Sequence record: CP089609.1
Direction: 5' to 3' (one strand)
Length of the DNA: 64,000 bases
Source of the DNA: a plasmid
In this document: piece by piece, positions 1-64,000 of the stretch
How positions within the stretch are numbered: the first letter of the stretch is position 1
Layout of the letters: each line of letters begins with the position of its first letter
The notes under the pieces: generated by a model
The model's input: only the letters and a program-made list of their open reading frames with translations
Databases searched by the model: none
What the model was told of the DNA's origin: nothing
Translations under genes and position numbers: made by a program

Positions 1-491
1 ACGGCGGCCTGGGCGCCACCCGATAGAAAGCGCTACCTGCGCGGTAGGTCTTTGTCGCATGGGCCAGTTCCGCGGCGGATCCGTCTCCGACAGGAAGCGC
101 ACTTCGGGGTTGGCGGCGCTCCTATTCGCCGGCCCAGGGCTCGTGCGGGGCGTCCCTACGCCTGCGCGCGCATTACTGACTTCACTTGCTGATACCTATT
201 TATCAATTCCGCGTAGGTCACCCTGGACTTTTCCGCGAGGAACTTCTTAGCTTAAACAGTAAGCATTCGGAATAAACTCTTTACTCTGAAACTGACAATT
301 GGGGAACGGATATTTCCTCGCGTGGACCCACACAATGAAGTAGCGGCGGTGACACAATTGTTGACATCGCTGGCAACTGCGCTCGTCGGCTGTCATGATG
401 GGTGACATGTTCGCTTCAACGGCACGTTGCGCAGCGATCGCCACGCGCATCCTTGGGCGGTGCCATTCCCTCCAGCCAGGACGGTGTGACG

Positions 492-860
492 ATGCCCGCC
501 GCTGACATCCCTTCGGCCGCCGACGGAAATGCTCTGCGCGCCGAAGTGGCACAGGCCCAGAAGCTCATCGCCGAGGGCGCTCAGATCGGCACGACGCCGG
601 CAGCAGAATCCGCCGCTTCAGCAGCTCCCCCATGCCGCCCGACTGCAGCGGAGTCTCCGTTTGACACCGCGTTCCAAGCGGTCGTGACTGCACTGCCCCT
701 GGGCGATTCGGGAGTGGCAACGACGTCCTCAGCTAGCTCCTCCGTACATGCCGGCGGATCGGAGGCTGCGGTGGCCACGGTCGTTACCGCCGACCTCGAC
801 TCGGCCAACGAGATGTCCCAGGCCGGATCTGCCACCGCCGGAGCGCAGTTCACCATCTGA
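492..860 (+). CDS. hypothetical Ala/Ser-rich protein
   Basis: ORF 402..860; internal ATG at 492 follows an AT-rich intergenic stretch; no recognisable motif. Confidence 0.3.
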   Translation: MPAADIPSAADGNALRAEVAQAQKLIAEGAQIGTTPAAESAASAAPPCRPTAAESPFDTAFQAVVTALPLGDSGVATTSSASSSVHAGGSEAAVATVVTADLDSANEMSQAGSATAGAQFTI

Positions 861-904
861 ACACTCCCCGGATCAGCCGGGCGCGGGTTACGGGTCTCGT
901 CGGC

Positions 905-1402
905 TCAGCACCCGAAGCCCGGCGCAGCCAGGGTCAACCAATCAAGAATTTCGCGTTGCGGCAACGTCCATCCGTCGAGCGGGAGTTGTGCCACCACAAC
1001 GTGTTTATATGCCTGATATACCTCAGGCAGGACCGCGCAGCCGTCGTCGCATGCCGTGCAACACACGCGATATGACGGTGCAGCGCCCTGGGCCTGCCTC
1101 GACGTTGCGGTCTCCGCCGCGGTGAGCGGTTGCAACGTATCTCCATCCCAGCGGGCCCATACTTTTCCACTGCCCGAGCACACCGCGCATCGTGCGCGTG
1201 GGCCGAGCGCATGGATCAGCAATGAGCGGGCCAGGTCGGCCGGGCTGGATCCTTCGTAGCCCCAGCTAAGTCCCCCTGGGGCATGTTTGACGATGTGCGG
1301 TAGTGGCCCGACAACATGGTCATCGATCTCGATGACGACCAGCCGGGGTCCGGCGGGGTTGTCTGGACGGTATCCGCGATAGGTGACCGTACATCCGCTC
1401 AT
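905..1402 (-). CDS. hypothetical protein with cysteine clusters (CAVCSGSGK, CCTACDDGC)
   Basis: 165-aa ORF; possible zinc-binding cysteines; contains a degenerate copy of the start-module motif at 1015-1034. Confidence 0.35.
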   Translation of the reverse strand: MSGCTVTYRGYRPDNPAGPRLVVIEIDDHVVGPLPHIVKHAPGGLSWGYEGSSPADLARSLLIHALGPRARCAVCSGSGKVWARWDGDTLQPLTAAETATSRQAQGAAPSYRVCCTACDDGCAVLPEVYQAYKHVVVAQLPLDGWTLPQREILDWLTLAAPGFGC

Positions 1403-1638
1403 CGGGGACTGTCCTTTCTCAACGGCCCCTATGCGAGACCAGGCCTTGCCTCCGACATTAATACACCCATATCGGTGTATTCAATGGATCTCAGCGCGCG
1501 ACGCCGGCTCGATGACCCACATTTCCCGTGCGGAACCCGTACAGAAACACAAATCCTCGTTCTGGACCGCCATGAGAACGTCTGATCTGCAAATACCACT
1601 GTTTACCATCCCTGTGTCGCATTGATGGTATCTCCCGT

Positions 1639-4053
1639 ATGTGCTATTCATGGCTCATGGTGTTCAACACTCCCGAGTTTGGCCGTATCGCTCGATCAGC
1701 TCGCGGTGAGCTCAGCCAGGACGACATCACCACCCGCGGCGGACCACCCCGACAACGACAGTCACCGATCGAGCGCGGCGATCGCGTCGAGCTGTCTGAC
1801 ACGGTTCTGGCCCAGCTGGACATGGGCTATGCGTGGGCGCCGGACACCGCCCGCGCACTGCTGGTCCGGCCCTCACGGCCGGAAGGATTCAGTGAGCAGT
1901 TCAGCGCACTGTCGGCAAACGCTTTGGGACTGGATGAGGACGGTGCCGACGTCCCACTGCCCGATCTCCTCGTGACCCGCTGTGCTCGCGACCTTCTTCC
2001 CGTCATCACGCGGTGGCCGGGACCTGTGCTGATCGGCGTTGCCAACGACGCCATGGCCCGCCGGGACCCCGATTCGCTCGCGGCGCTGATCGAGAACTGG
2101 GATGCGTGGACCGACGATGCCGATGATCCGTACCGCCGGCGCGAGTTCCATCTGCGCGCCGGATTACACAGTCCGGCCGCAGCTTCGGCGATCGCTCTGG
2201 ATCCCATCGTTGCCGTTCGCTCCTTCCGTCAAGTGGTTGACCTGTTTCTTTCGCTCGCCAAAGTGCAGACCTCTGTAGAACATGAGACTCGCGAAACGCT
2301 TGAGAAGCAGGCGTTTACGCTCCTGTTCGTTGCCAGTGAGGCTCGCCGCCGCGGTCTCGGCGCCGGGCTGAACGCCTTGGACGATCTGGCTGGCTTCATT
2401 CGTCAGGAACCTTCCCACGGTCTCGGCTGGCGGACCCCGCGCGACGGCGGCTGGGATGTCCAGAGCGATTGGGAGACGTTTCGCAACCACACCGGGCTCA
2501 GTTCTCGTTTCGAGAAGCCTCATGCCGGCCTCATCGCGGTGCTCGACGGTCTCAACGCCATCCGTGATTTCCACGTCGACGCCGAACTTGTCGATCCCTA
2601 CCCCGATGGTCTGGTCAATCCCGACGATCAGTACGACCCTGATCGGGCCGTTCAGCCGACGACGCAGCCTGCCATGCGCGCGATCACCGATCTCGACGAG
2701 ACCATCTTGTTCTACAACGCATCGTTGTGCCCAGAACTGCCGGTGATCGTCGACTGGGCCTATCGCGGACGTCCGCACCCACCACTGGTTATCAGTGACT
2801 TCCACGATACGACAAGGGGTTTGAGTAGCTCCAAGTTCATCATGGTCGACAACAACGCCGAGCTCGACACCGAGATCGCGAAGGCGCCGTTGTGCTCGCG
2901 CCTGGTGCAAACCGACAGCTTCGGGCGGGCAATCTTCGTCCCGGCCCGTTCGGCTTCAGGGCCGTCGCAGCCGGCCAGACACGTCTGGTTGGCTCGAAAT
3001 GGACGCATCACCTCCAACCGGTATGACGGTGCATCCCGTCTCACCTCGGCAGCCGCAGCCACCGAGGTTCGCGATTTCTACGACGCCCACAAGGACTCGC
3101 TGGGCCCTGTCCTCTACGCCCATCACAACCGCTTCGCCAGCCGCAGTCCCCTGCTCACCCTGGTCGACAACACTGGGCATCAAATGCTGCTCTGGGGACC
3201 ACCGGACCTCAAAGAGCGTGAGCACGGTCCGGGGATCGCTCCGGTAATCACCCCGACGCGCATGGCAATCGCATCCATCCTCGAGGAGGCGGGGTTCGGC
3301 TCGGTCCAGGCGATGATCGACGAAACCCACACCGCCGACAGAAGGCTGTTTCGCTCGAACCCTGATCTCGTGCTGACGTTCGACGTAGACCACGGTGAGG
3401 CCCAGCGCCAACTCGTCACCGTCAACGCCACTGAATTCACCATTGGGCTCTGCCTTTCCGACGACGAAGGCGCCCGCGAGCTGATGATCGACGCGATCTG
3501 GCGGCTCTGCAACGAGCGACCCACCCATGAGATCCGGGTGCTCACACTCATCGGGGAAAACCTATCGACGGACAGCCCGTGGACCGACATCACCAGGCAG
3601 CCTCACCTGTTGGCACACTTCTCACCAGCCAAACCGGCCGACCTCGATACCGTCCTGGAGAAGTTCAACGCGACGCTGCAACACGAAATCGACGCTCGCG
3701 AGGCGGTCCCCCGCCAACCCGGGATCTCCGGAATGCCCGCCCGCCGACAGCCTTTGCCGCACCTTCTGGTCGCCATCGACGGCTTCGCCGACGCCGAACG
3801 ACTGCTGCGTTCACCGGCGTTCTGCTACGCAGTGCAACACGGTAAAACCCTCGGTATCCACGTGGTGCTCTGCGGTCCCGGCCAGGCACTGGATTCCTAC
3901 AACCACCTCGACTGCTACCACGTCCCCAGCGCCGGACCGATCGTCATCGACTCAGAGGGGAAGTACCGCCCAGGGATCCCGAAGGTGGAAGGCGTCAACA
4001 CGCTCCCGGGGTCAGGGTCACAAAACCTAGCCGCCAACCCTTTCCAGCGGTAG
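1639..4053 (+). CDS. large hypothetical protein (804 aa) with C-terminal degenerate FtsK/SpoIIIE-like segment (LLVAIDGFADAE...GIHVVLCGPGQ)
   Basis: longest ORF in window; C-terminal motifs parallel Walker-B/sensor region of FtsK-like ATPases but with no P-loop lysine; exact start uncertain. Confidence 0.5.
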   Translation: MCYSWLMVFNTPEFGRIARSARGELSQDDITTRGGPPRQRQSPIERGDRVELSDTVLAQLDMGYAWAPDTARALLVRPSRPEGFSEQFSALSANALGLDEDGADVPLPDLLVTRCARDLLPVITRWPGPVLIGVANDAMARRDPDSLAALIENWDAWTDDADDPYRRREFHLRAGLHSPAAASAIALDPIVAVRSFRQVVDLFLSLAKVQTSVEHETRETLEKQAFTLLFVASEARRRGLGAGLNALDDLAGFIRQEPSHGLGWRTPRDGGWDVQSDWETFRNHTGLSSRFEKPHAGLIAVLDGLNAIRDFHVDAELVDPYPDGLVNPDDQYDPDRAVQPTTQPAMRAITDLDETILFYNASLCPELPVIVDWAYRGRPHPPLVISDFHDTTRGLSSSKFIMVDNNAELDTEIAKAPLCSRLVQTDSFGRAIFVPARSASGPSQPARHVWLARNGRITSNRYDGASRLTSAAAATEVRDFYDAHKDSLGPVLYAHHNRFASRSPLLTLVDNTGHQMLLWGPPDLKEREHGPGIAPVITPTRMAIASILEEAGFGSVQAMIDETHTADRRLFRSNPDLVLTFDVDHGEAQRQLVTVNATEFTIGLCLSDDEGARELMIDAIWRLCNERPTHEIRVLTLIGENLSTDSPWTDITRQPHLLAHFSPAKPADLDTVLEKFNATLQHEIDAREAVPRQPGISGMPARRQPLPHLLVAIDGFADAERLLRSPAFCYAVQHGKTLGIHVVLCGPGQALDSYNHLDCYHVPSAGPIVIDSEGKYRPGIPKVEGVNTLPGSGSQNLAANPFQR

Positions 4054-4102
4054 CCCTGTTCCCGAATCGCACCGCACTAACAACGAACTCACCCGTGCGT
4101 GG

Positions 4103-4714
4103 CTATCCGCAGATGCTCGACTCGTGTTGGCGGTAGAAGGTCCGCGCGGCCGGCACCTCATCGGCGTAGGGCCCCAAGAACGCCGCTCTTTGCACTGCTT
4201 GCGCGGCAACGGCTTCCGGCATGTGTTGCCAGCCCGCGATCTTCTGCAGCGCGTCGAAGAACCGATGGGCGGCCATGCTCGGCGTCATCCGCTCGACAAC
4301 CGAACCCCAGTCTGGGCCTTGCAGAAACAGTCCCACGGCCTGGCCGTTGTCGAGGGCCAGACCGTCATGGCGCATCGCGAGGGATTCCGGCACGCGTGGG
4401 TTCGCCACATTCCGCATTCCGGTTTCACGCTGTGCGGCGATCAGTCCGGCGACGATGCCTCGCTGGGGGATCCCCATGTGTCGTCCGGTCGAGATGATCG
4501 ACACACCGTAGTCGGCCGGGCCGCTCACCTCGTGAGAGCATGGCGCCGCCGCTGTCGTCTCGGGCGCGGCGATAATGTCCGGGCTGACTATTCGAAGGCC
4601 CGCCAGCACCGGCGCGGCCAGCGCAATAACCAGGGAGGCCGCGGCGCCCAGGACCAGCCGCCGGCCGCGGCGATCGCCGCCCGCGCCCAGCACGCGCTCT
4701 TCAGGTGTGCTCAT
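4103..4714 (-). CDS. membrane-anchored/secreted hypothetical protein
   Basis: 203-aa ORF with N-terminal hydrophobic segment; ATG fused directly to a conserved promoter module (leaderless). Confidence 0.6.
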   Translation of the reverse strand: MSTPEERVLGAGGDRRGRRLVLGAAASLVIALAAPVLAGLRIVSPDIIAAPETTAAAPCSHEVSGPADYGVSIISTGRHMGIPQRGIVAGLIAAQRETGMRNVANPRVPESLAMRHDGLALDNGQAVGLFLQGPDWGSVVERMTPSMAAHRFFDALQKIAGWQHMPEAVAAQAVQRAAFLGPYADEVPAARTFYRQHESSICG

Positions 4715-4753
4715 GTCCTGAGGTATATGCCGGCACGCTCGCTGATCCGGTCA
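4712..4753 (-). promoter_or_regulatory. conserved leaderless promoter/start module copy 1 (GACCGGATC-N12-GGCATATACCTCAGGACATG)
   Basis: TGACCG -35-like and CATATA -10-like elements at 18-bp spacing; start codon 7-9 nt after -10; divergent from copy 2. Confidence 0.6.
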
Positions 4754-4800
4754 ACTGGCTGCGCCTCCGATCGAGCCGCCCGTCTCTGACGCCGGATGTG

Positions 4801-4839
4801 TGACCGGAATAATCGATGGACGGGCATATACCTCAGGGC
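4801..4839 (+). promoter_or_regulatory. conserved leaderless promoter/start module copy 2
   Basis: TGACCGGAATAATCGATGGACGGGCATATACCTCAGGGC followed by ATG at 4840. Confidence 0.6.
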
Positions 4840-5610
4840 ATGACCGTCCATACGCAGTTCGTAGCGCATACGAAGTCACTCGCGCAGCCGCCGCTGCATC
4901 CCGAGGCGGTCGACGCTCACGCGGCGATCACGGACTATTCGCGGTTCACCGTCGCCCTGGCCGAAGACAATGCCGGCCGCATGCTCTGCTGGCGACCGGT
5001 GGACTGCCCGCACCTTGCTGTCGTCGGCGACTCTGGGTGCGGCCAGACCGTCACCGTCCAAAACGCTGTGGTCCAGTTCGCGCGTGCGCATTGGGCCGTG
5101 CACGTCGCGGCGCGGTTCGACTTCGAGTACGAACAGTTCCGCGCGTGGCCGAATGTGCGGTGCATCGCCACCGATCCGGATACGCAGATCGCGTTGATCG
5201 GCCATCTGAAGCAGATTCTCCGGCAGCGGCTCCTCGCGGGTCGCACCCGTGTCCCTGCGCCGATAGTCCTGCTGGTCGACAACCTCTACGAGCTCACCGG
5301 AAATTTCTCGTTCGCCCACGCCTATTCCGGGACGCCAACCTCGGATCCAGCCACCACTGATCTCCGCCTTCTGCTGCGGTACGGCCGCCGGGCGCGCATC
5401 CATGTGCTGACAGCGACAATGCCCCGGAGCCACGCCGCCCAGCTCGACGGCGAAACCCGTGAGCATTTTGTGGAACTGCCCCTCAGCCGCCGCCATCACG
5501 GGCCCGACTTATCGGCATATCTCGACGAGGACCGCGGATTCATCGCCCACCGCAATCTCGCCGTTCTTCGACCCACGCGCACCAGCTACGAGCCGCTGGA
5601 CCTGAACTGA
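4840..5610 (+). CDS. FtsK/SpoIIIE-like degenerate NTPase-domain protein (Walker A GDSGCGQT with K->Q; Walker-B-like LLVDNLYEL; sensor IHVLTATMPRS)
   Basis: motif-by-motif resemblance to FtsK ATPase core (PHLxVxGxxGxGKS / hhhhDE / GIHLxLATQRP) but with catalytic residues substituted; leaderless start. Confidence 0.6.
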   Translation: MTVHTQFVAHTKSLAQPPLHPEAVDAHAAITDYSRFTVALAEDNAGRMLCWRPVDCPHLAVVGDSGCGQTVTVQNAVVQFARAHWAVHVAARFDFEYEQFRAWPNVRCIATDPDTQIALIGHLKQILRQRLLAGRTRVPAPIVLLVDNLYELTGNFSFAHAYSGTPTSDPATTDLRLLLRYGRRARIHVLTATMPRSHAAQLDGETREHFVELPLSRRHHGPDLSAYLDEDRGFIAHRNLAVLRPTRTSYEPLDLN

Positions 5611-5662
5611 CCGGTGCTGACCTGTTGCAACCCTTTCAGCACCAACGAAACGGAGACCCACC

Positions 5663-6229
5663 GTGACCAATCATGCTGACTTCCCCACGCGTCCAACATG
5701 GTTGACCCGCACCGTGCGTGCGGGTACAGCCCTGGTCCTGAGTGTGGGGTGCTTCGGCGCGGGATGGTGGACCGGCGCGAGGACCACCAGCGACCCGGTA
5801 GCGCACCAGGTGGCCGCCGATATGCAAACGTGCGGCGCATTCCAGGCGATTGACCACCTGGCCGATGAATCGAAGGATCCACTGTCTGGCCCCCACGGGT
5901 CGACGCAGACACACGATTTCATCGCCCTGTCCTCGGCAATGAACAACGCCCGGGCAGCAGAGCTTTCCGACTCGCTCGATGCTGCGGTCACGACCTACGT
6001 GTACGCCCTGGCGAATCTGGGTGCGGTCGTCAACGCCCGGGAGCCGATCGACGACATCGAGTCGATGCGCCTGATCGTGAATCTGAGCGCGCACACCGTG
6101 GCCACGGTATGCCAACGACCAGCCACCGATCGAACCTCGGGGACCGCCGATCACGGTGCCGATGAGGCCGCCACCCAGACGCATCGTGACGTCCACGGCT
6201 CGCAGTCCACAGCCACCGACCACCCGTGA
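5663..6229 (+). CDS. secreted hypothetical protein (signal peptide/TM)
   Basis: GTG start preceded by GGAGA RBS; N-terminal hydrophobic stretch. Confidence 0.45.
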   Translation: MTNHADFPTRPTWLTRTVRAGTALVLSVGCFGAGWWTGARTTSDPVAHQVAADMQTCGAFQAIDHLADESKDPLSGPHGSTQTHDFIALSSAMNNARAAELSDSLDAAVTTYVYALANLGAVVNAREPIDDIESMRLIVNLSAHTVATVCQRPATDRTSGTADHGADEAATQTHRDVHGSQSTATDHP

Positions 6230-6261
6230 CCCTGCCCAACACCCAACCATCGCCGCCGCGG

Positions 6262-6300
6262 TGACAGGATTGGCATGCGCGCCGGCATATACCTGTGGTC
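6262..6300 (+). promoter_or_regulatory. conserved leaderless promoter/start module copy 3 (-35 variant TGACAGG)
   Basis: GACAGGATTGGCATGCGCGCCGGCATATACCTGTGGTC then ATG 6301. Confidence 0.55.
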
Positions 6301-6807
6301 ATGACCAACGAATTCGCTGACCGCACTAAGCCGACCGAGGTCGCCAACCTGGCGGCCTATGCCACCAAAACCGGATGGGCGGTGAGTGTTCTCACGCTCA
6401 AGGACTCCACACACCACGGTATCGACGACCCCCGTATCGACATTGCCTCCACCCCCGACGACCATGTGAAGCTCATCGCCCGCCTCTATGCGCAGATGCA
6501 GCAGCGGGCCGCGGCCGAGCCCTGCCAGGATCCACCGGTTCTCCTGGTCATCGACGAGTACGCCGATGTTTCTTCCGCCTTGGAGAGCTGGAGGCAAGAC
6601 CACCCCGACGCCCAGGCCGGTCGGCAGCTGCGGGAGCTTTTCCGGCTCGGCCGCCGACAGAAGATCACCGTCATCGCCCAGAGCCGGCGGCCCGCACCGG
6701 ACTTCTTCCCCGCTGAGCAGACAGCAGACCTCACCAACCGTCGGGTAGGGCCCGGCGCGCTCCCCTACGCCGTCATCCAGCAGTACTTCGGATCATCGCC
6801 GCAGTAA
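6301..6807 (+). CDS. FtsK/SpoIIIE-like C-terminal half-domain protein (Walker B LLVIDEYADV, sensor ITVIAQSRRPAPD; no P-loop)
   Basis: paralogous to 4840, 9398 and 15556 genes; leaderless start. Confidence 0.55.
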   Translation: MTNEFADRTKPTEVANLAAYATKTGWAVSVLTLKDSTHHGIDDPRIDIASTPDDHVKLIARLYAQMQQRAAAEPCQDPPVLLVIDEYADVSSALESWRQDHPDAQAGRQLRELFRLGRRQKITVIAQSRRPAPDFFPAEQTADLTNRRVGPGALPYAVIQQYFGSSPQ

Positions 6808-6837
6808 TCGGCGCTGCCGATCACACCTGAGCGCGAT

Positions 6838-8835
6838 TCACGAGAGGCCAGGAGCCTCCGCGCCGGCCAGGACGGATCTCAGCAGCGCAGTGGCGGCGGC
6901 CACCTTGGCTGCGGTCTTGGCTGGCGCTGCCGCGGTGTACGTGACACCGGCCAACGTCGCCCTACAGGTGAACCCGTCTTCCTGAGTAGGCCCGGCCGGC
7001 GCGACATTGAACTCCACAGGGCCCAGCGACTGGCTGGCGGCAAAACCCGTCAGCCAGCCGACCGGATTGGCGAAAGCGTTCGTCCGCTTGACGTCGCTCA
7101 TGCTGGCGACTTTTCTGCGAGCCGTTTCCGGCAGGAGCATCTCCCCGACGTGCTCCGGTACAGTCGGCGCCGCCGGCGCCCCGGTCTGAGTCGTTGGCTG
7201 CAGGTTCGCTGGCACCGGGGCCGGCGGATCCGCCGGCCAGGAGACCGCCTCATCGACTGAGTCTGTGTGTCCGCACACCACGTCGAGCAGTTCCCACATC
7301 GCTTGTGTGGAGGCGGTTTTCTTCGATTCCCCGATCTGCCACCGGCCCACACCGTCCCCGAGCCGTGCGCGGGCGGCGAACAGCGGTTGATGGATTGGTC
7401 GGCTCGGATGGTTCTGTATGTCGATCTCGGCGCCCTGATCGGTGCCGAGGATCTGGGATCGACCGCTCAGTGCGCTGGGACCGAATTCGGGGTGCACCTC
7501 ACGAACTTTGGCGAAGAATCGTTTCCGGATGCCATCCCAGGCCGAGCTGGTGGTGGCCAAGCGGGCAATGTCGTTGGCTACCAGTAGATTTTCATCGAGC
7601 CGGCGGCACAGTTCGGCCTCGATTCCCGGCGCGGGTCCGGTGGCGGTCATCAGGTCGAACATCTTGCGCCACTGCTTTTGATCGAGCGCATCGTAGTTTC
7701 GGTCCAGGATGTGTCGCGCGCTGACTTTGCGGCTCATCTGCTTGAAATGGTCGGCGGTCTCGTTTCGTTTGGCGTCGTTGGATGCGTTGATTTCCGTGGC
7801 GATCGCCGCCAGTTCGTCGGAGCTGTAGACGGCCGGTCCTCCGGCAAGGTGATTCCACACAATCCGTTGAGTGATCAGGTCGGCATAGCGGCGCAGTGGG
7901 GAGGTCACATGGGCGTAGGCGGGCAACCGCAGACCGTGGTGCCCTCGCGGCCGCGGTTCATAACGGGCGCGTCCGAAGGTGCGGGTGACCCGCTGCGCGA
8001 GCTGCTCGAACAACCCTGGATCGTGCAGCGCCGCAGCGAGGTCGGCGGCGATTTCGCGGCCATCGCTGAGCAGGTTGGATTGGTGATTGCGGTAGAGGAC
8101 TTCCAGTCCCTCGTCGATGCACCAATCGGCCAGGGCGCTACTGGCTGCGACCATCAGTTCGGTGTTGATGAGATATCCCACGGTGCGTTGAGCCGGGGGA
8201 ATTTCGGTGAGTTGGCCGTCCTCGGTCACGGTGATTCCGTGGACGAGGTCGTACACGGTGGCCGCACCGGCGGCTGAGCGTCTGGCGAACAGCTGCTGGG
8301 CCAGCCGGTGCGCGGCGTCGAGCATCGGGTTCAGCTGATGCCCTTGCTCATGCAGCACCTTGGGGACGTCCTTGTAGGACAACCGTATGCACGTCCCGGC
8401 GGGCAGAAAGCTCTGGCGCACCGACACCTCGGTGCGTTGCCCGGTGGCATCGAACACCGCTGCGATGGTCAGTGCCGAGCGATCCAGACGGTCGGACAAT
8501 GTGACCTCACGCTCGACTTCGCCGAGCATCGGAATGGTTCTACGTGGCAGATATCGTGAGGCCACCCGGGCCCGGGCCAGCCGATCGTGCTCGCTGTCGC
8601 GCGCGATAACAGCCGCTGTGGCGGCGACGTGAACGGTCAGATTCCATCCTCCGTCAGCGATGGGCTCGACGGTCAGGGCATCGTCAAGGTCGATACTGCC
8701 CGCAGGATCGATCATCACTGCTGACCCGCGCCATTGTCGGCCGGACGCGTTGGGGCAGCTCGCGGTCGCAGTTGGACCGGGTGCTGGTGTCGAGTGGATT
8801 TCGGTCACGGTTTCGGCAGGTCGTTCGCAGCGCAC
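6838..8835 (-). CDS. RNB-family 3'-5' exoribonuclease (RNase II/R-like) with C-terminal dsRBD-like domain
   Basis: RNB hallmark HVTSPLRRYADLITQR and DLDDAL motif; C-terminal GPVEF...GFTC...G...A.AKTAAKVAAATALL resembles a double-stranded RNA-binding motif; no N-terminal CSD/S1. Confidence 0.7.
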   Translation of the reverse strand: MRCERPAETVTEIHSTPAPGPTATASCPNASGRQWRGSAVMIDPAGSIDLDDALTVEPIADGGWNLTVHVAATAAVIARDSEHDRLARARVASRYLPRRTIPMLGEVEREVTLSDRLDRSALTIAAVFDATGQRTEVSVRQSFLPAGTCIRLSYKDVPKVLHEQGHQLNPMLDAAHRLAQQLFARRSAAGAATVYDLVHGITVTEDGQLTEIPPAQRTVGYLINTELMVAASSALADWCIDEGLEVLYRNHQSNLLSDGREIAADLAAALHDPGLFEQLAQRVTRTFGRARYEPRPRGHHGLRLPAYAHVTSPLRRYADLITQRIVWNHLAGGPAVYSSDELAAIATEINASNDAKRNETADHFKQMSRKVSARHILDRNYDALDQKQWRKMFDLMTATGPAPGIEAELCRRLDENLLVANDIARLATTSSAWDGIRKRFFAKVREVHPEFGPSALSGRSQILGTDQGAEIDIQNHPSRPIHQPLFAARARLGDGVGRWQIGESKKTASTQAMWELLDVVCGHTDSVDEAVSWPADPPAPVPANLQPTTQTGAPAAPTVPEHVGEMLLPETARRKVASMSDVKRTNAFANPVGWLTGFAASQSLGPVEFNVAPAGPTQEDGFTCRATLAGVTYTAAAPAKTAAKVAAATALLRSVLAGAEAPGLS

Positions 8836-9054
8836 GCATTGGTGACGGGAAGCGTCGCGATCATCGTGTCGAATCGCCTTCTTTGATCTCGACGTGACGC
8901 GTCATAGCTGGTGACTCTCCTTCACATCCCCTGTGGTTGTACCGGCCAGGGTGACCCAATTCTGGTCATCGTCTCATTGGCGATTGTTTCCGCGACAGCC
9001 GATTCGTCGGCTGGACAGCAACACCCGCCACTACCAGCGGATTCACCCACGGCG

Positions 9055-9077
9055 GATACACCGCATTCGGTCTATAT
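9055..9077. promoter_or_regulatory. palindromic operator copy 1 (GATACACCgcattcGGTCTATAT, one mismatch)
   Basis: inverted repeat of TATACACC/GGTGTATA family in RNB-gene upstream region. Confidence 0.4.
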
Positions 9078-9194
9078 TTGCCACCACCCCTGTCCGCCCT
9101 CCTCGATGGCGGCGCGAGAGGGGCGATCGCACAGACCCCGTCCGCCCGTGCTCTTGAAAGACCCCATGCCACCCGAAAACCGGCAGCCCTGGAC

Positions 9195-9233
9195 TGACCG
9201 GATCAGCCAACCCTGTGGCATATACCTCAGGTC
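9195..9233 (+). promoter_or_regulatory. conserved leaderless promoter/start module copy 4
   Basis: TGACCGGATCAGCCAACCCTGTGGCATATACCTCAGGTC then GTG 9234. Confidence 0.55.
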
Positions 9234-9368
9234 GTGACCACCACTCCCACGCTCCCTGCCGACTGGGCCATCCGGATCCGTCCCATGCCGCGGCGTGAAT
9301 CGCTCGCACGCACCGCGCACGCACTGCGCCGCCTCAACAAGGCACCCGCACGCGGCCAAGACAACTGA
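9234..9368 (+). CDS. small leaderless ORF (44 aa, Arg-rich)
   Basis: GTG at the conserved module position; ends TGA 9366-9368. Confidence 0.3.
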   Translation: MTTTPTLPADWAIRIRPMPRRESLARTAHALRRLNKAPARGQDN

Positions 9369-9397
9369 CCCCGACACCCTTCAGGAGAAACCACCGC

Positions 9398-10315
9398 ATG
9401 GCCTACGAACGCTGGACACCCATCGCCGCGCAGAGCAACAACTGCTCCCCGCACACCTGGATCCTCTCCTGGGACCGCGACGTCGAATCTCTGCGGGCGG
9501 CGGCGCTGGCCGCCGCCTGGCAGTGGCACCTCGCCCTCGACACCACCCGGAACCACCAGCTCGTCATCGACCTCCATCAGCTCGCGGCCACCCGCTACGC
9601 CGACTACCGCGACGCCTCGACACACGACCGAAACCGCTACCTCAGCACCGTCGAGCACGTGATTCTCGCCGTAGGCCCAGGCTTCGACTGCACCAACCGC
9701 CACCTCCGGTGGATCGCCCGACTCGGCCGCACGACAGGCATTCATCTCGCCGTCGACTCCCGCCACCGCGACGACCCACTGGTAGCCGACGAGTTCATCG
9801 ACAACATCAACGGCTACTGGACGCCCATCCCCAGTGAAACCTCATATCCCAGCAGCTATAGCTATGTCAGCACCGGAGCATTACAGATCCTCACCGACAC
9901 CACCCGAGCTCATGCCGCCACGATTGACGCTCGCGCCTCGGCACTTGACACCATGTTCGCCGGCGCCGCACGCAGTGCACAGCACCTCGTCGACGCGAAC
10001 CCGCTTTCCCCCGACGATCCCCGCATCCAAGCGGTCATTGCCGCGGCCAAAAACCAGCGGTGGCGGGTCACACCGTACAACGCCGGTCGCTGCGATTTCA
10101 TCCATGACGCCAGTGACACCGCGGTGGTGGTGCGCTGGGGCACCGAGCAGCATCCGGTGCGCTACGCGGCCACCGGCCCTGTAGATGCTGAGCGCGGAGC
10201 CGACCGTCGCACCCTGGTCTCGGCCGGCAGCCCGGCCGACGGTGACCCCATCGCCGCGCTGGTGCGGTTCTTCACGCAAGCGCCCCGGCCTGACACGAAC
10301 ACGTTGAGCGAATAG
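9398..10315 (+). CDS. FtsK/SpoIIIE-derived degenerate domain protein (HLRWIARLGRTTGIHLAVDSRHRDDP)
   Basis: paralog of 15556..16902 (PHTWIxxWDxxVExLRAAALAA...RYLxxVxHVxxAVGPG...LRWIAR.G.xTGIHLAV). Confidence 0.55.
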   Translation: MAYERWTPIAAQSNNCSPHTWILSWDRDVESLRAAALAAAWQWHLALDTTRNHQLVIDLHQLAATRYADYRDASTHDRNRYLSTVEHVILAVGPGFDCTNRHLRWIARLGRTTGIHLAVDSRHRDDPLVADEFIDNINGYWTPIPSETSYPSSYSYVSTGALQILTDTTRAHAATIDARASALDTMFAGAARSAQHLVDANPLSPDDPRIQAVIAAAKNQRWRVTPYNAGRCDFIHDASDTAVVVRWGTEQHPVRYAATGPVDAERGADRRTLVSAGSPADGDPIAALVRFFTQAPRPDTNTLSE

Positions 10316-10374
10316 TCACGAAGTGCCCAAACCATCGCAGCTGGAGGACAGGACACTGGACCAACAACGATAGT

Positions 10375-10399
10375 TGTATACACCCTTTTAGGTGTATTG
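10375..10399. promoter_or_regulatory. palindromic operator copy 2 (TGTATACACCcttttaGGTGTATTG)
   Basis: inverted repeat 116 bp upstream of 10515 gene. Confidence 0.5.
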
Positions 10400-10514
10400 T
10401 TTGATCGGTTGCCACCCCATCTCATCTGCGCAGCCGCACGAGGCCTTCGCGGGCGCGAACCATGTTGCCAGGCAAGCCGGATTCGCCCGCCACGACGACA
10501 GGAGCACTCTTTTG

Positions 10515-10805
10515 ATGGCTACCCGGCGCGAACTGAAGGTCACTCACCGTTTGATCGGTCAGGACAAGGTCGACGAATTCACCGCGCTGTGTTTCGTCCT
10601 GAAATTGCGTCCTCACCAGTTGCTGAGTCAGCTGGTCACAGAGGGAGTCGCTCGGTACCGCGAGGACCCCGATCTCGACGAGGACATTCGCCAGCTCTGC
10701 CAACTACGCCAGCAGCACCTCGACCACATCAGCCACAGAGATGACGACGGTAGGAATTCCTCAGCACACCTTCCGGGTCACTTTGCCGCAGACCGAACTA
10801 CCTGA
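10515..10805 (+). CDS. small possible ribbon-helix-helix/Arc-like DNA-binding protein
   Basis: internal ATG of ORF 10392..10805; N-terminal beta-strand-like RELKVTHRLIG followed by helices; speculative fold assignment. Confidence 0.35.
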   Translation: MATRRELKVTHRLIGQDKVDEFTALCFVLKLRPHQLLSQLVTEGVARYREDPDLDEDIRQLCQLRQQHLDHISHRDDDGRNSSAHLPGHFAADRTT

Positions 10806-10825
10806 CCACCAAGGAGATACGTCCG

Positions 10826-11329
10826 ATGACAACGACCACCGCCCCTAGTGCGCAGGTCGCCGGCGCCGAGCCCGGCCCCACTCGGCCCACCAAGCACACC
10901 GCACCGGCACTGCTGGAGACCACCCCTGACGCCAACACCGCGATCTGGACCAGCCACGGCCACGGCGACTACAACGGCCACGACATCACCGCATCCATCG
11001 CCAGCGACGACACCCGGCGCCTCTGGGTCAGCATTGCCGAGGCTGACCCGTTGACCCCCAGCGACGTACGCCAGCTGATCGCGCATCTGCAGTACGCCCT
11101 GACCACGCTGGAGGGCGCCCCGCTCAACGTCGACACCTACCGCGCCCACGCCACCTCTCCACAGAGAGACGGGATCATCGAGGCCGTCGTCGACGAAACC
11201 ACCGACATCGACACCATCACGTCGTTCTGCAGCGACCACCGTGACCGCGGGCGCACTGTGAGCGTCGAAACCAGACACTGGCAGACCCTCACCGAGGCCT
11301 CCGGCTGGCACCGGAATCACGATCTGTAA
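10826..11329 (+). CDS. hypothetical protein
   Basis: 167-aa ORF with coding-like composition. Confidence 0.45.
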   Translation: MTTTTAPSAQVAGAEPGPTRPTKHTAPALLETTPDANTAIWTSHGHGDYNGHDITASIASDDTRRLWVSIAEADPLTPSDVRQLIAHLQYALTTLEGAPLNVDTYRAHATSPQRDGIIEAVVDETTDIDTITSFCSDHRDRGRTVSVETRHWQTLTEASGWHRNHDL

Positions 11330-11379
11330 CTGGTCATCAGTCCTCACTCGATAGTCGAATCACTGCAAGGGAATCGGTC

Positions 11380-11778
11380 ATGATCTACGGTGCGAGCAAC
11401 CCCGACGAGTATCTGCTCAACCTGACGAAGTCCACCGGATCGCTGATGCTGATCCGCGTCTACCGCACCCCGGCGGGAACGCTTCAGGCGCACTGGGCCA
11501 CTGGCGAGCAGGACACGACCGAAATCGACCCTCTCGACGTCGTCAAGATCGCCCACTCAACCACGGGATGCAGACCCGGCCGTCGGATAGATCCCACCCC
11601 AGGCGATGACGAGCAGCTCGCCACAGCGTGGGAGGCCGGCTATCAGGCCGCACAGAAGTACCAGCGGGAACGTGAGGAAGACCGCCGCGTATTCGAACGC
11701 CACAACCTACCGTGGGGTGGCCTCATCCCGGATCGACCCACCAATCCGTACCGCTCAACACCGGAGTGGGACTTCTAG
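11380..11778 (+). CDS. hypothetical protein
   Basis: 132-aa ORF. Confidence 0.45.
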   Translation: MIYGASNPDEYLLNLTKSTGSLMLIRVYRTPAGTLQAHWATGEQDTTEIDPLDVVKIAHSTTGCRPGRRIDPTPGDDEQLATAWEAGYQAAQKYQREREEDRRVFERHNLPWGGLIPDRPTNPYRSTPEWDF

Positions 11779-11838
11779 CTGCGCTGTTCCATGACATTCG
11801 TTACAGGAAAAACGAGCGGGGTAAGGAGCGAAAACCCA

Positions 11839-12516
11839 ATGGACGTAACAACAGTCACGAGTCCTGACGCACTGGAAATGCTCACCGACGACAAGGAGAG
11901 TCGCCATGCGGATCTTACGTTGATCGGCGGCCCCGCCAGGGTGGGGAAGACAACTTTGGCCCGGCGCTGGACCGCAACTAGGCCAGCGGAGCTTGTACAC
12001 CTTGATCACCTTCTTCACGCCGTAGCTGCGGTCGCCACGGGGGATGAACTCAGTGCGCTGCGACAAGCGCCGAGCATCACCACTCACAGCCCAGAGCAGT
12101 GGTTAGCCGGACTGCGTGAACGTGACGAAGTGCTCTGGAAGGCGGCGGGAGCTTATTCCACGGCCGCGAAGAGTGGCTTGGTCTTGGAAGGCGGACTCTG
12201 GCCCGACTGGGTAGCCAACATCAGCCGGCCTCATGCGGCGATCTTCATCGTAGACACTGGTGACAGTGCCGATCGCCTGGTCGACATCACGCGCGCTGAC
12301 CCGCATAGCTGGATGGCTCAACGCCGATGGCCGGAGGAAAAGATCCGGAAGTGGGCGTGCTACAACATGTTCCGCAGCACGGTCATCGCCGAACTTGCAG
12401 ATCGTCATGGCTATCCCGTCTTCGATATCGCCGACGGCATAGCTGCAGCCCAGGACAAAGCACTCGCGTACCTCGCGACCATCACAAGTGCAGGGATGAC
12501 TGTTCATGAGCATTGA
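11839..12516 (+). CDS. P-loop nucleoside/polynucleotide kinase-like protein (GGPARVGKTTLAR)
   Basis: Walker A near N-terminus; AAGGAG RBS 11 nt upstream of ATG 11839. Confidence 0.6.
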   Translation: MDVTTVTSPDALEMLTDDKESRHADLTLIGGPARVGKTTLARRWTATRPAELVHLDHLLHAVAAVATGDELSALRQAPSITTHSPEQWLAGLRERDEVLWKAAGAYSTAAKSGLVLEGGLWPDWVANISRPHAAIFIVDTGDSADRLVDITRADPHSWMAQRRWPEEKIRKWACYNMFRSTVIAELADRHGYPVFDIADGIAAAQDKALAYLATITSAGMTVHEH

Positions 12517-12937
12517 CGCACTCATCACCGCTCGAGAAGCTTCTTACCGCGGCGAAGGGGACTGGAGAACACCGGCCATTTACAACACCGTGGACGAGTT
12601 GCTTTTCCTGCGGGAATCCCGGTACTTGATCGGACCTGACGCTAGAACCGTTGCGGCGCAGAAGTTCACCGCACACAAAGACAACCCCCACTACAGCCAC
12701 GCCCCACCGGGCCAAGGCACTGCTCGCCACTGGACCGCCGAGGAAATCGAGAGCATCAGGCGCTGCTACTGGCGCGAGGAGCATGTTGCCCGTATCCGCC
12801 AGGCGTTTCCCGTTGAAACCGCCGCGTTTGACCGCGAGAAGTGGAATCTTCAGGTGTTTAACGATCCGGAGTTGTGCGACATCTGGGACGAACCTGGTGA
12901 TATCGGCCGGAGCCAGGCCCAAGGCGAGCACCGGTGA
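12506..12937 (+). CDS. hypothetical protein
   Basis: 143-aa ORF; translationally coupled between kinase and HAD genes. Confidence 0.5.
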   Translation: MSIDALITAREASYRGEGDWRTPAIYNTVDELLFLRESRYLIGPDARTVAAQKFTAHKDNPHYSHAPPGQGTARHWTAEEIESIRRCYWREEHVARIRQAFPVETAAFDREKWNLQVFNDPELCDIWDEPGDIGRSQAQGEHR

Positions 12938-13830
12938 TCCCCGTGGCGCCAAACGTCTCAAATGGCTGGCACTCCACGCCGGCAACCACGTTGATTGCCG
13001 TTGATCTCGACCGGACCCTGATCTATTCGCGCCGGTGGTTCTCCGACACCGACCGTGACACCGCGTGGTGCGTGGAACGTCGCGATGGCCGAGAAGTTTC
13101 GTTCATGACCCCCGCCGCGATGGCCGCTCTTGAACAGCTGGCAGCGGGCCCGGGCCAGATCGTTGTCCCTGCCACGACCCGCGCCCTGGCCCACTACCAG
13201 CGCATCGCGTTGCCCGGCGGGCCCTACCGCTATGCGGTAACCAGCAACGGAGGCACCATCCTCGTCGACGGGCAGCCCGATCCCACGTGGACCGCGACCG
13301 TGGCGGCCACACTGCGTGCCGAAAGCGTCCCACTCGAAGTGTTGAGGACAGCTCTGCACACCGCGATCAGTGCCGCCGACTGGGTGCACCGTGTCGTTGT
13401 CGTCGACGGACTGTTCTGCTATGTCGCCATTGACGAATCAGCGCTGCCCCAAGACTTCATCGAGTTGTGGAAAGACTGGTGCGAACCGCGCGGCTGGAAA
13501 GTGGTACGCCAGGACCGCAAGATCTACACCCTTCCCCGATCACTGTGTAAATCCCACGCCGTCGAAGAGGTCAGGAAGCGACTTACTACCCGGGGCGAGT
13601 TGATCGCCGACGCGCCGGTGCTTGCTGCTGGCGACGGTGCGCTCGATACGGCACTTCTGGCCGCAGCCAACGCCGCTATACGCCCATCTCACGGCGAGCT
13701 GCACAACACGGGATGGCGCACCGCCAAGACAGTCGTCGCAACGGCATTCGGCGCGAAAGCGGCCGAACAGATTCTGACATGGTGCCGTCTGCGGGCCGAA
13801 GCTGGCCGCGCCGAAGGTACCTCTGTGTAA
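12934..13830 (+). CDS. HAD-superfamily phosphatase (DLDRTL motif I, AGDGALD motif IV)
   Basis: DxDxT and GDGxxD HAD motifs; ATGA overlap with preceding gene. Confidence 0.65.
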   Translation: MIPVAPNVSNGWHSTPATTLIAVDLDRTLIYSRRWFSDTDRDTAWCVERRDGREVSFMTPAAMAALEQLAAGPGQIVVPATTRALAHYQRIALPGGPYRYAVTSNGGTILVDGQPDPTWTATVAATLRAESVPLEVLRTALHTAISAADWVHRVVVVDGLFCYVAIDESALPQDFIELWKDWCEPRGWKVVRQDRKIYTLPRSLCKSHAVEEVRKRLTTRGELIADAPVLAAGDGALDTALLAAANAAIRPSHGELHNTGWRTAKTVVATAFGAKAAEQILTWCRLRAEAGRAEGTSV

Positions 13831-13904
13831 CCGACAGGTGGAACACCAACATGTCAGTGGCGGATGCCACACTGACCAACATCTATCCGAGGAGAAGGAC
13901 AGCG

Positions 13905-14150
13905 ATGAACACCGACGGCGCGGAGTGGACCATGTTCACGATCCCTCGCGCGGTCAGGCTGGTGAAATGGCTGATCTACGCGGCTGGCAACGCACTGGCG
14001 GCATATTCGGCGATCACCGCTGCGGGATGGCTGGCCGTCCCCCTGGTCATCGTGTTCGCCGCGTTCGCCATCGCATGCCTGGGCTCAGGCTGGGCAGAGT
14101 GGACCGAACAACGGCCCGAGCTCGGGCCGACGATCGAAAGCCTCCCGTAG
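13905..14150 (+). CDS. small membrane protein (2 TM)
   Basis: GGAGAAGG RBS then ATG 13905; hydrophobic helices. Confidence 0.5.
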   Translation: MNTDGAEWTMFTIPRAVRLVKWLIYAAGNALAAYSAITAAGWLAVPLVIVFAAFAIACLGSGWAEWTEQRPELGPTIESLP

Positions 14151-14594
14151 CTACCGGCGAAAGCTGTCCACGGTGTACCGGTCGGGATCTCTGGCGATCA
14201 ACGCCCGTTGGTGCTGATAGTGCACGTCCGAGCCCCACCACGGCGGCGCCAGCCATCCGGCGCTTCGCCCGAAGTGAAGGACTCGCTGCAGTTCGGCGAC
14301 GTGTTTGAGGCGACAGGTAACCTCGTCGGCGCTGATCACCCCATGCTTCTCCAATGCGTATATCGCCCACATGTTGTACACACTCAACGCCGGGCCGTGA
14401 CGGGTCCACTCTCCCAGATCGCTGTCCGGATCGTTGGCATGCAGTTCGATGGCCAACAGGGACAGATTGTGCGCCTCAATGAGTTCTGGACTGTCCAACG
14501 CGCACAGCGCATCTCGATACCGATAGCCGTTGTCCGCCCCAAGGCCAGGGGAGGGAACCCAGATGCGGGAGGACGCATCCGGCGAGCTAGGCAT
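14151..14594 (-). CDS. hypothetical protein
   Basis: 147-aa ORF. Confidence 0.45.
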   Translation of the reverse strand: MPSSPDASSRIWVPSPGLGADNGYRYRDALCALDSPELIEAHNLSLLAIELHANDPDSDLGEWTRHGPALSVYNMWAIYALEKHGVISADEVTCRLKHVAELQRVLHFGRSAGWLAPPWWGSDVHYQHQRALIARDPDRYTVDSFRR

Positions 14595-15279
14595 CCAAGT
14601 GCTGCGCGCCGCTGAGCGCTGCTTGACGATCGGTCTGCGGCCAGAGGACGCGTGATGCCGCGACGGCCAGTGACATGACCGTGGCCAAGCGCTGCTGTAG
14701 TGCTGCGCCGTCGGCTGGGCGCCAGCCGTTGTCGCGCCACCGTTCGGCCGCGGCCAACAGCCCCACCGAATCGTCGATGCTGTTGGTGACCTCGTGCAGT
14801 GCTGTCACGGCCGCAATGAGATGGTCGGCGTCGCCGCGGCCTTCGCAGGACGGGCAGGGTTCCTCGGCCGGTGTGCCGGCGCCGGGACTGTGCGCGTCGA
14901 GCTCGGCGTAGTCGGCACTGGCGGCCCAGCGCTCCTCAGGATGGACGGTCTTCCACGCCCGTTCAGCATCATCATGGCGCTTCCACCACAGCGCCCCCAG
15001 CGGATTCTCGACAGTGCCGCTGCCGCCGCAGTCCAGGCACTGATTCACAGCTGCTTGTTGGTTGCATGGTTCAGGTGTCCTTTGCGAGCTCGCGCTTCTG
15101 CCGTGGTCAGTGTAGGTCTGGTCACCTCCTGGATCGAGCCATGTCACCAGGACCCAGTCCATGGGAGCTGGGAGGCCTTCGGCCCGCCTACCGCGCCCGA
15201 TAGCCTGGTCCACGGACCGACTTTTATACACCCTCGCCGGTTCATAGTGTGATGTAGGGGCACCGCCCTCGATCCGCAT
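14587..15279 (-). CDS. hypothetical zinc-ribbon protein (CLDCGGSG...CPSCEGRG)
   Basis: internal ATG (MRIEGG) of ORF 14587..15477; two CxxC pairs; true start may be upstream. Confidence 0.4.
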   Translation of the reverse strand: MRIEGGAPTSHYEPARVYKSRSVDQAIGRGRRAEGLPAPMDWVLVTWLDPGGDQTYTDHGRSASSQRTPEPCNQQAAVNQCLDCGGSGTVENPLGALWWKRHDDAERAWKTVHPEERWAASADYAELDAHSPGAGTPAEEPCPSCEGRGDADHLIAAVTALHEVTNSIDDSVGLLAAAERWRDNGWRPADGAALQQRLATVMSLAVAASRVLWPQTDRQAALSGAQHLDA

Positions 15280-15516
15280 TTCATGTTGGAGCACCAAGGG
15301 ATATGACGCTCGCCGATGCGGCACTATTCGGTTACGCCAGCACCGACAACGCTCGGCCACCGGCAGTGGTGATGAGCTACGGCATGGGCCTGGATTCATC
15401 GTCATTGTTGCCGACCGCAGCTGTACTGCAGGGAATGTGACTGAGCACCTCACACACGCGGTGTGGGCGACACACACCCCGTGTGGGTCGCCTGGCTAGA
15501 GATGCGTACTGATCGT

Positions 15517-15555
15517 TGACCGGATCTCCGAAACCCCGGGCATATACCTGTGGGC
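15517..15555 (+). promoter_or_regulatory. conserved leaderless promoter/start module copy 5
   Basis: TGACCGGATCTCCGAAACCCCGGGCATATACCTGTGGGC then ATG 15556. Confidence 0.6.
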
Positions 15556-16902
15556 ATGAGCAACATGTCGACTCAGGCGACGACACTGGATGCCTTCAAC
15601 GACGCCCCGCACACCTGGATCGAATGCTGGGATGAGGAGGTCGAGCCGCTGCGAGCCGCGGCGCTGGCCGCCGGCTGGACGTGGCATTGCGTTGATACCT
15701 CCGAGGATCTCCCGGCCCTGCTCTGGGCCCTTGAGCTCGCCAGTTCCCGCCACCAGAACCTCATGCCGGCAGAGCGCCGGCGCTATCTGGCGGCGGTCGG
15801 CCACGTCGTGATCGCCGTCGGCCCCGGCTACCAGGGCAGCTACCGCTATCTGAGGTGGATTGCACGGGCGGGAGCGCGCACCGGAATTCACCTGGCTGTC
15901 GCTGCCAGCCACCGTCGAAACCCCCTGGCCCCTCAGGATCTCAAGGACGGCATCACCGATCCACCGAGTGCGTACGTGGGCCCGGTGTCCGGCTGCGCAG
16001 CCGCCGCGCGGTCCAGCGAGCACCCGTGGCTGCCCACGTCGCCCGATGGGCACGGGCCCGACGACTACAGCGCACCGGCGGCCGGTCTCCTGGGTGCCTT
16101 CCGGCATCGCCTGCGCCGGCGTCGTAACGCCGATCGTCGAGTCCGTCCAGAGCAGCGGGTGTGTTCGGAATCGGATCTGGCTTGGCTCGATGACGATCCT
16201 CGGGTTCAGCTGATCGTCGCTACGGCCACGCGCGAGGGATGGCGCCGTGAACCTGGCGCCCAGACGGCTGTGTGGCGGTTCGTGCACGACATCGGGACAA
16301 CCCTCACGGTGCACTGGGGGACTCCGGAGATGCCGCTACTTCACGCCGCAGCGACCGCGACGGCGACGGTACGTTGGGGCGCCGTCACCTTGCCCGTCCT
16401 GGTAGCTGCCGGCGACACCGCCAGCAGCCCGGCCGACAACATCGTCTTGGCTTGCGACGCCGACGCCCAGTGGATCGAATCGCAGATCGATCGGGTTCAG
16501 AACTTTCTCCGTAGCCATCCCGCCGAATATCGCGTCATGTCCCAGATCTCGGCCGACCCGCGCGCGCGTTCGGTGATCAATACCGCTGAGCAACACGGCT
16601 GGGAAATTCACCCGCACGACGTGGACAGGTGCACCTTCGCCCGAGGTGGAACCGAGATCTGGCTTCGCTGGGGCATCATCGATTGCCCATGGCCATTCCT
16701 CTATGCGCACACCGCCCCGCACGGCGATGGGCCCTCCGTCTACCTCTCTCATGGGGATGATCCTCCCGAGGAGCAGCTCGTGGCCATGCTGCGATTCCTC
16801 GCGGCCCCAGACACCGGCCCAACAGGCGCTTCCTCCAATGCAATCGAGCCGAAAGGCCACAGCTTCGAGTTAGGAGACACATCACTCAATACACCTAAAT
16901 AG
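15556..16902 (+). CDS. FtsK/SpoIIIE-derived degenerate domain protein (448 aa)
   Basis: paralog of 9398..10315 over the first ~130 aa (LRWIARAGARTGIHLAVAASHRRNP). Confidence 0.6.
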   Translation: MSNMSTQATTLDAFNDAPHTWIECWDEEVEPLRAAALAAGWTWHCVDTSEDLPALLWALELASSRHQNLMPAERRRYLAAVGHVVIAVGPGYQGSYRYLRWIARAGARTGIHLAVAASHRRNPLAPQDLKDGITDPPSAYVGPVSGCAAAARSSEHPWLPTSPDGHGPDDYSAPAAGLLGAFRHRLRRRRNADRRVRPEQRVCSESDLAWLDDDPRVQLIVATATREGWRREPGAQTAVWRFVHDIGTTLTVHWGTPEMPLLHAAATATATVRWGAVTLPVLVAAGDTASSPADNIVLACDADAQWIESQIDRVQNFLRSHPAEYRVMSQISADPRARSVINTAEQHGWEIHPHDVDRCTFARGGTEIWLRWGIIDCPWPFLYAHTAPHGDGPSVYLSHGDDPPEEQLVAMLRFLAAPDTGPTGASSNAIEPKGHSFELGDTSLNTPK

Positions 16903-16910
16903 GTGTATTG
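16887..16910. promoter_or_regulatory. palindromic operator copy 3 (CAATACACCTAaaTAGGTGTATTG, 11-bp arms)
   Basis: perfect inverted repeat 72 bp upstream of ligase gene. Confidence 0.55.
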
Positions 16911-16981
16911 TTCGCATCGGGTCACCACCTGACGCAGGCCTCATCAGATCACCGAATGTACCGAGGAACGAGAACCTACCC

Positions 16982-18076
16982 ATGACCGCCGTCACTGATG
17001 TGTTCAGCGAAGACGAACTCGAGGCCGCCATCGGCAGCGGGTTCATCGAGTCTTTCCGGCATCCTCAGCTGCCACTGACCATCTACAACTACACCGAACG
17101 CGCCCAGTTTGAGACCGCCTGGAACGCCGCCACCCGCGCGTGCCGGGGCCTCATCGTCAACGACGATCGCCGGATCGTCGCCCGCCCCTGGGCGAAGTTC
17201 TTCGAGTACAAGCCGGTAGGCGGACAACACGGCCCCGTGGACCTCGACGCAGCTGTCGAGGCCACCGATAAGGTCGACGGATCTCTGGGCATCCTTTACC
17301 CCGCCGGCCACACGTGGGCGATCGCCACCCGTGGATCCTTCACCGGCAACCAGGCCGCTCACGCCACCACCCTCTATCAGCAGCGCTACGCCGGCGCCTG
17401 GTCCCCTGATCCCGAACTGACCTACTTGTTCGAGATCGTCTATCCGGACAACCGGGTCGTCCTGAACTACGGCGACACAGACGATCTCGTCCTTCTCGGC
17501 GCTTGCCGCATCGCTGACGGTGCATCCGTTACAGCAAGTTCGATCGGCGACTGGCCGGGGCCGCGTGCACAGACTCTGCCGGTCACAACCCTTCGCGATG
17601 CGTTGGCCTTCCCAGACCGGGCCAACGCCGAGGGCCTCGTGGTGACCGTGGTGGAATCCGGCCTCAAACTCAAACTCAAACAACGCGATTACGTACTCCG
17701 GCATCGCATGGTCACCGGGATGTCGGCGCTGGCGGTATGGGAGTACTTGGCCACGGGTGCGGGGATTTCAGGTCTGATATCGGATGGGCACCTTCCCGAC
17801 GAGCTCCACGACTGGGCCCGCGCCGTTGTCGCCGAGCTGCAAGGCCAGCATCTCGCGCTCAAAGATGCCGCCGAACAGGCACATGCAGAGATCATCGCGC
17901 GCCTCGAACCCGGGCACACCCGAAAGGACTATGCCGCCGAGGCTGTCAAACACGCTGACCTGAAAGGCTTCCTGTTCGCGCTCGCGGACGGGCGCCTGGA
18001 CAAGTTCGAGGCTGCGTTGTGGAAGTCCGTTCGACCTGATGCCAACGAACTGCGCTCCGAAGGGGCTTCCCGATGA
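16982..18076 (+). CDS. ATP-dependent polynucleotide (RNA) ligase-like nucleotidyltransferase
   Basis: motif I KVDGS, motif IV EGLVV, motif V LKLKLK; N-terminal RGLIVNDDRRIVARPWAKFF typical of Rnl-type RNA ligases. Confidence 0.7.
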   Translation: MTAVTDVFSEDELEAAIGSGFIESFRHPQLPLTIYNYTERAQFETAWNAATRACRGLIVNDDRRIVARPWAKFFEYKPVGGQHGPVDLDAAVEATDKVDGSLGILYPAGHTWAIATRGSFTGNQAAHATTLYQQRYAGAWSPDPELTYLFEIVYPDNRVVLNYGDTDDLVLLGACRIADGASVTASSIGDWPGPRAQTLPVTTLRDALAFPDRANAEGLVVTVVESGLKLKLKQRDYVLRHRMVTGMSALAVWEYLATGAGISGLISDGHLPDELHDWARAVVAELQGQHLALKDAAEQAHAEIIARLEPGHTRKDYAAEAVKHADLKGFLFALADGRLDKFEAALWKSVRPDANELRSEGASR

Positions 18077-18642
18077 ATCACCAGCCGCCCCGCCCCGCCT
18101 CGACCAATCACGCACCCGCCGAGCGTGGCCTCGCCCCTATACTCGGAACTTTCCCGTCTGTCAGAATCGCACTGTTCGGGCCCCGAGTCTTGTTCGCCTA
18201 CCTGGGCGCGATGAACACGCTCTACCTCATCGGCTACATGTTGGCGGCCATCTTTCCCCGGCCCCCTGCCACCATTTTGGAGTACGACACCGCGGGCGCC
18301 ATGCTGTCGGTTTTCGGCGAGGTTTTCTCCGGAATTCGAGATTTTGCCGCGCAATGGGCATTCTTCGGCGCCACGCCTTCTCCCCTCGTCGCCGGCGGCC
18401 TCGTCGTCTTTTCCCTGATGTGTGGTCACGCACTGGCGACCATGTCCCGGCCCGCCCGCCGACGGCCCGAACTTGTCGAACGCTTGATTCAGCTCCCAGA
18501 CGTGGCTGCCGATAACGGCGACCAGCTCGGCGCCGTGGACGCCAAGGATCGGGCCCAACGGACACGCGGGACAAGATCGCCGACGTACATGCCGCCCTGT
18601 CCCAGCTGGATGCGGAGTGGCTTGCTTACACCATGGACGTGA
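18073..18642 (+). CDS. integral membrane protein
   Basis: ATGA overlap with ligase gene; multiple hydrophobic helices. Confidence 0.45.
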   Translation: MNHQPPRPASTNHAPAERGLAPILGTFPSVRIALFGPRVLFAYLGAMNTLYLIGYMLAAIFPRPPATILEYDTAGAMLSVFGEVFSGIRDFAAQWAFFGATPSPLVAGGLVVFSLMCGHALATMSRPARRRPELVERLIQLPDVAADNGDQLGAVDAKDRAQRTRGTRSPTYMPPCPSWMRSGLLTPWT

Positions 18643-19097
18643 CCGCCTACTACCTCACCAAACCTGTTCTGCGGGACGCCGATACACCGCAGACTGCGGC
18701 ATACCAGGCCGCGCTCTACGAGTTGCGTGAGCGCTCAGAAGGCCTCGGCGACCATTCCAGCGACAGTCAGATCCAAGCCGCCGAGAAGGCCGCGGACTCA
18801 GCGTTGCAAGCGTGGGCGACAGCCAACGACCATGCTCTGACGGTCGGTGTCAGTGATCGCAGCCCGACCGAACGGGCCGCGCTGCGCCGTCTCCACGCTC
18901 TGATCGGCCAGTTGAGCGACCCAGCAACACCGAAGCCGATGCGCGACACCATCGTCGAGGCGATGGCCCGCGAAATGGACAAGCTGACCACGGTTCCCGC
19001 TTCACGGGAACACCTGGCGGCTTTGCCGGCATTGGCGGGACGCAACTTCGACGCAATCGCGTCCGGCCGGTCGAAGCAGCCGACTGTTGAGAGATGA
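18633..19097 (+). CDS. hypothetical protein
   Basis: 154-aa ORF. Confidence 0.45.
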   Translation: MDVTAYYLTKPVLRDADTPQTAAYQAALYELRERSEGLGDHSSDSQIQAAEKAADSALQAWATANDHALTVGVSDRSPTERAALRRLHALIGQLSDPATPKPMRDTIVEAMAREMDKLTTVPASREHLAALPALAGRNFDAIASGRSKQPTVER

Positions 19098-19122
19098 CTG
19101 TCCAGCCAGCCAGAAATGTCTT

Positions 19123-19145
19123 CATACACCGCTTCGGGTGTATAG
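19123..19145. promoter_or_regulatory. palindromic operator copy 4 (CATACACCgcttcgGGTGTATAG)
   Basis: 42 bp upstream of 19187 gene. Confidence 0.5.
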
Positions 19146-19186
19146 TATGAGAATGTCGACTCGCTCTAGCCTGAGGAGGGAAAACC

Positions 19187-19522
19187 TTGACAACCACCGC
19201 TGAGCAGTTGGCCGCCTACAAGGCGCAGATCGACGCAAAGTATGCACGTGGCTACGTCCCGGCGAAATCTGCTGCCGCGCAGCGCCACCAACGGATCGCC
19301 GAGGACCGCGCTCAGCCCGGCTGGCTACTCCTCGATCCGAACGGTGTCGTTGACGGCTTCCACACCTACTCGCGTGATCTCGGCTGGGACACCACTGAAA
19401 ACGTGTGGGAGAAGTTCGAGAAGCGCAAGCGCGACCGCGAACGGCTGCAGTCAGAGGGATGGACGGTCATCCGCGACGACGGCCGAGTCCGCAACACAAC
19501 CCCGACAGCCAACGAACCGTGA
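19187..19522 (+). CDS. hypothetical protein
   Basis: 111-aa ORF, probable TTG start. Confidence 0.4.
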   Translation: MTTTAEQLAAYKAQIDAKYARGYVPAKSAAAQRHQRIAEDRAQPGWLLLDPNGVVDGFHTYSRDLGWDTTENVWEKFEKRKRDRERLQSEGWTVIRDDGRVRNTTPTANEP

Positions 19523-19532
19523 GAGAAACGCA

Positions 19533-19703
19533 GTGGCAACCAAGTACAGCAACACATTCGTCGAATTCAACGCCCTAGAGGCAGCGCTCTCTGATGACAC
19601 CGAAGGCATGCGCCAGGTGCTGGCATCGATGTTTCCCACAGAGCGCCAAGCACTCAAACGAGCAATGCTCGATGTGGTCGACGCGATAGACGATCTGGAC
19701 TGA
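19533..19703 (+). CDS. small hypothetical protein (56 aa)
   Basis: GTG-initiated C-terminal part of ORF 19242..19703. Confidence 0.25.
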   Translation: MATKYSNTFVEFNALEAALSDDTEGMRQVLASMFPTERQALKRAMLDVVDAIDDLD

Positions 19704-19708
19704 CTGAC

Positions 19709-20179
19709 ATGTCCACACAGCCCAGGACGAGGCCGCTGACCGACAACCAGCTCGAAGTGCTGCGTCAGTTCGGTTCCGAGACCGGCTGGCTGCGGCCACT
19801 GGACCTCGGCGGGAGTAACCGCTCCAACCACAGCGCGGTCCTGGCGCAGCTGCAACGCCGCGGCCTCGTCGACTCGAAGGTCCGCTCACACGGCGTACGA
19901 GGCTCCAAGCTCTACAGGATCACTCCCGCCGGCCGCCACGCACTCCTGACTCGCACCACAGCGGTGAACACGCCAGGAGGCGTGGAACACGGCGGGTCTG
20001 AATCCACACCCCAACATCGCCCTACCACCGCCGCCCGGTGCCGCGCACTCGCCGACCAGCTGGACACAGCGGACCCGACCAAAGCATCGAACTACCGCCA
20101 GTTCGCCGACGCGCTCGACCACAAAGACATGGGCGCAATCTGCGCCGTCAGTGCATCCATCAACCACACCGTCGGCTGA
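19709..20179 (+). CDS. winged-helix transcriptional regulator (MarR/PadR-like)
   Basis: LTDNQLEVLRQFG...SAVLAQLQRRGLVDSKVR...YRITPAGRHAL pattern. Confidence 0.55.
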   Translation: MSTQPRTRPLTDNQLEVLRQFGSETGWLRPLDLGGSNRSNHSAVLAQLQRRGLVDSKVRSHGVRGSKLYRITPAGRHALLTRTTAVNTPGGVEHGGSESTPQHRPTTAARCRALADQLDTADPTKASNYRQFADALDHKDMGAICAVSASINHTVG

Positions 20180-20193
20180 ACCACGGAGGCGAC

Positions 20194-20643
20194 ATGGACC
20201 CGATCGATCACGTTGTTCGTACATCATTGCCTTGGCGCAGTGAATCTTTGACCGAATGTGGGCGAGGACTCAACGATGTCGGCTCAGCGATCACTCAGCA
20301 AAAGCTCCACGAGCGCGTCAAGGAGTACGGCGCGCAGCGTACCGCGTTCACCGTGTGCATGACGTGCTGGACGACGGCCTCAGCACACCGGGAAACCTGG
20401 GAATCTGACCCCATCGCAGTGCTCTACCGAGAGGCGCAGCGCGCTGGAGGCGCACTGGTGAGCCCGCGCTCCGACAGACCGGAACGAGTACTACTGACAG
20501 CGGAACTGCGGGCCATTGCAGCACTGATCGAGGCGCATCGCGACGAGTTCGATCATTACATCGCCAGCCTGGCCGAAACGGCAAGCCTCGACGCCGTGCG
20601 GAACGCACGTAGATCGAGTCAACTACGCCGCGCCCCTCGCTAG
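20194..20643 (+). CDS. hypothetical protein
   Basis: ATG 20194 preceded by GGAGG; 149 aa. Confidence 0.5.
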   Translation: MDPIDHVVRTSLPWRSESLTECGRGLNDVGSAITQQKLHERVKEYGAQRTAFTVCMTCWTTASAHRETWESDPIAVLYREAQRAGGALVSPRSDRPERVLLTAELRAIAALIEAHRDEFDHYIASLAETASLDAVRNARRSSQLRRAPR

Positions 20644-20680
20644 ACCGGCCCGAACCCCGTACGAGGAAAGAGATTCCGCG

Positions 20681-21603
20681 ATGTCCACCCGCTGGTTGAG
20701 CCCCTTGCGGTACCCCGGCGGAAAAGGGCGCATGGCCGACGCGTTAGCCGACGTGTTCCAACAGCAGTTCGGTCTGCTCGACGTCGAAGTATGGGCCGAG
20801 CCATTCGCCGGCGGCGCGGGGGCCGGACTGCATCTGCTCGATCGCGGCGTCGTCGACGAGGTCTGGCTGACCGAGAGAAACCCGGCCCTGGCCGCGTTCT
20901 GGCGCACCACCACCACCAACAGCGACGAACTGGCCGCGCGGGTCCGCACATGCCAACCCGACATGTCCACCTGGCACGCCGCGCGCGAGATCGTCGCGGA
21001 GGCGCGGACTGGCGCCGAGATCGCCGATCTCGACCTCGCATTCGCCGCCCTTCTCATCAACCGGTGCTCACGTTCAGGCATGGTCAACCCCAGTGTCGGC
21101 CCGATCGGCGGCAAGAACCAGAACGGCCGCTGGCACCTTCGCTCCCGATGGAACCCCGAGGGCCTGTCCGAACGCATCGATTCGATCGGACGGCTCGGCA
21201 ACCGGATCCGCGTCAGCGAAGGAGATGCGATCACACACATCGCGGAGTTGAACGGATCGGTGGGCATTGAGCACGAGCTCCTGCTGTTCGTCGACCCGCC
21301 CTATCTGGTCCAGGGCAACAAGCTTTATCACGACGGTATGACCTTCGACGACCACAAGAACCTCGCCGAGGCACTACCAACTGCGCAGCTCGCTGGCTGC
21401 TCACCTACGACAGCGACGAACGCATCCTCGGCCTCTATCCGGGCCATCGCATCCTGGCCTACGAGATCGCCCACACCGCTAACCAGGCCCGCATCGAAGA
21501 GGAATACGCGGTCCTATCCGACAATCTCGCGGTCCGCGACGACCAAAACCTACTCACCACGGGCGCATCCCGATGGGTCCAGCACGAGCCCACGCACAAC
21601 TAG
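20681..21603 (+). CDS. Dam-like N6-adenine DNA methyltransferase (D12 class) with apparent -1 frameshift near 21385
   Basis: LRYPGGK and FVDPPY motifs in first frame; C-terminal ARWLLTYDSDERI...stop TAG 21603 in second frame. Confidence 0.6.
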
Positions 21604-21629
21604 TCCACCCCGCGAGGAAGGAAACCCGC

Positions 21630-21860
21630 ATGTCAACACCCACCGGCGACCACGAATGGACTAGCGAAGCTGTCGACGGCGCATCTCTAGTCCACCTGGC
21701 CCGCCTCGCAACGGCCGGCGACCAGACCGACATCGTCATGTACGTCCGCAGGCAGGCACACCGGCTCCGCACCCGGGCCCCACAAACGTCACAAGCGCTC
21801 ACCGCACTGATCGACGGAGCTGCCCCGCCTCCCAGCCCGCTACGTGGTGCAGCAACATGA
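21630..21860 (+). CDS. hypothetical protein (76 aa)
   Basis: GGAAGGAAA RBS then ATG 21630. Confidence 0.45.
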   Translation: MSTPTGDHEWTSEAVDGASLVHLARLATAGDQTDIVMYVRRQAHRLRTRAPQTSQALTALIDGAAPPPSPLRGAAT

Positions 21861-22177
21861 GCTCGCCGCTAACCAGGTCAGGATGGGCACTCGGCGGCCT
21901 CTCGACAGCGCTCATCTTGGCGACCTTGTCAGCGCCGATCGCCGCAGCAGCCAAGGTGGAGCCGACCCCGCCCGAGCCCTCACATTGTCGGGTACCGCTA
22001 CAGCTGATCGGCGATACGGCTGTCATGCCTCCGGATCCGCGGTTCGACTGGAGAAAGTGGCTCGACACAGCCCCAGACGATGCGGATCTCCCATGTGATC
22101 CAGACGCGGTATTCGGCGGCACCCTGCCGGCACACATGATCCCGTCATGGGTTCTCGATGAACTGCTGCGGAGATAA
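21857..22177 (+). CDS. secreted hypothetical protein (signal peptide)
   Basis: ATGA overlap with preceding gene; N-terminal signal-like segment. Confidence 0.5.
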   Translation: MSSPLTRSGWALGGLSTALILATLSAPIAAAAKVEPTPPEPSHCRVPLQLIGDTAVMPPDPRFDWRKWLDTAPDDADLPCDPDAVFGGTLPAHMIPSWVLDELLRR

Positions 22178-22219
22178 AACACCCAGTGCGCGAACACAGT
22201 TGAAAGAAAGGGACTGAAC

Positions 22220-22732
22220 ATGACGATATGGCTCATGTCTGTCGCGCTGACCACCCAGGCAGTGCGGGACCGCCAGAAAACACAAACCCGCAGAGCCGGT
22301 TGGCGGCACCTCAAAGAAGGTGATCAGCTGGCCCTGTGTCCGAAAGTTCGCGGCGTCCGCCGCGACAATCGCGAGCTGATCACCATCGTCGATGTCGTTT
22401 CAGTGCGCCGGGAGCTGCTGCGGGCGATCACAGCAGAAGACGTTGTTGCCGAAGGCTTCCCGAATCTCACCACAGCTGACTTCATCACGTTCTTCTGCGA
22501 CAGCCACCGCGGTGTCCGACCGGAATCGGAAATCACGCGCATCGAATGGGCCTATCCCCGCCTGTGTCGACAGTGCCGCTGCACGGAGTACGCCGCATGC
22601 ACAACAATCACTGGACCGTGCAGCTGGCGAACAACATATGACGACAACACCGGCATCTGCACCGCATGCACCGCTGCCGCGACCACAAGGCAACTCGATT
22701 TGTCGGAACGTCGAGGGAGGATGGGAGTATGA
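22220..22732 (+). CDS. ASCH-like domain protein with Cys-rich C-terminal tail
   Basis: KTQTRR...LKEGDQLAL resembles ASCH core; tail CRQCRCTEYAACTTITGPC...CTAC. Confidence 0.45.
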   Translation: MTIWLMSVALTTQAVRDRQKTQTRRAGWRHLKEGDQLALCPKVRGVRRDNRELITIVDVVSVRRELLRAITAEDVVAEGFPNLTTADFITFFCDSHRGVRPESEITRIEWAYPRLCRQCRCTEYAACTTITGPCSWRTTYDDNTGICTACTAAATTRQLDLSERRGRMGV

Positions 22733-23190
22733 CGAAGGAATTTGACGAGTTGCCGCCCGTTTCGGCGGCGCCGTTGTCACGAATCCGTCGCGGGTTCATC
22801 GTCGCGGAAGGGTGCGTGATTGGCCTTTTGGCGGGGACTGCGGCGGCAGTCCTCGCGCTATCAGTGGCACCGTGGGTGGTGAGGTTGATCGCGTCTGTAT
22901 CGGCGGGGGCGATCGGCGATCGACCGGCAGAGGCGGCGTCATTCAGCGGGGGCCCACCCTGGTTTATGTGGCTGACCGGAGTGGTCGTTGGCCTGTTCGG
23001 AGCCGGGATCGTTGGATTTGAGGCGATCGAGAAACGTATCGCTGAAGCCAAGCTGCGTGTGCATGTCGCCATGTACCGCAACGTCATTGAAGAACACATG
23101 CGCAGCGAAGCTGCGCTGAGAAAACCCCACGACGACTACGCCCCGAGCCAGGATGATCGCCGTCGCCCCGACGCGGTTGGCGGCGACTGA
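22729..23190 (+). CDS. membrane protein
   Basis: ATGA overlap at 22729-22732; hydrophobic helices. Confidence 0.45.
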   Translation: MTKEFDELPPVSAAPLSRIRRGFIVAEGCVIGLLAGTAAAVLALSVAPWVVRLIASVSAGAIGDRPAEAASFSGGPPWFMWLTGVVVGLFGAGIVGFEAIEKRIAEAKLRVHVAMYRNVIEEHMRSEAALRKPHDDYAPSQDDRRRPDAVGGD

Positions 23191-23277
23191 CGATTCGAGC
23201 ATAGGCAACACCTACGCCCATGACCGCCCAGCTGAACGACCACGAAATGTCAGACCTGTCCAGGAGAATTCAGACCC

Positions 23278-23775
23278 ATGAAGATTTCCAATGGCGAACC
23301 GCGGAGTGAACGGCTAATTCGAGCCCTGGCCGCTGTCGGTGGGTGCGCGATCCTCGTCGCATCTGTGCTAACGACGATCAAGCTGATCGCTTGGCTACAG
23401 GCCTCGGCTTCGGCGTTTAGCACTCTGGATGCGGCAATCGCAGCATTTGCATTGTGCGGACTGGTCACCGCCGGCTTGATCGCTCTGTACATTTTCCAAC
23501 GAGGATCAGTTGGGGCACGCCGTATCGGTGCGTTACTCACCGATACGGCACCGGGACAGGTCCTTGGCGGACTGATCGGACTTGTCCTCGCCATCGCCTC
23601 AATCTCTACCGCGGCCGCCGCCGCGCAAGGGTGGGGATCATGGTTGATATCGGTCTTGTCAGCCGTGTTCTGGGGCGCTGTGGGACTGCGCGAGCTGCGC
23701 AACGGGTGGCGCCAATGGGCATCGCGCCGCGACGACTTGCGTAATGGCCCTGCGATCGAGCGTATTCCGGAATAG
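23278..23775 (+). CDS. membrane protein (4 TM)
   Basis: 165-aa hydrophobic ORF. Confidence 0.5.
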   Translation: MKISNGEPRSERLIRALAAVGGCAILVASVLTTIKLIAWLQASASAFSTLDAAIAAFALCGLVTAGLIALYIFQRGSVGARRIGALLTDTAPGQVLGGLIGLVLAIASISTAAAAAQGWGSWLISVLSAVFWGAVGLRELRNGWRQWASRRDDLRNGPAIERIPE

Positions 23776-23833
23776 ATGGCCAAGACCACCCCGACCGCAC
23801 ACCAGCACTGGCGTTGAGAGGGAGATGATCGCT

Positions 23834-24166
23834 ATGGACGTGAACATGTTTCCCGTCATTGACAACCGCGGGCAACTAGAGGAACTCACCGGCCGCCAGG
23901 CCACGACGTCCGTCTGGACCGCAGTCGTTGTCGACCGACAAGGCGACGTGTTTGGGACGTACTTGGGCAATGGAACATGGACCGAACTGGGCTCGGCCGT
24001 CCCCTTCTGTCTGAGCGGACGGATAGCTCTGCCCGCACGCTTGGTGGCAGGCCAGGCATCCGAGCGCCCTCAGACCGCCCGCGTAACCAACGTGGCGGAA
24101 CACAAGGTCGGTCTGCCCAAGCAGCTTTCGTCGCCACAGACCGCTGACGTGTCTTTGCTCGACTGA
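23834..24166 (+). CDS. hypothetical protein
   Basis: GGGAG RBS upstream of ATG 23834. Confidence 0.4.
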   Translation: MDVNMFPVIDNRGQLEELTGRQATTSVWTAVVVDRQGDVFGTYLGNGTWTELGSAVPFCLSGRIALPARLVAGQASERPQTARVTNVAEHKVGLPKQLSSPQTADVSLLD

Positions 24167-24183
24167 GTGGATTTCAGATCCAC
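24167..24183. promoter_or_regulatory. short palindrome GTGGATttcagATCCAC
   Basis: 6-bp inverted repeat between 23834 gene stop and HTH gene; possible operator or weak terminator. Confidence 0.25.
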
Positions 24184-24297
24184 CCACAGTCACCACCTCG
24201 ATTCCCACGATCCGAACGGCTTGCAACGCCCCTGGACAGCGGCCGCAAACATGGTGTGCACACTTGTGCGGCACAACTGTGCGTAAAATCTGGGCAC

Positions 24298-25209
24298 ATG
24301 CCTGACAACTACGTCCGCGGCTTCGATCAACGAGCGGACTACCTGACCGCCACCGCCCAGCTCTACCTGAGCACTCAACAGGTCGCCGACCGTCTCGGCA
24401 TCACCCGTGACGTGCTACAGCACCAAATCCGCGACGGCGACTTCATCGCACCCGACGTCGTCGTCGGCGAACGCGGGATCCAAGGCTGGTCACCCGCTCG
24501 CATCGATGAGGTCCGCCTAGAGAGAATGGGCAACTCGGTAGACATCGACCCTGACAAGGTGTTCGCCGAACTCAACCACCTACGCGCCGCGGCCGAAACA
24601 CTTCGCGCCTACATCCGTGATGACGATCGAGCCGAGCCCATCCACCGGCTCCCATACGATCTGCACAGGCTGTGCGCGGCAATCGAAAACTCCGTCCGGG
24701 ACATGATGACCGTCCACGAGGAGTTCCTCACACAGATCGAACCTGAACGGGCTACGGGCCAACCCCGGCGCATGCCAGTCGCGTGCCAATCCCCCGACCT
24801 GATCATTCCCGACCCATCGACCAATGACCGCCTCCGGATCCATCAACTCAGCACCGCGGTAAAGGTTCTGGAGTCGGTGATTCAACAGATTCCCACGATA
24901 TTCGCGTCGAAACCTGGCCGTGAAGCCTTGCGCAAACTGCAGAACTACCGGTCCGAGATCGCCACCTATATCGACAAACTTAAGGCCCGCCCGGGCCAGC
25001 ACGACGTCGTGCGGCTACTGCAACCGTTGCCCGAGCACAGCATCGCCGCTGGCACCGAAGGCACCGTGGAGACGGTTCACGACCACAGCTACCAGAGGAA
25101 ACCACCAGCCTACGAAGTGAAATTCTCCGACTCCGACGGCGCGACACTGGCAACGGCGATCCTTGGGCCTGAAGACGTCGAAGTCACCTGGCGATGGACC
25201 GCCGTCTGA
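24298..25209 (+). CDS. HTH (Xis/MerR-like) DNA-binding protein with DUF4926-like C-terminal domain
   Basis: LYLSTQQVADRLGITRDVLQHQIRDGDF HTH; C-terminal VVRLLQPLPEH...YEVKFSDSDG. Confidence 0.5.
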   Translation: MPDNYVRGFDQRADYLTATAQLYLSTQQVADRLGITRDVLQHQIRDGDFIAPDVVVGERGIQGWSPARIDEVRLERMGNSVDIDPDKVFAELNHLRAAAETLRAYIRDDDRAEPIHRLPYDLHRLCAAIENSVRDMMTVHEEFLTQIEPERATGQPRRMPVACQSPDLIIPDPSTNDRLRIHQLSTAVKVLESVIQQIPTIFASKPGREALRKLQNYRSEIATYIDKLKARPGQHDVVRLLQPLPEHSIAAGTEGTVETVHDHSYQRKPPAYEVKFSDSDGATLATAILGPEDVEVTWRWTAV

Positions 25210-25260
25210 CCGACAAGTCCCCTTTCTCACCCCGACACTGACAATTGGATCGCCCACTGC

Positions 25261-25299
25261 TGACCGGATCGCCGGACCAGCCGGCATATACCTCCGGGC
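25261..25299 (+). promoter_or_regulatory. conserved leaderless promoter/start module copy 6
   Basis: TGACCGGATCGCCGGACCAGCCGGCATATACCTCCGGGC then ATG 25300. Confidence 0.6.
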
Positions 25300-25713
25300 A
25301 TGTCCACACATACACATACAGAAATAACGCCGACCGACAGCGATAGGCATCGCCACGAATTCCCGGTGGTAGAGACGGTATTGACCCTCGCAGTGACGCT
25401 GACTCCACTGGTGTGGGCTATGACGTCGGCGCCGACGCGCGGCATCTCGACCACGGGATCGTTTGTTGATGCGGTGTTCCCCTTCCCCGCCGGCACCTAT
25501 ACCGCATTCCTCGTCTTCGGGATCAGCCTCGTCCTCGGCGTCAGAATCGCTGTCAGAGCCGCGCGCACCTCGACAAGACTGCTGACCGTCACGGCGACCG
25601 TGCTCCTGGTCACCGCCGTTTCCCTCACAGTGAATGGCTTGTTCGGCATCGCGAGTGATACAGGCGGCATCTGTGTGGGATGTCCAGTGCACCCTTACCC
25701 TACGGCTCACTGA
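25300..25713 (+). CDS. membrane protein with C-terminal ICVGC motif
   Basis: leaderless; paralog of 25948 gene. Confidence 0.55.
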   Translation: MSTHTHTEITPTDSDRHRHEFPVVETVLTLAVTLTPLVWAMTSAPTRGISTTGSFVDAVFPFPAGTYTAFLVFGISLVLGVRIAVRAARTSTRLLTVTATVLLVTAVSLTVNGLFGIASDTGGICVGCPVHPYPTAH

Positions 25714-25794
25714 AAGTCAGGCACCGGGCCGCCTGCCACACTGAAACGCACGGCATTGCCCCCGGCCCGCCGTTGCCGATGTTCACCTCGCCGG

Positions 25795-25833
25795 TGACCG
25801 GATCACCGAATCGGCCGGCATATACCTCAGGTC
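25795..25833 (+). promoter_or_regulatory. conserved leaderless promoter/start module copy 7
   Basis: TGACCGGATCACCGAATCGGCCGGCATATACCTCAGGTC then ATG 25834. Confidence 0.6.
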
Positions 25834-25944
25834 ATGGACACCAACCATGCCTGGGAAACCTTCGACAGATTCCTTCGCGAGAACGTCAGAACAATCGTGT
25901 CGGCCATGACACGCCCGCCCCTTAGCCCCAACTACCCCAGGTGA
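25834..25944 (+). CDS. small leaderless ORF (36 aa)
   Basis: ATG at conserved module position; not in ORF track because <60 aa. Confidence 0.3.
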   Translation: MDTNHAWETFDRFLRENVRTIVSAMTRPPLSPNYPR

Positions 25945-25947
25945 GAC

Positions 25948-26220
25948 ATGGCACCTCTTGAACTTCTGACCAACGCCTACGATCGGTTCTTCCCGTTCAC
26001 CAGCGGGACCTTCGCCGTATTCGCCCTCGCCGGCATGGCCATCGTGATCACCATCCGGATCGTGCGCCCGATCCCACTCACCGGCAAGCTGCGCACGGCC
26101 ACGGCCGCATTGCTCCTGACCATCGCATGCATGCTCACCGTCATCGGGATGGTGGGACTGTCGTTGCGACTGCCTGACGACACGATCTGCGTGTGCACCG
26201 GTACCGGCTACCTCCGCTGA
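25948..26220 (+). CDS. small membrane protein with C-terminal ICVCTGTG motif
   Basis: paralog of C-terminal half of 25300 gene (FPFxxGTxxxF...ICVxC). Confidence 0.5.
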   Translation: MAPLELLTNAYDRFFPFTSGTFAVFALAGMAIVITIRIVRPIPLTGKLRTATAALLLTIACMLTVIGMVGLSLRLPDDTICVCTGTGYLR

Positions 26221-26239
26221 GAGACAGGTCCTTATCCCC

Positions 26240-26587
26240 ATGCTCACGGACCGCGCGGAACGTCACGCCTGGTGCATTCGAGACGACGAGGACGACAGCG
26301 TTGTGCATGCCTGCATCAAGGAGTACAGCGACACCGCCTTCACCGATATCGTCGTCGACTACGACGACACTGAGTACGCGCGCTATTTGAAGAACCTCGA
26401 CGAGGACCGGGACGACGCTTTCACACCGCGAGGGGAGAAACACTTCAAGATGCATCGCGTCCCTGAGACGGATATCCCACCGCATGTCGAGATCGTCGGC
26501 TGCCACTGGCCACGCAGACTCAAACTCGACCCCGAGAGTCCCGACTGGGACACCACGCCGCTGGCCGCGACCCACCCGAACACATAG
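26240..26587 (+). CDS. acidic hypothetical protein
   Basis: 115-aa ORF. Confidence 0.45.
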   Translation: MLTDRAERHAWCIRDDEDDSVVHACIKEYSDTAFTDIVVDYDDTEYARYLKNLDEDRDDAFTPRGEKHFKMHRVPETDIPPHVEIVGCHWPRRLKLDPESPDWDTTPLAATHPNT

Positions 26588-26653
26588 CGGTCACTAGACA
26601 CGCAAGCAACCGAGACATTTGCCCAACCGAGAGCATGATCGGAGTCCCCCATC

Positions 26654-27547
26654 ATGAACAGCAGCATCGACATGCACGGCACGCCAAAGCAAGCCGACTA
26701 CGCCCGCCGAGCCCTAGCCCGCTATACCGAACGTTCCGTACCAAGGCCCGCAGTTCAAAATCCGGGCGAAGACGAGTACGTGACATTCAACGGCGGATGG
26801 CTGCACGCTATCGCCATCGACGAGGACGTGTTCGCACCCGAGTTTGTCACCGAGCTGCGCGACAAAGTGATCGGCGACCTGATCCACCTCACAGAGGAGC
26901 AACTCTCCGAAATCGCTCCCTCAGCCGAGCTGGATCCCGCTGTGGCCGGCCCTGAATTCCTCCACGAAGAGCTCGTGGAAGCGGACTGGGGCGTGGATGA
27001 CGAAGGCGTATTGATCTACATCGAAATCAAAGACGTCTACTTCAAGATCGACAGCGAAGGCCGCATCACGGGCTGCTCAGACGTCGCCAGCGTCGATACC
27101 TTCATCACCGACGCGGGCGCCAACTGCGTCATTCGTGCCATTCACCACCCGGCTGACGTCTTCGGCGCAACAGGAACCCCACTGCGGACCGCTTTCGACC
27201 TTCTCGAAGATCTCGATTCTGACCTCGACGCCATCAACGCCGCCCGACAAAATCTCCTGGCGGACAAGGGCATTGAATTCGGAGATCCCCGCTCGCTTCA
27301 TCAGCGCAGCGGCACGTACACATGTCGGGTGAACGCTGCAGAGAAGGCGCTCACTTCAGCTGGACGAAACGCACGCTTTCCCAGGTCATGCTGCCACGGA
27401 GACGAGTACCTCGCGATCGCCGCACGCGACCTGATCGGCAGTGCTCCGGACTGGACCTGGGACGCCTACGAACTCATCGCCCGCCCGTACGCGGAAGCCA
27501 CAGGCCGCAAGCTTCACCCCGCCGACCCCGATTGGCTAAGGGTGTGA
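26654..27547 (+). CDS. hypothetical protein
   Basis: 297-aa ORF. Confidence 0.5.
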   Translation: MNSSIDMHGTPKQADYARRALARYTERSVPRPAVQNPGEDEYVTFNGGWLHAIAIDEDVFAPEFVTELRDKVIGDLIHLTEEQLSEIAPSAELDPAVAGPEFLHEELVEADWGVDDEGVLIYIEIKDVYFKIDSEGRITGCSDVASVDTFITDAGANCVIRAIHHPADVFGATGTPLRTAFDLLEDLDSDLDAINAARQNLLADKGIEFGDPRSLHQRSGTYTCRVNAAEKALTSAGRNARFPRSCCHGDEYLAIAARDLIGSAPDWTWDAYELIARPYAEATGRKLHPADPDWLRV

Positions 27548-27666
27548 CCGGCGACCAAGTGCACCAGCACGTGTGCCTGTCGAGCCCGGGCTGCCAACGC
27601 TTCGCACTGCAATGGCGCGTGGCCAGCACATAACCCACCCGGACCAGGAAGCGAGCCCCACTGTTG

Positions 27667-28660
27667 TCAGGCGGTGGGAATAGTGCGGAGCGCGTTCATA
27701 ATTGCCGCGTTCTCCCGCGCAAAGTTGAACACAGTCGGCGGTGCCAACCATCGGCCATCATCTGGCACGTCAAGTGCGGCTGACGCGGGGCGCATCACGA
27801 GAACATGGTGAGACCCAGCCGCTCGCCCCAGCCCCACCCGGTAGCCGACATTGCCGATCAACTGACGCATATCCTCTTCGCAACGGTCACTGTCGCGAGG
27901 GTTCAACCAGGACAGGACGTGTATGCCCAGACTCGCGCGCGCCTCGGCCGAACCTATCCGCTCCAGGGGAAACATGGAGCTCGCGACGCCGCGGCCGACC
28001 GGTGCATCGATGATCGCCACCAAATCTGGCAACACCGGCGCGTCCGGGGCAGGTCGGCTTGCCTGTACGCGCCGATGCTGTCCACGCAATATGCGGCCAG
28101 AATGTCTTGGCGCCGTTGATACTCGCACCGGAGCACCTCACCGAGCTCATCGACAATCGGCGATACTCCCGCTCCAAACGGATCGTCGGCGCTCGGGGTG
28201 CGCATCCAATGCTGCAGAACGTGAGGCAGTCCCGTCGGCAGGTCCGCAAAAGTGCCCTGTCCAAACGCGTCTAGATCCGCCAGCAGTAGATTGACCCGCT
28301 TCGGGAGTACTGCAAGCAGAGCGCCGCCGCGGCGGCGGCGAGGAGAGTGCTTTTGCCGAGACCCCCACAACCTCCAGCAACGAGGCCGAAGATCAAGCCA
28401 GGTACCCCGACGGTGACCACGGCCCCGTCTTCGTCGTAGCCCACCGGGATCTGCAACTCTGAGTCGTGCTCATGGGTCCGCCAGACACCGGCGGGGTCGA
28501 AACCTCTGGTAGTGATACCGAGAGCTTCAGCGAAGCTGGGCACGATGGACGTCCGAGTGACAGCTCGGGCTGCATCGCGATATTCGCCGCCATACTTGGC
28601 TTGGTGGGCACGCGCGGCTTCTTTGCGGGCATTGTTTCGCTGGCGGGGATGATTGGTCAC
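27667..28660 (-). CDS. ParA/MinD-superfamily P-loop ATPase, reading frame split over three frames (two apparent 1-nt indels)
   Basis: P-loop GGCGGLGKST (frame 1), LLADLDAFGQ (frame 2), DLVAIIDAPVGRG (frame 3); GTG 28660 preceded by GGAGG. Confidence 0.5.
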
Positions 28661-29094
28661 GAGAGGCCTCCATTGCTTACCTTCGGGCGCACCCCACACA
28701 TGCAGTCCCAGATGACAACGGGGCGTTGTACCGCGTCGCCCGAAGGGCGGGGCCCCAACACAACAATGCCTGGTCGGGATTGCCGGTGCGGGCGGCACAG
28801 ACCGGACGAAGCTGGGGGTACGCCGCGCGGTGCGACGATGCGCTCCAGCCTATCGACGCGGCCACCGATTTCAACCCATGTCTGATCGCGCGCCTGACCG
28901 TTCGCTGGGTGACGCGGATCGTGAGGAACCAAGTTCCATGTGGTCTACACCGCGATCACTGCGACCTATATCGTCGAGCTCTACCAGGTCGAGCACGCCG
29001 AAGGCGGCCACACACCATCAGGGCGCCGGCCGGGTGGCAGATCGGACGGAAGCTCAGACCTGTTGGCTGGCTGTGGGATGCTCACCACTCGCAC

Positions 29095-29116
29095 TATACA
29101 CCGCCTCAGGTGTATA
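29095..29116. promoter_or_regulatory. palindromic operator copy 5 (TATACACCgcctcaGGTGTATA)
   Basis: 8-bp arms; ~100 bp upstream of deaminase-fusion gene. Confidence 0.55.
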
Positions 29117-29213
29117 CAGCGGATTGGTTGGACACCTCCGTTCTCGCGCACATTTTCCAGGTCATGCGCCCATCCTGCGAACTTGATCACCTCCGGACAG
29201 TTACGCTGCGCGG

Positions 29214-30628
29214 GTGGTTACCAAGGGCCCGGAACTGGTCATCGGTCTCGTCGCACCGCTGGGCACGAGCACCACCGAACTCGCCACCGAAGTCAAAGGC
29301 GCACTGGCGGCGTACGGCTACAAGCCGGTCATCATCAAGATGTCTGACCTGATACCCGGATCCGGCCCGCTCGGTGAAGCAGAAGATGACCGGATCCGCC
29401 GGCTTATCGCTGCCGGCAATGCCTTCTGCAAAGCAAACGACGATGACCCGGCCGCCCTGGCCCGGCTCGCTATCAACAGAATCCGCGCCAGCCGCATCGA
29501 CCTGCTACGCCAAACCGGCGATACCCGTCCCACCGAGGACCTGGTCATCGGTGGCCGGCCACGCACCGCCTACATCATCCAGTCACTCAAGCGGCTCGAC
29601 GAAGTCCAGCTTCTGCGCGAGGTCTACGGCAGCCAGTTCATCCTCCTGGGCAGCCAGGGCACCCTCGAACAGCGCACCGCCAGCCTGATGCGGTTGAGCC
29701 TGTCCTCGCTGCCCGAATCCAGCCGCCGTGATCTGGTCAAACTCCTGATTCAGGTCGACGCCAAAGACGACGACCCGCTCGGACAGAACGTCAACGCCAC
29801 CTACCCGCAAGCCGACTTCTTCATCCGCAACAACGCCCGCAGTGAGATCGACAGGGCGATCGGGCTGCTGTTCGGAGCTTCCATCGCACCCGAGATCGGT
29901 GAATTCGCGATGTATGTGGCCCGGGCCAGCCGCGCCCGTTCCCTGGCCGCCAGCCGCAAGGTCGGCGCAGCGATCGTCGTCGGCGACGCAGTCGTTGCCA
30001 CCGGCTACAACGACGTCCCCACGGCCAGGAGGCCGACATTCTCGAAGGCGTCGACACCAGTGAACAGTTCAAACGCGACAACCTCTCAGACACTCTCCGA
30101 CGTCTCAAGTCCGCCGGCATGCTCAACGACGCCGTGACCATCGACGAGGCCGCCGTCTCCGCGGCCGCGGCCGCTCTCAAAGGTGGAGACCTGCTGAGCG
30201 TGATCGAATACCAGCGCGCCGTCCACGCCGAGGCCAGAGCCATCGACGACGCCACCATCCGCGGCGTCTCCACCGTCGACGGCATCCTCTACGTCACCAC
30301 CTTCCCGTGCCATCTCTGCTACAAGCACGCCCTGTCGGCACGGATCAAACGCGTCGAATACATCGACCCCTATCCCAAGAGCCGAGCCGTCCAGATGTAC
30401 CCCGTGGATGTCGAAGAACGACTCATCCCGTTCACCGGCGTCGCACCACGCCGCTACTTGGAGATTTTCGACGACCGCCCCGCACCCCAATCGGACGAAT
30501 CAGGGAGATTCCCCACACACGACCCGAGCGTCGCACAGCCACTTGTCGGACCCGTGAGCGAAGATGACAGCCGAGCCGACAAAGAACGCCGCGCGATCCA
30601 CCGGTTGAAGGAGCAGTACCGAACATGA
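29214..30628 (+). CDS. kinase-like N-terminal domain fused to cytidine/deoxycytidylate deaminase domain (dCTP-deaminase-type antiphage protein candidate); apparent -1 frameshift in CCCC run at 30017-30020
   Basis: deaminase zinc motifs HAEARAI and PCHLC; N-terminal deaminase segment KVGAAIVVGDAVVATGYND lies in upstream frame; adding one C restores continuous ORF. Confidence 0.6.
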
Positions 30629-30798
30629 CGCCACTACCAGGCCTGACCCCTCAGGACCGCGACTACCTGGCCAGATCAGCTGCCGACTTCAGCGACATCG
30701 ACGCCCGGACCCTCGCAAGAATCGACGCGGGTTTCGAGCGCGCGCACCAAACCGCACGAGGGATCGCCAACGGATTCCTCGACCCACTGACGCACTGA
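30625..30798 (+). CDS. small hypothetical protein (57 aa)
   Basis: ATGA overlap with deaminase gene stop. Confidence 0.35.
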   Translation: MTPLPGLTPQDRDYLARSAADFSDIDARTLARIDAGFERAHQTARGIANGFLDPLTH

Positions 30799-30820
30799 CG
30801 AGTCACGGGGCGCTCACTGC

Positions 30821-31258
30821 ATGTCGAACGTGATCGACCGAAGAAAGAGCTTGCTGGCCCGATTCACAATGGACGACGGATGGCACGCACCGGAGATCAT
30901 CCTCGACGAAGACGCTTGCACAACGGCGGGACGCGCGCAGTATCGATCGAAATGCTCATGTGGCGTCGTGTCGCCCGCCACCGACAGCGCCATGGACGCC
31001 CTTGTGGCTCATACCGCGCACGTTGACACCCGCCTCGGACCTTCACACCTCGGCGCACGGATCGCACTGCTGATGTCGGTAATGCTGATGATCTGCGTCG
31101 GCTGCTACATGATCGGTGAGCTCCTCACCCACTCCTACAGCCTCGCCGGCACAACGGCCGCGATCGTGCGCGCCGGATCGTGCATCGTCGGCTTCGCAAT
31201 GGCCTTCAGCCTGATGCTGGCCGTCCGCCGGTTCATCGGGCCCACTCGCCACGCGTAG
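30821..31258 (+). CDS. membrane-anchored hypothetical protein
   Basis: C-terminal TM helices. Confidence 0.45.
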   Translation: MSNVIDRRKSLLARFTMDDGWHAPEIILDEDACTTAGRAQYRSKCSCGVVSPATDSAMDALVAHTAHVDTRLGPSHLGARIALLMSVMLMICVGCYMIGELLTHSYSLAGTTAAIVRAGSCIVGFAMAFSLMLAVRRFIGPTRHA

Positions 31259-31291
31259 TCGATAAACGTAACGGAAAGGGCACCACGGGAA

Positions 31292-31645
31292 ATGACAGAC
31301 ATCAGCAACAGCGTTCAAGCTCCGCGCGGATGGGCAGTCCTGGACCATCACTACAACGACCGCGACTTACCCGAACCGTTCAGATCACTGGGATTCGACT
31401 CCAACAACCTCGGCGCTTCCGTGTGGCTGAACCTGGGAACCGGCGCGATGGTCGGCGCCATCCCGACCGGCCTCTGGAAACAACGCGCTAAATACGCCTT
31501 CTACCACGTCGCACCGAACGCTGGCCAAGCAATCCCGATGCCAGCATGGACCTACGAGCAGCCACAGTGGGATGGGTCCAACGTCAACGAATGTGTTCGG
31601 TTGCACGACGCCGCTATCGAGTACTTCAATAAGCTCAATGATTGA
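31292..31645 (+). CDS. hypothetical protein
   Basis: 117-aa ORF. Confidence 0.5.
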   Translation: MTDISNSVQAPRGWAVLDHHYNDRDLPEPFRSLGFDSNNLGASVWLNLGTGAMVGAIPTGLWKQRAKYAFYHVAPNAGQAIPMPAWTYEQPQWDGSNVNECVRLHDAAIEYFNKLND

Positions 31646-31974
31646 CAACAGCAGTGATGGCTCGTCGCGAACCGGGATAATCGCCGATGGCTATCGCTAC
31701 GGCACTGATTGAGCAGTAGTCTCACGACGGTTCTCGACACACATCGATTCCCGATTACGCTGCCGCTCGCCTCGACGGCGTATACGACCTACCCGCGGTC
31801 GCCGAGCACGCAGTGGACCAGCTGGAAGCCAAGTCTCCGTTCGCATTCGAGCTGGGCCTTCTAGTCGAAGCATTCTTCGGAAACGACGAAGAAGTTGCGG
31901 TCGGGGTATCTGAAATGTTCCCCGACGAGAGACGCACCGCATCAAGTGGTCGAGTGGTTCCAACCCTACACCGT

Positions 31975-31996
31975 ATACACCTGCTGCGGTGTATAG
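31975..31996. promoter_or_regulatory. palindromic operator copy 6 (TATACACCtgctgcGGTGTATA)
   Basis: 54 bp upstream of 32050 gene. Confidence 0.55.
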
Positions 31997-32049
31997 TTTG
32001 GTGTGGTCCACCACGGATGGCCAGTGAAAGTAAGCAGGGGGCGAATGCG

Positions 32050-32739
32050 ATGACTGGGAAATGCCCAGCGTGCGGGAACAACGTCGTGGTGCGGGTCCGG
32101 CGTGGCGACCGCATCAGCAACCACCTGTGCCCCGAATGTCGGGTTCCACTGCAAGGGGTAACCGCCGGCAGTAGCCGCGGCCGCTATCAGTGCCCCATCA
32201 CTGGCGACGTGGTCGTGCTGGGCCTCATGTCCGCGGTGCAGCTCGACAAGCCGTACCGGCTGGTGTTCTCGCCGGGAACCGACTGGAATGGCCAGTTCCG
32301 TGACAGCCCAGACGACAGTGAGCAGCGAGCTCTGAACAGAGTAGCTGGGCGCATTCTGGGGCCTGGCTGTGTCATCAGTTCCCGCTACCGTCCAGAAGCG
32401 TCGGCCGGCGATTCGGGGGAGATCCGTGAGGCCGGCCGCGCGCGACTTCAGTTGATCAGCGTTGCACACGCTCCCGGCGGTGACCGTGACTGGATCATCA
32501 ATTCGCCGCTGACGTTCCGAAAATGTCTCGGCTGCGGTGCGCCCGTTGCCGACACTGCCGAGAATCGGCTGGCTAATCAGTGGGTACCGCGGCAAGAATC
32601 GGTGTGGCGAGGCCGAGGCCGGGCCCGGCGCCTCAAGCCAACGAATCCGGGTCCCCACCCGGCTGGTACACCCGCGTGCACCGATTGCCGGCCGCTGGCG
32701 CCCGGCGAGAAGGGCCCTGCCAAGCCATTTTTCCTCTGA
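32050..32739 (+). CDS. zinc-ribbon hypothetical protein (CPACG...CPEC; CLGCG)
   Basis: internal ATG of ORF 31813..32739 located after operator. Confidence 0.45.
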   Translation: MTGKCPACGNNVVVRVRRGDRISNHLCPECRVPLQGVTAGSSRGRYQCPITGDVVVLGLMSAVQLDKPYRLVFSPGTDWNGQFRDSPDDSEQRALNRVAGRILGPGCVISSRYRPEASAGDSGEIREAGRARLQLISVAHAPGGDRDWIINSPLTFRKCLGCGAPVADTAENRLANQWVPRQESVWRGRGRARRLKPTNPGPHPAGTPACTDCRPLAPGEKGPAKPFFL

Positions 32740-32747
32740 TTTAGGCA

Positions 32748-33134
32748 ATGGGCACAAGGAGATCGGTGACCAGCATGGCGCGATGGTATGGAGCACCTAC
32801 GAGTGTGGCGCGACCTGTGGGCGAGTATGTGTGGGTCGATTACATCGATGCGGCCGACGTTTCGGATGACAAGCTGCTCATCGTTGACGGACTGTCGGGG
32901 GCACGTGTTGCCGTCGACCATGGATCGTGGAATGGGTTGGTGGAGGCGATCGAGTACTTCGGTGCTGGTCACTGTGACCGCCCGGACTGCTATGGCGTTG
33001 ATCCGAGCCAAGTCGAGTCCCTCGCTGCGCTCATCCGTGAGGTCGACGGCGACCACTCGATGGGCGCGGCACAGTTGGCCGAGGCGTTGATGGCGCGCGG
33101 CGTGTCGGGCCCAACGCGGGCGGTCCAGACGTAG
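32748..33134 (+). CDS. hypothetical protein
   Basis: 128-aa ORF. Confidence 0.4.
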   Translation: MGTRRSVTSMARWYGAPTSVARPVGEYVWVDYIDAADVSDDKLLIVDGLSGARVAVDHGSWNGLVEAIEYFGAGHCDRPDCYGVDPSQVESLAALIREVDGDHSMGAAQLAEALMARGVSGPTRAVQT

Positions 33135-33169
33135 GTCGAATTGTCGGCGTTGGAGAGGAGGATCGGCAG

Positions 33170-33463
33170 ATGGCGATTTTATCGGGCAACGAGCTGGTGA
33201 CGCTCGCGATGAGGGAACCCGCTCGCGATCTGGGCGAGTTCGCTGGTCGACTTGTCGACTACATCGCCGATGAGTCGATGCTGCACGCAGTCCAGACCTC
33301 TGCAGACGATTCGTCGGTCGCCGTGGCCCCGATGTTCGCTCGGACATTCGACATCCTGTTCCGTAGCGCGCTGGAAGGCCTCGACCGGTGCAACCCAACA
33401 GGGGCGATGTACCTCCGGGCCGGAATCACCACGTTTCTCGATAGTCAGGCGGTGGAGAATTGA
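33170..33463 (+). CDS. hypothetical protein
   Basis: 97-aa ORF. Confidence 0.45.
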   Translation: MAILSGNELVTLAMREPARDLGEFAGRLVDYIADESMLHAVQTSADDSSVAVAPMFARTFDILFRSALEGLDRCNPTGAMYLRAGITTFLDSQAVEN

Positions 33464-33825
33464 CCTTGCATGAGGTGACCGCCGCCGATGCCGCCCTGGC
33501 GACGCTTCGCGCCGAGATCGAGCGTCTGGCAGCAGTCGCTGCCGCCGCCACCCTTCGCGCAAAGCCACTGCGGGTGGAGGTTGACGGGCGCCATCCCGAT
33601 GAATACAGCACCGAGTTCTGGTACGAGGACGCCACTTTCAGGGTGATTACCTGTGACGGATCTGTCGGAATCTCCGGTGGACCAGGGCGAGGCCTGGACT
33701 GGCGGCCCGACTTCACCCTCATCGAGGGCGCACAGATCCGAGGCATCGTGTCCGCACTGCTGTCAGCTCACGAATGGGCCATCAGCCACCCTGCCCGTCC
33801 CCTGGAGGCAGGTGACTCTCAATGA
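33460..33825 (+). CDS. hypothetical protein
   Basis: ATGA overlap with previous gene. Confidence 0.45.
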   Translation: MTLHEVTAADAALATLRAEIERLAAVAAAATLRAKPLRVEVDGRHPDEYSTEFWYEDATFRVITCDGSVGISGGPGRGLDWRPDFTLIEGAQIRGIVSALLSAHEWAISHPARPLEAGDSQ

Positions 33826-34268
33826 GATGCGGTCGAGCGAACGGACAAGGCGCTGTTGTGATTGAGGCGATCGTCTACCTCATCCCGGCTGCCGCGACAA
33901 TCGAGCTTTACATACCGTCCATCCGATCGTGTTCGCCAATCCACCTACACTCCACTGAGATTCCAACGCTGCGAGTCTTGGCAGCCGATGCCGTCGAGAT
34001 GGTCGATCGCCACTATGCAGCGCGCAAACAGTCCAGACCGCCCGGACAGGTGCAAGTGACGTTCCGGGTCCCCCGCGAAGACGAGCTGCTCGACCCCGGC
34101 CCGCGGCACCCGAGCGGCCGCGTGGGATACGCAGTGCCCGGTTTCGGGCATATCGACGCGGGCTACATCCGCAGCGCACGACCGCGGCCGCCAGGAGCTG
34201 CGCCAGTTCTGTGCCCGAGCAATTGGTTCACAACCCAGCCGAAGACCCGAAACTCAGGAGACTTGTAA
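33822..34268 (+). CDS. hypothetical protein
   Basis: ATGA overlap. Confidence 0.35.
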   Translation: MRCGRANGQGAVVIEAIVYLIPAAATIELYIPSIRSCSPIHLHSTEIPTLRVLAADAVEMVDRHYAARKQSRPPGQVQVTFRVPREDELLDPGPRHPSGRVGYAVPGFGHIDAGYIRSARPRPPGAAPVLCPSNWFTTQPKTRNSGDL

Positions 34269-34720
34269 TGCCGCGATGGTGGAACCGCTACGAGGTTGTC
34301 CGACTGGTCCCCGACCAGAATCGCCGCGGCGTCACGCGCAGCAGCCGAAGTGCCGCCTACCCGTTCCGTTGGATGGCCGAGCGAAAGGCTTGGCGTACCG
34401 CAGCGCAACTGGAAGGCGTCGGAGGCGAAGTCAGATTCATAGTCCGCGAAATCCTGCCCGAGAAGCCACCCGCGTACTGGCCCGCGCTGCAAGTCAATCA
34501 GGCATCACGCTGGTATCAGATGCCTCCGGGGGCACATGTCACAGCGGGCAGCGTTGTGGTGCACACCAGTATCGGATTTACCCGCTGGCACGCTCTCGGC
34601 CGGGCCTGCCGATGGGCAAAGCCGCGCTCAGCCGAATTCGTGCGCGTTGCACGCTGGAGCGACGAACGCAGCTACGTGCCGGCCGACAATGCAGACACGG
34701 CCAGCACCCGCTCGCAGTAG
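34268..34720 (+). CDS. hypothetical protein
   Basis: internal ATG of ORF 34211..34720. Confidence 0.4.
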   Translation: MPRWWNRYEVVRLVPDQNRRGVTRSSRSAAYPFRWMAERKAWRTAAQLEGVGGEVRFIVREILPEKPPAYWPALQVNQASRWYQMPPGAHVTAGSVVVHTSIGFTRWHALGRACRWAKPRSAEFVRVARWSDERSYVPADNADTASTRSQ

Positions 34721-34774
34721 TCCCGCCAATGTCCCACGCATCAGAACGAGCGCGGCACCGTCAAACCTCCACCT

Positions 34775-34795
34775 ATACACCTACTTAGGTGTATC
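34775..34795. promoter_or_regulatory. palindromic operator copy 7 (TATACACCTActTAGGTGTAT)
   Basis: 55 bp upstream of 34850 gene. Confidence 0.55.
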
Positions 34796-34849
34796 CTTCA
34801 GGCCAGTGCGAGACGAGAAGCGGCTGAACCGAAGGAGGAGTTTGCACCG

Positions 34850-35206
34850 ATGAGCAACCAGCCATCGTCGCCCTGGCTCCCCTTCGAGTCTGGATCAACG
34901 CTGGGTCAACGCGGCTCGGATGACGGGGTGATCATCGCCGACGAGGAATACTCCGATCGCGCGCGGATCACCCTGGAACGCGACTGCCAGGCCTACGGCC
35001 AGGCCACGATCCCGTTCAGCATCACGTGCGGAATCTATGGGCTGATGATGCACACCCGCTTTTTCAGTGACGAGCCGCGGGCACGCGAGCAGTTCGATGA
35101 GATGAAGACCGCGATCGCCACACTCGTCGACCAACAGCCCGATTCCGAAGACGACCTACCAGATGGGCTTGACGTGTACGACGAGTTCGTCCGGCAGTAC
35201 CCATAA
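34850..35206 (+). CDS. acidic hypothetical protein
   Basis: 118-aa ORF. Confidence 0.5.
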   Translation: MSNQPSSPWLPFESGSTLGQRGSDDGVIIADEEYSDRARITLERDCQAYGQATIPFSITCGIYGLMMHTRFFSDEPRAREQFDEMKTAIATLVDQQPDSEDDLPDGLDVYDEFVRQYP

Positions 35207-35268
35207 CTCCTCGCTGGTTGTCACACCCCGAGAGGAAGCTAGTGCAGAACACGGGCAGGAGGCTCCAG

Positions 35269-35487
35269 ATGACTGACTTCTCTACGGTGAGGATGTGGGG
35301 CCCCCTGGCCTACCTCACCCCACCTGTGCTGCTCATCCACATGCCGCTGGCCACGATTGTTCTTCTCGTGGCCGCATACGTGCTCCGCAGCCGCAACCAG
35401 CGTCACAACCTGCCGGCGCAACAGAGGTTGGCGCTTCTGCTGCTCGGTGGGTGCACCGCCGCCTTCATCGTCGTGGCCGGTATGTAG
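35269..35487 (+). CDS. small membrane protein
   Basis: AGGAGG RBS then ATG 35269. Confidence 0.5.
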   Translation: MTDFSTVRMWGPLAYLTPPVLLIHMPLATIVLLVAAYVLRSRNQRHNLPAQQRLALLLLGGCTAAFIVVAGM

Positions 35488-35802
35488 ATGTTCCCTGGCC
35501 CCATGCGGCCATTCCGCCTCACCACGCCGGGCCAGGAAACCGTGCCTGATGTCGCATCCACTGCGGATTGGATTGTCCACCTCATCGCCCCACTCGGCCT
35601 CATGCTCGCTGCACTCGGCTTCTATGCGATCACCGCCTACGGCCTCGGTCGCGAGCTCGCCACCAGTCACTACCACACATTGCTGGCGGCGCGCCGACTC
35701 ACCATCGGGCTGATCGGACTCCCGCGTCTACCTGAACCGCCGCCGACCACGAAAGATCAGCCGGATACGTCGCGGACCACCCGTGATGCTCGTCCGGACT
35801 AG
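35488..35802 (+). CDS. membrane protein
   Basis: 104-aa ORF directly abutting previous gene. Confidence 0.45.
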   Translation: MFPGPMRPFRLTTPGQETVPDVASTADWIVHLIAPLGLMLAALGFYAITAYGLGRELATSHYHTLLAARRLTIGLIGLPRLPEPPPTTKDQPDTSRTTRDARPD

Positions 35803-35824
35803 GTAACGAGGCAGGAAGGGACCA

Positions 35825-36193
35825 ATGGCTATGGCAGCAACCAAGCACGAAGAAGCGGTTGATCGAGTACTTCAAATACTGTTCCCTGTACTGGGAATCG
35901 CCGAGGCGTCCGACGAGGCGGCATATCTTCGCCAGCTCCTCCTCGATCACCCCGAGATCGACACTGTGCCGAAGCTTCAGACGTACCTGGCTGACACCGG
36001 CCCCAATCACAGACCGGCCGAGGCCGGGACCGTCGCACGCGCCCTCACAGCCGATGCGCACGCTCGCTCAGACATCGGCATCCCTGTACACGAGAGCCTA
36101 TTTCGCGAACTGAATGATCAGCGGGCACTCACGCCTGAGGAATCGGCTGCACGGCTGAAGTACTCGTTTCACCCATTGCGACCACCAACATAG
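35825..36193 (+). CDS. hypothetical protein
   Basis: 122-aa ORF. Confidence 0.5.
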   Translation: MAMAATKHEEAVDRVLQILFPVLGIAEASDEAAYLRQLLLDHPEIDTVPKLQTYLADTGPNHRPAEAGTVARALTADAHARSDIGIPVHESLFRELNDQRALTPEESAARLKYSFHPLRPPT

Positions 36194-36219
36194 CCCCAGG
36201 CAAGGAGCATTCGCACACC

Positions 36220-36552
36220 ATGGCAGCACCCACAACGATCGAGAAGACCGACGAGCGGTTCGTCATCGACGGGCACCCGGACTTTCCTGCCCGCATGGTC
36301 ACCTTCGACGAACTGCACGACACGCTCTCAGGCGACATCCAGGCCAGACACTACGGGTACGCCGACACCGACGATATGGCCGTCTACCGGTACGTGCCGG
36401 GCCGTCCGCCGCAGCTCGAACCACTCACTCTGACCTGTGTACAGCGATCGGAATTCGACGAAGACGACTGGGCTTACCCGGTATGGGAACTGACCGGTCC
36501 AGATGGCACTGCCTGGGCCAGAATGCGCATTCGAATCGACGGCCGGGTCTGA
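36220..36552 (+). CDS. hypothetical protein
   Basis: 110-aa ORF. Confidence 0.5.
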   Translation: MAAPTTIEKTDERFVIDGHPDFPARMVTFDELHDTLSGDIQARHYGYADTDDMAVYRYVPGRPPQLEPLTLTCVQRSEFDEDDWAYPVWELTGPDGTAWARMRIRIDGRV

Positions 36553-36984
36553 GCGGACACTCAGACCCACCACAGCCCGCAGCCATCCCGGCGAACAGCT
36601 CAGCGCGTCGCGATGTCGAGCAGATCACCGCGCCAGGCGTGGTCCGCGACAATCCGGCGGTGGCCCGGAGATCACCTGCCTTCAACGATTCACCCATCTG
36701 AAATGGGCATCGTGGGATTAGATAGTGGGAGAACAGATTTCAAGCAGCTCCGCGCCCAAGGTGACCCGTCAACGACTTGCCTACCCCACCAAGCGAATCG
36801 CTGGTAGCGTACTTCGTAGCGGCAAATGCACTTGCCCGCCTCCCAGTGTGAGGGGTACCCGCGTACGCCCCTCAGCTGTAGGGATGAGGTTCTCAGCGAA
36901 TCGTGCAGCATTTAATCGGCCATTTCTTCTGCACGCCGGTTGAGGGACGCGGGGCCTCAGCCGAACCGTGAGGAGATGTTCGCC

Positions 36985-38607
36985 ATGACCGCTAATCGAA
37001 ATCGCAAGCAGCGGATCCGCAGCCGCCAGAAGCACGATGGCGTCGCCTACAACGTCGCGCGCCGCCGTGTCGGCGATCCGACGTTGCCGGCACGGCAAAC
37101 CGGTGTTCGGCACCGTCAGGCGTGCGAGGCACTCGGAGTGCAACCCGCAGAGCTGCCGGCGGCTCTCGCACAATTCACAGGTCTGCGACTCCCCGAGGAT
37201 CCACGTGGCCAAACCCTGATCAACCGCACCCTGGACATCGTGGAGGACGCCCACGTGCCGATCGGGGCGTTCGAGGGAAACTACTACCTCTCCCTCACCG
37301 CGTTCGTCACCGATGGTGGCGCCTTCGACCGTGAACCCGATCGTGAAGCGACACACTGCGAACCGCACCTCTACCAACGTCAACTGGACACAGCGGGCGC
37401 AGCGCTGATCACGGAGATCCGCAAGATGCCTACAGCTGAATTACACGACGCTGCACAACAGCTCGGACTACGCACTGATACCGCCAAGTCAAGCATCCCG
37501 CGGGCGTTGCTCGCTCAACGCGGCGGCGGCAATACGGGCGCCGCTTTCGACAAGGACCTATGGCTTGCGCAGCAAGCAGCGGTCCTCGACAAACTCCGCA
37601 CTACTCCGGACAGTTCATGGGAGCCGGTCCACCACGATGCACTGCAGCGCGCTGTGGTGGCCCATCTTGCCCAGTTCGGTGATGCACTCTTGCGGACAAG
37701 TGAGTACACGACACCGCTGCCGGAGCTGACCTGGCAACGCACCGAGGGCGGATCGTTTCAATCGACCTACCAGCATCGCGAGCTGCCGCGACCGCTGACA
37801 GTCAGGATCACCGCTGAACCGCACCAACTCGGCCACACCAGCGAGGAACTACTCGCACGGCCAACTAGTACGCCCGCAGTCCAGATCGAATACCTCAGCC
37901 ACGTAGGCATTCTGGATGATGATGGCCACTTCGACAGCTTCATAGAGTCGGACACGCACTCCGAACTCGCCGCAACATTCGCCGCGCGCGAACTCGTCGC
38001 GGAACTGATGAAAGATCCACGCTCGGTGCGCTCACACGGCGCGGGTGAGCGACTTCTTGTGCCCCTTAGTGCAGAAGATATCGCAGAGAACGGTGCATCC
38101 CGCACGTGCGAGCTGTGGTCCTACGACCTCTACTCACTCCTCGTGGATGTCCGCGACCTACACGGCGAAGACCCCAGCAAGTCCCAACTCTGGACACGCG
38201 CCGACCTTCTCCCGCATCTGCTGGAAATCCGGGACCTGGGACTGCCGGCCTCAATCAACGAAAGCCCTGCCTTCACAGACCCAGCCGACTCCGGTGCACT
38301 CGATCGTTTCTTCGCCGAATACGGATATATCAACTCCCGGATGGTCCGCCCATATCTCATCGGACTCACTCAGAGCCCGGGTGCAGTGCCGCTGAATGAA
38401 CGACACAACGCCGGGATGCAATCCGTCCTCGCCAGTTTCCCCGCCGACCAAATCGTCGCCGAACTCTTCGGCGAGACGATCGACGACGGCGACCAACTCG
38501 CATCCATGATCGAGGCGGTACACCGACTGACCAACATCGACGACGTGCACCAGGCACTGAGACAGTTCAGCACGTCATCGATCAAGACTTCGCCGCCCGG
38601 GACGTAG
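36985..38607 (+). CDS. large hypothetical protein (~540 aa)
   Basis: GAGGAG RBS 11 nt upstream of ATG 36985; no recognisable motif. Confidence 0.5.
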   Translation: MTANRNRKQRIRSRQKHDGVAYNVARRRVGDPTLPARQTGVRHRQACEALGVQPAELPAALAQFTGLRLPEDPRGQTLINRTLDIVEDAHVPIGAFEGNYYLSLTAFVTDGGAFDREPDREATHCEPHLYQRQLDTAGAALITEIRKMPTAELHDAAQQLGLRTDTAKSSIPRALLAQRGGGNTGAAFDKDLWLAQQAAVLDKLRTTPDSSWEPVHHDALQRAVVAHLAQFGDALLRTSEYTTPLPELTWQRTEGGSFQSTYQHRELPRPLTVRITAEPHQLGHTSEELLARPTSTPAVQIEYLSHVGILDDDGHFDSFIESDTHSELAATFAARELVAELMKDPRSVRSHGAGERLLVPLSAEDIAENGASRTCELWSYDLYSLLVDVRDLHGEDPSKSQLWTRADLLPHLLEIRDLGLPASINESPAFTDPADSGALDRFFAEYGYINSRMVRPYLIGLTQSPGAVPLNERHNAGMQSVLASFPADQIVAELFGETIDDGDQLASMIEAVHRLTNIDDVHQALRQFSTSSIKTSPPGT

Positions 38608-38730
38608 AACGGTCCCCTCACACGAGCACTGGCCACCCCAGAAACGGCACGCCAGCCGGTGTAGGGTACTCAGCTGTCGTTTCTGTAGTTCGATCTAGTA
38701 CGAATAAGATTTGTTTAGTACGATGATGGC

Positions 38731-39135
38731 GTGGAGAGGCGCTTGACTCGCATCCAGCCTTGCGCGGTGTGTTCTGCAGCGGTTCGCGTTCCTGCTGGTT
38801 CTGATGAGGAGTACGAATTGGTGCTGCCGTCGCAGCCGCCTGCAGTCCGGCGCCGAGGGAACGTTGTCAGGGTGGTTGGCCCATATCCGTGTTACCTGGT
38901 TTGCGATGCCTGCGCGGCAAGGCTTTTGGGGCCGCGCACCGGCGGGAAAGTATCGAACCCGGCGGGAGTGATGGATGCGCTGCGTGAACGCTATGGCGAC
39001 GGCTACGCCTCCTGGATCTCGCCAGGGGCACTGCCGGCCATGCTGGACGACGCGGCCGAGTACCTGAGTAGCAGTGAGGCCCGGGGTGGGGTGGACTTCG
39101 GCACCTGGCAGAAGATGCGCGAGCTTCAGCGGTGA
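38731..39135 (+). CDS. hypothetical protein translationally coupled to tnpA
   Basis: 134-aa ORF; stop overlaps GTG start of tnpA. Confidence 0.4.
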   Translation: MERRLTRIQPCAVCSAAVRVPAGSDEEYELVLPSQPPAVRRRGNVVRVVGPYPCYLVCDACAARLLGPRTGGKVSNPAGVMDALRERYGDGYASWISPGALPAMLDDAAEYLSSSEARGGVDFGTWQKMRELQR

Positions 39136-39722
39136 ATTTGAAGGATTGGGCGCTGGCGCAGGGCATCCACCCGCAGACGGCATACAAGATGTTCCGCGAC
39201 GGAACGTTGCCAGTTCCTGCGCAACGGGTAGGGCCGCGGCTGATCCTGGTGAACCCTGAAGGCGTCGCGGCGACGCCAACCGAGGGCGTTGGGCTCTACG
39301 CCCGGGTCTCCTCACACGACCAGAAGGACGATCTGGCACGGCAGACAGCCAGGCTCAACGCGTGGGCTGTGCAGGCCGGCCATCGTGTTGTCCGCAGTGA
39401 AGCCGAGGTGGGTTCGGGGATGAACGGTGCGCGGGCAAAGGCGCGCCGACTGTTGTCGGACCCCGAGGTTACGGTCGTGGTCGTGGAGCACCGCGACCGG
39501 CTCGGGCGGATGAATACCGAACTTGTGGAGGCGGCGCTGTCGGCGTCCGGTCGTCGTCTGGTGGTGCTCGATGACGGCGAAGTCGACGACGATCTGGTGC
39601 GCGACATCACCGAGGTGCTGACGTCGTTCTGTGCCCGACTGTACGGCCGCCGCTCAGCCAAGAATCGAGCCAAGCGGGCGTTGGAGTGTGCGGCCGGGTC
39701 TGATGGTGGCACGTCGGCGTGA
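39132..39722 (+). CDS. tnpA: IS607-family serine recombinase transposase (MerR-like HTH + resolvase domain)
   Basis: N-terminal HTH; resolvase catalytic region GLYARVSSHDQKDDLARQ. Confidence 0.8.
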   Translation: MNLKDWALAQGIHPQTAYKMFRDGTLPVPAQRVGPRLILVNPEGVAATPTEGVGLYARVSSHDQKDDLARQTARLNAWAVQAGHRVVRSEAEVGSGMNGARAKARRLLSDPEVTVVVVEHRDRLGRMNTELVEAALSASGRRLVVLDDGEVDDDLVRDITEVLTSFCARLYGRRSAKNRAKRALECAAGSDGGTSA

Positions 39723-41310
39723 ATGCTCTGGCACGCAACACGTCCGGGCTGCGGCCGATCGCCGACCCGTTCGTTGTCGCGCCCCGAAAGGTGTGCGGAC
39801 CCGCACCCGGGTCCATCTCACACCGCGGGAAGAGGCGGTGCTCGAACAGATCGGCGTGTTCTTAGGTGAGCAGTACCGGGCCACTTTGGTTGATCGGATC
39901 GCGCTGGGGGCAGCCACGAAGAAAGACCAGGGCGTGTGGCGGCAGGTGCGTAAGCAGGCCCTCACCGCGAGCACGTCATCGCGGTGGGCCGGAGCGATCA
40001 CCCGCACCGCTATCGACTCCTACGACTTGGGCATGCGCGGGCTGAACGCTCACGTCGACTCGTTGACCGCCGCGGTCTCGACCTTGAGCGCCCGGCTAGC
40101 CGTACCTGTGGGTGACACGTCGCGCGAGGCGAATCGTCCCCGCACCAAGCCGGTTCGGGGCTATGCGACCGAGGCAGAGCGGTTTGGCAAGTCGCGCCGC
40201 AAGGCCCACCTAGAAGCGCGTCTGGCGCAAGCCTGGGCCCGTCAGGAGCAGGGGCGGCCCCGCATCGTTGTTGGTGGTGGCCGGTTGTGGCGCAACCGTC
40301 AGAATCTTGGCGAGACGTCGATGACTCTTGCTCAGTGGGAGAAGCGCTGGACTGAGGAGCGGATGTTCCTGACCGCTGATGGGGAGTCCGGCAAGCGTTT
40401 TGGCAACGAGACCATCCGTGTCACCGATGAGGGCGTACTCATGCTCAAGGTGCCCGGAGCCTTGGTGGCCGAGCACGGGACGACCCGGCTCACGATTACC
40501 GCACCGGTATCCCTGAACACCCATCGCGGTGGTGAGTGGGCTGATCGGATCGTCGCCGACCGGGCCGTACGGTACGACCTACACCGCGACCCGCGGGGAC
40601 GCTGGTACCTCGACGCGTCCTGGGGCTACGCCCAGGCCCCCGCCGTGCCGTTGGCCTCGCTGCGCACCCAGCGCACGCTCGGCGTGGATCTCAACGACGG
40701 GCACATCGATGTCGCCGTGGTTGATCCACACGGCAACGTCATCGGCATTCCCCAGCGGCTGGAGTTCACCCTCACCGGTGGCACCGCCCGCCGCGACGCC
40801 CAAGTCCGCCACGTCATCACTCGCCTGATCCGCCTGGCCACCGAGCATGGCTGCGCATCGATCAGCATCGAGAACCTCGGATTCGACGAGGCCCGCAACA
40901 CTGGCCGGGAAACCATGGGCCGCGGCCGGCGAGGCAAACGGTTCCGCCGCACCGTCGCGGGCATTCCGACCGCCACATTTCGCAATCGGCTCGCCGCGAT
41001 GGCGGCCACCGCTGGGCTGTCGGTGATCGCTGTCGACCCTGCCTACACCTCCCGATGGGGACGCCAGCATTGGCTACCCGCACTGCAGACTTCCGACCCG
41101 ACCATCGACGGCCACCGCGCCGCCGCGGTTGTGATCGGCAGGAGAAGCCTCGGCCACCGCGCCCGGCGCAAGCCTGTCGGACCCGTCACGCGACAGAGGA
41201 CGCGCGACGGCCAGCCGGCCAGGCCAGCCACACGGCGACCGACGCCTTCTCGCTCGCGTGTCACCGCAACGCCGAAGGCGCACGACGCCGCAGGCCCACC
41301 GGACCGATAG
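39703..41310 (+). CDS. tnpB: TnpB (OrfB) RuvC-like RNA-guided nuclease family protein
   Basis: RuvC-I LGVDLNDGHIDVAVV, RuvC-III VIAVDPAYTSRW, Arg-rich zinc-finger region; overlaps tnpA. Confidence 0.8.
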   Translation: MVARRRECSGTQHVRAAADRRPVRCRAPKGVRTRTRVHLTPREEAVLEQIGVFLGEQYRATLVDRIALGAATKKDQGVWRQVRKQALTASTSSRWAGAITRTAIDSYDLGMRGLNAHVDSLTAAVSTLSARLAVPVGDTSREANRPRTKPVRGYATEAERFGKSRRKAHLEARLAQAWARQEQGRPRIVVGGGRLWRNRQNLGETSMTLAQWEKRWTEERMFLTADGESGKRFGNETIRVTDEGVLMLKVPGALVAEHGTTRLTITAPVSLNTHRGGEWADRIVADRAVRYDLHRDPRGRWYLDASWGYAQAPAVPLASLRTQRTLGVDLNDGHIDVAVVDPHGNVIGIPQRLEFTLTGGTARRDAQVRHVITRLIRLATEHGCASISIENLGFDEARNTGRETMGRGRRGKRFRRTVAGIPTATFRNRLAAMAATAGLSVIAVDPAYTSRWGRQHWLPALQTSDPTIDGHRAAAVVIGRRSLGHRARRKPVGPVTRQRTRDGQPARPATRRPTPSRSRVTATPKAHDAAGPPDR

Positions 41311-41433
41311 AACACACGCCAGCGTCGCCAACACCGTTCGGGCGGCAGAGCACCCGGAGACGAGCCCCAAACTCACTCCCGCTCACTCAACAGGAACGGT
41401 CATGTCCCAGATGCAGCCGCGGCTGTTCGTGAA

Positions 41434-41468
41434 GAGGCCTCCCGCCGGCGGGGGGCCTCCTTGTTTTC
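41434..41468 (+). terminator. Rho-independent terminator (GAGGCCTCCCGCC/GGCGGGGGGCCTC + CTTGTTTTC)
   Basis: 13-bp GC-rich stem followed by T-tract; lies between tnpB and convergent 41467..41922 gene. Confidence 0.45.
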
Positions 41469-41922
41469 AATCCCAGTACGGTGTGCCCAGCACGTCGGGC
41501 CGGCGGCCTTGCGCGCGGGCCACGTACTCGCGGCGGTAGAGGGAACTTGCCGGAATGTCGAGGCCTTGGAAGTGCGCGGGCCGGTCCAGTCCGAACAGTT
41601 CACCGAGCTCCGCGCAGTCCTCATCGCTCATTTCGTCGTATTCGCCTCGCCGCGCGGGTGGGGCGACGATCTTGATCCATCCCCAGGTGGTGCCGCGGCC
41701 GCCGCGCACGCTCCAGCGCTTGGTGCTGCGTTGCTTGAGGGCCGCACGAATCTTGGTGATCGCTTCGTCGCGGTCCAGCGACTGCACCGACACAGCTGGC
41801 GGCTGCGCGGCGCCCTGGGGCGGATCCTGGTCGGCCGGGTTGGGCACCAGCGACAGGTGGCGGCGGGTCGGCACGGTCAGCACCCCTTCTCCCAGCTCAC
41901 GCGTATACGTTTCGAACAGCAC
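41467..41922 (-). CDS. hypothetical protein
   Basis: 151-aa ORF; operator copy 8 lies 5 bp upstream of its start. Confidence 0.5.
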   Translation of the reverse strand: MLFETYTRELGEGVLTVPTRRHLSLVPNPADQDPPQGAAQPPAVSVQSLDRDEAITKIRAALKQRSTKRWSVRGGRGTTWGWIKIVAPPARRGEYDEMSDEDCAELGELFGLDRPAHFQGLDIPASSLYRREYVARAQGRRPDVLGTPYWD

Positions 41923-41926
41923 ACAC

Positions 41927-41950
41927 TATACGCCTTACTCGGTGTATAAA
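41927..41950. promoter_or_regulatory. palindromic operator copy 8 (TATACGCCttactcGGTGTATAAA)
   Basis: one arm mismatch. Confidence 0.45.
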
Positions 41951-41996
41951 TTCAGATCGGCCTCCTTTCACCCGACGTCCGACGATAGCGCGCTCC

Positions 41997-42019
41997 TATA
42001 CGCCGCCGTGGGTGTATTG
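41997..42019. promoter_or_regulatory. palindromic operator copy 9 (TATACGCCgccgtgGGTGTATTG)
   Basis: 9 bp upstream of 42028 gene. Confidence 0.45.
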
Positions 42020-42027
42020 TGTTGTGC

Positions 42028-42327
42028 ATGAGCCCCGCCGTTTTCCTCATCTGTGGGATAGCCATCGCCGCAATCAGCCTTCTGTCGGACCGCAAATTCG
42101 ACACCTTCCTCGGGATGATCGCCGGTGCCATCGGGGTCCTTCTGGGAAGCGCAGTCACCCTTTATGGCACGTACCAGCTGGCCACGCCGCTCGGGCGGGT
42201 AGTGCTGATCACCGTCACGCTGGCCGGCCTGATCTGGATCAGTTACCACGTCGTCACCTACTGCCTCGACGGGAAACGGGCTTCCACCGGGATGCACGCC
42301 GCCGCCCGACCCGGCACCCATGGCTGA
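42028..42327 (+). CDS. small membrane protein
   Basis: 3 hydrophobic helices. Confidence 0.45.
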   Translation: MSPAVFLICGIAIAAISLLSDRKFDTFLGMIAGAIGVLLGSAVTLYGTYQLATPLGRVVLITVTLAGLIWISYHVVTYCLDGKRASTGMHAAARPGTHG

Positions 42328-43105
42328 TAAGACACCCGACGCTGGGAGCCGCCCGGAGCAAAACGTCGTCGATCGGATCGGAGCGCTGATCGACGAGCAG
42401 CTCGCCGCCGGCGAGATGATTCCGCTTGAGGTCGACGACTTGTACTGCGGCTGCGGCGACGTGTGGCACGGACTCCCCCGCAATGGATGCCCGGGTACGC
42501 CCGTCGCCGGCGAGCACTCGTGCGTAGCTCGGCAGCGCGCCGGCGACACGACCGGCCCGATCATCGCTGTCAATCTGACGTCCGGCTGCGTTGAACCGGT
42601 CCACCTCGACATGGTGGGCAACACCGCTCGTCAGGAACCGGCGATTCTTCCTTGGTTATCACCGCAGCACCGCCAGGGGGACCTGGTGGATCCTGCCGAT
42701 GCCGAAATTCCTGATATCGGGCACGCCAGCCCAAGTTCACTCATCGACCAGGTCCACGTCGAGCTTCCGGCGCGGATTCTTGACTGCGTCACCAGCCGAT
42801 TCAGCATCTACCAGCGATTCCACGGGCCCGGGGAGCGCTATGGCGCGTTGTTGGAATACTTCAGCGAACAGACGGTTGAGGCGGCTCGCAGAAATGCGGT
42901 CCTGATTGCCACTCGTGACGGCTGGCGTATGACGTTCCGACCGGACGGTGTTGTCGACGTTGTGCACAAGCCTCCGACCATCGAGGAGCTGCTCGGACCT
43001 CTGCTGGATGACCCGCGGTTCTCCGCGGCAGCAGCTCATTACCGCGACGTTCTTGGCCGCGTGCCGGGGCAGCGCTGGCGATTTCTCATCGGGGGCAATG
43101 CTTGA
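42320..43105 (+). CDS. hypothetical protein
   Basis: 261-aa ORF. Confidence 0.5.
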   Translation: MADKTPDAGSRPEQNVVDRIGALIDEQLAAGEMIPLEVDDLYCGCGDVWHGLPRNGCPGTPVAGEHSCVARQRAGDTTGPIIAVNLTSGCVEPVHLDMVGNTARQEPAILPWLSPQHRQGDLVDPADAEIPDIGHASPSSLIDQVHVELPARILDCVTSRFSIYQRFHGPGERYGALLEYFSEQTVEAARRNAVLIATRDGWRMTFRPDGVVDVVHKPPTIEELLGPLLDDPRFSAAAAHYRDVLGRVPGQRWRFLIGGNA

Positions 43106-43281
43106 ACCGGGGCCTACAGTCCGATTGTCCGCTGAGGCAGTTGAGCGCAACAGCGACAGTGGGTCACCACGGACTCGAGCACTGAAGGCTCACCGTATGA
43201 CGCGAGCGCCAGCGGGCAGGCCGAGCCAGCCGATGTGTCGCAGTGCGCCTCAACGCGAGCTTCACCGTGCATGTGTTCGGG

Positions 43282-44088
43282 CTACGGGGCGACCTCGCGG
43301 GCTGAGCTCGCGTTTTGTGCGTCGGCATGCAGTCGCTTGTTTGCCGCGTCGGCCGTCTCGCTGTCCCGTGTGATCAGTCGGACCAGTTGAGCGCGCGCTT
43401 CGGGATTGAACGGCTCGTCGTGCAAGTCGTCGCAAGCGATCTTGACCTGGCGGGTGAATCCGTGCACCAGCGCGAGGTCGTCGGCGACGGTCGGCGATGG
43501 GGCGCACGCCCGGGCCCGCTGCTGGCTTCTCGCTGCTGTGGATCTGCTTGGCGTATTACGGATCATCGAATGCTCTTTTCCCTCAGCGGCATTCATCAGC
43601 AGCAAGGCGAACAGGTCAGCCTCATGTTCCTGTTCATCACCGTAGTCGCGGCTGTCGAGGACCGTGTTCAGCAATTCTGGAGCGAAGTCGGGCAGTCTGC
43701 GACGCCACGCTGATTCAGCGCGCGCGCCGCGGGCTTGCGTCCGAGCGCCGCTGTGGTGTCCCAGGACCATGTGCCCAATTTGGTGGCATACGACCTGGTC
43801 GATGCGGAATTCCGAGGCGCCCCGTTCGTGCAAGATCACATCGTCGTGTTCTCGCGCGAGCCACAGGCCGCATTGGCTGTCGGCCAAGTACACGGTTTCG
43901 GTTGCGATCAGCGTGATGGGCCGGCCCCGCATGTCAGCGATGCCTTGCACGAAAACTCCTCGCTCCCACGGCCTGGGTATCGGGAGTGTGCGTACCAAAT
44001 CGAGCATGTCCATGTCAGACAACACCACTGACGTCTCCCCACTGGCGCGTCCAAGATCCCTTCGCCGCCTTCGTGGTCCACGGGCCAA
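43282..44088 (-). CDS. hypothetical protein with HxxGH motif (HQIGHMVLGHH), possible ImmA/IrrE-like metallopeptidase relative
   Basis: motif resembles HExxH but with Q for E; weak assignment. Confidence 0.35.
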   Translation of the reverse strand: MARGPRRRRRDLGRASGETSVVLSDMDMLDLVRTLPIPRPWERGVFVQGIADMRGRPITLIATETVYLADSQCGLWLAREHDDVILHERGASEFRIDQVVCHQIGHMVLGHHSGARTQARGARAESAWRRRLPDFAPELLNTVLDSRDYGDEQEHEADLFALLLMNAAEGKEHSMIRNTPSRSTAARSQQRARACAPSPTVADDLALVHGFTRQVKIACDDLHDEPFNPEARAQLVRLITRDSETADAANKRLHADAQNASSAREVAP

Positions 44089-44162
44089 CTCGGCTCTGGT
44101 TACACCACGGTCTCTTCCAAGCCTCGTGTGCTGCGATCGGGATCTGAATCATGGCGCCCTCC

Positions 44163-44951
44163 TTAGACGGTGGTGCTGGACATCGATCGGTTCTTGATGT
44201 GCGCGGAGACGATGAACAGGGTCAGGGCACCGAAGAACGGCCCTGTCATGAGGCCGTCGATCCAGTTTTGGGTTCGTTCGGCGGTCATGAGTCCGTCGGC
44301 CACGGCGTGTTCGCAGACGTCGCGGAAGCCGAGAATTTTGTCGGCTTCGATTGCGTCGGTCCAGTGCGCCGTCACGGGATAGATCGAGTCGACGCTGAGT
44401 CCGGCCTCGTCGAGCAGCCGCGGCAAGGCCCTGCCGATCGTGGCATTGCGGATGACTTGCGCGACGACATGTCGGGTGTAGGAGTTGCTGAAGGCGGTGT
44501 CGGGGTGATCGATGACTAGCGTTGCCCAGTCCGGTTCGACGCAGACGATGCGGCCTTCGGATTTCAGGGTCCGGGCGGCTTCGGCGAGCACGGTGGGCGG
44601 CGTATGCACGTGTTGAAGGACGCGGTCGATGTGGACGCGGTCCACCGTGCCGGCTTCCAGGGGCAGCTGGTGGATGTCGGCCTGGACGGTCGACACCGTG
44701 GGTAGGTGGTTCGTGGAGTTCCCAGCATGGTTCAGAAGGGACTGGTCCTCGTCGATGCCGATCACTTTCCCGGTGCGGCCGGCGGCATCGGCGTAGGCGC
44801 GCAGATCCACTCCGGCGCCGCATCCGAGATCGACCACCACGTCTCCCTGTCGGATATCGAGTAGGGATTTCGCAAAGGCTTTGTAGCTTTTGCCTGTGGC
44901 CGAGTTGGCGATGTTTCGGAGGTAGTCACTGGGGGCGCCACGTCCAACCAT
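44163..44951 (-). CDS. class I SAM-dependent methyltransferase
   Basis: motif I VVDLGCGAGVD; type-11 MTase layout. Confidence 0.65.
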   Translation of the reverse strand: MVGRGAPSDYLRNIANSATGKSYKAFAKSLLDIRQGDVVVDLGCGAGVDLRAYADAAGRTGKVIGIDEDQSLLNHAGNSTNHLPTVSTVQADIHQLPLEAGTVDRVHIDRVLQHVHTPPTVLAEAARTLKSEGRIVCVEPDWATLVIDHPDTAFSNSYTRHVVAQVIRNATIGRALPRLLDEAGLSVDSIYPVTAHWTDAIEADKILGFRDVCEHAVADGLMTAERTQNWIDGLMTGPFFGALTLFIVSAHIKNRSMSSTTV

Positions 44952-45064
44952 GGCCGGAACTGCGGTGGTTCCGTCAATGTCATCGTGCGCCTTTCATCTG
45001 AAGGGGTAGAGCTGGTTTTTCTTCTGCAGCGCATGATGATTCGGTGGTCGTCATCAGGGCCATG

Positions 45065-45864
45065 TCATTGCGGGTGGGCATGATCGTCACCGCCCCGAGT
45101 GCTTAATTGGTTCGCGCATCGGTGCTGCCGTCCTGCTCGGGAATTTCCGAGGGGGGGTGTGTCGATCAGATACTTCTGGAAGAAGGCGAAGGTTCGCTGC
45201 CAGGCGTCCTCGGCTTCGGGTGCCGAATAGGCGAATCCGGCAAGGGTTTCGACGATGGTGAACGGTGCGGGGATGCCCGACTTGTTCATGAAGCTGTGCC
45301 CGACGTTCGGGTATTCCTTGATGTCGCGATCGACGGAGCCTTTGGCCAGGACGGCCTCCAGCGCGCTGGCCGAGCCCTGTTTGACGATGCGGTCCTTGGC
45401 GCCGTAGCTGGCTACGACAGGGCATGAACGGGCTAGTGCATCAATGTTTTTGGGAGCCAGTCCGTATTGGGCTGCGGCCACGTCGAAGAGTCCTCGTGGC
45501 GAGAGTTGAAGGACGAAGCCGGCGCCCATGCAGAATCCGATCAGCCCGATCCGGCCGTTGCACCGGGGGTCGTCGAGCAGGTGGTTGCGCGCGGCGGTGA
45601 TGTCGTCGTAGGCATTGCCGTCATCGGCGAAGTGGGACCGAATGGTGGTGATCATGCACCTGGGTTTGAACCCTCGCCCGTACAGGTCGGGGCCAGAGCG
45701 AGATACCCTTCGCCGGCGAGGCGGTCGCTGATGCGCCGCAGATCCGCTGTCATTCCCCGCACGTCCTGGACGACCACGACGCCGGGCCAGGGCCCATCGC
45801 CTGAGGGTGTTGCCAGATACCCCGGCAAAGCGCCCGCCGGGGCCATGTAGGTGATGTTCGGCAT
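45065..45864 (-). CDS. dienelactone hydrolase-family alpha/beta hydrolase; apparent -1 frameshift in GGGG run 45689-45692
   Basis: N-terminal MPNITYMAPAG...LALAP in one frame, DLYGRGF...GFCMGAGF nucleophile motif...HSF in the other. Confidence 0.6.
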
Positions 45865-46042
45865 TGCGTCGTCCCGTCTGCTCGGTGTGCAACTCAGCTT
45901 TCGGAGCCAGCGGCCGAGTCGTATCCCGCGGTTTCGCTCGATCTGCCCGATCTTCGGGCCCCAAAGCCGCCGGCATTCTCCAACTGTAGAACATACTACT
46001 CCACTTGGAGAGGTTTCTTCGCGTGTTGTATTATCGACCGCT

Positions 46043-46693
46043 ATGGAAGGCTCGGTTTTCCTCCAACAACCGGCCCCGGTCGAGTTGTCCACGGCAGACC
46101 GAATTCGCGATGCCGCGATACATTGCTTTGCCACACAAGGCATCAGCGCAACCACCATGCGCGCCATCGCTCAAGCCGCCGGAGTAGCACACGGCCTGCC
46201 ACAACACCACTTCGGCAACAAAGCCGGCCTGATCGCGGCCATCGACGACCACGTGCTGCGCGTCTTCAGCCAAGCCCTCGAATCCAACCCACTACCGGTG
46301 CCAACAGAGCCGACCGACGACTTCAGATCCCTCGGCGGCCGATTCTCCAAGCTCATCCACGACCACCCCGACGTCGTCGACTACGTGGGCCGCGCACTCG
46401 GCGAAGGCAACAACATCGGCGCCGTAATCTTCGACGGACTGCTCAAGATCAGCGCCAGACAGCGCGACACCTTCACCGCTGCCGGACTCACCAGGCCTGA
46501 CCTCGATCCGGACTATGCCGCCCTCAACCCGCTGATACTGCGCCTAGGCGCGATCATGCTGCGCCCCCACATCGCCCGCCACATCGACGGCGCGTTAACC
46601 ACACCCGCCGAGCTGCAACGCTGGGACGCCAGCGTCACAGCGCTAATTCGCCACGGCCAGTTCACATCCGACCCAGCAGAACACAGCAGCTAG
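46043..46693 (+). CDS. TetR-family transcriptional regulator
   Basis: HTH RIRDAAIHCFATQGISATTMRAIAQAAGVAHGLPQHHFGNKAGL; divergent from hydrolase gene. Confidence 0.75.
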   Translation: MEGSVFLQQPAPVELSTADRIRDAAIHCFATQGISATTMRAIAQAAGVAHGLPQHHFGNKAGLIAAIDDHVLRVFSQALESNPLPVPTEPTDDFRSLGGRFSKLIHDHPDVVDYVGRALGEGNNIGAVIFDGLLKISARQRDTFTAAGLTRPDLDPDYAALNPLILRLGAIMLRPHIARHIDGALTTPAELQRWDASVTALIRHGQFTSDPAEHSS

Positions 46694-48063
46694 CGACGTG
46701 TGACGCGGGCCGGGATCGGCCCACCCGGCACCATCGTGAACGGCACCGCCAGCGGGAAATCGTCCTCCAGCGAGGACAGCTTCACCCGACGCACAATCGA
46801 GGCCAACGCCAGCGTCGCCTCCAGCATGGCGAAGTGATCACCAATGCACGACCGGGGCCCGCCACCGAACGGCACGTACTGCCAACGATCCAGCTTCTTC
46901 ATGTTCTCCGGGGTGAATCGCTCAGGATCGAACCGCAGCGGGTCCTCCCACAGCGTCGGGTCACGTTGCACCGACATGCGGCCGAACACCAACATGGTGC
47001 CCGCCTCAACCCGGTATCCATCGACCTCCACGTCCTCGATCGCCATCCGCGTCCCCGTCGGCCCCGGCGGGCACAACCTCAAGGCCTCCCGAAGAACCTG
47101 GACGGTGTATCCGAGCTGCTCAACATCGCCCGGCGTCAGTAACCGATCGCCGATCTGGGCGACTTCGGCGTGCACGCGTTCCTGGACTTCGGATTGGCGC
47201 CCCAACTGCCACAACGCATAGGTCAGCGTCGTGGCCGTTGTGTCATGGCCGGCGAACAGGAAGATCACCAGCTCATCGCGAATCTCGTCATCAGTGAGCG
47301 GTTGCTTGGTCTCCGGGTCACGCGCGGCGATCAACGCCTGTACCAGCGGCGCATCCAGGTCGGGATCGGCACGGCACGCGCGCACAATGTCGGCGGCCAG
47401 CCCCCGAATCGTCGCTGCTGCTTCCAGGGATCGCCGCCGCGTCGGCGTCGGCAACCACGCCGGGGCGTGCAGTGGTTTCAACGCCCGGCGCACCGCGTAA
47501 CTGGTCGCCACCCGCAGCGGCTCGGCCACCACATCGGCCCGCTCATCCAGATCAAGGCCCAGCACCGAGCGGCCCAACGCACGCATCGTCAACTGACGCG
47601 CTTCGGCGTCCAGGCTGATCTGCGCGCCGTCGATCCACGCCGACACCACCATCTCTGTGGCCTCAGCCATATGGGCGCCGAAAGAATCCACCCGCTTCTT
47701 GGTGAAAACCGGTTGCAGTGTGCGCCGACGTGGTAGCCATTCCTCATGCGGCAACACAAATAGATTCCCGCCGAGCAAACGCCGAAGCTCTCGCCCCACT
47801 CCGCTGGTCTTGTCGATCGAGCCGTCGCGGACACTGACGATGTCGCGGATACCTTGAGGTGAGGTGGCTAAAACGATCGGTGGCATCAGCCAACGCGGGC
47901 CGAGGCTGAACCGGGTGACGGGGCCACCGGCGTCCCGAAGAATGTCGGTGCCGGTGTGAAAGTTCCGCAAAGCGTCACGTCGTTGCTTGTACGGCAGCGG
48001 ATTAATCGGAGCCAGCGGAAGATCCGCGACAGTTTGCTTACGCGCAGTCTCGGTCACGCGCAC
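46690..48063 (-). CDS. cytochrome P450
   Basis: heme-binding signature FGGGPRSCIGDHFA; ExxR present. Confidence 0.85.
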   Translation of the reverse strand: MRVTETARKQTVADLPLAPINPLPYKQRRDALRNFHTGTDILRDAGGPVTRFSLGPRWLMPPIVLATSPQGIRDIVSVRDGSIDKTSGVGRELRRLLGGNLFVLPHEEWLPRRRTLQPVFTKKRVDSFGAHMAEATEMVVSAWIDGAQISLDAEARQLTMRALGRSVLGLDLDERADVVAEPLRVATSYAVRRALKPLHAPAWLPTPTRRRSLEAAATIRGLAADIVRACRADPDLDAPLVQALIAARDPETKQPLTDDEIRDELVIFLFAGHDTTATTLTYALWQLGRQSEVQERVHAEVAQIGDRLLTPGDVEQLGYTVQVLREALRLCPPGPTGTRMAIEDVEVDGYRVEAGTMLVFGRMSVQRDPTLWEDPLRFDPERFTPENMKKLDRWQYVPFGGGPRSCIGDHFAMLEATLALASIVRRVKLSSLEDDFPLAVPFTMVPGGPIPARVTRR

Positions 48064-48137
48064 ACCTCCCTTGCGTCGGACATAGTCTACGACCGAGGCC
48101 TTCGGCGCCCCGGTGCCGAATCAGTGAAGGAACACCC

Positions 48138-50290
48138 ATGCAGACCGCTTACACCGCACGAGTTCTCGACCCAACCCAGCCCGGCGACAACGCCCTGCTC
48201 GACGAGCTCCGCGCCGACCCGACATCGACTTCCTCGACGACCACGACGCCCAGCTGGAAAGTCTGCGCGCACTTCGCCCCGCACCGCCCGAGGAGCTGCT
48301 GGGCGAAGATCGACGATGGGCCTACTACCCGTGGCGGCGTGCAGTCGTGGCTGTGCTCGGCCCGCGGGGATTTCAGGCATTGCGGCTCGATCGCAATCGC
48401 AACAACATCACGGCTGAAGAGCAAACCAGGCTCAGCACTCTGACGATTGGTGTGGCTGGTCTCAGCGTGGGCCACGTCATCGCCCACACGCTGGCCGCCC
48501 AAGGGCTCTGCGGCAAACTGCGCCTGGCTGACTTCGATCACCTGGAGCTGTCCAATCTCAACCGGGTGCCGGCCACGGTCTTCGACCTTGGCATCAACAA
48601 GGCCGTCGTCGCGGCCCGCAGAATCGCCGAGCTCGACCCCTACCTACCCGTCGAGGTGGTCGACACCGGCCTCAACGCCGACACACTCGACGACTTCCTC
48701 ACCGGACTCGACATCGCCGTCGAGGAATGCGATTCCCTCGACATCAAAGCCCTGCTGCGCGTCGCAGCCCGCGACCGCAAGATCCCGGTGCTCATGGCCA
48801 CCAGCGACCGCGGCATCGTCGACGTCGAACGATTCGACCAAGAACCCGAGCGCCCGATCCTGCACGGACTGCTCGGGCAACTCGACATTGATCTTCTGCC
48901 CGGCATGACCAGCCGCGAAAAGATCCCCCACGTGCTGCGTCATCTGGAAGCCGAACGCCTGTCGCCCCGCACCGCAGCATCCCTCATCGAGATCGACCGC
49001 TCCCTGTCCACCTGGCCACAGCTGGCTTCCGACGTCATCATCGGCGCGGCCGCGATCGCCGAAGCTGTACGCAGAATCGGACTCGGCGAAGAACTCCGAT
49101 CCGGCCGCAGCCGCATCGACGTCAGCTGGGCGCTGGGCCAGATCCACGAGCCCGACATGGCGCATCGCTACGAAACGACCACCGACGAGCCGAACACCCC
49201 ACAGGCTCTCACCGGCGGCCCACTCGAACACCTCGCTACAGCCGCCATGCGCGCGCCTTCCGGCGGCAACACTCAGCCCTGGCAGATCGCTCTCACCGAA
49301 GACTCCATCACGGTCGGTATCGACCCCGACCACACCTCGACCATGGACATTGAGTTCCGCGGCAGCGCCGTCGCCCTGGGTGCAGCACTGCTGAACATCA
49401 CGATCGCGGCCGCCGAACACCACGTGCTCGGCCCCATTACGGTCACCGATGCCGGCAGAGCGCCGCTGCAGGCCACTATGCGCACCACCGCCGGCGGCGA
49501 CGATCCCGCACTCGCGCGCCTTTACAAGCCCATGCTGGCGCGCGAATCCAACCGCCACCACGGGACCCCCAAGCCGCTCGACGACACCACCATCACAGCG
49601 CTCACCGCGGTGGCCGAACAGCACAACGCACGGCTGCGCCTTCTCACCCAGCGTGACGACATCGCCCAGGCCGCAACGATCCTCGCTGCGGCCGACCGGA
49701 TACGATTCCTGACCCCACGCCTACACCAGGAGATGATCTCCGAGCTTCGCTGGCCCGGCGACCCGGACCCCGACACGGGCATCGATGTCCGCAGCCTCGA
49801 ATTCGATCCCGGCGAGATGGCCGTCCTCGATGTCCTACGTCGCCCCGACGTCATGGAACAACTCGCCGAATGGGACGCCGGATCCGCACTCGGCGACGAC
49901 ATGCGAGACCGCGTCCTGGCCAGCTCAGCTCTCGCGGTCGTCACCGTAACCGGCAACGACCTACGCGCCTACGCCGCGGGCGGGTCAGCAGTCGAAGCCG
50001 TATGGATCGCCGCTCAACAACAAGGATTCGGCGTCCAGCCGGTATCCCCAGTCTTCCTCTACGCACACACACAAGCCGAACTCGAGGAACTCTCCGCGCC
50101 CTTCGCGACCGAATTGGCCGAATTGCAAAGCGAATTCAACATTCTGACGAACCTGGGACCAGACGAATCGATCGCCCTGATTCTGCGGCTGGCCGTCGCA
50201 CCGCCGGCATCGCTACCGAGCCGACGCAACATCAGCCGAGTACGTAGCGCAACGACAACAACCCACCCACTCTCCAAGGGACCTTGGTGA
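48138..50290 (+). CDS. ThiF/MoeB-like E1 domain fused to nitroreductase-like domain (MoeY-like); apparent -1 frameshift in CCC run 48218-48220
   Basis: Rossmann LTIGVAGLSVGHVIAHTLAAQG; nitroreductase-like SGGNTQPW; N-terminal 26 codons in frame 0 then frame 2. Confidence 0.6.
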
Positions 50291-50357
50291 CAATTAGGGG
50301 TGTCATCCCGGTAGGAGACGCTGATCGCCGTGCTCGACATCGGCATGGCCGCGGCGG

Positions 50358-50714
50358 ATGATGAGAAGCGTGGACAGCGTCGATCATGACGCGATGATCG
50401 CCAAGCTCGCAGCAGACCTGGCTGGGTTGGTCACGTTCACCAAAGCCGAACAGATCGGCCAAGGACCAAACGGCAAACACGCCGAGTGGCTCGACCACAT
50501 GCTGGACGAGCTAGAGCCGATGGCCGAATGGGCCTACGATCTAGACACCTCCCGCGCCATCCGTCACCTCTTCGGACTCCACGGCAACGGCCCCTGGACA
50601 ACTCGTCAGATCACCAAGATGACCGGCCGCGACAAGGACTCGGTGCACCGAGTCGTTGTCGACCTCACCAAGGCCGGCATCCTGACAGCGAATCACCCGG
50701 ACGAAAAGACCTGA
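50358..50714 (+). CDS. small HTH protein
   Basis: WTTRQITKMTGRDKDSVHRVVVDLTKAGIL; paralog of 59508 gene. Confidence 0.5.
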   Translation: MMRSVDSVDHDAMIAKLAADLAGLVTFTKAEQIGQGPNGKHAEWLDHMLDELEPMAEWAYDLDTSRAIRHLFGLHGNGPWTTRQITKMTGRDKDSVHRVVVDLTKAGILTANHPDEKT

Positions 50715-51312
50715 CCCGCACTACTGAAACGGACCTGCCAAGCCCTCAATTCCGTGCGAAAAACCGGAACACCGCCAGGTCAGAGACGTGCCCGTCCGGA
50801 CAAGCGGACGCCACGCCGCCCGGTATAAAACCTGGTATAAATTCCGCGGTTTCATCCGCGAGCCAGTCCCGTTCTTCCCCGGAGGCCATGTCCAGTTCGG
50901 GACATCACATGCGCGGCGCCCGAATAGAAACGGATCGTGTTCGTCCGCGGGCAACGCGCAATCGCACCGCATCACCGCAGTGGCACCGAATAATGAGGTG
51001 GCGGGGCTCTGCGTAAACGCGAGAATTTGGCAAAGGCGTCTCCATGACCCCTTCTAATCCATTGGGTGAGAGGCGACCTGCGCAGAGCCTCGCCCCAAAC
51101 GAAACGAGGAGCTCGCGCGGGCATGCGCGGGAAGGTGACCTCTCTGCCGACCACAGCCTGATTTAACGTGGCGCGATCGCCAAACCTTGGCCGCACGCGG
51201 CCACTCCAGTTAGGCGCACCCATCCAAATCAGCAACGCGTACTGCATAACGATACGTGCCATACTGTATTAGCAGATGTCATCATTGCTGATGCCACTTA
51301 GTCTCTACACCT

Positions 51313-51723
51313 ATGGAAGACGGAACGTCTTGCAGTGACGAAGATCAGGTCCGCGCCGCCGCCCTCCAAGCCGCCCGGCGAATCGCCAGCAACCGCATCA
51401 CGAACCGTCTCACCGCAGCCGGCATGACGCTGCCAGGCGACGCCGAAGACATCACCGCAGTGCTGCTCGCCGCAGACCCCACCAACCCCCAGTGGGGCGC
51501 ACTGTCTGCATACCGACTCGACTGGACCCTGGACGTGCTGTCCCTCATCTCCAACGCCCTCGTCGAACGGCGCCGCCAGCGCATCCGCACACCCGACGTC
51601 GACGCGGTAGCAGCCGCCGGAGAAGCCGGCGCAACGTGGAAACAGATCGGCGAATCCGTCGGCTCTGCCCCGCAGTCGCCCACAGCCGATACCGCCAGCG
51701 CCTCTGACCCTCCAGCGCAATGA
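51313..51723 (+). CDS. hypothetical protein
   Basis: 136-aa ORF after a ~590-bp lower-GC non-coding region. Confidence 0.4.
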   Translation: MEDGTSCSDEDQVRAAALQAARRIASNRITNRLTAAGMTLPGDAEDITAVLLAADPTNPQWGALSAYRLDWTLDVLSLISNALVERRRQRIRTPDVDAVAAAGEAGATWKQIGESVGSAPQSPTADTASASDPPAQ

Positions 51724-52184
51724 CACCGGGAAAGGAACCAATGCACCCAGGAACACCTTCCTCAGTTCCGGCTCCGCTGCTGGTATATGCGGTCGCCAGC
51801 CACCCCGACAGCGGCGAGCTCCAGCCGATGCGATCAAGCATGGTCACACTGCATCGCGGTGCCGCGGAGGCCGAGCTCGCCAAGTCAGGCGATCAACACG
51901 CGGTCCTCATCGAGCAGAGGATGCTGCCCTGGGCACCAGCAACCGAAAGTGAGCATCAATCCGCGCTATACGAGTACACCGTCGGCTACAGCGACGACGG
52001 TAAGCACTACACCCCCTGGGGTCTGTCTTTCTCCACCACCCGTTCGGCCATCGAGGACGAACTGGCCACCGTCCAGACCGCCATCGCCGAATCCAACGCC
52101 GACGAGTCATTCGACGTGCTCATGCTCGAACGCCCCGTCTTCCCGTGGTACATCGCACGCCCAAGAGCCATACCGCTGAGCTGA
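51720..52184 (+). CDS. hypothetical protein
   Basis: ATGA overlap. Confidence 0.45.
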   Translation: MTPGKEPMHPGTPSSVPAPLLVYAVASHPDSGELQPMRSSMVTLHRGAAEAELAKSGDQHAVLIEQRMLPWAPATESEHQSALYEYTVGYSDDGKHYTPWGLSFSTTRSAIEDELATVQTAIAESNADESFDVLMLERPVFPWYIARPRAIPLS

Positions 52185-52233
52185 ATTCACTGCGCGAACA
52201 CCGAACAGGCGTCAGCCCGCTACGCTTCACACC

Positions 52234-52911
52234 ATGTCAGACGTCATGGATTGGGACGCCGCCTACCGCGGCCACATCTTCGCCGGCCCTCCCCCATGGA
52301 ACATCGGCAAACCCCAACCCGCGATCGCCAACCTCATCGCCACCGGCCAGGTCCAAGACCCCGTCCTCGACGCGGGCTGCGGCATCGGCGATCTCACCAT
52401 CGCACTCGCGCAAGCCGGCCACACTGTCACCGGCATCGACATCTCCACCGAAGCCATCACCCACGCCACCCAACAAGCCAGCGACCTCGGCCTCACCGCC
52501 CGATTCATCCAAGGCGACGCGCGCGACCTGGCCGCTCTCGGCCTGGGCGAACCTCAGTTCAACACTGTTATCGACTGCACCCTGTTTCACTCGCTGCCCC
52601 TCGACGCGCGCGACGACTACCTTCGCGGCATCTCCACTGCAACCAATCCTGGCGGGCGCCTCTACCTCCTGGTGTTCACCACCGACTCGCTGCCGGTCGA
52701 TTCGCCCTGCCCTGTGCCCAACCTGGTGACCGAAGCCGAAGTCCGCGACGCCGTCGCCAAGCACTGGACCGTCGACACCATCGACCCCTCCCACGTCGCG
52801 GTCCGACTTCCCGACATCCCCAACCTTCCCGAACACAACTTCCGCACCGACGCAGACGGCCTCACCTACCTACCAGCCCTGTTCCTCACCGCCCACACGC
52901 CGACCCCGTGA
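52234..52911 (+). CDS. class I SAM-dependent methyltransferase (TPMT/TehB-like)
   Basis: motif I VLDAGCGIGDLT. Confidence 0.65.
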   Translation: MSDVMDWDAAYRGHIFAGPPPWNIGKPQPAIANLIATGQVQDPVLDAGCGIGDLTIALAQAGHTVTGIDISTEAITHATQQASDLGLTARFIQGDARDLAALGLGEPQFNTVIDCTLFHSLPLDARDDYLRGISTATNPGGRLYLLVFTTDSLPVDSPCPVPNLVTEAEVRDAVAKHWTVDTIDPSHVAVRLPDIPNLPEHNFRTDADGLTYLPALFLTAHTPTP

Positions 52912-52977
52912 CCGCGCTGCGCGGTATCCGGACTGGGCACGCCCTATGCGAACTCGACCTGATTCCCGGTGGCCCGG

Positions 52978-53286
52978 TTAGAGAACCTCGCCGCGGGCCA
53001 TCTCCATGTACGACGCGAGCGCGCCGGCGGGCAAGCCGTCGTCATTGAGCCAGCCAATGCGTTGAAACTTGGCGTGGATCCGTCTCTGCGTTGCGATGTT
53101 GAGCGGTATCCACGCTGTTGGGACGGCGATGTTGGCCTTGATCACTCGGAAGAGCCACCGCCATTCCATCGCGGTGAGTTCGTCGTCGCTGGCTTTGATG
53201 CGCCGTTGTTCGTCGCGCCATTGTCGGTAGCTGTCGTTGGTCGTGCCGCTGTTGTAGATGACGGTCATAGGATGATGGTGCGCCAC
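52978..53286 (-). CDS. hypothetical protein
   Basis: 102-aa ORF; operator copy 10 lies 53 bp upstream. Confidence 0.4.
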   Translation of the reverse strand: MAHHHPMTVIYNSGTTNDSYRQWRDEQRRIKASDDELTAMEWRWLFRVIKANIAVPTAWIPLNIATQRRIHAKFQRIGWLNDDGLPAGALASYMEMARGEVL

Positions 53287-53338
53287 AGGTGTGACATCCG
53301 ACGCCGGATGTTCCCCTGCCGGCGCTCGCGTCGAACCC

Positions 53339-53360
53339 GATACACCGCATCAGGTGTATC
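53339..53360. promoter_or_regulatory. palindromic operator copy 10 (GATACACCgcatcaGGTGTATC)
   Basis: 8-bp arms. Confidence 0.55.
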
Positions 53361-53372
53361 TACTTCGGTAGT

Positions 53373-53697
53373 CATCCATCACCACCACCCGCTGCCCGAA
53401 TACCCGCGTCACGCAATCCGCGAAGAAGACCCAGTTGGGCCTCGATATCGGCGACGGGGCCTGCGGACAACAGGTATCTCTCCGAGACACCGAAGAACCT
53501 CGCGATGGCGCTCAGCTCCGCAGTGGTCGGGTCGGTCTTGTCCCCGAGCGCAACGCCTCCAAGTCCTCCACACCGATATGCACGCCGCTCTGGTCGGATA
53601 TCGCCTCAGCGGCAGCACGCGTCGACACGGGAGGTTCGCCACGCTTGTGCATGACCTCGAACAGCCGATTGATCTTCGTCGCGTGGCTCACCGTCAC
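53373..53697 (-). CDS. XRE-family HTH regulator; apparent -1 frameshift in CCCC run 53542-53545
   Basis: HTH VSTRAAAEAISDQSGVHIGVEDLEALRSG in one frame, C-terminal TTAELSAIARFFGVSERYLL in the next. Confidence 0.5.
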
Positions 53698-53768
53698 CTC
53701 TCCCGATTCGACCCCCGCGCTGACTTTCCCCTCGAGCCTAGCCGTAGCTGTTTCGATTCTTGCGAATT

Positions 53769-54250
53769 ATGATTGGCGGTATGGGCATCACCGCAGATCA
53801 AACGATCCTGCCCCGGACGTCGATTCGAGCAGCCAAGCTCTGCTCGACAAACTCGCCGACCTTCTCAACGGCGATGCCGAGGTGTCACTGACCACCGCAG
53901 ACGGACGTTCCGTCACGCTCCCCGAGGAGCTGCGCGCGGTCCTGGCACACGCTGACGCAGCCCTCAGCCAGGGACAAGCCGTTACCGTCGAACCACGCCG
54001 CGTAGTTCTGTCCACACAAGAAGCCGCCGACATTCTCGGCGTCTCACGACCAACACTGATCAAGCTGCTCGAATCGGGTGATATCCCATTCACCAAACCC
54101 AACAGACACCGCCGCCTACTCCTGGCCGACGTCCTCACCTACCAGCAACAAGTCCACACCCAACGCAGCACCATCCTGTCCGAGATGAGTGCTGAGGCCG
54201 CAGAACACGACGCCTACGGGAAACTCTCCGAGTTCACCGAAACCCGTTGA
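53769..54250 (+). CDS. Xis/MerR-type HTH antitoxin (VapB-like partner of PIN gene); apparent -1 frameshift in CCCC run 53811-53814
   Basis: C-terminal LSTQEAADILGVSRPTLIKLLESGDIPFTKPNRHRRL HTH; stop overlaps PIN gene start. Confidence 0.55.
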
Positions 54251-55251
54251 CCGTGACCAAGATCCGCGTCCTCCTGGACGCATGTGTCCTCGTGCCCTAT
54301 CAGTTGGCCGATCTGCTCATGCGCCTGTCCGACGACGAACTCTACGAACTGCTCTGGTCGCAGCAGATCCTCACCGAAGTCGGACGCAACCTCGTCAAAC
54401 TCGACGTCCCACCAGAGAAGGCAGCTCGACGCATTTCCCAAATGCGCGCCGCGTTCCCACACGCCGTAGTCGACGGCTACGAGGATCTCATCGACGCGAT
54501 GCGAGTCGATCCGAAAGACCGCCACGTGGCTGCGGCCGCGGTCCGCGGCGGCGCCGCCATAATCGTGACCGCCAACCTCAAAGACTTTCCACCAAATACA
54601 TTGGCACCCTACGATATTGAGCCTGTCCACCCCGACGAATTCCTACTTGATCAGCTCGACCTGGCCGAACAATCGACGATCGAATGCCTCCAGAACCATC
54701 GCACCGCCTACACACGGCCTGCCTTCACGATCACCGAGTACTACCTGGCCCTGGCCAGGACCGTCCCCAAGTTCGCAGCAGCCGCGAGCCGAGCTGAGAT
54801 ACGGTTCGGCGGGTGGCCGACCGCCGGCCCACTGCCGATCGAAACCGACCCAAGCGAATCCGGCGCGGCCGCACTCTTCGAAACAGCCGGACCACCTGGG
54901 ACAACACCGATGAGCGCTGCAGCAATTTGGTTCACCGCCCTCAATGATCGCGCGCAATCCGCCGACGTCCTGGCCGCCCTGACTCTCAACCCCGCCCTCT
55001 GGGGGAAATTCGAGACCGCCGCCAACATGCTCGCTGGCTGCGGCCTGGCCAACATCGTTGAACGCTGCCCCGGACACGACGACATCCGCTACCTCAAATT
55101 CGTTCCCCACATCGAACAGTCGGGACGCGCATTCACCACTGTCGCACTGGAAAACGCCAGGATCCTCACCATGGTGTTGCGCCCAGACGGCATCTGGCGA
55201 GCCTGGGGCCTGACCGAGCACTTTCCAGATGCCCGCGACATCAAGAGCTGA
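54247..55251 (+). CDS. PIN-domain (VapC-like) protein with long C-terminal extension
   Basis: VLLDACVLVP N-terminus and DRHVAAAAVRGGAAIIVTANLKDF PIN C-terminal motif. Confidence 0.7.
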   Translation: MTVTKIRVLLDACVLVPYQLADLLMRLSDDELYELLWSQQILTEVGRNLVKLDVPPEKAARRISQMRAAFPHAVVDGYEDLIDAMRVDPKDRHVAAAAVRGGAAIIVTANLKDFPPNTLAPYDIEPVHPDEFLLDQLDLAEQSTIECLQNHRTAYTRPAFTITEYYLALARTVPKFAAAASRAEIRFGGWPTAGPLPIETDPSESGAAALFETAGPPGTTPMSAAAIWFTALNDRAQSADVLAALTLNPALWGKFETAANMLAGCGLANIVERCPGHDDIRYLKFVPHIEQSGRAFTTVALENARILTMVLRPDGIWRAWGLTEHFPDARDIKS

Positions 55252-55295
55252 CGAACCGTCCGGGATCAACGCCGCGGCCGGCAGGCCGACGGCTC

Positions 55296-55586
55296 TCAAT
55301 CCAGTGACGGGGCTGGCTCGACGCGCAGAATCCGGATATCTCCCGGGCGTTCGCCGGTAGTCCAGAGAACCATCCAGCTCGCACCGTCATCGATATCGAC
55401 GACTCTGCCCCACACGGTGGGCGTTCCGGTGAACTGGCTGGCGCCGACACGGTGCCGCTCAGGGGAGAGCTCCAGCTGGCTGAGGATGGTTTTGACCGCG
55501 GCCAGGACTGCCCGTTCGTAGCGGTTGGAACTCGCAGACAACGTGGTCAGGCGATCGGCAGCCTCGGGCGTGAACGTGAGCGGCAT
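55296..55586 (-). CDS. possible RelE/ParE-like toxin
   Basis: C-terminal VWGRVVDIDDGASWMVLWTTGERPGDIRILRV resembles RelE/ParE core; tentative. Confidence 0.35.
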   Translation of the reverse strand: MPLTFTPEAADRLTTLSASSNRYERAVLAAVKTILSQLELSPERHRVGASQFTGTPTVWGRVVDIDDGASWMVLWTTGERPGDIRILRVEPAPSLD

Positions 55587-55759
55587 CAGTGGTTGAACCT
55601 TTCGTCCGGCCGAGGCAATGGCCACACTACACGCCAGACACCTTTTTGCCGATTCCCCTATTTAGGCATTACCCCTATAAGGCGAATTGGACCTATACTA
55701 GAAGCCAAATCCACTCACACGCCGACACCGACCCAAACACCGAGAACACAGGAATCCCC

Positions 55760-55996
55760 ATGACCAACCTGGTCAAGATCGACGCCCAACGCCGCATCAC
55801 CCTCCCCAAAACCGCCACCACCCACGACCTCTACATGATCGACACCAGCTCCGACGGCACCATCACCCTCACCCCCGCCATCGTCCGCTCAGCACTCGAA
55901 GACGCCCTCCGCGCCAAGCCCGGCTACATGGAAGCCCTCGAACGCGACGCCACCGACCCCAGCCGCGACGTGTCGCTGGACTGGAAAAGCCTGTGA
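55760..55996 (+). CDS. AbrB/MazE-like (looped-hinge-helix) antitoxin-type protein
   Basis: LVKIDAQRRITLPK SpoVT/AbrB signature; AGGAA RBS. Confidence 0.5.
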   Translation: MTNLVKIDAQRRITLPKTATTHDLYMIDTSSDGTITLTPAIVRSALEDALRAKPGYMEALERDATDPSRDVSLDWKSL

Positions 55997-56160
55997 ACCT
56001 CACAACCCGGGCTTGACCCCGCCCTCCCAGACGAGGGTTGCGCCCCCAACCACGCCAAACGTGCACCACGACCAAGACGTCTTGGGAGTAGGCCGATTGG
56101 ACAGGTCAGTACCGCTCAGCGCCCGGCCAACCTTCAGAAGTTGGCGATGGGAGATCTCAT

Positions 56161-56560
56161 TCAGCGATGGCGATCACGCCACCGCGGCAACCCCATTTTG
56201 TAGGCCCGATCAACCTGGTCCATCTCACCAACGATGGCATCCACGCGTGCACGCCGCTCAGGATCCTCGAGTGCCTTAGCAAGGCGGTCATTACCGCGAA
56301 TGAAGGACTCAGCCATTTCGATCCTCCTCCGATTGAATCTGATACTTCCACTTGCCGATCGCATCGTCGGCGCGACCTGTCGTAAAACACGTCACCCATA
56401 CGCGCCTTGTCGCCGGCGAACAGGGCGACGACCCGGCTATCGTCGGCAAACCACACGATCATCCGGATCGCGATATCCAGGCCTCCTGGCCCGACTCGAC
56501 CTATCTTCTGGCGAACACCGCTGAATCGTTCGGATCGCTCGACTCAATGACCAGCACTTT
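56161..56560 (-). CDS. RelE/ParE-family toxin-antitoxin module remnant: frame-broken toxin (IRMIVWFADDSRVVALFAGDKARMGDVFYD) followed by small antitoxin-like ORF 56161..56316 (MAESFIRGNDRLAKALEDPERRARVD)
   Basis: toxin-like segment needs two 1-nt corrections; GGAGGAGG RBS before antitoxin ATG; TA-style overlap in a third frame. Confidence 0.35.
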
Positions 56561-56703
56561 CATCGAATCCGCCCTGTTCGCGTACAAGCATCCGCTCGAC
56601 CAAAAGCTCACGGCAGCAGCAGCGCAGTGTCGCCTGGAGCCGATTAGGTACCAGACTGGTACCACACAGTGGTACTGTACTGGTACCTACCAAAGGAGCA
56701 GCC

Positions 56704-56901
56704 ATGCCCGCGCTAAATGTGGACTTTTCCGACGAAGAACTGGCTGTCGTCCGCCAAGCGGCCAGCGGGGCTGGCACATCGATGCGCAGCTTCGCCAAGC
56801 GGGCAATCCTCGACACCGCGCTCGACCGAACCGGCCGAGTACGTGCCCTGGCCACGGAGATCGCGCAGACATCCGCCGAGCTGAACCGCCGGCTAGCGTG
56901 A
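56704..56901 (+). CDS. ribbon-helix-helix antitoxin (Phd/CopG-like) of Doc module
   Basis: MPALNVDFSDEELAVVRQAA...SMRSFAKRAIL; GTGA overlap with toxin. Confidence 0.6.
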   Translation: MPALNVDFSDEELAVVRQAASGAGTSMRSFAKRAILDTALDRTGRVRALATEIAQTSAELNRRLA

Positions 56902-57275
56902 CCGACTTCCCAAAAAGCGACGAGGTGCTAATCGCCGCCGAGTGCGCTTGCGGGTTCCGGCCCATCGTCAGGGATCCCGGCCTGTTCGAATCAAGCCTCA
57001 TGCGGCCCTCCGCAACCGTATTCGGCACCGACGCTTACCCGAGCCTGTGGGACAAGGCAGCCGCGCTACTACACTCTCTAGTCACCACACAAGCCCTGGC
57101 AGACGGAAACAAACGAACCGGCTGGGCAGCGTGCTGGCTCCTGCTGGGGCTCAACGGCATACACCTGGCAGCGCCGCTAGACGTCGACGCCGCCGAGAAG
57201 CTCGTACTCGCCATCGCCGGAAACGAACTGTCCTGGCAGGAAATCGCCTCACGCCTACCAGATTTCGCCAAATAG
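56898..57275 (+). CDS. Doc/Fic-family toxin
   Basis: Fic motif variant ALADGNKRTGW. Confidence 0.7.
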   Translation: MTDFPKSDEVLIAAECACGFRPIVRDPGLFESSLMRPSATVFGTDAYPSLWDKAAALLHSLVTTQALADGNKRTGWAACWLLLGLNGIHLAAPLDVDAAEKLVLAIAGNELSWQEIASRLPDFAK

Positions 57276-57314
57276 CGAATTGTCGACGCTCAAGGCGTCA
57301 CGGTTGGAGAAGGA

Positions 57315-57461
57315 CAAGACGACATGCCAAGCAACACCCCCACTGTCGACGAACTGATAGCCGAAGGTGTGCCCCGAAACGTGGCCGTGCTCATTCAGCC
57401 GCACCTCAACAGGTGGGCCAGCGAAGTCGGGGATCTGTCGCGGGCCATACGGCAGGCCACC
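57315..57461 (+). CDS. small hypothetical protein (48 aa)
   Basis: GGAGAAGGA RBS then ATG. Confidence 0.3.
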
Positions 57462-57587
57462 GCAACCTGACGGAAACGCGCCGAGATCCCCTGTGCCTTT
57501 GAAGCGACCCTCAGCCAGCACATCCCCTAGAACAGTCAGTCCGTCGATCCGAGACGGCTAGAGAAACAAGGAAGGAGAGTCACCCTC

Positions 57588-57827
57588 ATGAGCCACTGGG
57601 AAGGGATCATTCTCGATGGCAAGGGCCGTCAGTGCGGGTCCAGTGCCGATGCGAACGCTATCGCGCGGCCCGTGAATCAACTTGAGACGCGTGGCGACAT
57701 GGCGCGGACACCAACTCGCGAGGAATTGGCCCGCACGGTACGAGAAATCCGAGAACTCATTCGACCGTGGGGCGATGGCGATCATGCCCGGTTGATCCGT
57801 GCCGTGCTGGACCGCAACGGCGTGTAG
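57588..57827 (+). CDS. hypothetical protein
   Basis: AGGAAGGAGAG RBS. Confidence 0.4.
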   Translation: MSHWEGIILDGKGRQCGSSADANAIARPVNQLETRGDMARTPTREELARTVREIRELIRPWGDGDHARLIRAVLDRNGV

Positions 57828-57848
57828 TTGTCTAAGTAGGAGGGACCG

Positions 57849-58139
57849 ATGAACAAGAGCCAAGCGAAGGCCTTGACGACCGGGCAGCGCATCATGTGGA
57901 AGGCCGGGCGAGGCATGTGGCGCTCCGGCCGGGTGCTCGAACAGTCTCAGCACCCCGAGGCGGTTGCACTGGGCCGCATCGCCGTCAGCCACAACAATCA
58001 CGACGTTTCGTGGATTGAGCCACGCCGGCTCCATTTCGAAGAAAAGCCCTCGCCAACCCGATACGCAATCAGCCCAGCTCCGTCATCCACGACGTCAGAG
58101 CCGCCCACCCCCGGCGGCGGAAGTTCAGGTCCCAACTAA
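57849..58139 (+). CDS. hypothetical protein
   Basis: AGGAGGGA RBS. Confidence 0.4.
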   Translation: MNKSQAKALTTGQRIMWKAGRGMWRSGRVLEQSQHPEAVALGRIAVSHNNHDVSWIEPRRLHFEEKPSPTRYAISPAPSSTTSEPPTPGGGSSGPN

Positions 58140-58141
58140 CT

Positions 58142-58615
58142 GTGCTGTCTCGTGAGATTGGTTCCGTCGCGGCGGCGTCGAACTCCCGAGAAAGGTTCAA
58201 GCACGCCGATGTCGTACTGAAGGTGGAGGATGATGTCGTACTGAAGGTGGAGGATGATGTCGTACTGAAGGTGGAGGATGAAGTTGTGGAGCCATATCGG
58301 GACCCGATGGTGAGCCCCCACCACTCGGCGTCGGTGCTGATCTACAGGGGGCTGGACGACTCGCTCGCTGAATGGTGCCGGAGCCATCGGGACGTCGTCG
58401 GTGAGCTGCATAAGACGGACGCCGCTTACAGGGTTCTGTCTGCCCTGATTAACCAGCTGGTATGCCACGGCGATCGCGACGGGTTGACGGCCCTCGTGCT
58501 GGACTTGCTTGCGGATGAAAACGAGGAGCGGGCCGAAGGAGGTTGGGTCGACGACGGTCTAAACGAGGCGATTCTGTCGTCGATCGACCATCACTCAGAT
58601 GGAGTCCGCGGCTGA
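58142..58615 (+). CDS. hypothetical protein containing three tandem VVLKVEDD repeats
   Basis: GTG start; repeats encoded by 24-bp tandem array. Confidence 0.35.
   Translation: MLSREIGSVAAASNSRERFKHADVVLKVEDDVVLKVEDDVVLKVEDEVVEPYRDPMVSPHHSASVLIYRGLDDSLAEWCRSHRDVVGELHKTDAAYRVLSALINQLVCHGDRDGLTALVLDLLADENEERAEGGWVDDGLNEAILSSIDHHSDGVRG
58211..58282 (+). repeat. tandem repeat 3 x 24 bp (GTCGTACTGAAGGTGGAGGATGAT)
   Basis: two perfect copies and one with 3' variation (GATGAA). Confidence 0.85.
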
Positions 58616-58681
58616 CGACGGATTTCTCAAGTCCACCCTGCTTCAGGAAACCTGCATAACCAACGTAGCGGGACATCACAA

Positions 58682-59320
58682 CTAACCGAACAGCGGTGCG
58701 AGCCGCGGATCCTGATGCCACCGCTCCGGCGCGAGCGCCACCGACGTCAACACCGCGGTCACAGGAACCACCGGCCCAACCAGCTGCACAGGCGAAGACC
58801 CCGCGAACCGCATCGTCAACGACCAACTCGTCAGATCCGGATAGAACTCGGAAATAGTGCCGAAATACACAGGCATCCAACCGAACTGGGCAATATTCAA
58901 CAACAGGCGCTGGTTGGTACCGATCACACCGATCGCCTGGTGATCACGCCACTGCACTGCCGCCTCACGCTGCGCACGCACCTTCCGGCGATGATTCACA
59001 TAACCAGTAGCAGCCAGCGCACCCACGGTGAACGCTGGACTGCCCAACGCCAGCATCCCCGTCGTGCTGTAAGTGCCGTCGCCGCCATACATGCGCGCAT
59101 ACTGGGCCTGGCCATGAAAGAACGCATACTCGCCCGGATTGAACACCGGCCCAAACACCTGAATCTCCGGTGGCGCTGATCGACCAAGGAACGCCGCCGC
59201 GGCCGAACGCGCGTAATCCCACCACACCTCCGGTTCGGTCGGCCCATCTGGCTCAGGTGCCTTCATCGCCGCCGCGGTCGCCTTCGCGGCCTTCGACACC
59301 AACTCCCGCCAGTCCGACAC
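58682..59320 (-). CDS. hypothetical protein
   Basis: 212-aa ORF. Confidence 0.5.
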   Translation of the reverse strand: MSDWRELVSKAAKATAAAMKAPEPDGPTEPEVWWDYARSAAAAFLGRSAPPEIQVFGPVFNPGEYAFFHGQAQYARMYGGDGTYSTTGMLALGSPAFTVGALAATGYVNHRRKVRAQREAAVQWRDHQAIGVIGTNQRLLLNIAQFGWMPVYFGTISEFYPDLTSWSLTMRFAGSSPVQLVGPVVPVTAVLTSVALAPERWHQDPRLAPLFG

Positions 59321-59507
59321 GATGACCTCCCCCGAACCTGTTGTGGTCAGTATCTCTCAGCGTCGGCCAGCTTTCAGGATGTCCAAGAATGCGCAAAGCC
59401 CGAGCGCCACGGTCGTCCGGCCGGGTCTCGGGCTCACTTCCTGAAGCTATTGCTCCAGACTCACAGGACTATACGCCTCTGGAGATCCCCCGCACTGCTG
59501 TCGCAAA

Positions 59508-60017
59508 GTGGGCACACCTTGGCATGGAAGAAGAGGGCATGATGACGGAGCGGACGGCAGCGCGCCAGATGAGGCGTCGATCGCGAAGGCGGCAAGTGAG
59601 CTGGTGACCTGGACCCGGGCCGAGCGCGCGGTGCGTGGTGACGACGATGAGCACGCTGCCTGGCTCGACGAAATTCTCGCCAACCTGGAGCCGTTGGCCA
59701 CTGACATGGCCGATGCGCAGACGTCGATGGCGATGCGGCGGGTAGTCCAGCCACACGGCGGCAAAGGCCGATGGTCAATCGAGGATCTGGCAGCGATGAC
59801 CGGCTGCGGTACGGAATCGGTGCGGCGGATGCTGGATCCGTCCGCAGAATTCATACCAACCTTCACACCACCTGGAAAGCGTTCGCTGACCGGTCGAGCA
59901 CATACTTGCGGTATACCCAGGTCGCCCGGTAACGCGACTGGTCAGGCAGTCGAGCAGATCTTGCCGTCGAGAAGTTGCTGGATCGGAGATTTGCTGCTCA
60001 GGGAAGCGCGATCCTAA
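59508..60017 (+). CDS. HTH protein, paralog of 50358 gene
   Basis: EHAAWLDEILANLEPLA...GRWSIEDLAAMTGCGTESVRRMLD parallels 50358 product; start and end uncertain. Confidence 0.4.
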   Translation: MGTPWHGRRGHDDGADGSAPDEASIAKAASELVTWTRAERAVRGDDDEHAAWLDEILANLEPLATDMADAQTSMAMRRVVQPHGGKGRWSIEDLAAMTGCGTESVRRMLDPSAEFIPTFTPPGKRSLTGRAHTCGIPRSPGNATGQAVEQILPSRSCWIGDLLLREARS

Positions 60018-60309
60018 GCGCTTTGCTGATCTGCTGCATGGTTGGTAGCGACAGGGTGCCGACGGATTCGGTGAGTTCGTCATGGTAGAGCTGCACGATG
60101 TCGTCGACCAGGACGAAGCCGACGAGAGGATCGGCAGCGGTCAGCGGCACCACCGTGGGGACATGCGCATTCTTGCTCGTCGTGGTGATCCGGGCGGCCA
60201 GCACGGTATCCAAATTGCGGTTGCGTGCGTTGTTGCTCAGGATCACCCACGGCTTCTTGCCGTGTCCGAGGTCCACCCGGAAGGCCTGGCTGCGCACACC
60301 CCGATTCAC
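59998..60309 (-). CDS. MazF/PemK-family endoribonuclease toxin
   Basis: RVDLGHGKKPWVILSNNARNRNLDTVLAARITTT matches MazF/PemK core. Confidence 0.7.
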   Translation of the reverse strand: MNRGVRSQAFRVDLGHGKKPWVILSNNARNRNLDTVLAARITTTSKNAHVPTVVPLTAADPLVGFVLVDDIVQLYHDELTESVGTLSLPTMQQISKALRIALP

Positions 60310-60611
60310 AGATGAGCCTCGGTCCGGCGCGTGTACCGGTCACGTGCCGTCCGGCGCTCGACATGGGCTGGTTCACTGTTGAACTCGCTGGCCAGGTGGG
60401 CGTATCCGGCGTCGAGCACATGCTCACGCAGGGCTTCGGCCCCGGCCGCAAGCAAAGCGCGCAACGCGCCTGCCTCGGACTTGACGTCACCCTCGCCGCG
60501 TTGACTTGCCCACTGGCGCAACACTTCAAAGGCGGCGGACTGCTCGTCAAGGTAAGGCGCGATGACCGCTTCGTCGGCGTCCTTGAGGATCAGACTGACT
60601 CTCTTACTCAC
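60306..60611 (-). CDS. cognate antitoxin of MazF-like toxin
   Basis: ATGA overlap upstream of toxin. Confidence 0.55.
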   Translation of the reverse strand: MSKRVSLILKDADEAVIAPYLDEQSAAFEVLRQWASQRGEGDVKSEAGALRALLAAGAEALREHVLDAGYAHLASEFNSEPAHVERRTARDRYTRRTEAHL

Positions 60612-60706
60612 AGTGCAAAATATACACCTGAAATCGGCGCATGATTACGCGCAGAACAGCGCGCGCCACCGCCACCCGCTACGCGGGCTAGTAGCCACCC
60701 CTACGT

Positions 60707-61192
60707 TTAGTGGACGCGAAGGGACTTGCGCGTATATCGCGCTTGAAAGGTGATACCGCCCCAACCCCCGCACGCGTTGACTGCGGCATAGGTCAGCTGC
60801 TGGCCAGGAGTAGCCACACCGCTGCGTAAGCACCGCACCGTGATACCAATGACACTGCCCGAATTCAGCTTTCGCTCGTGCTCCTGAAAAATAATGGCCA
60901 TCTGCCGAAGCTCGCGCACTGAAACCCCCATCCCCAGGTACCAGTACAGAGCGTTGGCCTGAGCCGCCGGCGCCGTCGTCCAAAAAGCACGGTTAGCTCG
61001 CCGCGCAGCGCTGAGATGCCGCCCCAACCGCCACCTCGCGTAGCGGCCTATCGGGAGATCACGATCGGCGAGTGTAGCGGCGAAGGCGTCAAGTTCTGCC
61101 GCTACATTCAACTCAGGATTGTCCGCAGCGCACTCTTGCGCGGACCGAGACGACTTCTTCACGACGAAGTCAGGGACGACACCTGTGGCCAT
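60707..61192 (-). CDS. hypothetical protein
   Basis: 161-aa ORF; operator copy 11 lies 103 bp upstream. Confidence 0.45.
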   Translation of the reverse strand: MATGVVPDFVVKKSSRSAQECAADNPELNVAAELDAFAATLADRDLPIGRYARWRLGRHLSAARRANRAFWTTAPAAQANALYWYLGMGVSVRELRQMAIIFQEHERKLNSGSVIGITVRCLRSGVATPGQQLTYAAVNACGGWGGITFQARYTRKSLRVH

Positions 61193-61294
61193 TTTCTACA
61201 TCTCCTTAAGGGCGGCCTTTAGTGAACTCGGACCTTCGAGGCGGCCGACCGGACCACATCACGATCCTCGCGGCATGTTGCTAACATCCCCGAA

Positions 61295-61320
61295 ATATAC
61301 ACCGCATCCGGTGTATCTAC
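61295..61320. promoter_or_regulatory. palindromic operator copy 11 (ATATACACCGcatcCGGTGTATCTAC)
   Basis: 9-bp arms. Confidence 0.55.
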
Positions 61321-61328
61321 AGCGATAG

Positions 61329-61619
61329 TCAGCCATCCTCCCCGCAGATGTCCGAATCTCCTCGCCAGATCTCCGTTGACCACACTTCTTCAGTTGCGAT
61401 GCTGATCACGAGGTTCCCGCCGAGCGCATCGGCGTAGCTGTTCAGCGTCTCGACGGTAAGCCGGATCGGATCAGTGCGTTCGATGGCGGACACTCGGGCC
61501 TGGGTGAGGCCCATACGGCCGGCCAGCTCCGCCTGGGTCACGCCGAGAGATTCCCGGACCGCGCGGAGCTTCAACCGGGCCGTCAGCGTCTCGTTTGCCA
61601 CCTCTTCACGATACAACAT
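61329..61619 (-). CDS. XRE-family HTH regulator
   Basis: LRAVRESLGVTQAELAGRMGLTQARVSAIER. Confidence 0.6.
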   Translation of the reverse strand: MLYREEVANETLTARLKLRAVRESLGVTQAELAGRMGLTQARVSAIERTDPIRLTVETLNSYADALGGNLVISIATEEVWSTEIWRGDSDICGEDG

Positions 61620-61646
61620 ATTTGTTGTACAATACAGTTGTTGTAT
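61612..61646. promoter_or_regulatory. tandem palindromes TACAACAtattTGTTGTA / ATACAgttgtTGTAT overlapping XRE gene start
   Basis: 7-bp inverted repeats in AT-rich stretch at XRE start codon; probable autoregulatory operator. Confidence 0.4.
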
Positions 61647-61737
61647 CCGGCGGCAACCCGGAAATAGTCCGGACCTGGGCATAGAATTTGCCTAGTAATG
61701 ATGTCCGCACCCTGGGATACTGCGTACTAGAGGGGAG

Positions 61738-62391
61738 ATGCCGATGACCACCACAGACCACAACGTCTGGGCACGCGGCGCAACCACGTCCGTAGTCGCC
61801 CCAGACACTGCACCACCGGCCCCGCCGACCTATTACCCGCCAACCACCGAGGGCGGACAGCCCTCGCCCGGCGGACCTCGCCGCAAGCTTCCACGCTGGA
61901 TCGCAACCACCGCGGTGATCGTCGCGATCGTCGGCGCCGGAGTCGGCGGCTGGGCACTGCGCGGCACCCAGAGCCCCGCGGCGACGCCGGCAACTCCTTC
62001 TGCAAGCCCGACAGCGGCTGCTCCCACCCTCACTGCTGAGCAGGCCAAGCAGCAGACGTGTGGGGCGTACAAGACCCTCGGCACTCAGTGGTCTGCGGCA
62101 TATCAGAAATGGCTGGCCGCATTGCCACAGCCATGGGCCTGGACTGATCCTGCGGTTAAGTCCGCTACGGCTGAATTCGATGCGACCGCCACTCAGGTGG
62201 CATCGCAGCTCGCACAGCTCACTGCGCCCGGCACGCCAGCCGACGTCGCCGCCACTGTGCGAGACGTCCGCCTCAAGATCGTCGACCTAGCAGCCAGCCA
62301 CGGTCAGACCGGCACTGGCGCCGAGACGGACGCAAAGATCGACGCGGTCGACACCGCAATGGCTGCCGCCAATAAGGTGTGCGGCATCTGA
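61738..62391 (+). CDS. membrane-anchored Pro/Ala-rich protein
   Basis: single TM after Pro-rich N-terminus. Confidence 0.5.
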   Translation: MPMTTTDHNVWARGATTSVVAPDTAPPAPPTYYPPTTEGGQPSPGGPRRKLPRWIATTAVIVAIVGAGVGGWALRGTQSPAATPATPSASPTAAAPTLTAEQAKQQTCGAYKTLGTQWSAAYQKWLAALPQPWAWTDPAVKSATAEFDATATQVASQLAQLTAPGTPADVAATVRDVRLKIVDLAASHGQTGTGAETDAKIDAVDTAMAAANKVCGI

Positions 62392-62394
62392 TCG

Positions 62395-64000
62395 ATGCCT
62401 TCCGTCGCCGACAGCCTTCCGCCCGGGAAATACGCGCACCGGATGGTGAAGGGCGCGTGGCCGGCGACGCCACAAGCTGCGATCGAGTCCGAGGAGCAGC
62501 GGTGGCGTCGCCTCCGTGACGCTGCACGGAGTACCTATCTCGATTCGTTGGAGAACAACCGGCAGCTACGGCAAGCGTTGCAGAGCGATGGGTTTGATGC
62601 GCTGCATCAGGATCGTGAGCTGGTGGCCAAGAACTGGGATTTTCTGGCCGAGACTCGTAATGATGCGATGCAGATTTTCAGGCAGGCGGCGGATGCCCGG
62701 GAGCTCCTCCGCGAGTCGATGTCGATGACGGTCTACCAGCGCCACCAGGAGATCGCTCTGGTGGAGGCCAATCCTCTGATCAAGGACGACGCCAAGAAGG
62801 CGTTCGTTGAAGCTCTTGTCGAGGAGACGAATGCGGAGTTGATCGCGCGGAGTGCGGCCGCCGGTGCAGCTTTAACCGCGGCGGCTAGCCAGCACTTGTC
62901 CTACCTGGCTTCTCTTCCTTGGCACATGTCGACCGCGGACGGCGCTACCTCGGCAGCTGCCCCACCCAGCAGTGGTGTTCAAGCAATGAACGCCGGCTGG
63001 AAACAAGCTCCTGCTCCTACCGAGACTGGATCCGGAAACGCTGGTCAAGGGCCGGGGGCAGGTGGTCAACGGCCGGGTCAGCAGCAGACCCCAGGCCAAG
63101 CCAAGGAAGACGCACCGGGAGCCGCTCAGAAGCCTGGCAATACGCAAAAGCCAGGGACAGACGGATCAACTCGGCCAGGAACCCAGAGTCCCGAGGGGGG
63201 GACACCAAGGCCTGGCTCAACGCAGTCTCCTGGGATCGCCCCCAGCGCACCGGGCACCGGTGGGAGTGCCCCCGGCCGAACACAAACACCCGCGAGCGCT
63301 CCGCTGACGCTTCCGCCGGTCGGCGGTGGTGGCGGGCCGGGTCTCGGTGGTGGTCCCGGTGGTGGATTAACTGGGCTGAGTGGTGGTGGCGGTGCTGGTG
63401 GGTTGAGGGTGCCGGGGAGTTTCGCCGGTCCGCCTCAGGGGTTGTTGCCGAGTCAGTTGGCGGGTGTTGGGCCGTCGAGTTCGTTGTCGTCGGTGCCTCA
63501 GGCTGCGGCGTCGGGGTTGTCTGGTGGTGGGGTGCCGAAGGCTTCGGTGCCGTTGCCGGTGCAGAGTCCTGTGACGCCGCCGCCGGCGGCTCCGGCAGCG
63601 TCGAATGTGGTGGCCGGTCCGGCTGGTGCGGCTTCTGGGGGGCCGAGTGTGCAGCCGGCGGGGTTGTCGCCGGCCGCTCCGGCTCCGGTGACGCAGGCGC
63701 CGGCGGCGGTGGCTGGGCCGTTGGGGCCGGCGCCGCCGTTGCCTACTCCTCCGCCGTCGGCGGCTGCTCCGCAAGTGGGGCCGGTGGCGCCGCCGGCGCC
63801 GCCGCCGTCTGTTGGTGGTGGGCCTGGGCCGTTTCATACTCCGCTGCCGCCCGTTGGTACACCGATGGTGCGACGTGGTCTGATCCAGGTCGCCGAGGAT
63901 CCGGACCTGATCCGTGCGCGGCAGCTGATTTGGGAGTTGATGTGGGCCGGGCGTCGGTATCCGTCGCTGGACTGGGCGGTCGGACTGCACCGCGGCCAGG
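62395..64000 (+). CDS. Gly/Pro/Ala-rich low-complexity protein with ~150-aa helical N-terminal domain (partial, runs off window end)
   Basis: uninterrupted reading frame from ATG 62395 to position 64000; absent from ORF track because no stop within window. Confidence 0.5.
   Translation, partial: MPSVADSLPPGKYAHRMVKGAWPATPQAAIESEEQRWRRLRDAARSTYLDSLENNRQLRQALQSDGFDALHQDRELVAKNWDFLAETRNDAMQIFRQAADARELLRESMSMTVYQRHQEIALVEANPLIKDDAKKAFVEALVEETNAELIARSAAAGAALTAAASQHLSYLASLPWHMSTADGATSAAAPPSSGVQAMNAGWKQAPAPTETGSGNAGQGPGAGGQRPGQQQTPGQAKEDAPGAAQKPGNTQKPGTDGSTRPGTQSPEGGTPRPGSTQSPGIAPSAPGTGGSAPGRTQTPASAPLTLPPVGGGGGPGLGGGPGGGLTGLSGGGGAGGLRVPGSFAGPPQGLLPSQLAGVGPSSSLSSVPQAAASGLSGGGVPKASVPLPVQSPVTPPPAAPAASNVVAGPAGAASGGPSVQPAGLSPAAPAPVTQAPAAVAGPLGPAPPLPTPPPSAAAPQVGPVAPPAPPPSVGGGPGPFHTPLPPVGTPMVRRGLIQVAEDPDLIRARQLIWELMWAGRRYPSLDWAVGLHRGQ

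Follow-up and report, generated by a model that had tools for sequence, protein, structure and literature searches.

How should one read a stretch of plasmid DNA in which gene after gene appears to be broken by the loss of a single base, mostly within a run of C or G? The question is raised by a window of 64,000 nucleotides (the whole stretch of DNA that was analysed), which a record match identifies as part of a 220,108-bp Mycolicibacterium fortuitum plasmid record carrying the locus tags LT337_*. An earlier note, made from the letters of the window, had listed ten sites in at least ten genes, ascribed each to one missing base, and taken the pattern for a systematic under-calling of homopolymers that bears on how every pseudogene in the window is interpreted. 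Three-frame translations confirm that the reading frame is broken at every place it named, and the issue is whether the breaks reside in the plasmid or in its record. A literature search retrieved no paper on the LT337 assembly or on the platform used to sequence it.

The window was compared with contigs of 24 other public samples, comprising Logan assemblies and two ENA metagenome assemblies, to which it is 99.9–100% identical across positions 1–57467. These contigs derive from different studies and from at least three types of assembler (Logan, and contigs whose NODE_ and k119_ names are typical of SPAdes and MEGAHIT, respectively). The segment between 57.5 and 64 kb is comparable only to one relative, which is 92–95% identical; against a comparator of no more than this identity the segment yields a lone one-base candidate, which is intergenic (61660, C3 versus C4), and its remaining indels are 3 or 4 bases each. 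Plasmids in PLSDB, a collection without the source record, gave partial matches only, at 80–91% identity (M. abscessus, M. farcinogenes and M. dioxanotrophicus), and megablast of positions 1–25 kb found no match among phage records. Within the GTDB representative genomes neither the exact pattern around 30017 (with C4 or C5 allowed) nor a scan with the 804-aa protein returned anything. A GC3 frame plot in 120-nt windows was too noisy to locate the frame breaks, and direct comparison was used instead.

Relative to the independent contigs the window carries 13 one-base deletions of its own, all of them in runs of C or G (Table 1). At each of these sites the longer run is present in every covering sample (1 to 11 samples per site, with the sites at 44931 and 45689 backed by one independent sample each), and among the comparison samples themselves all 366 G/C runs of at least 4 bases are constant in length. 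Eleven of the 13 sites are coding and break ten genes, the other two being intergenic. Position 39710 has one more private gap, paired with another at 39712 within a cluster of substitutions.

Table 1. Private one-base contractions and shared gene lesions in the window. For contractions the strand is that of the affected gene, and the number of independent samples with the longer run is given in brackets.
Position	Strand	Feature	Run in window	Run in independent samples	Gene affected or remark
18568..18570	+	contraction	G3	G4 (4)	341-aa hypothetical gene (18073-19097), broken at codon 166
20681..21603	+	D12-class (Dam) DNA adenine methylase pseudogene			one base missing at 21379/21380
24229..24232		contraction	C4	C5 (8)	intergenic or extreme 5' end of DUF4926 gene
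25759..25763		contraction	C5	C6 (10)	intergenic
28046..28049	-	contraction	G4	G5 (11)	FtsK/SpoIIIE-family gene (27667-28660), broken at codon 206
28303..28305	-	contraction	G3	G4 (11)	FtsK/SpoIIIE-family gene (27667-28660), broken at codon 120
30017..30020	+	contraction	C4	C5 (9)	471-aa dCMP/cytidine-deaminase-domain gene (29214-30628), broken at codon 268, inside PF00383
39782..39785	+	contraction	C4	C5 (10)	530-aa TnpB-like gene of an IS607-like unit (39719-41310), broken at codon 22
44931..44935	-	contraction	G5	G6 (single covering sample)	273-aa SAM methyltransferase gene (44163-44983), broken at codon 18
45689..45692	-	contraction	G4	G5 (single covering sample)	266-aa dienelactone hydrolase gene (45065-45864), broken at codon 59, inside PF01738
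48218..48220	+	contraction	C3	C4 (3)	717-aa ThiF-nitroreductase (Rv1355c-type) gene (48138-50290), broken at codon 27
51668..51671	+	contraction	C4	C5 (6)	131-aa hypothetical gene (51313-51707), broken at codon 119
53542..53545	-	contraction	C4	C5 (8, including two ENA metagenome assemblies)	106-aa gene (53372-53691), broken at codon 51
53811..53814	+	contraction	C4	C5 (5)	160-aa HTH_17 gene (53769-54250), broken at codon 15
56161..56316	-	truncated XRE-family antitoxin remnant			51-aa ORF matching only residues ~8-47 of a ~120-aa partner
56327..56477	-	toxin-type gene remnant			C-terminal ~55 residues (~75-129) of a ~130-aa toxin recognisable

The frequency of contraction depends on the true length of the run: none of the 26,353 runs of 1–3 bases is shortened, as compared to 3 of 305 runs of 4 bases, 8 of 57 runs of 5 bases and 2 of the 3 runs of 6 bases, and the sole G7 run of the compared region (45151–45157) is not shortened. 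A/T runs are barely tested by the window, which contains only nine of 5 bases and none longer. All 13 changes shorten the run and none lengthens it; with equal odds for either direction such an outcome has a chance of 2^-13. The same DNA (two recombinant patches left out) holds only 5 private substitutions as against the 13 deletions. No motif common to the 13 run contexts, such as a methylation site, was evident by eye. Along the window the contractions are clustered, affecting 0 of 116 G/C runs of at least 4 bases in 1–18 kb and 13 of 226 in 18–54 kb (Fisher p = 0.006); the even spread along the assembly that a systematic bias predicts was not found.

Re-insertion of one base per site restores all ten genes. 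The translations of eight are then 100% identical to those of other assemblies, a ninth differs from them by a single substitution, and the TnpB-like gene regains its open 530-aa frame with 97.5% identity; the Pfam domains FtsK_SpoIIIE, dCMP_cyt_deam_1 and DLH continue across the break. The broken 307-aa deaminase product exists on one contig only (UHJ58795.1, the 220,108-bp plasmid), while the intact 471-aa protein is encoded on 14 contigs and has close relatives in M. conceptionense and Mycobacterium sp. SWH-M3. The 331-aa protein that had been labelled 'ParA-like' gives no match to a ParA-type profile when intact, its sole Pfam match being PF01580 FtsK_SpoIIIE with 31 bits (cutoff 24), and for the 106-aa gene the HTH/XRE assignment is sub-threshold only. 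An intact PIN_3/VapC50_C toxin gene (54247–55251) begins within the HTH_17 gene, which thereby occupies the position of an antitoxin.

Comparison with orthologous loci, which the earlier note had proposed as a check, strongly backs under-calling at seven of its ten sites, at exactly the runs that it named (28046, 28303, 30017, 45689, 48218, 53542 and 53811), and here one added base does restore a protein that is 100% identical to its counterpart in other assemblies. The remaining three, one in the Dam gene and two in a 'RelE-like' toxin gene, are of a different nature, and the list lacked six contractions (18568, 24229, 25759, 39782, 44931 and 51668). The count of broken genes is borne out in that about ten carry private deletions, albeit not the same ten. 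The same comparison strongly backs under-calling at these six as well. The claim of a systematic under-calling is nonetheless too wide, in that the distribution is uneven (0/116 versus 13/226) and the Dam and toxin lesions are shared by other assemblies.

Taken together, the 13 contractions are very probably homopolymer-length errors of the consensus, whereas the Dam and toxin lesions are genuine and ordinary; from the comparison of assemblies we infer that base calling or consensus building is the cause, rather than mutation. In the segment from 18.5 to 53.8 kb, 13 runs of 4–6 C or G would have been written one base short, as the usual residual error of a consensus derived from homopolymer-error-prone reads (presumably nanopore, PacBio CLR or flow-based) that did not undergo effective polishing, and ten intact genes would thereby take on the appearance of pseudogenes. 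Most of the errors that remain in long-read data are indels in homopolymers, which cause frameshifts and raise the number of apparent pseudogenes (PMC8011154; PMC12007338). The long-read and flow-based errors addressed by Homopolish (PMC8011154) and Kastor (PMC12007338) resemble those of the window in several respects: they are one-base indels limited to homopolymers and dependent on run length, they have the same effects on frames and on pseudogene counts, and they are corrected by comparison with close relatives. The window differs from this class of error in that G/C runs only are affected, by deletions only and in runs as short as 4 bases, and in that the errors are limited to 18–54 kb. 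The uneven spread is a sign of coverage or polishing that varied along the assembly, either of which might account for the gap in 1–18 kb, and not of a uniform bias of the base caller. The pattern furthermore seems blind to selection because intergenic DNA is also affected and the gene in the antitoxin position is cut at codon 15; a living plasmid is not expected to tolerate such a truncation beside an intact PIN toxin.

Alternatively, the 13 contractions could be real slipped-strand mutations of the isolate, through which ten genes were inactivated by relaxed selection or phase variation, a reading that we regard as very unlikely. Mycobacteria have no MutS/MutL repair, which would favour slippage, as would error-prone polymerases of the DinB type. 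Homopolymer frameshifts are indeed a documented and fast mutational class in mycobacteria, with elevated slippage (PMC10334774); a 7G tract in M. smegmatis mutates at 3.14e-8 per generation, roughly 100-fold faster than substitutions arise (PMC10334774), and a further report describes frameshift mutagenesis linked to DinB2 (PMC10159617). The clustering in 18–54 kb could likewise mark a region under relaxed selection. A precedent is the phase variation of mycobacterial tracts, including the 7C tract of glpK and the tract upstream of espA (PMC10334774), where one-base changes in G/C length also switch genes off. However, these documented tracts are at least 7 bases long, change in both directions and recur independently in many isolates, whereas the affected runs of the window, at 4–6 bases, fall below the tracts of at least 7 bases that are treated as phase-variable (PMC10334774), undergo contraction only, and are private to one record while 24 samples are invariant. 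Neither a sufficiently long tract nor recurrent two-way change among isolates (homoplasy) is found at the affected sites, and the only G7 tract compared is unchanged. Real mutation would moreover place 13 out of 13 deletions on one branch with no run-length polymorphism in the 24 other samples. The indel to substitution ratio is observed to be 13:5, where about 0.6 would be expected over 57 kb according to our own calculation from the 100-fold figure, in which all 366 runs slip at the 7G rate. Finally, one contraction truncates the antitoxin-position gene beside its intact toxin, and two are intergenic.

The chances are slimmer still that −1 slippage, such as a polymerase might drive, struck short G/C runs in a burst that silenced ten genes in a 35-kb segment and left the neighbouring 18 kb untouched. 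If true, this would amount to a localised and directional form of homopolymer mutagenesis, acting on tracts below the lengths for which phase variation is known.

Could consensus error, conversely, explain all ten breaks listed earlier, including those in the Dam and 'RelE-like' toxin genes, as one artefact? This is highly improbable. The Dam break does equal one missing base in comparison with an intact homologue, a 308-aa Dam on an M. farcinogenes plasmid that has one extra base relative to the window, reading GCGCTCACC where the window has GCACT-ACC, and residues 11–254 of the repaired protein match PF02086. However, there is no homopolymer at this place, the lesion is identical in two independent assemblies aligned across the break (L007 and L009), none of the covering assemblies has an indel relative to the window at this point, and the frameshifted 327-aa ORF is also found on 14 Logan contigs. 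Since it is common to independent assemblies and lies outside a homopolymer, the lesion marks a genuine pseudogene, carried by the whole plasmid lineage. Programmed frameshifting at the Dam break was considered and rejected, as the site has no slippery or repeat context.

The toxin region similarly shows no indel relative to L027 and L028, the two independent samples with coverage there. The remnant has lost the N-terminal part (~74 residues) that its homologues possess, and its one verifiable break, near 56350–56375, is of the +1/−2 type rather than −1; the notion of one missing base at each site therefore stands for the seven C/G-run sites and for Dam and falls for the toxin remnant, which the addition of one base does not mend. 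Its homologues, found by tblastn against plasmids, are annotated as hypothetical proteins, and in their intact form comprise a ~130-aa gene upstream of a ~120-aa XRE gene on plasmids of Gordonia and M. gilvum. In a search for a RelE/ParE/Gp49-type profile the conceptual toxin product matched no Pfam family at E <= 1, and the 'RelE-like' label finds no backing. The 51-aa antitoxin remnant is without its HTH part and is called identically in independent assemblies. Being common to independent assemblies, the toxin lesion is real, and the toxin/XRE remnant is a case of genuine inherited decay. The Dam gene and the toxin/XRE remnant (both of whose genes are truncated) thus behave like ordinary plasmid pseudogenes and decayed toxin–antitoxin modules, and under-calling explains neither of them.

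That the window is right and short-read assemblers over-called the runs in all other assemblies, a view for which no support was found and which was considered as the comparison is one of assembly with assembly, is effectively refuted because the independent samples, as many as 11 at a site and produced by three or more types of assembler, agree with one another at each site and the longer versions yield open frames, that is, intact, Pfam-matching genes with intact orthologues in the NCBI records of other species.

Consensus error at the 13 contractions is an ordinary problem of data quality; the finding is chiefly one of quality control and implies no new biology. The public plasmid record apparently contains a consensus error roughly every 3 kb over 35 kb, and its apparent pseudogenes and truncated 'hypothetical proteins' (for example UHJ58795.1) include the deaminase, the FtsK-like ATPase, the ThiF-nitroreductase and the gene in the antitoxin position. 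Wholesale repair of the record would also be wrong because the lesions of Dam and of the toxin remnant are real, and use of the record as it stands would distort pseudogene counts, pangenome analysis and inventories of defence or toxin–antitoxin systems.

Comparison with independently assembled copies of the same element revealed 13 one-base deletions private to the window, and the longer run is found in every covering sample (see the table). The comparison contigs, recovered by exact-protein look-ups from 24 other public samples, are 99.9-100% identical to the window over 1-57467; between 1 and 11 samples span each deletion site, with one apiece at 44931 and 45689. Matches in the plasmid database are partial only and all to mycobacterial plasmids, whereas exact-protein look-ups assign the window to a GenBank record for a Mycolicibacterium fortuitum plasmid of 220,108 bp (locus tags LT337_*, proteins UHJ58xxx). 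The earlier note had attributed at least ten broken genes to missing bases and proposed such a comparison with orthologous loci as a check; seven of its sites fall exactly among the 13 private deletions and three do not (Dam and two in a ‘RelE-like’ region), while six of the 13 had escaped it.

Run lengths at private and candidate sites, and other located features of the window
Feature	Position	Window	Other assemblies
Private deletion	18568	G3	G4
Private deletion	24229	C4	C5
Private deletion	25759	C5	C6
Private deletion	28046	G4	G5
Private deletion	28303	G3	G4
Private deletion	30017	C4	C5
Private deletion	39782	C4	C5
Private deletion	44931	G5	G6
Private deletion	45689	G4	G5
Private deletion	48218	C3	C4
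Private deletion	51668	C4	C5
Private deletion	53542	C4	C5
Private deletion	53811	C4	C5
Private insertion	1551	AAA	AA (6 samples)
Candidate contraction	61660	CCC	CCCC (L027)
Short tandem repeat, ~24 nt	58200-58400		
MazF-like pair	59998-60611		

All 13 private run-length deletions are contractions, and their frequency rises with the run length in the independent assemblies: contractions affect 0 of 26,353 G/C runs of 1-3 bases, 3/305 runs of 4, 8/57 of 5 and 2/3 of 6. No A/T run in the window is shortened, though only nine A/T runs reach 5 bases. The window's G+C content is 61-68%. Among the other 24 samples no variation in G/C-run length was seen, and the indel polymorphisms consist of a CG/CGCG repeat (22536-22537), a T/TT variant at 24362 and two A-run variants, nothing else; the first two are natural, and T/TT shortens the DUF4926 gene call from 303 aa to 265. 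Leaving out two recombinant patches, the window has five private substitutions to set against the 13 deletions. The sole private insertion, an additional A 88 nt upstream of an 804-aa gene, may be genuine variation or may itself be an error.

The contractions are unevenly spread, affecting 0/116 G/C runs of at least 4 bases in 1-18 kb (17 of them of length 5) versus 13/226 in 18-54 kb (Fisher p = 0.006). Uneven depth might account for this clustering, as might polishing that failed in places where short reads map more than once.

Eleven of the 13 sites lie in ten genes and two are intergenic. The FtsK/SpoIIIE gene contains two sites; one each is found in genes for a 341-aa hypothetical protein, a 471-aa dCMP-deaminase-domain protein, a 530-aa TnpB-like protein, a SAM methyltransferase, a dienelactone hydrolase, a 717-aa ThiF-nitroreductase, a 131-aa hypothetical protein, a 106-aa weakly HTH-like protein and a 160-aa HTH_17 protein, the last placed where an antitoxin would be, upstream of a PIN_3/VapC50_C gene that is intact. 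When one base was put back at each of the 13 sites and the translations were set against the other assemblies, eight of the ten genes translated identically and one differed by a single residue, whilst the TnpB-like gene, which meets a stop at codon 49 in the window, was opened over 530 aa, at 97.5% identity. The truncated 307-aa deaminase product (29214-30137) is exactly UHJ58795.1 and is found on one contig only, the 220,108-bp plasmid record; the intact deaminase is present on 14 contigs, and M. conceptionense and Mycobacterium sp. SWH-M3 have close relatives of it.

Around the TnpB-like gene, ~80 window-private substitutions (39257-41300) are limited to this gene and the 3' end of the adjoining serine-recombinase (Resolvase) gene. 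The two form an IS607-like unit of which the window has a different allele, and this suggests recombination or replacement by another copy.

Three-frame translations confirm the frame breaks where the earlier note had placed them, and the direction of the switch agrees with a single missing base in the Dam gene (near 21380), at both switches in the minus-strand gene at 27.7-28.7 kb and in the deaminase gene (30017). The 27.7-28.7 kb gene, previously labelled ParA-like, encodes an FtsK/SpoIIIE-family ATPase (PF01580).

Three of the sites reported earlier, at two loci, do not fit homopolymer under-calling. Relative to the intact 308-aa Dam of an M. farcinogenes plasmid, the window is one base short at 21379/21380 (GCACT-ACC vs GCGCTCACC), outside any homopolymer, and the PF02086 match of the repaired protein spans the junction. 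Comparison contigs L007 and L009 match the window exactly here, no assembly covering the site has an indel, and the 327-aa frameshifted ORF recurs on 14 Logan contigs; the Dam gene is a true pseudogene that the plasmid lineage has inherited. The conceptual product of the ‘RelE-like’ region has no Pfam match, and its tblastn matches are hypothetical proteins of ~130 aa that precede XRE regulators on plasmids of Gordonia, Rhodococcus and Mycolicibacterium. Only toxin residues ~75-129 and XRE-partner residues ~8-47 survive in the window, the break that can be verified is a +1/-2 one, adding one base does not mend the region, and no indel separates it from the two independent samples covering it. 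It is a genuine decayed module.

The last 6.5 kb were compared with one relative only, at 92-95% identity, where the single candidate contraction (61660), ~40 nt ahead of an XRE-type gene, may be a fourteenth, judged against a 93%-identical stretch of contig L027; the remaining indels, of 3 or 4 bases, are typical of natural divergence. Identity to the otherwise near-identical contig SRR29068369_2 falls to 92-95% past 57467, with 3-base in-frame indels and ~0.9 kb of additional DNA at 60442-61349, which marks a mosaic boundary in the backbone of the plasmid. The tandem repeat beyond it was seen in ORF translations (HLQYDIIL, VVLKVEDD, three times). Elsewhere, sample SRR29068369 carries an IS110-family insertion (DEDD_Tnp_IS110/Transposase_20, 408 aa; L007 1415-2919) at ~19576, which neither the window nor the other samples have. 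Toxin-antitoxin and defence-type genes are dense in 1-57000 and the upstream flank in contig L001, including HipA with an HTH partner, Gp49/HTH_37, an RNB-domain gene, the 471-aa deaminase with its long N-terminal extension, PIN_3/VapC50_C with its HTH_17 partner and Fic; the MazF-like pair at 59998-60611 belongs to this group.

Published work describes residual long-read errors as a source of frameshifts and of inflated pseudogene counts (PMC8011154; PMC12007338). The best explanation of the 13 contractions is that the consensus of a single assembly retained uncorrected errors in homopolymer length. Five of their features fit the published description: a single direction, run-length dependence, restriction to one record, indifference to coding and exact reparability. 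Real slippage in a genus without MutS/MutL repair deserves mention, since mycobacterial frameshifts at a 7G tract arise ~100 times faster than substitutions (PMC10334774); the tracts in that study are, however, 7 bases or longer, compared with 4-6 in the window, where the sole comparable G7 tract is unchanged. Even if each of the 366 runs of at least 4 bases slipped at the 7G rate, the calculated indel:substitution ratio would be ~0.6 against an observed 13:5, and all 13 indels share one direction on one branch. A truncated gene in the antitoxin position beside an intact toxin would also argue against a living configuration. The earlier observation is accurate for the most part, and the interpretation given to it is correct at most sites. 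What it describes is no biological feature but an assembly artefact together with two ordinary pseudogenes, and its practical use lies in caution over the plasmid record and against indiscriminate repair of all breaks.

Follow-up and report, generated by a model that had tools for sequence, protein, structure and literature searches.

The closest described relatives of the locus reported here are enzymes that act on deoxycytidine nucleotides. In E. coli, such enzymes convert dCTP to deoxyuridine nucleotides upon infection, so that dCTP is depleted, and both of their domains are required (Tal et al., bioRxiv 10.1101/2021.04.26.441389); their homologues are sparsely distributed and have been reported in Actinobacteria (Tal et al.). 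DcdV of V. cholerae deaminates dCTP as well as dCMP, is toxic when uninhibited and is held by DifV, and it likewise needs both domains (Hsueh et al., bioRxiv 10.1101/2021.03.31.437871). DcdV and the homologue from E. coli H10407 lower both dCTP and dCMP, and both enzymes are inhibited by DifV (Hsueh et al.). No member of the actinobacterial clade had been tested against phage in the literature that we searched.

The locus considered here lies in a stretch of 64,000 nucleotides of plasmid DNA (sequence record CP089609.1), to which we refer as the window. The gene is a clear but diverged member of the known DcdV-type family of anti-phage dCTP deaminases, and a probable anti-phage role would be assigned to it by analogy with the characterised relatives. 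It had been proposed as a candidate for this family in a preliminary description drawn up from the letters of the window, in which it appeared with a broken reading frame. In the following, we address the state of this frame, the domains and affiliation of the encoded protein, and the genes surrounding it.

The reading frame of the deaminase gene

Two open reading frames on the plus strand share the region 29214-30628, of which one (29214-30137) is in frame 0 and the other (30119-30628) in frame 2, and both show the high third-position G+C of real genes in DNA with an overall G+C content of 63.5%. Addition of one C to the CCCC run fuses them into a single frame with a 471-aa product and a TGA stop at 30626-30628 (Table 1). 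Frame 0 runs into out-of-frame sequence shortly past the residues GYNDVP, and frame 2 is open from 30017 on. The N-terminus of the protein matches the pattern MxTxGPELVIGLV of its homologues, and the strings quoted in the preliminary description (ELVIGLVAPLGTSTTEL, RKVGAAIVVGDAVVATGYNDVP, AVHAEARAIDD, and FPCHLCYK) have all been found in the translation.

Table 1. Positions of the features of the deaminase locus within the window.
Feature	Position	Strand	Remarks
Perfect palindrome TATACACC-GCCTCA-GGTGTATA	29095..29116		98 bp ahead of the GTG; resembles an operator and belongs to the host element
5' part of the deaminase gene	29214..30020	+	Frame 0 with GTG as start codon; after repair, codons 1-269 of 471; from the list of open reading frames and the repair
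3' part of the deaminase gene	30021..30628	+	Frame 2; codons 270-471 and stop
CCCC run, site of the frame break	30017..30020	+	One base shorter than in all relatives; CCCCC in L001 and L006-L011
N-terminal nucleotide-kinase-like domain	29214..29888	+	aa 1-225
Walker-A-like loop GLVAPLGTS	29244..29270	+	aa 11-19; canonical lysine missing
Zinc-dependent dCMP/cytidine-type deaminase domain	29895..30475	+	About aa 228-421; Pfam PF00383, Foldseek
H-A-E catalytic motif	30224..30232	+	aa 338-340; invariant in 48 homologues and in the gammaproteobacterial alignment
P-C-H-L-C zinc-binding motif	30305..30319	+	aa 365-369; P365, C366, H367, and C369 invariant
57-aa open reading frame	30625..30798	+	Its ATG shares bases with the deaminase stop (ATGA); conserved partner on the 3' side
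Deletions private to the window	18568 G4>G3; 24229 C5>C4; 25759 C6>C5; 28046 G5>G4; 28303 G4>G3; 30017 C5>C4		Relative to L006-L011

Independent copies of the locus have been reached through an intact neighbouring protein (26654-27547), whose exact sequence led to 23 public short-read contigs; six of these, from six different runs (L006-L011), have been compared with the window and are 99.92-99.95% identical to it over 8.5-18 kb. Each of the six carries CCCCC, the 471-aa deaminase gene and a 331-aa FtsK/SpoIIIE-like gene, and a relative that is 94-97% identical (L001) also shows CCCCC and an intact gene of 471 aa. The earlier claim that a single C is missing at 30017-30020 is thereby borne out, as all seven sequences read CCCCC at exactly that spot. 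Over 21 kb, the window differs from the six contigs by six private indels and four private substitutions, and every one of the indels is a one-base deletion in a G/C run. Four of the six fall into coding sequence, where the FtsK-like gene is hit twice and a 341-aa gene and the deaminase gene once each, and all three genes are intact in the six contigs; intergenic G/C runs are contracted as well. When G/C homopolymers contract in one direction only, this is typical of errors in a long-read consensus rather than of mutation. Because all six private indels are of this kind while the runs are intact in six independent contigs, the frame break very probably results from a one-base under-call of the C5 run in the assembly, and the real gene would be intact. 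At least two genes nearby are broken by this probable artefact too, and annotation of the record would therefore under-report intact genes.

Taken at face value, the frameshift would mark a recently inactivated deaminase pseudogene, for example a toxic enzyme that has been selected against in this strain. The window as given does read CCCC, its two frames are unreadable as one, and defence genes with toxic potential are often lost; moreover, mycobacteria are not known to have canonical mismatch repair and do show homopolymer frameshifts. Yet genuine inactivation is improbable in view of the uniform direction of the deletions in three genes that are whole in six independent assemblies, and the coding sequence otherwise equals the intact allele. 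Indeed, the repaired protein is identical to that encoded at 12563-13978 of L006, with one synonymous site separating the two at the DNA level, and its exact sequence occurs on 14 public contigs; an exact look-up of the truncated 307-aa product has returned no match. Compared with the allele of L001, the whole gene shows 24 synonymous and 3 non-synonymous codon differences, and the same synonymous bias has been found 3' of the break (9 vs 2).

A break that sits in a homopolymer, with a downstream frame open up to the normal stop, might suggest that ribosomes shift by -1 in a programmed manner or that the C run acts as a phase-variable switch. However, all relatives examined, from 34% to 99.9% identity, encode the protein without a change of frame, by C5 or by unrelated codons at this place, and five other G/C runs of the window, intergenic ones included, are contracted likewise. 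As judged from these intact relatives, such a switch is effectively refuted and would merit almost no credence. We therefore return to the repaired gene, in which the under-called base is restored, and refer to its 471-aa product in what follows.

Domain architecture and family membership

The C-terminal part of the protein matches the Pfam family PF00383 (dCMP_cyt_deam_1; aa 235-383) with an E-value of 4.5e-14 and 52.6 bits at a cut-off of 25. The AlphaFold2 model has a pLDDT of 92.3 over the full length and of 94.8 for aa 1-225, and the top Foldseek matches of its C-terminal domain are the dCMP deaminases 2hvv, 2w4l, 1vq2, 4p9c, and 7fh4, with TM-scores on the target of 0.63-0.81. Together with the invariant motifs, the profile match and the fold substantiate the zinc-deaminase domain with HAE and PCxxC that had been recognised beforehand. 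A helical insertion (about aa 270-330) sits between the second strand and the HAE helix. We have also considered a MafB19-like polymorphic-toxin deaminase and rejected it: the PF14437 match (34.7 bits, cut-off 27) lies under the stronger one to PF00383, and the N-terminal part is a kinase-like domain instead of a module for secretion or trafficking.

For the N-terminal domain, a kinase fold of ~270 aa with a degenerate P-loop had been proposed. The NMP-kinase fold and a lysine-less loop resembling Walker A have been retained, but the domain is smaller, about 225 aa. The loop follows strand 1 and has a threonine (T18) where the Walker-A lysine is expected; across 48 homologues, G17 never varies and G11 is kept in at least 90%. 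In the alignment, G17-T18 coincides with G-C of the E. coli H10407 p58 protein and with G-T of the Vibrio protein. Mutation of the nucleotide-binding motif of the E. coli enzyme (G29A, C30A) abolishes defence (Tal et al.), and S52K inactivates DcdV (Hsueh et al.). Because the aligned residue is Cys or Thr in homologues as well, and the motif of the relatives is needed for function, the comparison indicates that the degenerate P-loop is a trait of the family and not a sign of decay.

The full length of the protein is covered by profiles of the defence family. The PADLOC model dCTPase (PDLC02373) is matched at aa 4-468 with an E-value of 1.3e-115 and 385.7 bits (profile positions 151-550 of 630), and the NCBIfam model NF041025, "anti-phage dCTP deaminase", at aa 7-421 with an E-value of 1.8e-85 and 287.4 bits, which does not reach the curated equivalog cut-off of 400 bits. 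In keeping with this, RefSeq names the M. adipatum relative, like the mycobacterial relatives in general, "deaminase" only, and the sub-cut-off score points to a diverged clade, in which functional equivalence would be putative. Among plasmids, tblastn has found 65% identity to the "deaminase" on the Mycobacterium adipatum plasmid pMYC1, and 30-32% identity over ~88% of the length to E. coli and Vibrio genes whose RefSeq names are "anti-phage dCTP deaminase" or "deoxycytidylate deaminase". The protein aligns end to end with proteins of Vibrio nigripulchritudo and of E. coli H10407 p58, the latter being WP_000951932.1 and thus possibly another protein than the one cited by Hsueh et al. under WP_096882215.1. 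The alignment has revealed common motifs in both domains, namely G..G[T/C], LK.xEE..LR, GQ, SR.VGA, HAE, PCHxC, and GV.PR, and the residues E7, G17, K126, R127, E130, D182, Q191, H338, A339, E340, P365, C366, and C369 are invariant in 48 homologues. The architecture of a dCTP-deaminase defence protein that the preliminary description had named is in agreement with these full-length profile matches and with the end-to-end alignment to proteins that bear the anti-phage name in RefSeq.

A search for homologues has yielded ~1,100 matches, and the 90% cluster to which the protein belongs includes entries named from Mycobacterium sp. SWH-M3 and Mycolicibacterium conceptionense. A scan of a genome collection has returned a single diverged locus, and collections of plasmids and phages, when searched for DNA nearly identical to the locus, gave no match.

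The closest solved structures are bacterial, human, and phage dCMP deaminases, which could point to a metabolic role: like the dCMP deaminases encoded by phages, the protein would then provide dUMP/dTTP when the element replicates. Such a function is highly unlikely, however, since metabolic dCMP deaminases have one domain and about 140-190 aa, compared with two domains and 471 aa in the window; the ComEB model TIGR02571 reaches only 46.5 bits at a cut-off of 219, and the fusion to a kinase-like domain without the lysine, as well as the match to the defence family over the full length, likewise speak against it. Membership in the DcdV-type family is accordingly the reading that we carry forward.

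Genomic setting and the small downstream gene

We have read the window as the backbone of a plasmid or conjugative element of Mycolicibacterium type, judging by its gene content. It encodes two small FtsK/SpoIIIE-like ATPases, an orphan Dam-type methylase, an RNB-dsRBD exoribonuclease, and an RNA ligase, besides toxin domains of the PIN, Fic/Doc, and MazF types and IS607/IS605-related genes. A P450/TetR/ThiF-nitroreductase block is common to the window and mycobacterial plasmids, which other parts of the window match in patches only. Relatives of the deaminase are located on the plasmid pMYC1 and beside integrases or IS elements. The window contains no tRNA genes, and as a PHROGs scan has found no phage structural genes in it, we have rejected a prophage context; the same holds for a defence island, as a PADLOC scan of the neighbours has recognised no other defence system adjoining the deaminase gene.

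A palindrome of the form TATACACC-N6-GGTGTATA recurs throughout the window, in which 13 copies with up to 3 mismatches have been counted, where chance would give 0.02. The majority precede genes on the plus strand by roughly 0-160 bp and several by about 300 bp, and two are found inside open reading frames of a rough gene call. The copy in front of the deaminase gene had been numbered the fifth; it is real and a perfect match, but comes seventh among the 13 counted here, the number being dependent on the list from which it is taken. This copy is kept in L001. Because the diverged loci of Mycobacterium sp. IS-3022 (L002) and pMYC1 (L005) have no such site in front of their deaminase genes, the comparison assigns the palindrome to the regulon of the host element and not to the deaminase family.

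The region 5' of the gene has further been inspected for a counterpart of the DifV RNA. The 200 nt in front of the gene form no stronger fold than shuffled sequences do (z -0.79), Rfam has matched no RNA family anywhere in the window, and the DNA upstream of the deaminase in L002 and L005 is unrelated to that of the window. A DifV-like 5' RNA thus finds no support from fold, Rfam, or upstream conservation, which leaves room for a non-homologous RNA. The gene callers of the public contigs have left the gap between the deaminase gene and the divergent FtsK-like gene without a call, although the mechanical list of open reading frames includes some in this gap; a simple promoter scan has detected no sigma-70-type site upstream.

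On the 3' side, the deaminase gene is followed by the 57-aa open reading frame of Table 1. With this frame as the query, tblastn has found a match directly 3' of the deaminase in Mycobacterium sp. IS-3022 (E 3e-20), on M. adipatum pMYC1 (E 3e-20), where it is unannotated, in Rhodococcus sp. AD45 (L012; E 3e-17), and on a metagenomic actinobacterial contig (L013; E 3e-9). The other called or annotated flanking genes at these four loci are unlike those of the window. In the reverse direction, the small-protein relative P0144 stands behind a deaminase gene of 57% identity with an overlap of 4 nt (L017). The linkage is not absolute, as no deaminase lies within 3 kb of P0141 (133 aa), a further relative, and no relative has been found in the two gammaproteobacterial loci checked (L003, L004). 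Three loci with more distant deaminases (L014-L016; 45%, 43%, and 34% identical) contain an open reading frame of 61-73 aa at the same position. A profile built without their sequences, and hence not circular, has weakly detected the one in L014 (E 0.035) and gave no match in L015 or L016; a C-terminal LDPL motif is common to the small frames of L014 and L015. No Pfam family is matched by the 57-aa protein. A full HMMER search with it has returned 15 representatives among 1.84 billion proteins, and a word-indexed search 2 matches, the latter method being too insensitive.

The gene pair of deaminase and small frame is thus conserved in diverged actinobacterial loci, which, on the strength of these sequence comparisons, is the new point of this locus; in actinobacteria, translation of the deaminase appears to be coupled to that of a small protein of about 57-66 aa. 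We tentatively suggest, as a minority possibility, that dCTP-deaminase defence in actinobacteria is a two-gene system in which a protein of ~57-66 aa with a C-terminal G-x-L-D-P-L acts as labile inhibitor or infection sensor and would be the protein counterpart of the DifV RNA. If true, current defence-finder models, which treat the defence as a single gene, overlook such a system. The small frame is a concrete candidate for the means by which actinobacteria silence the enzyme.

The same conserved overlap of the two genes would also be expected of a toxin-antitoxin-like addiction module, in which deaminase and 57-aa protein mainly stabilise the mobile element instead of defending against phage. 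DcdV, toxic without its inhibitor, has been likened to a toxin-antitoxin system (Hsueh et al.), and the pair is found on plasmids and mobile elements amid the toxin-antitoxin domains PIN, Fic/Doc, and MazF. We nevertheless give this possibility little weight: the characterised relatives do defend against phage, neutralisation of the enzyme by the small protein is conjecture, and addiction and abortive-infection defence are not mutually exclusive. In the discussion of mechanism we therefore keep to a defence enzyme with a putative small partner.

Proposed mechanism and known relatives

According to the scheme that we propose, the locus would encode a single polypeptide, a DcdV-type enzyme carried as cargo on a mycobacterial mobile element. 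The lysine-less kinase-like domain would most likely bind a nucleotide, or serve regulation, without transferring phosphate. In the deaminase domain, H338 together with C366 and C369 is expected to hold the zinc, and E340 to act as the proton shuttle. By analogy with E. coli and Vibrio, the enzyme would be held inactive in the uninfected cell, and phage infection would trigger the deamination of dCTP, and of dCMP, to deoxyuridine nucleotides, whereby the phage polymerase would be starved of dCTP. Substrate and trigger we infer from these relatives in the same way as the anti-phage role. The small downstream protein may regulate or inhibit the enzyme and thus replace the upstream DifV RNA of Vibrio.

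What is new about the locus is limited to its clade, whose score does not reach the equivalog cut-off, and to the conservation of the gene pair; it is otherwise an ordinary member of its family. It would nevertheless add a mycobacterial representative, borne on a mobile element, to a defence family for which all studies so far have dealt with Gram-negative bacteria. This may be relevant to phage therapy of non-tuberculous mycobacteria, as defences carried on plasmids or islands could limit the host range of phages.

Among the known proteins, the metabolic dCMP deaminases (S. mutans 2hvv, human 2w4l, T4 1vq2, cyanophage S-TIM5 4p9c) have the deaminase fold and the catalytic motifs in common with the window protein, which differs from these single-domain enzymes by the added kinase-like domain and the helical insertion. 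The bi-DCD of chlorovirus PBCV-1 (7fh4), a dCMP/dCTP deaminase, is among the best structural matches of the C-terminal domain. On the N-terminal side, the Sulfolobus adenylate-kinase-related protein 3lw7 and other NMP kinases are only 16% identical; the window protein is devoid of the Walker-A lysine, and phosphotransfer is doubtful because of this.

The enzymes of E. coli AW1.7 and U09 have the same arrangement as the window protein, with a kinase-like N-terminal domain and a C-terminal zinc cytosine deaminase containing HAE and PCxxC, and in their loop too the lysine is replaced by glycine plus a small residue (G29/C30 in E. coli, G17/T18 in the window). Identity to the E. coli plasmid homologues compared is ~30%, and AW1.7 and DcdV are likened here by their published description. 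The window protein is shorter, with 471 aa compared with 576 aa in the E. coli anti-phage enzyme, and is without the N-terminal extension and the insertion of ~21 residues after the GYNDVP strand that are found in the ETEC p58 and Vibrio proteins. In contrast to the E. coli system, the window gene is followed by the conserved small frame. DcdV of V. cholerae likewise combines a P-loop-kinase-like domain with a deoxycytidylate deaminase and has a non-lysine residue, S52, at the Walker-A position; like the window gene, DcdV and its homologues in E. coli H10407, Proteus, and V. parahaemolyticus reside on mobile islands or plasmids. The clearest departure from DcdV concerns the neighbouring gene, since DifV is an sRNA (or small open reading frame) 5' of dcdV, whereas the window gene is accompanied by an overlapping small protein gene on its 3' side.

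Homopolymer contractions and split genes

Compared with six public short-read contigs from six different runs (L006-L011), the window carries one-base contractions of G/C homopolymers at 18568, 24229, 25759, 28046, 28303 and 30017. Against these 6 contractions, only 4 substitutions separate it from the contigs, which are independent of one another and 99.9% identical to it. This indicates a systematic assembly error behind the six contractions, which probably affects the whole record, and other 'pseudogenes' of the window are therefore to be distrusted. The contractions at 28046 and 28303 have cut an FtsK/SpoIIIE-like gene into three ORFs (coordinates in the table), and this gene is unbroken in all six contigs as well as in L001, a 94-97%-identical relative locus with an intact deaminase gene. 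Conjugative elements of actinomycetes typically encode small FtsK-like ATPases as transfer proteins. A G4>G3 contraction at 18568 splits the window copy of a further gene, the two ORFs of which correspond to a single 341-aa gene in contig L008 (1417-2442).

Features of the window
Feature	Position	Strand	Remark
Palindrome copies	1460, 9055, 10377, 15225, 16888, 19123, 29095, 31974, 34774, 41927, 41997, 53339, 61296
RNB-domain exoribonuclease	6838-8835	-	
T4 Rnl1-type RNA ligase homologue	16982-18076	+
Split 341-aa gene	18073-19097	+	ORFs 18073-18642 and 18633-19097
Dam-type N6-adenine methyltransferase	20681-21664	+	strong PADLOC PD-Lambda-5_B match, E 3e-63
FtsK/SpoIIIE-like gene, 331 aa	27604-28798	-	divergent from deaminase gene
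Cytochrome P450 gene adjoining ThiF/E1-like-nitroreductase fusion	46690-50290
PIN-domain and Fic/Doc-domain proteins, PemK/MazF-like stretch	54247-55251, 56352-57275, about 59997-60617

Variation among relatives of the locus

A real TT/T polymorphism has been observed at window 24362 among the public contigs (L006/L009 vs L007/L008/L010), its short allele being common to the window and three contigs; nor do the contigs agree on where the HTH-DUF4926 gene is called to start (265 vs 303 aa). Two stretches of L001 are absent from the window, namely an IS605-type insertion (Y1 transposase and TnpB/OrfB, 5565-7247) just 3' of the small ORF that overlaps the deaminase stop, and ~2.2 kb with a DUF6884 gene 5' of the deaminase (1398-3607, compared with window 28895-29014).

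A putative palindrome regulon

The palindrome (T)ATACACC-N6-GGTGTAT(A) occurs in 13 copies, with 0.02 expected, mostly in gaps 5' of plus-strand genes. Two copies are flanked by the divergent genes 41467-41922 (-) and 42019-42327 (+), both candidates for an autoregulated repressor.

Cargo of the element

The methyltransferase also matches type II or orphan methylases, and no partner gene adjoining it has been recognised. For a mobile element of mycobacteria, the RNA ligase and the exoribonuclease, whose C-terminal dsRNA-binding motif is weak and below the Pfam cut-off, are each unusual as cargo. Because PIN, Fic/Doc and PemK/MazF-like regions are present, the element carries several toxin-antitoxin-type modules; the last of these resembles a PemK/MazF toxin region on a plasmid of Mycolicibacterium farcinogenes. 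The P450/ThiF block, which PADLOC E1-E2 models match weakly and whose fusion is named 'Rv1355c family' in the plasmid annotation, is shared with a Mycobacterium dioxanotrophicus plasmid at ~79% identity.
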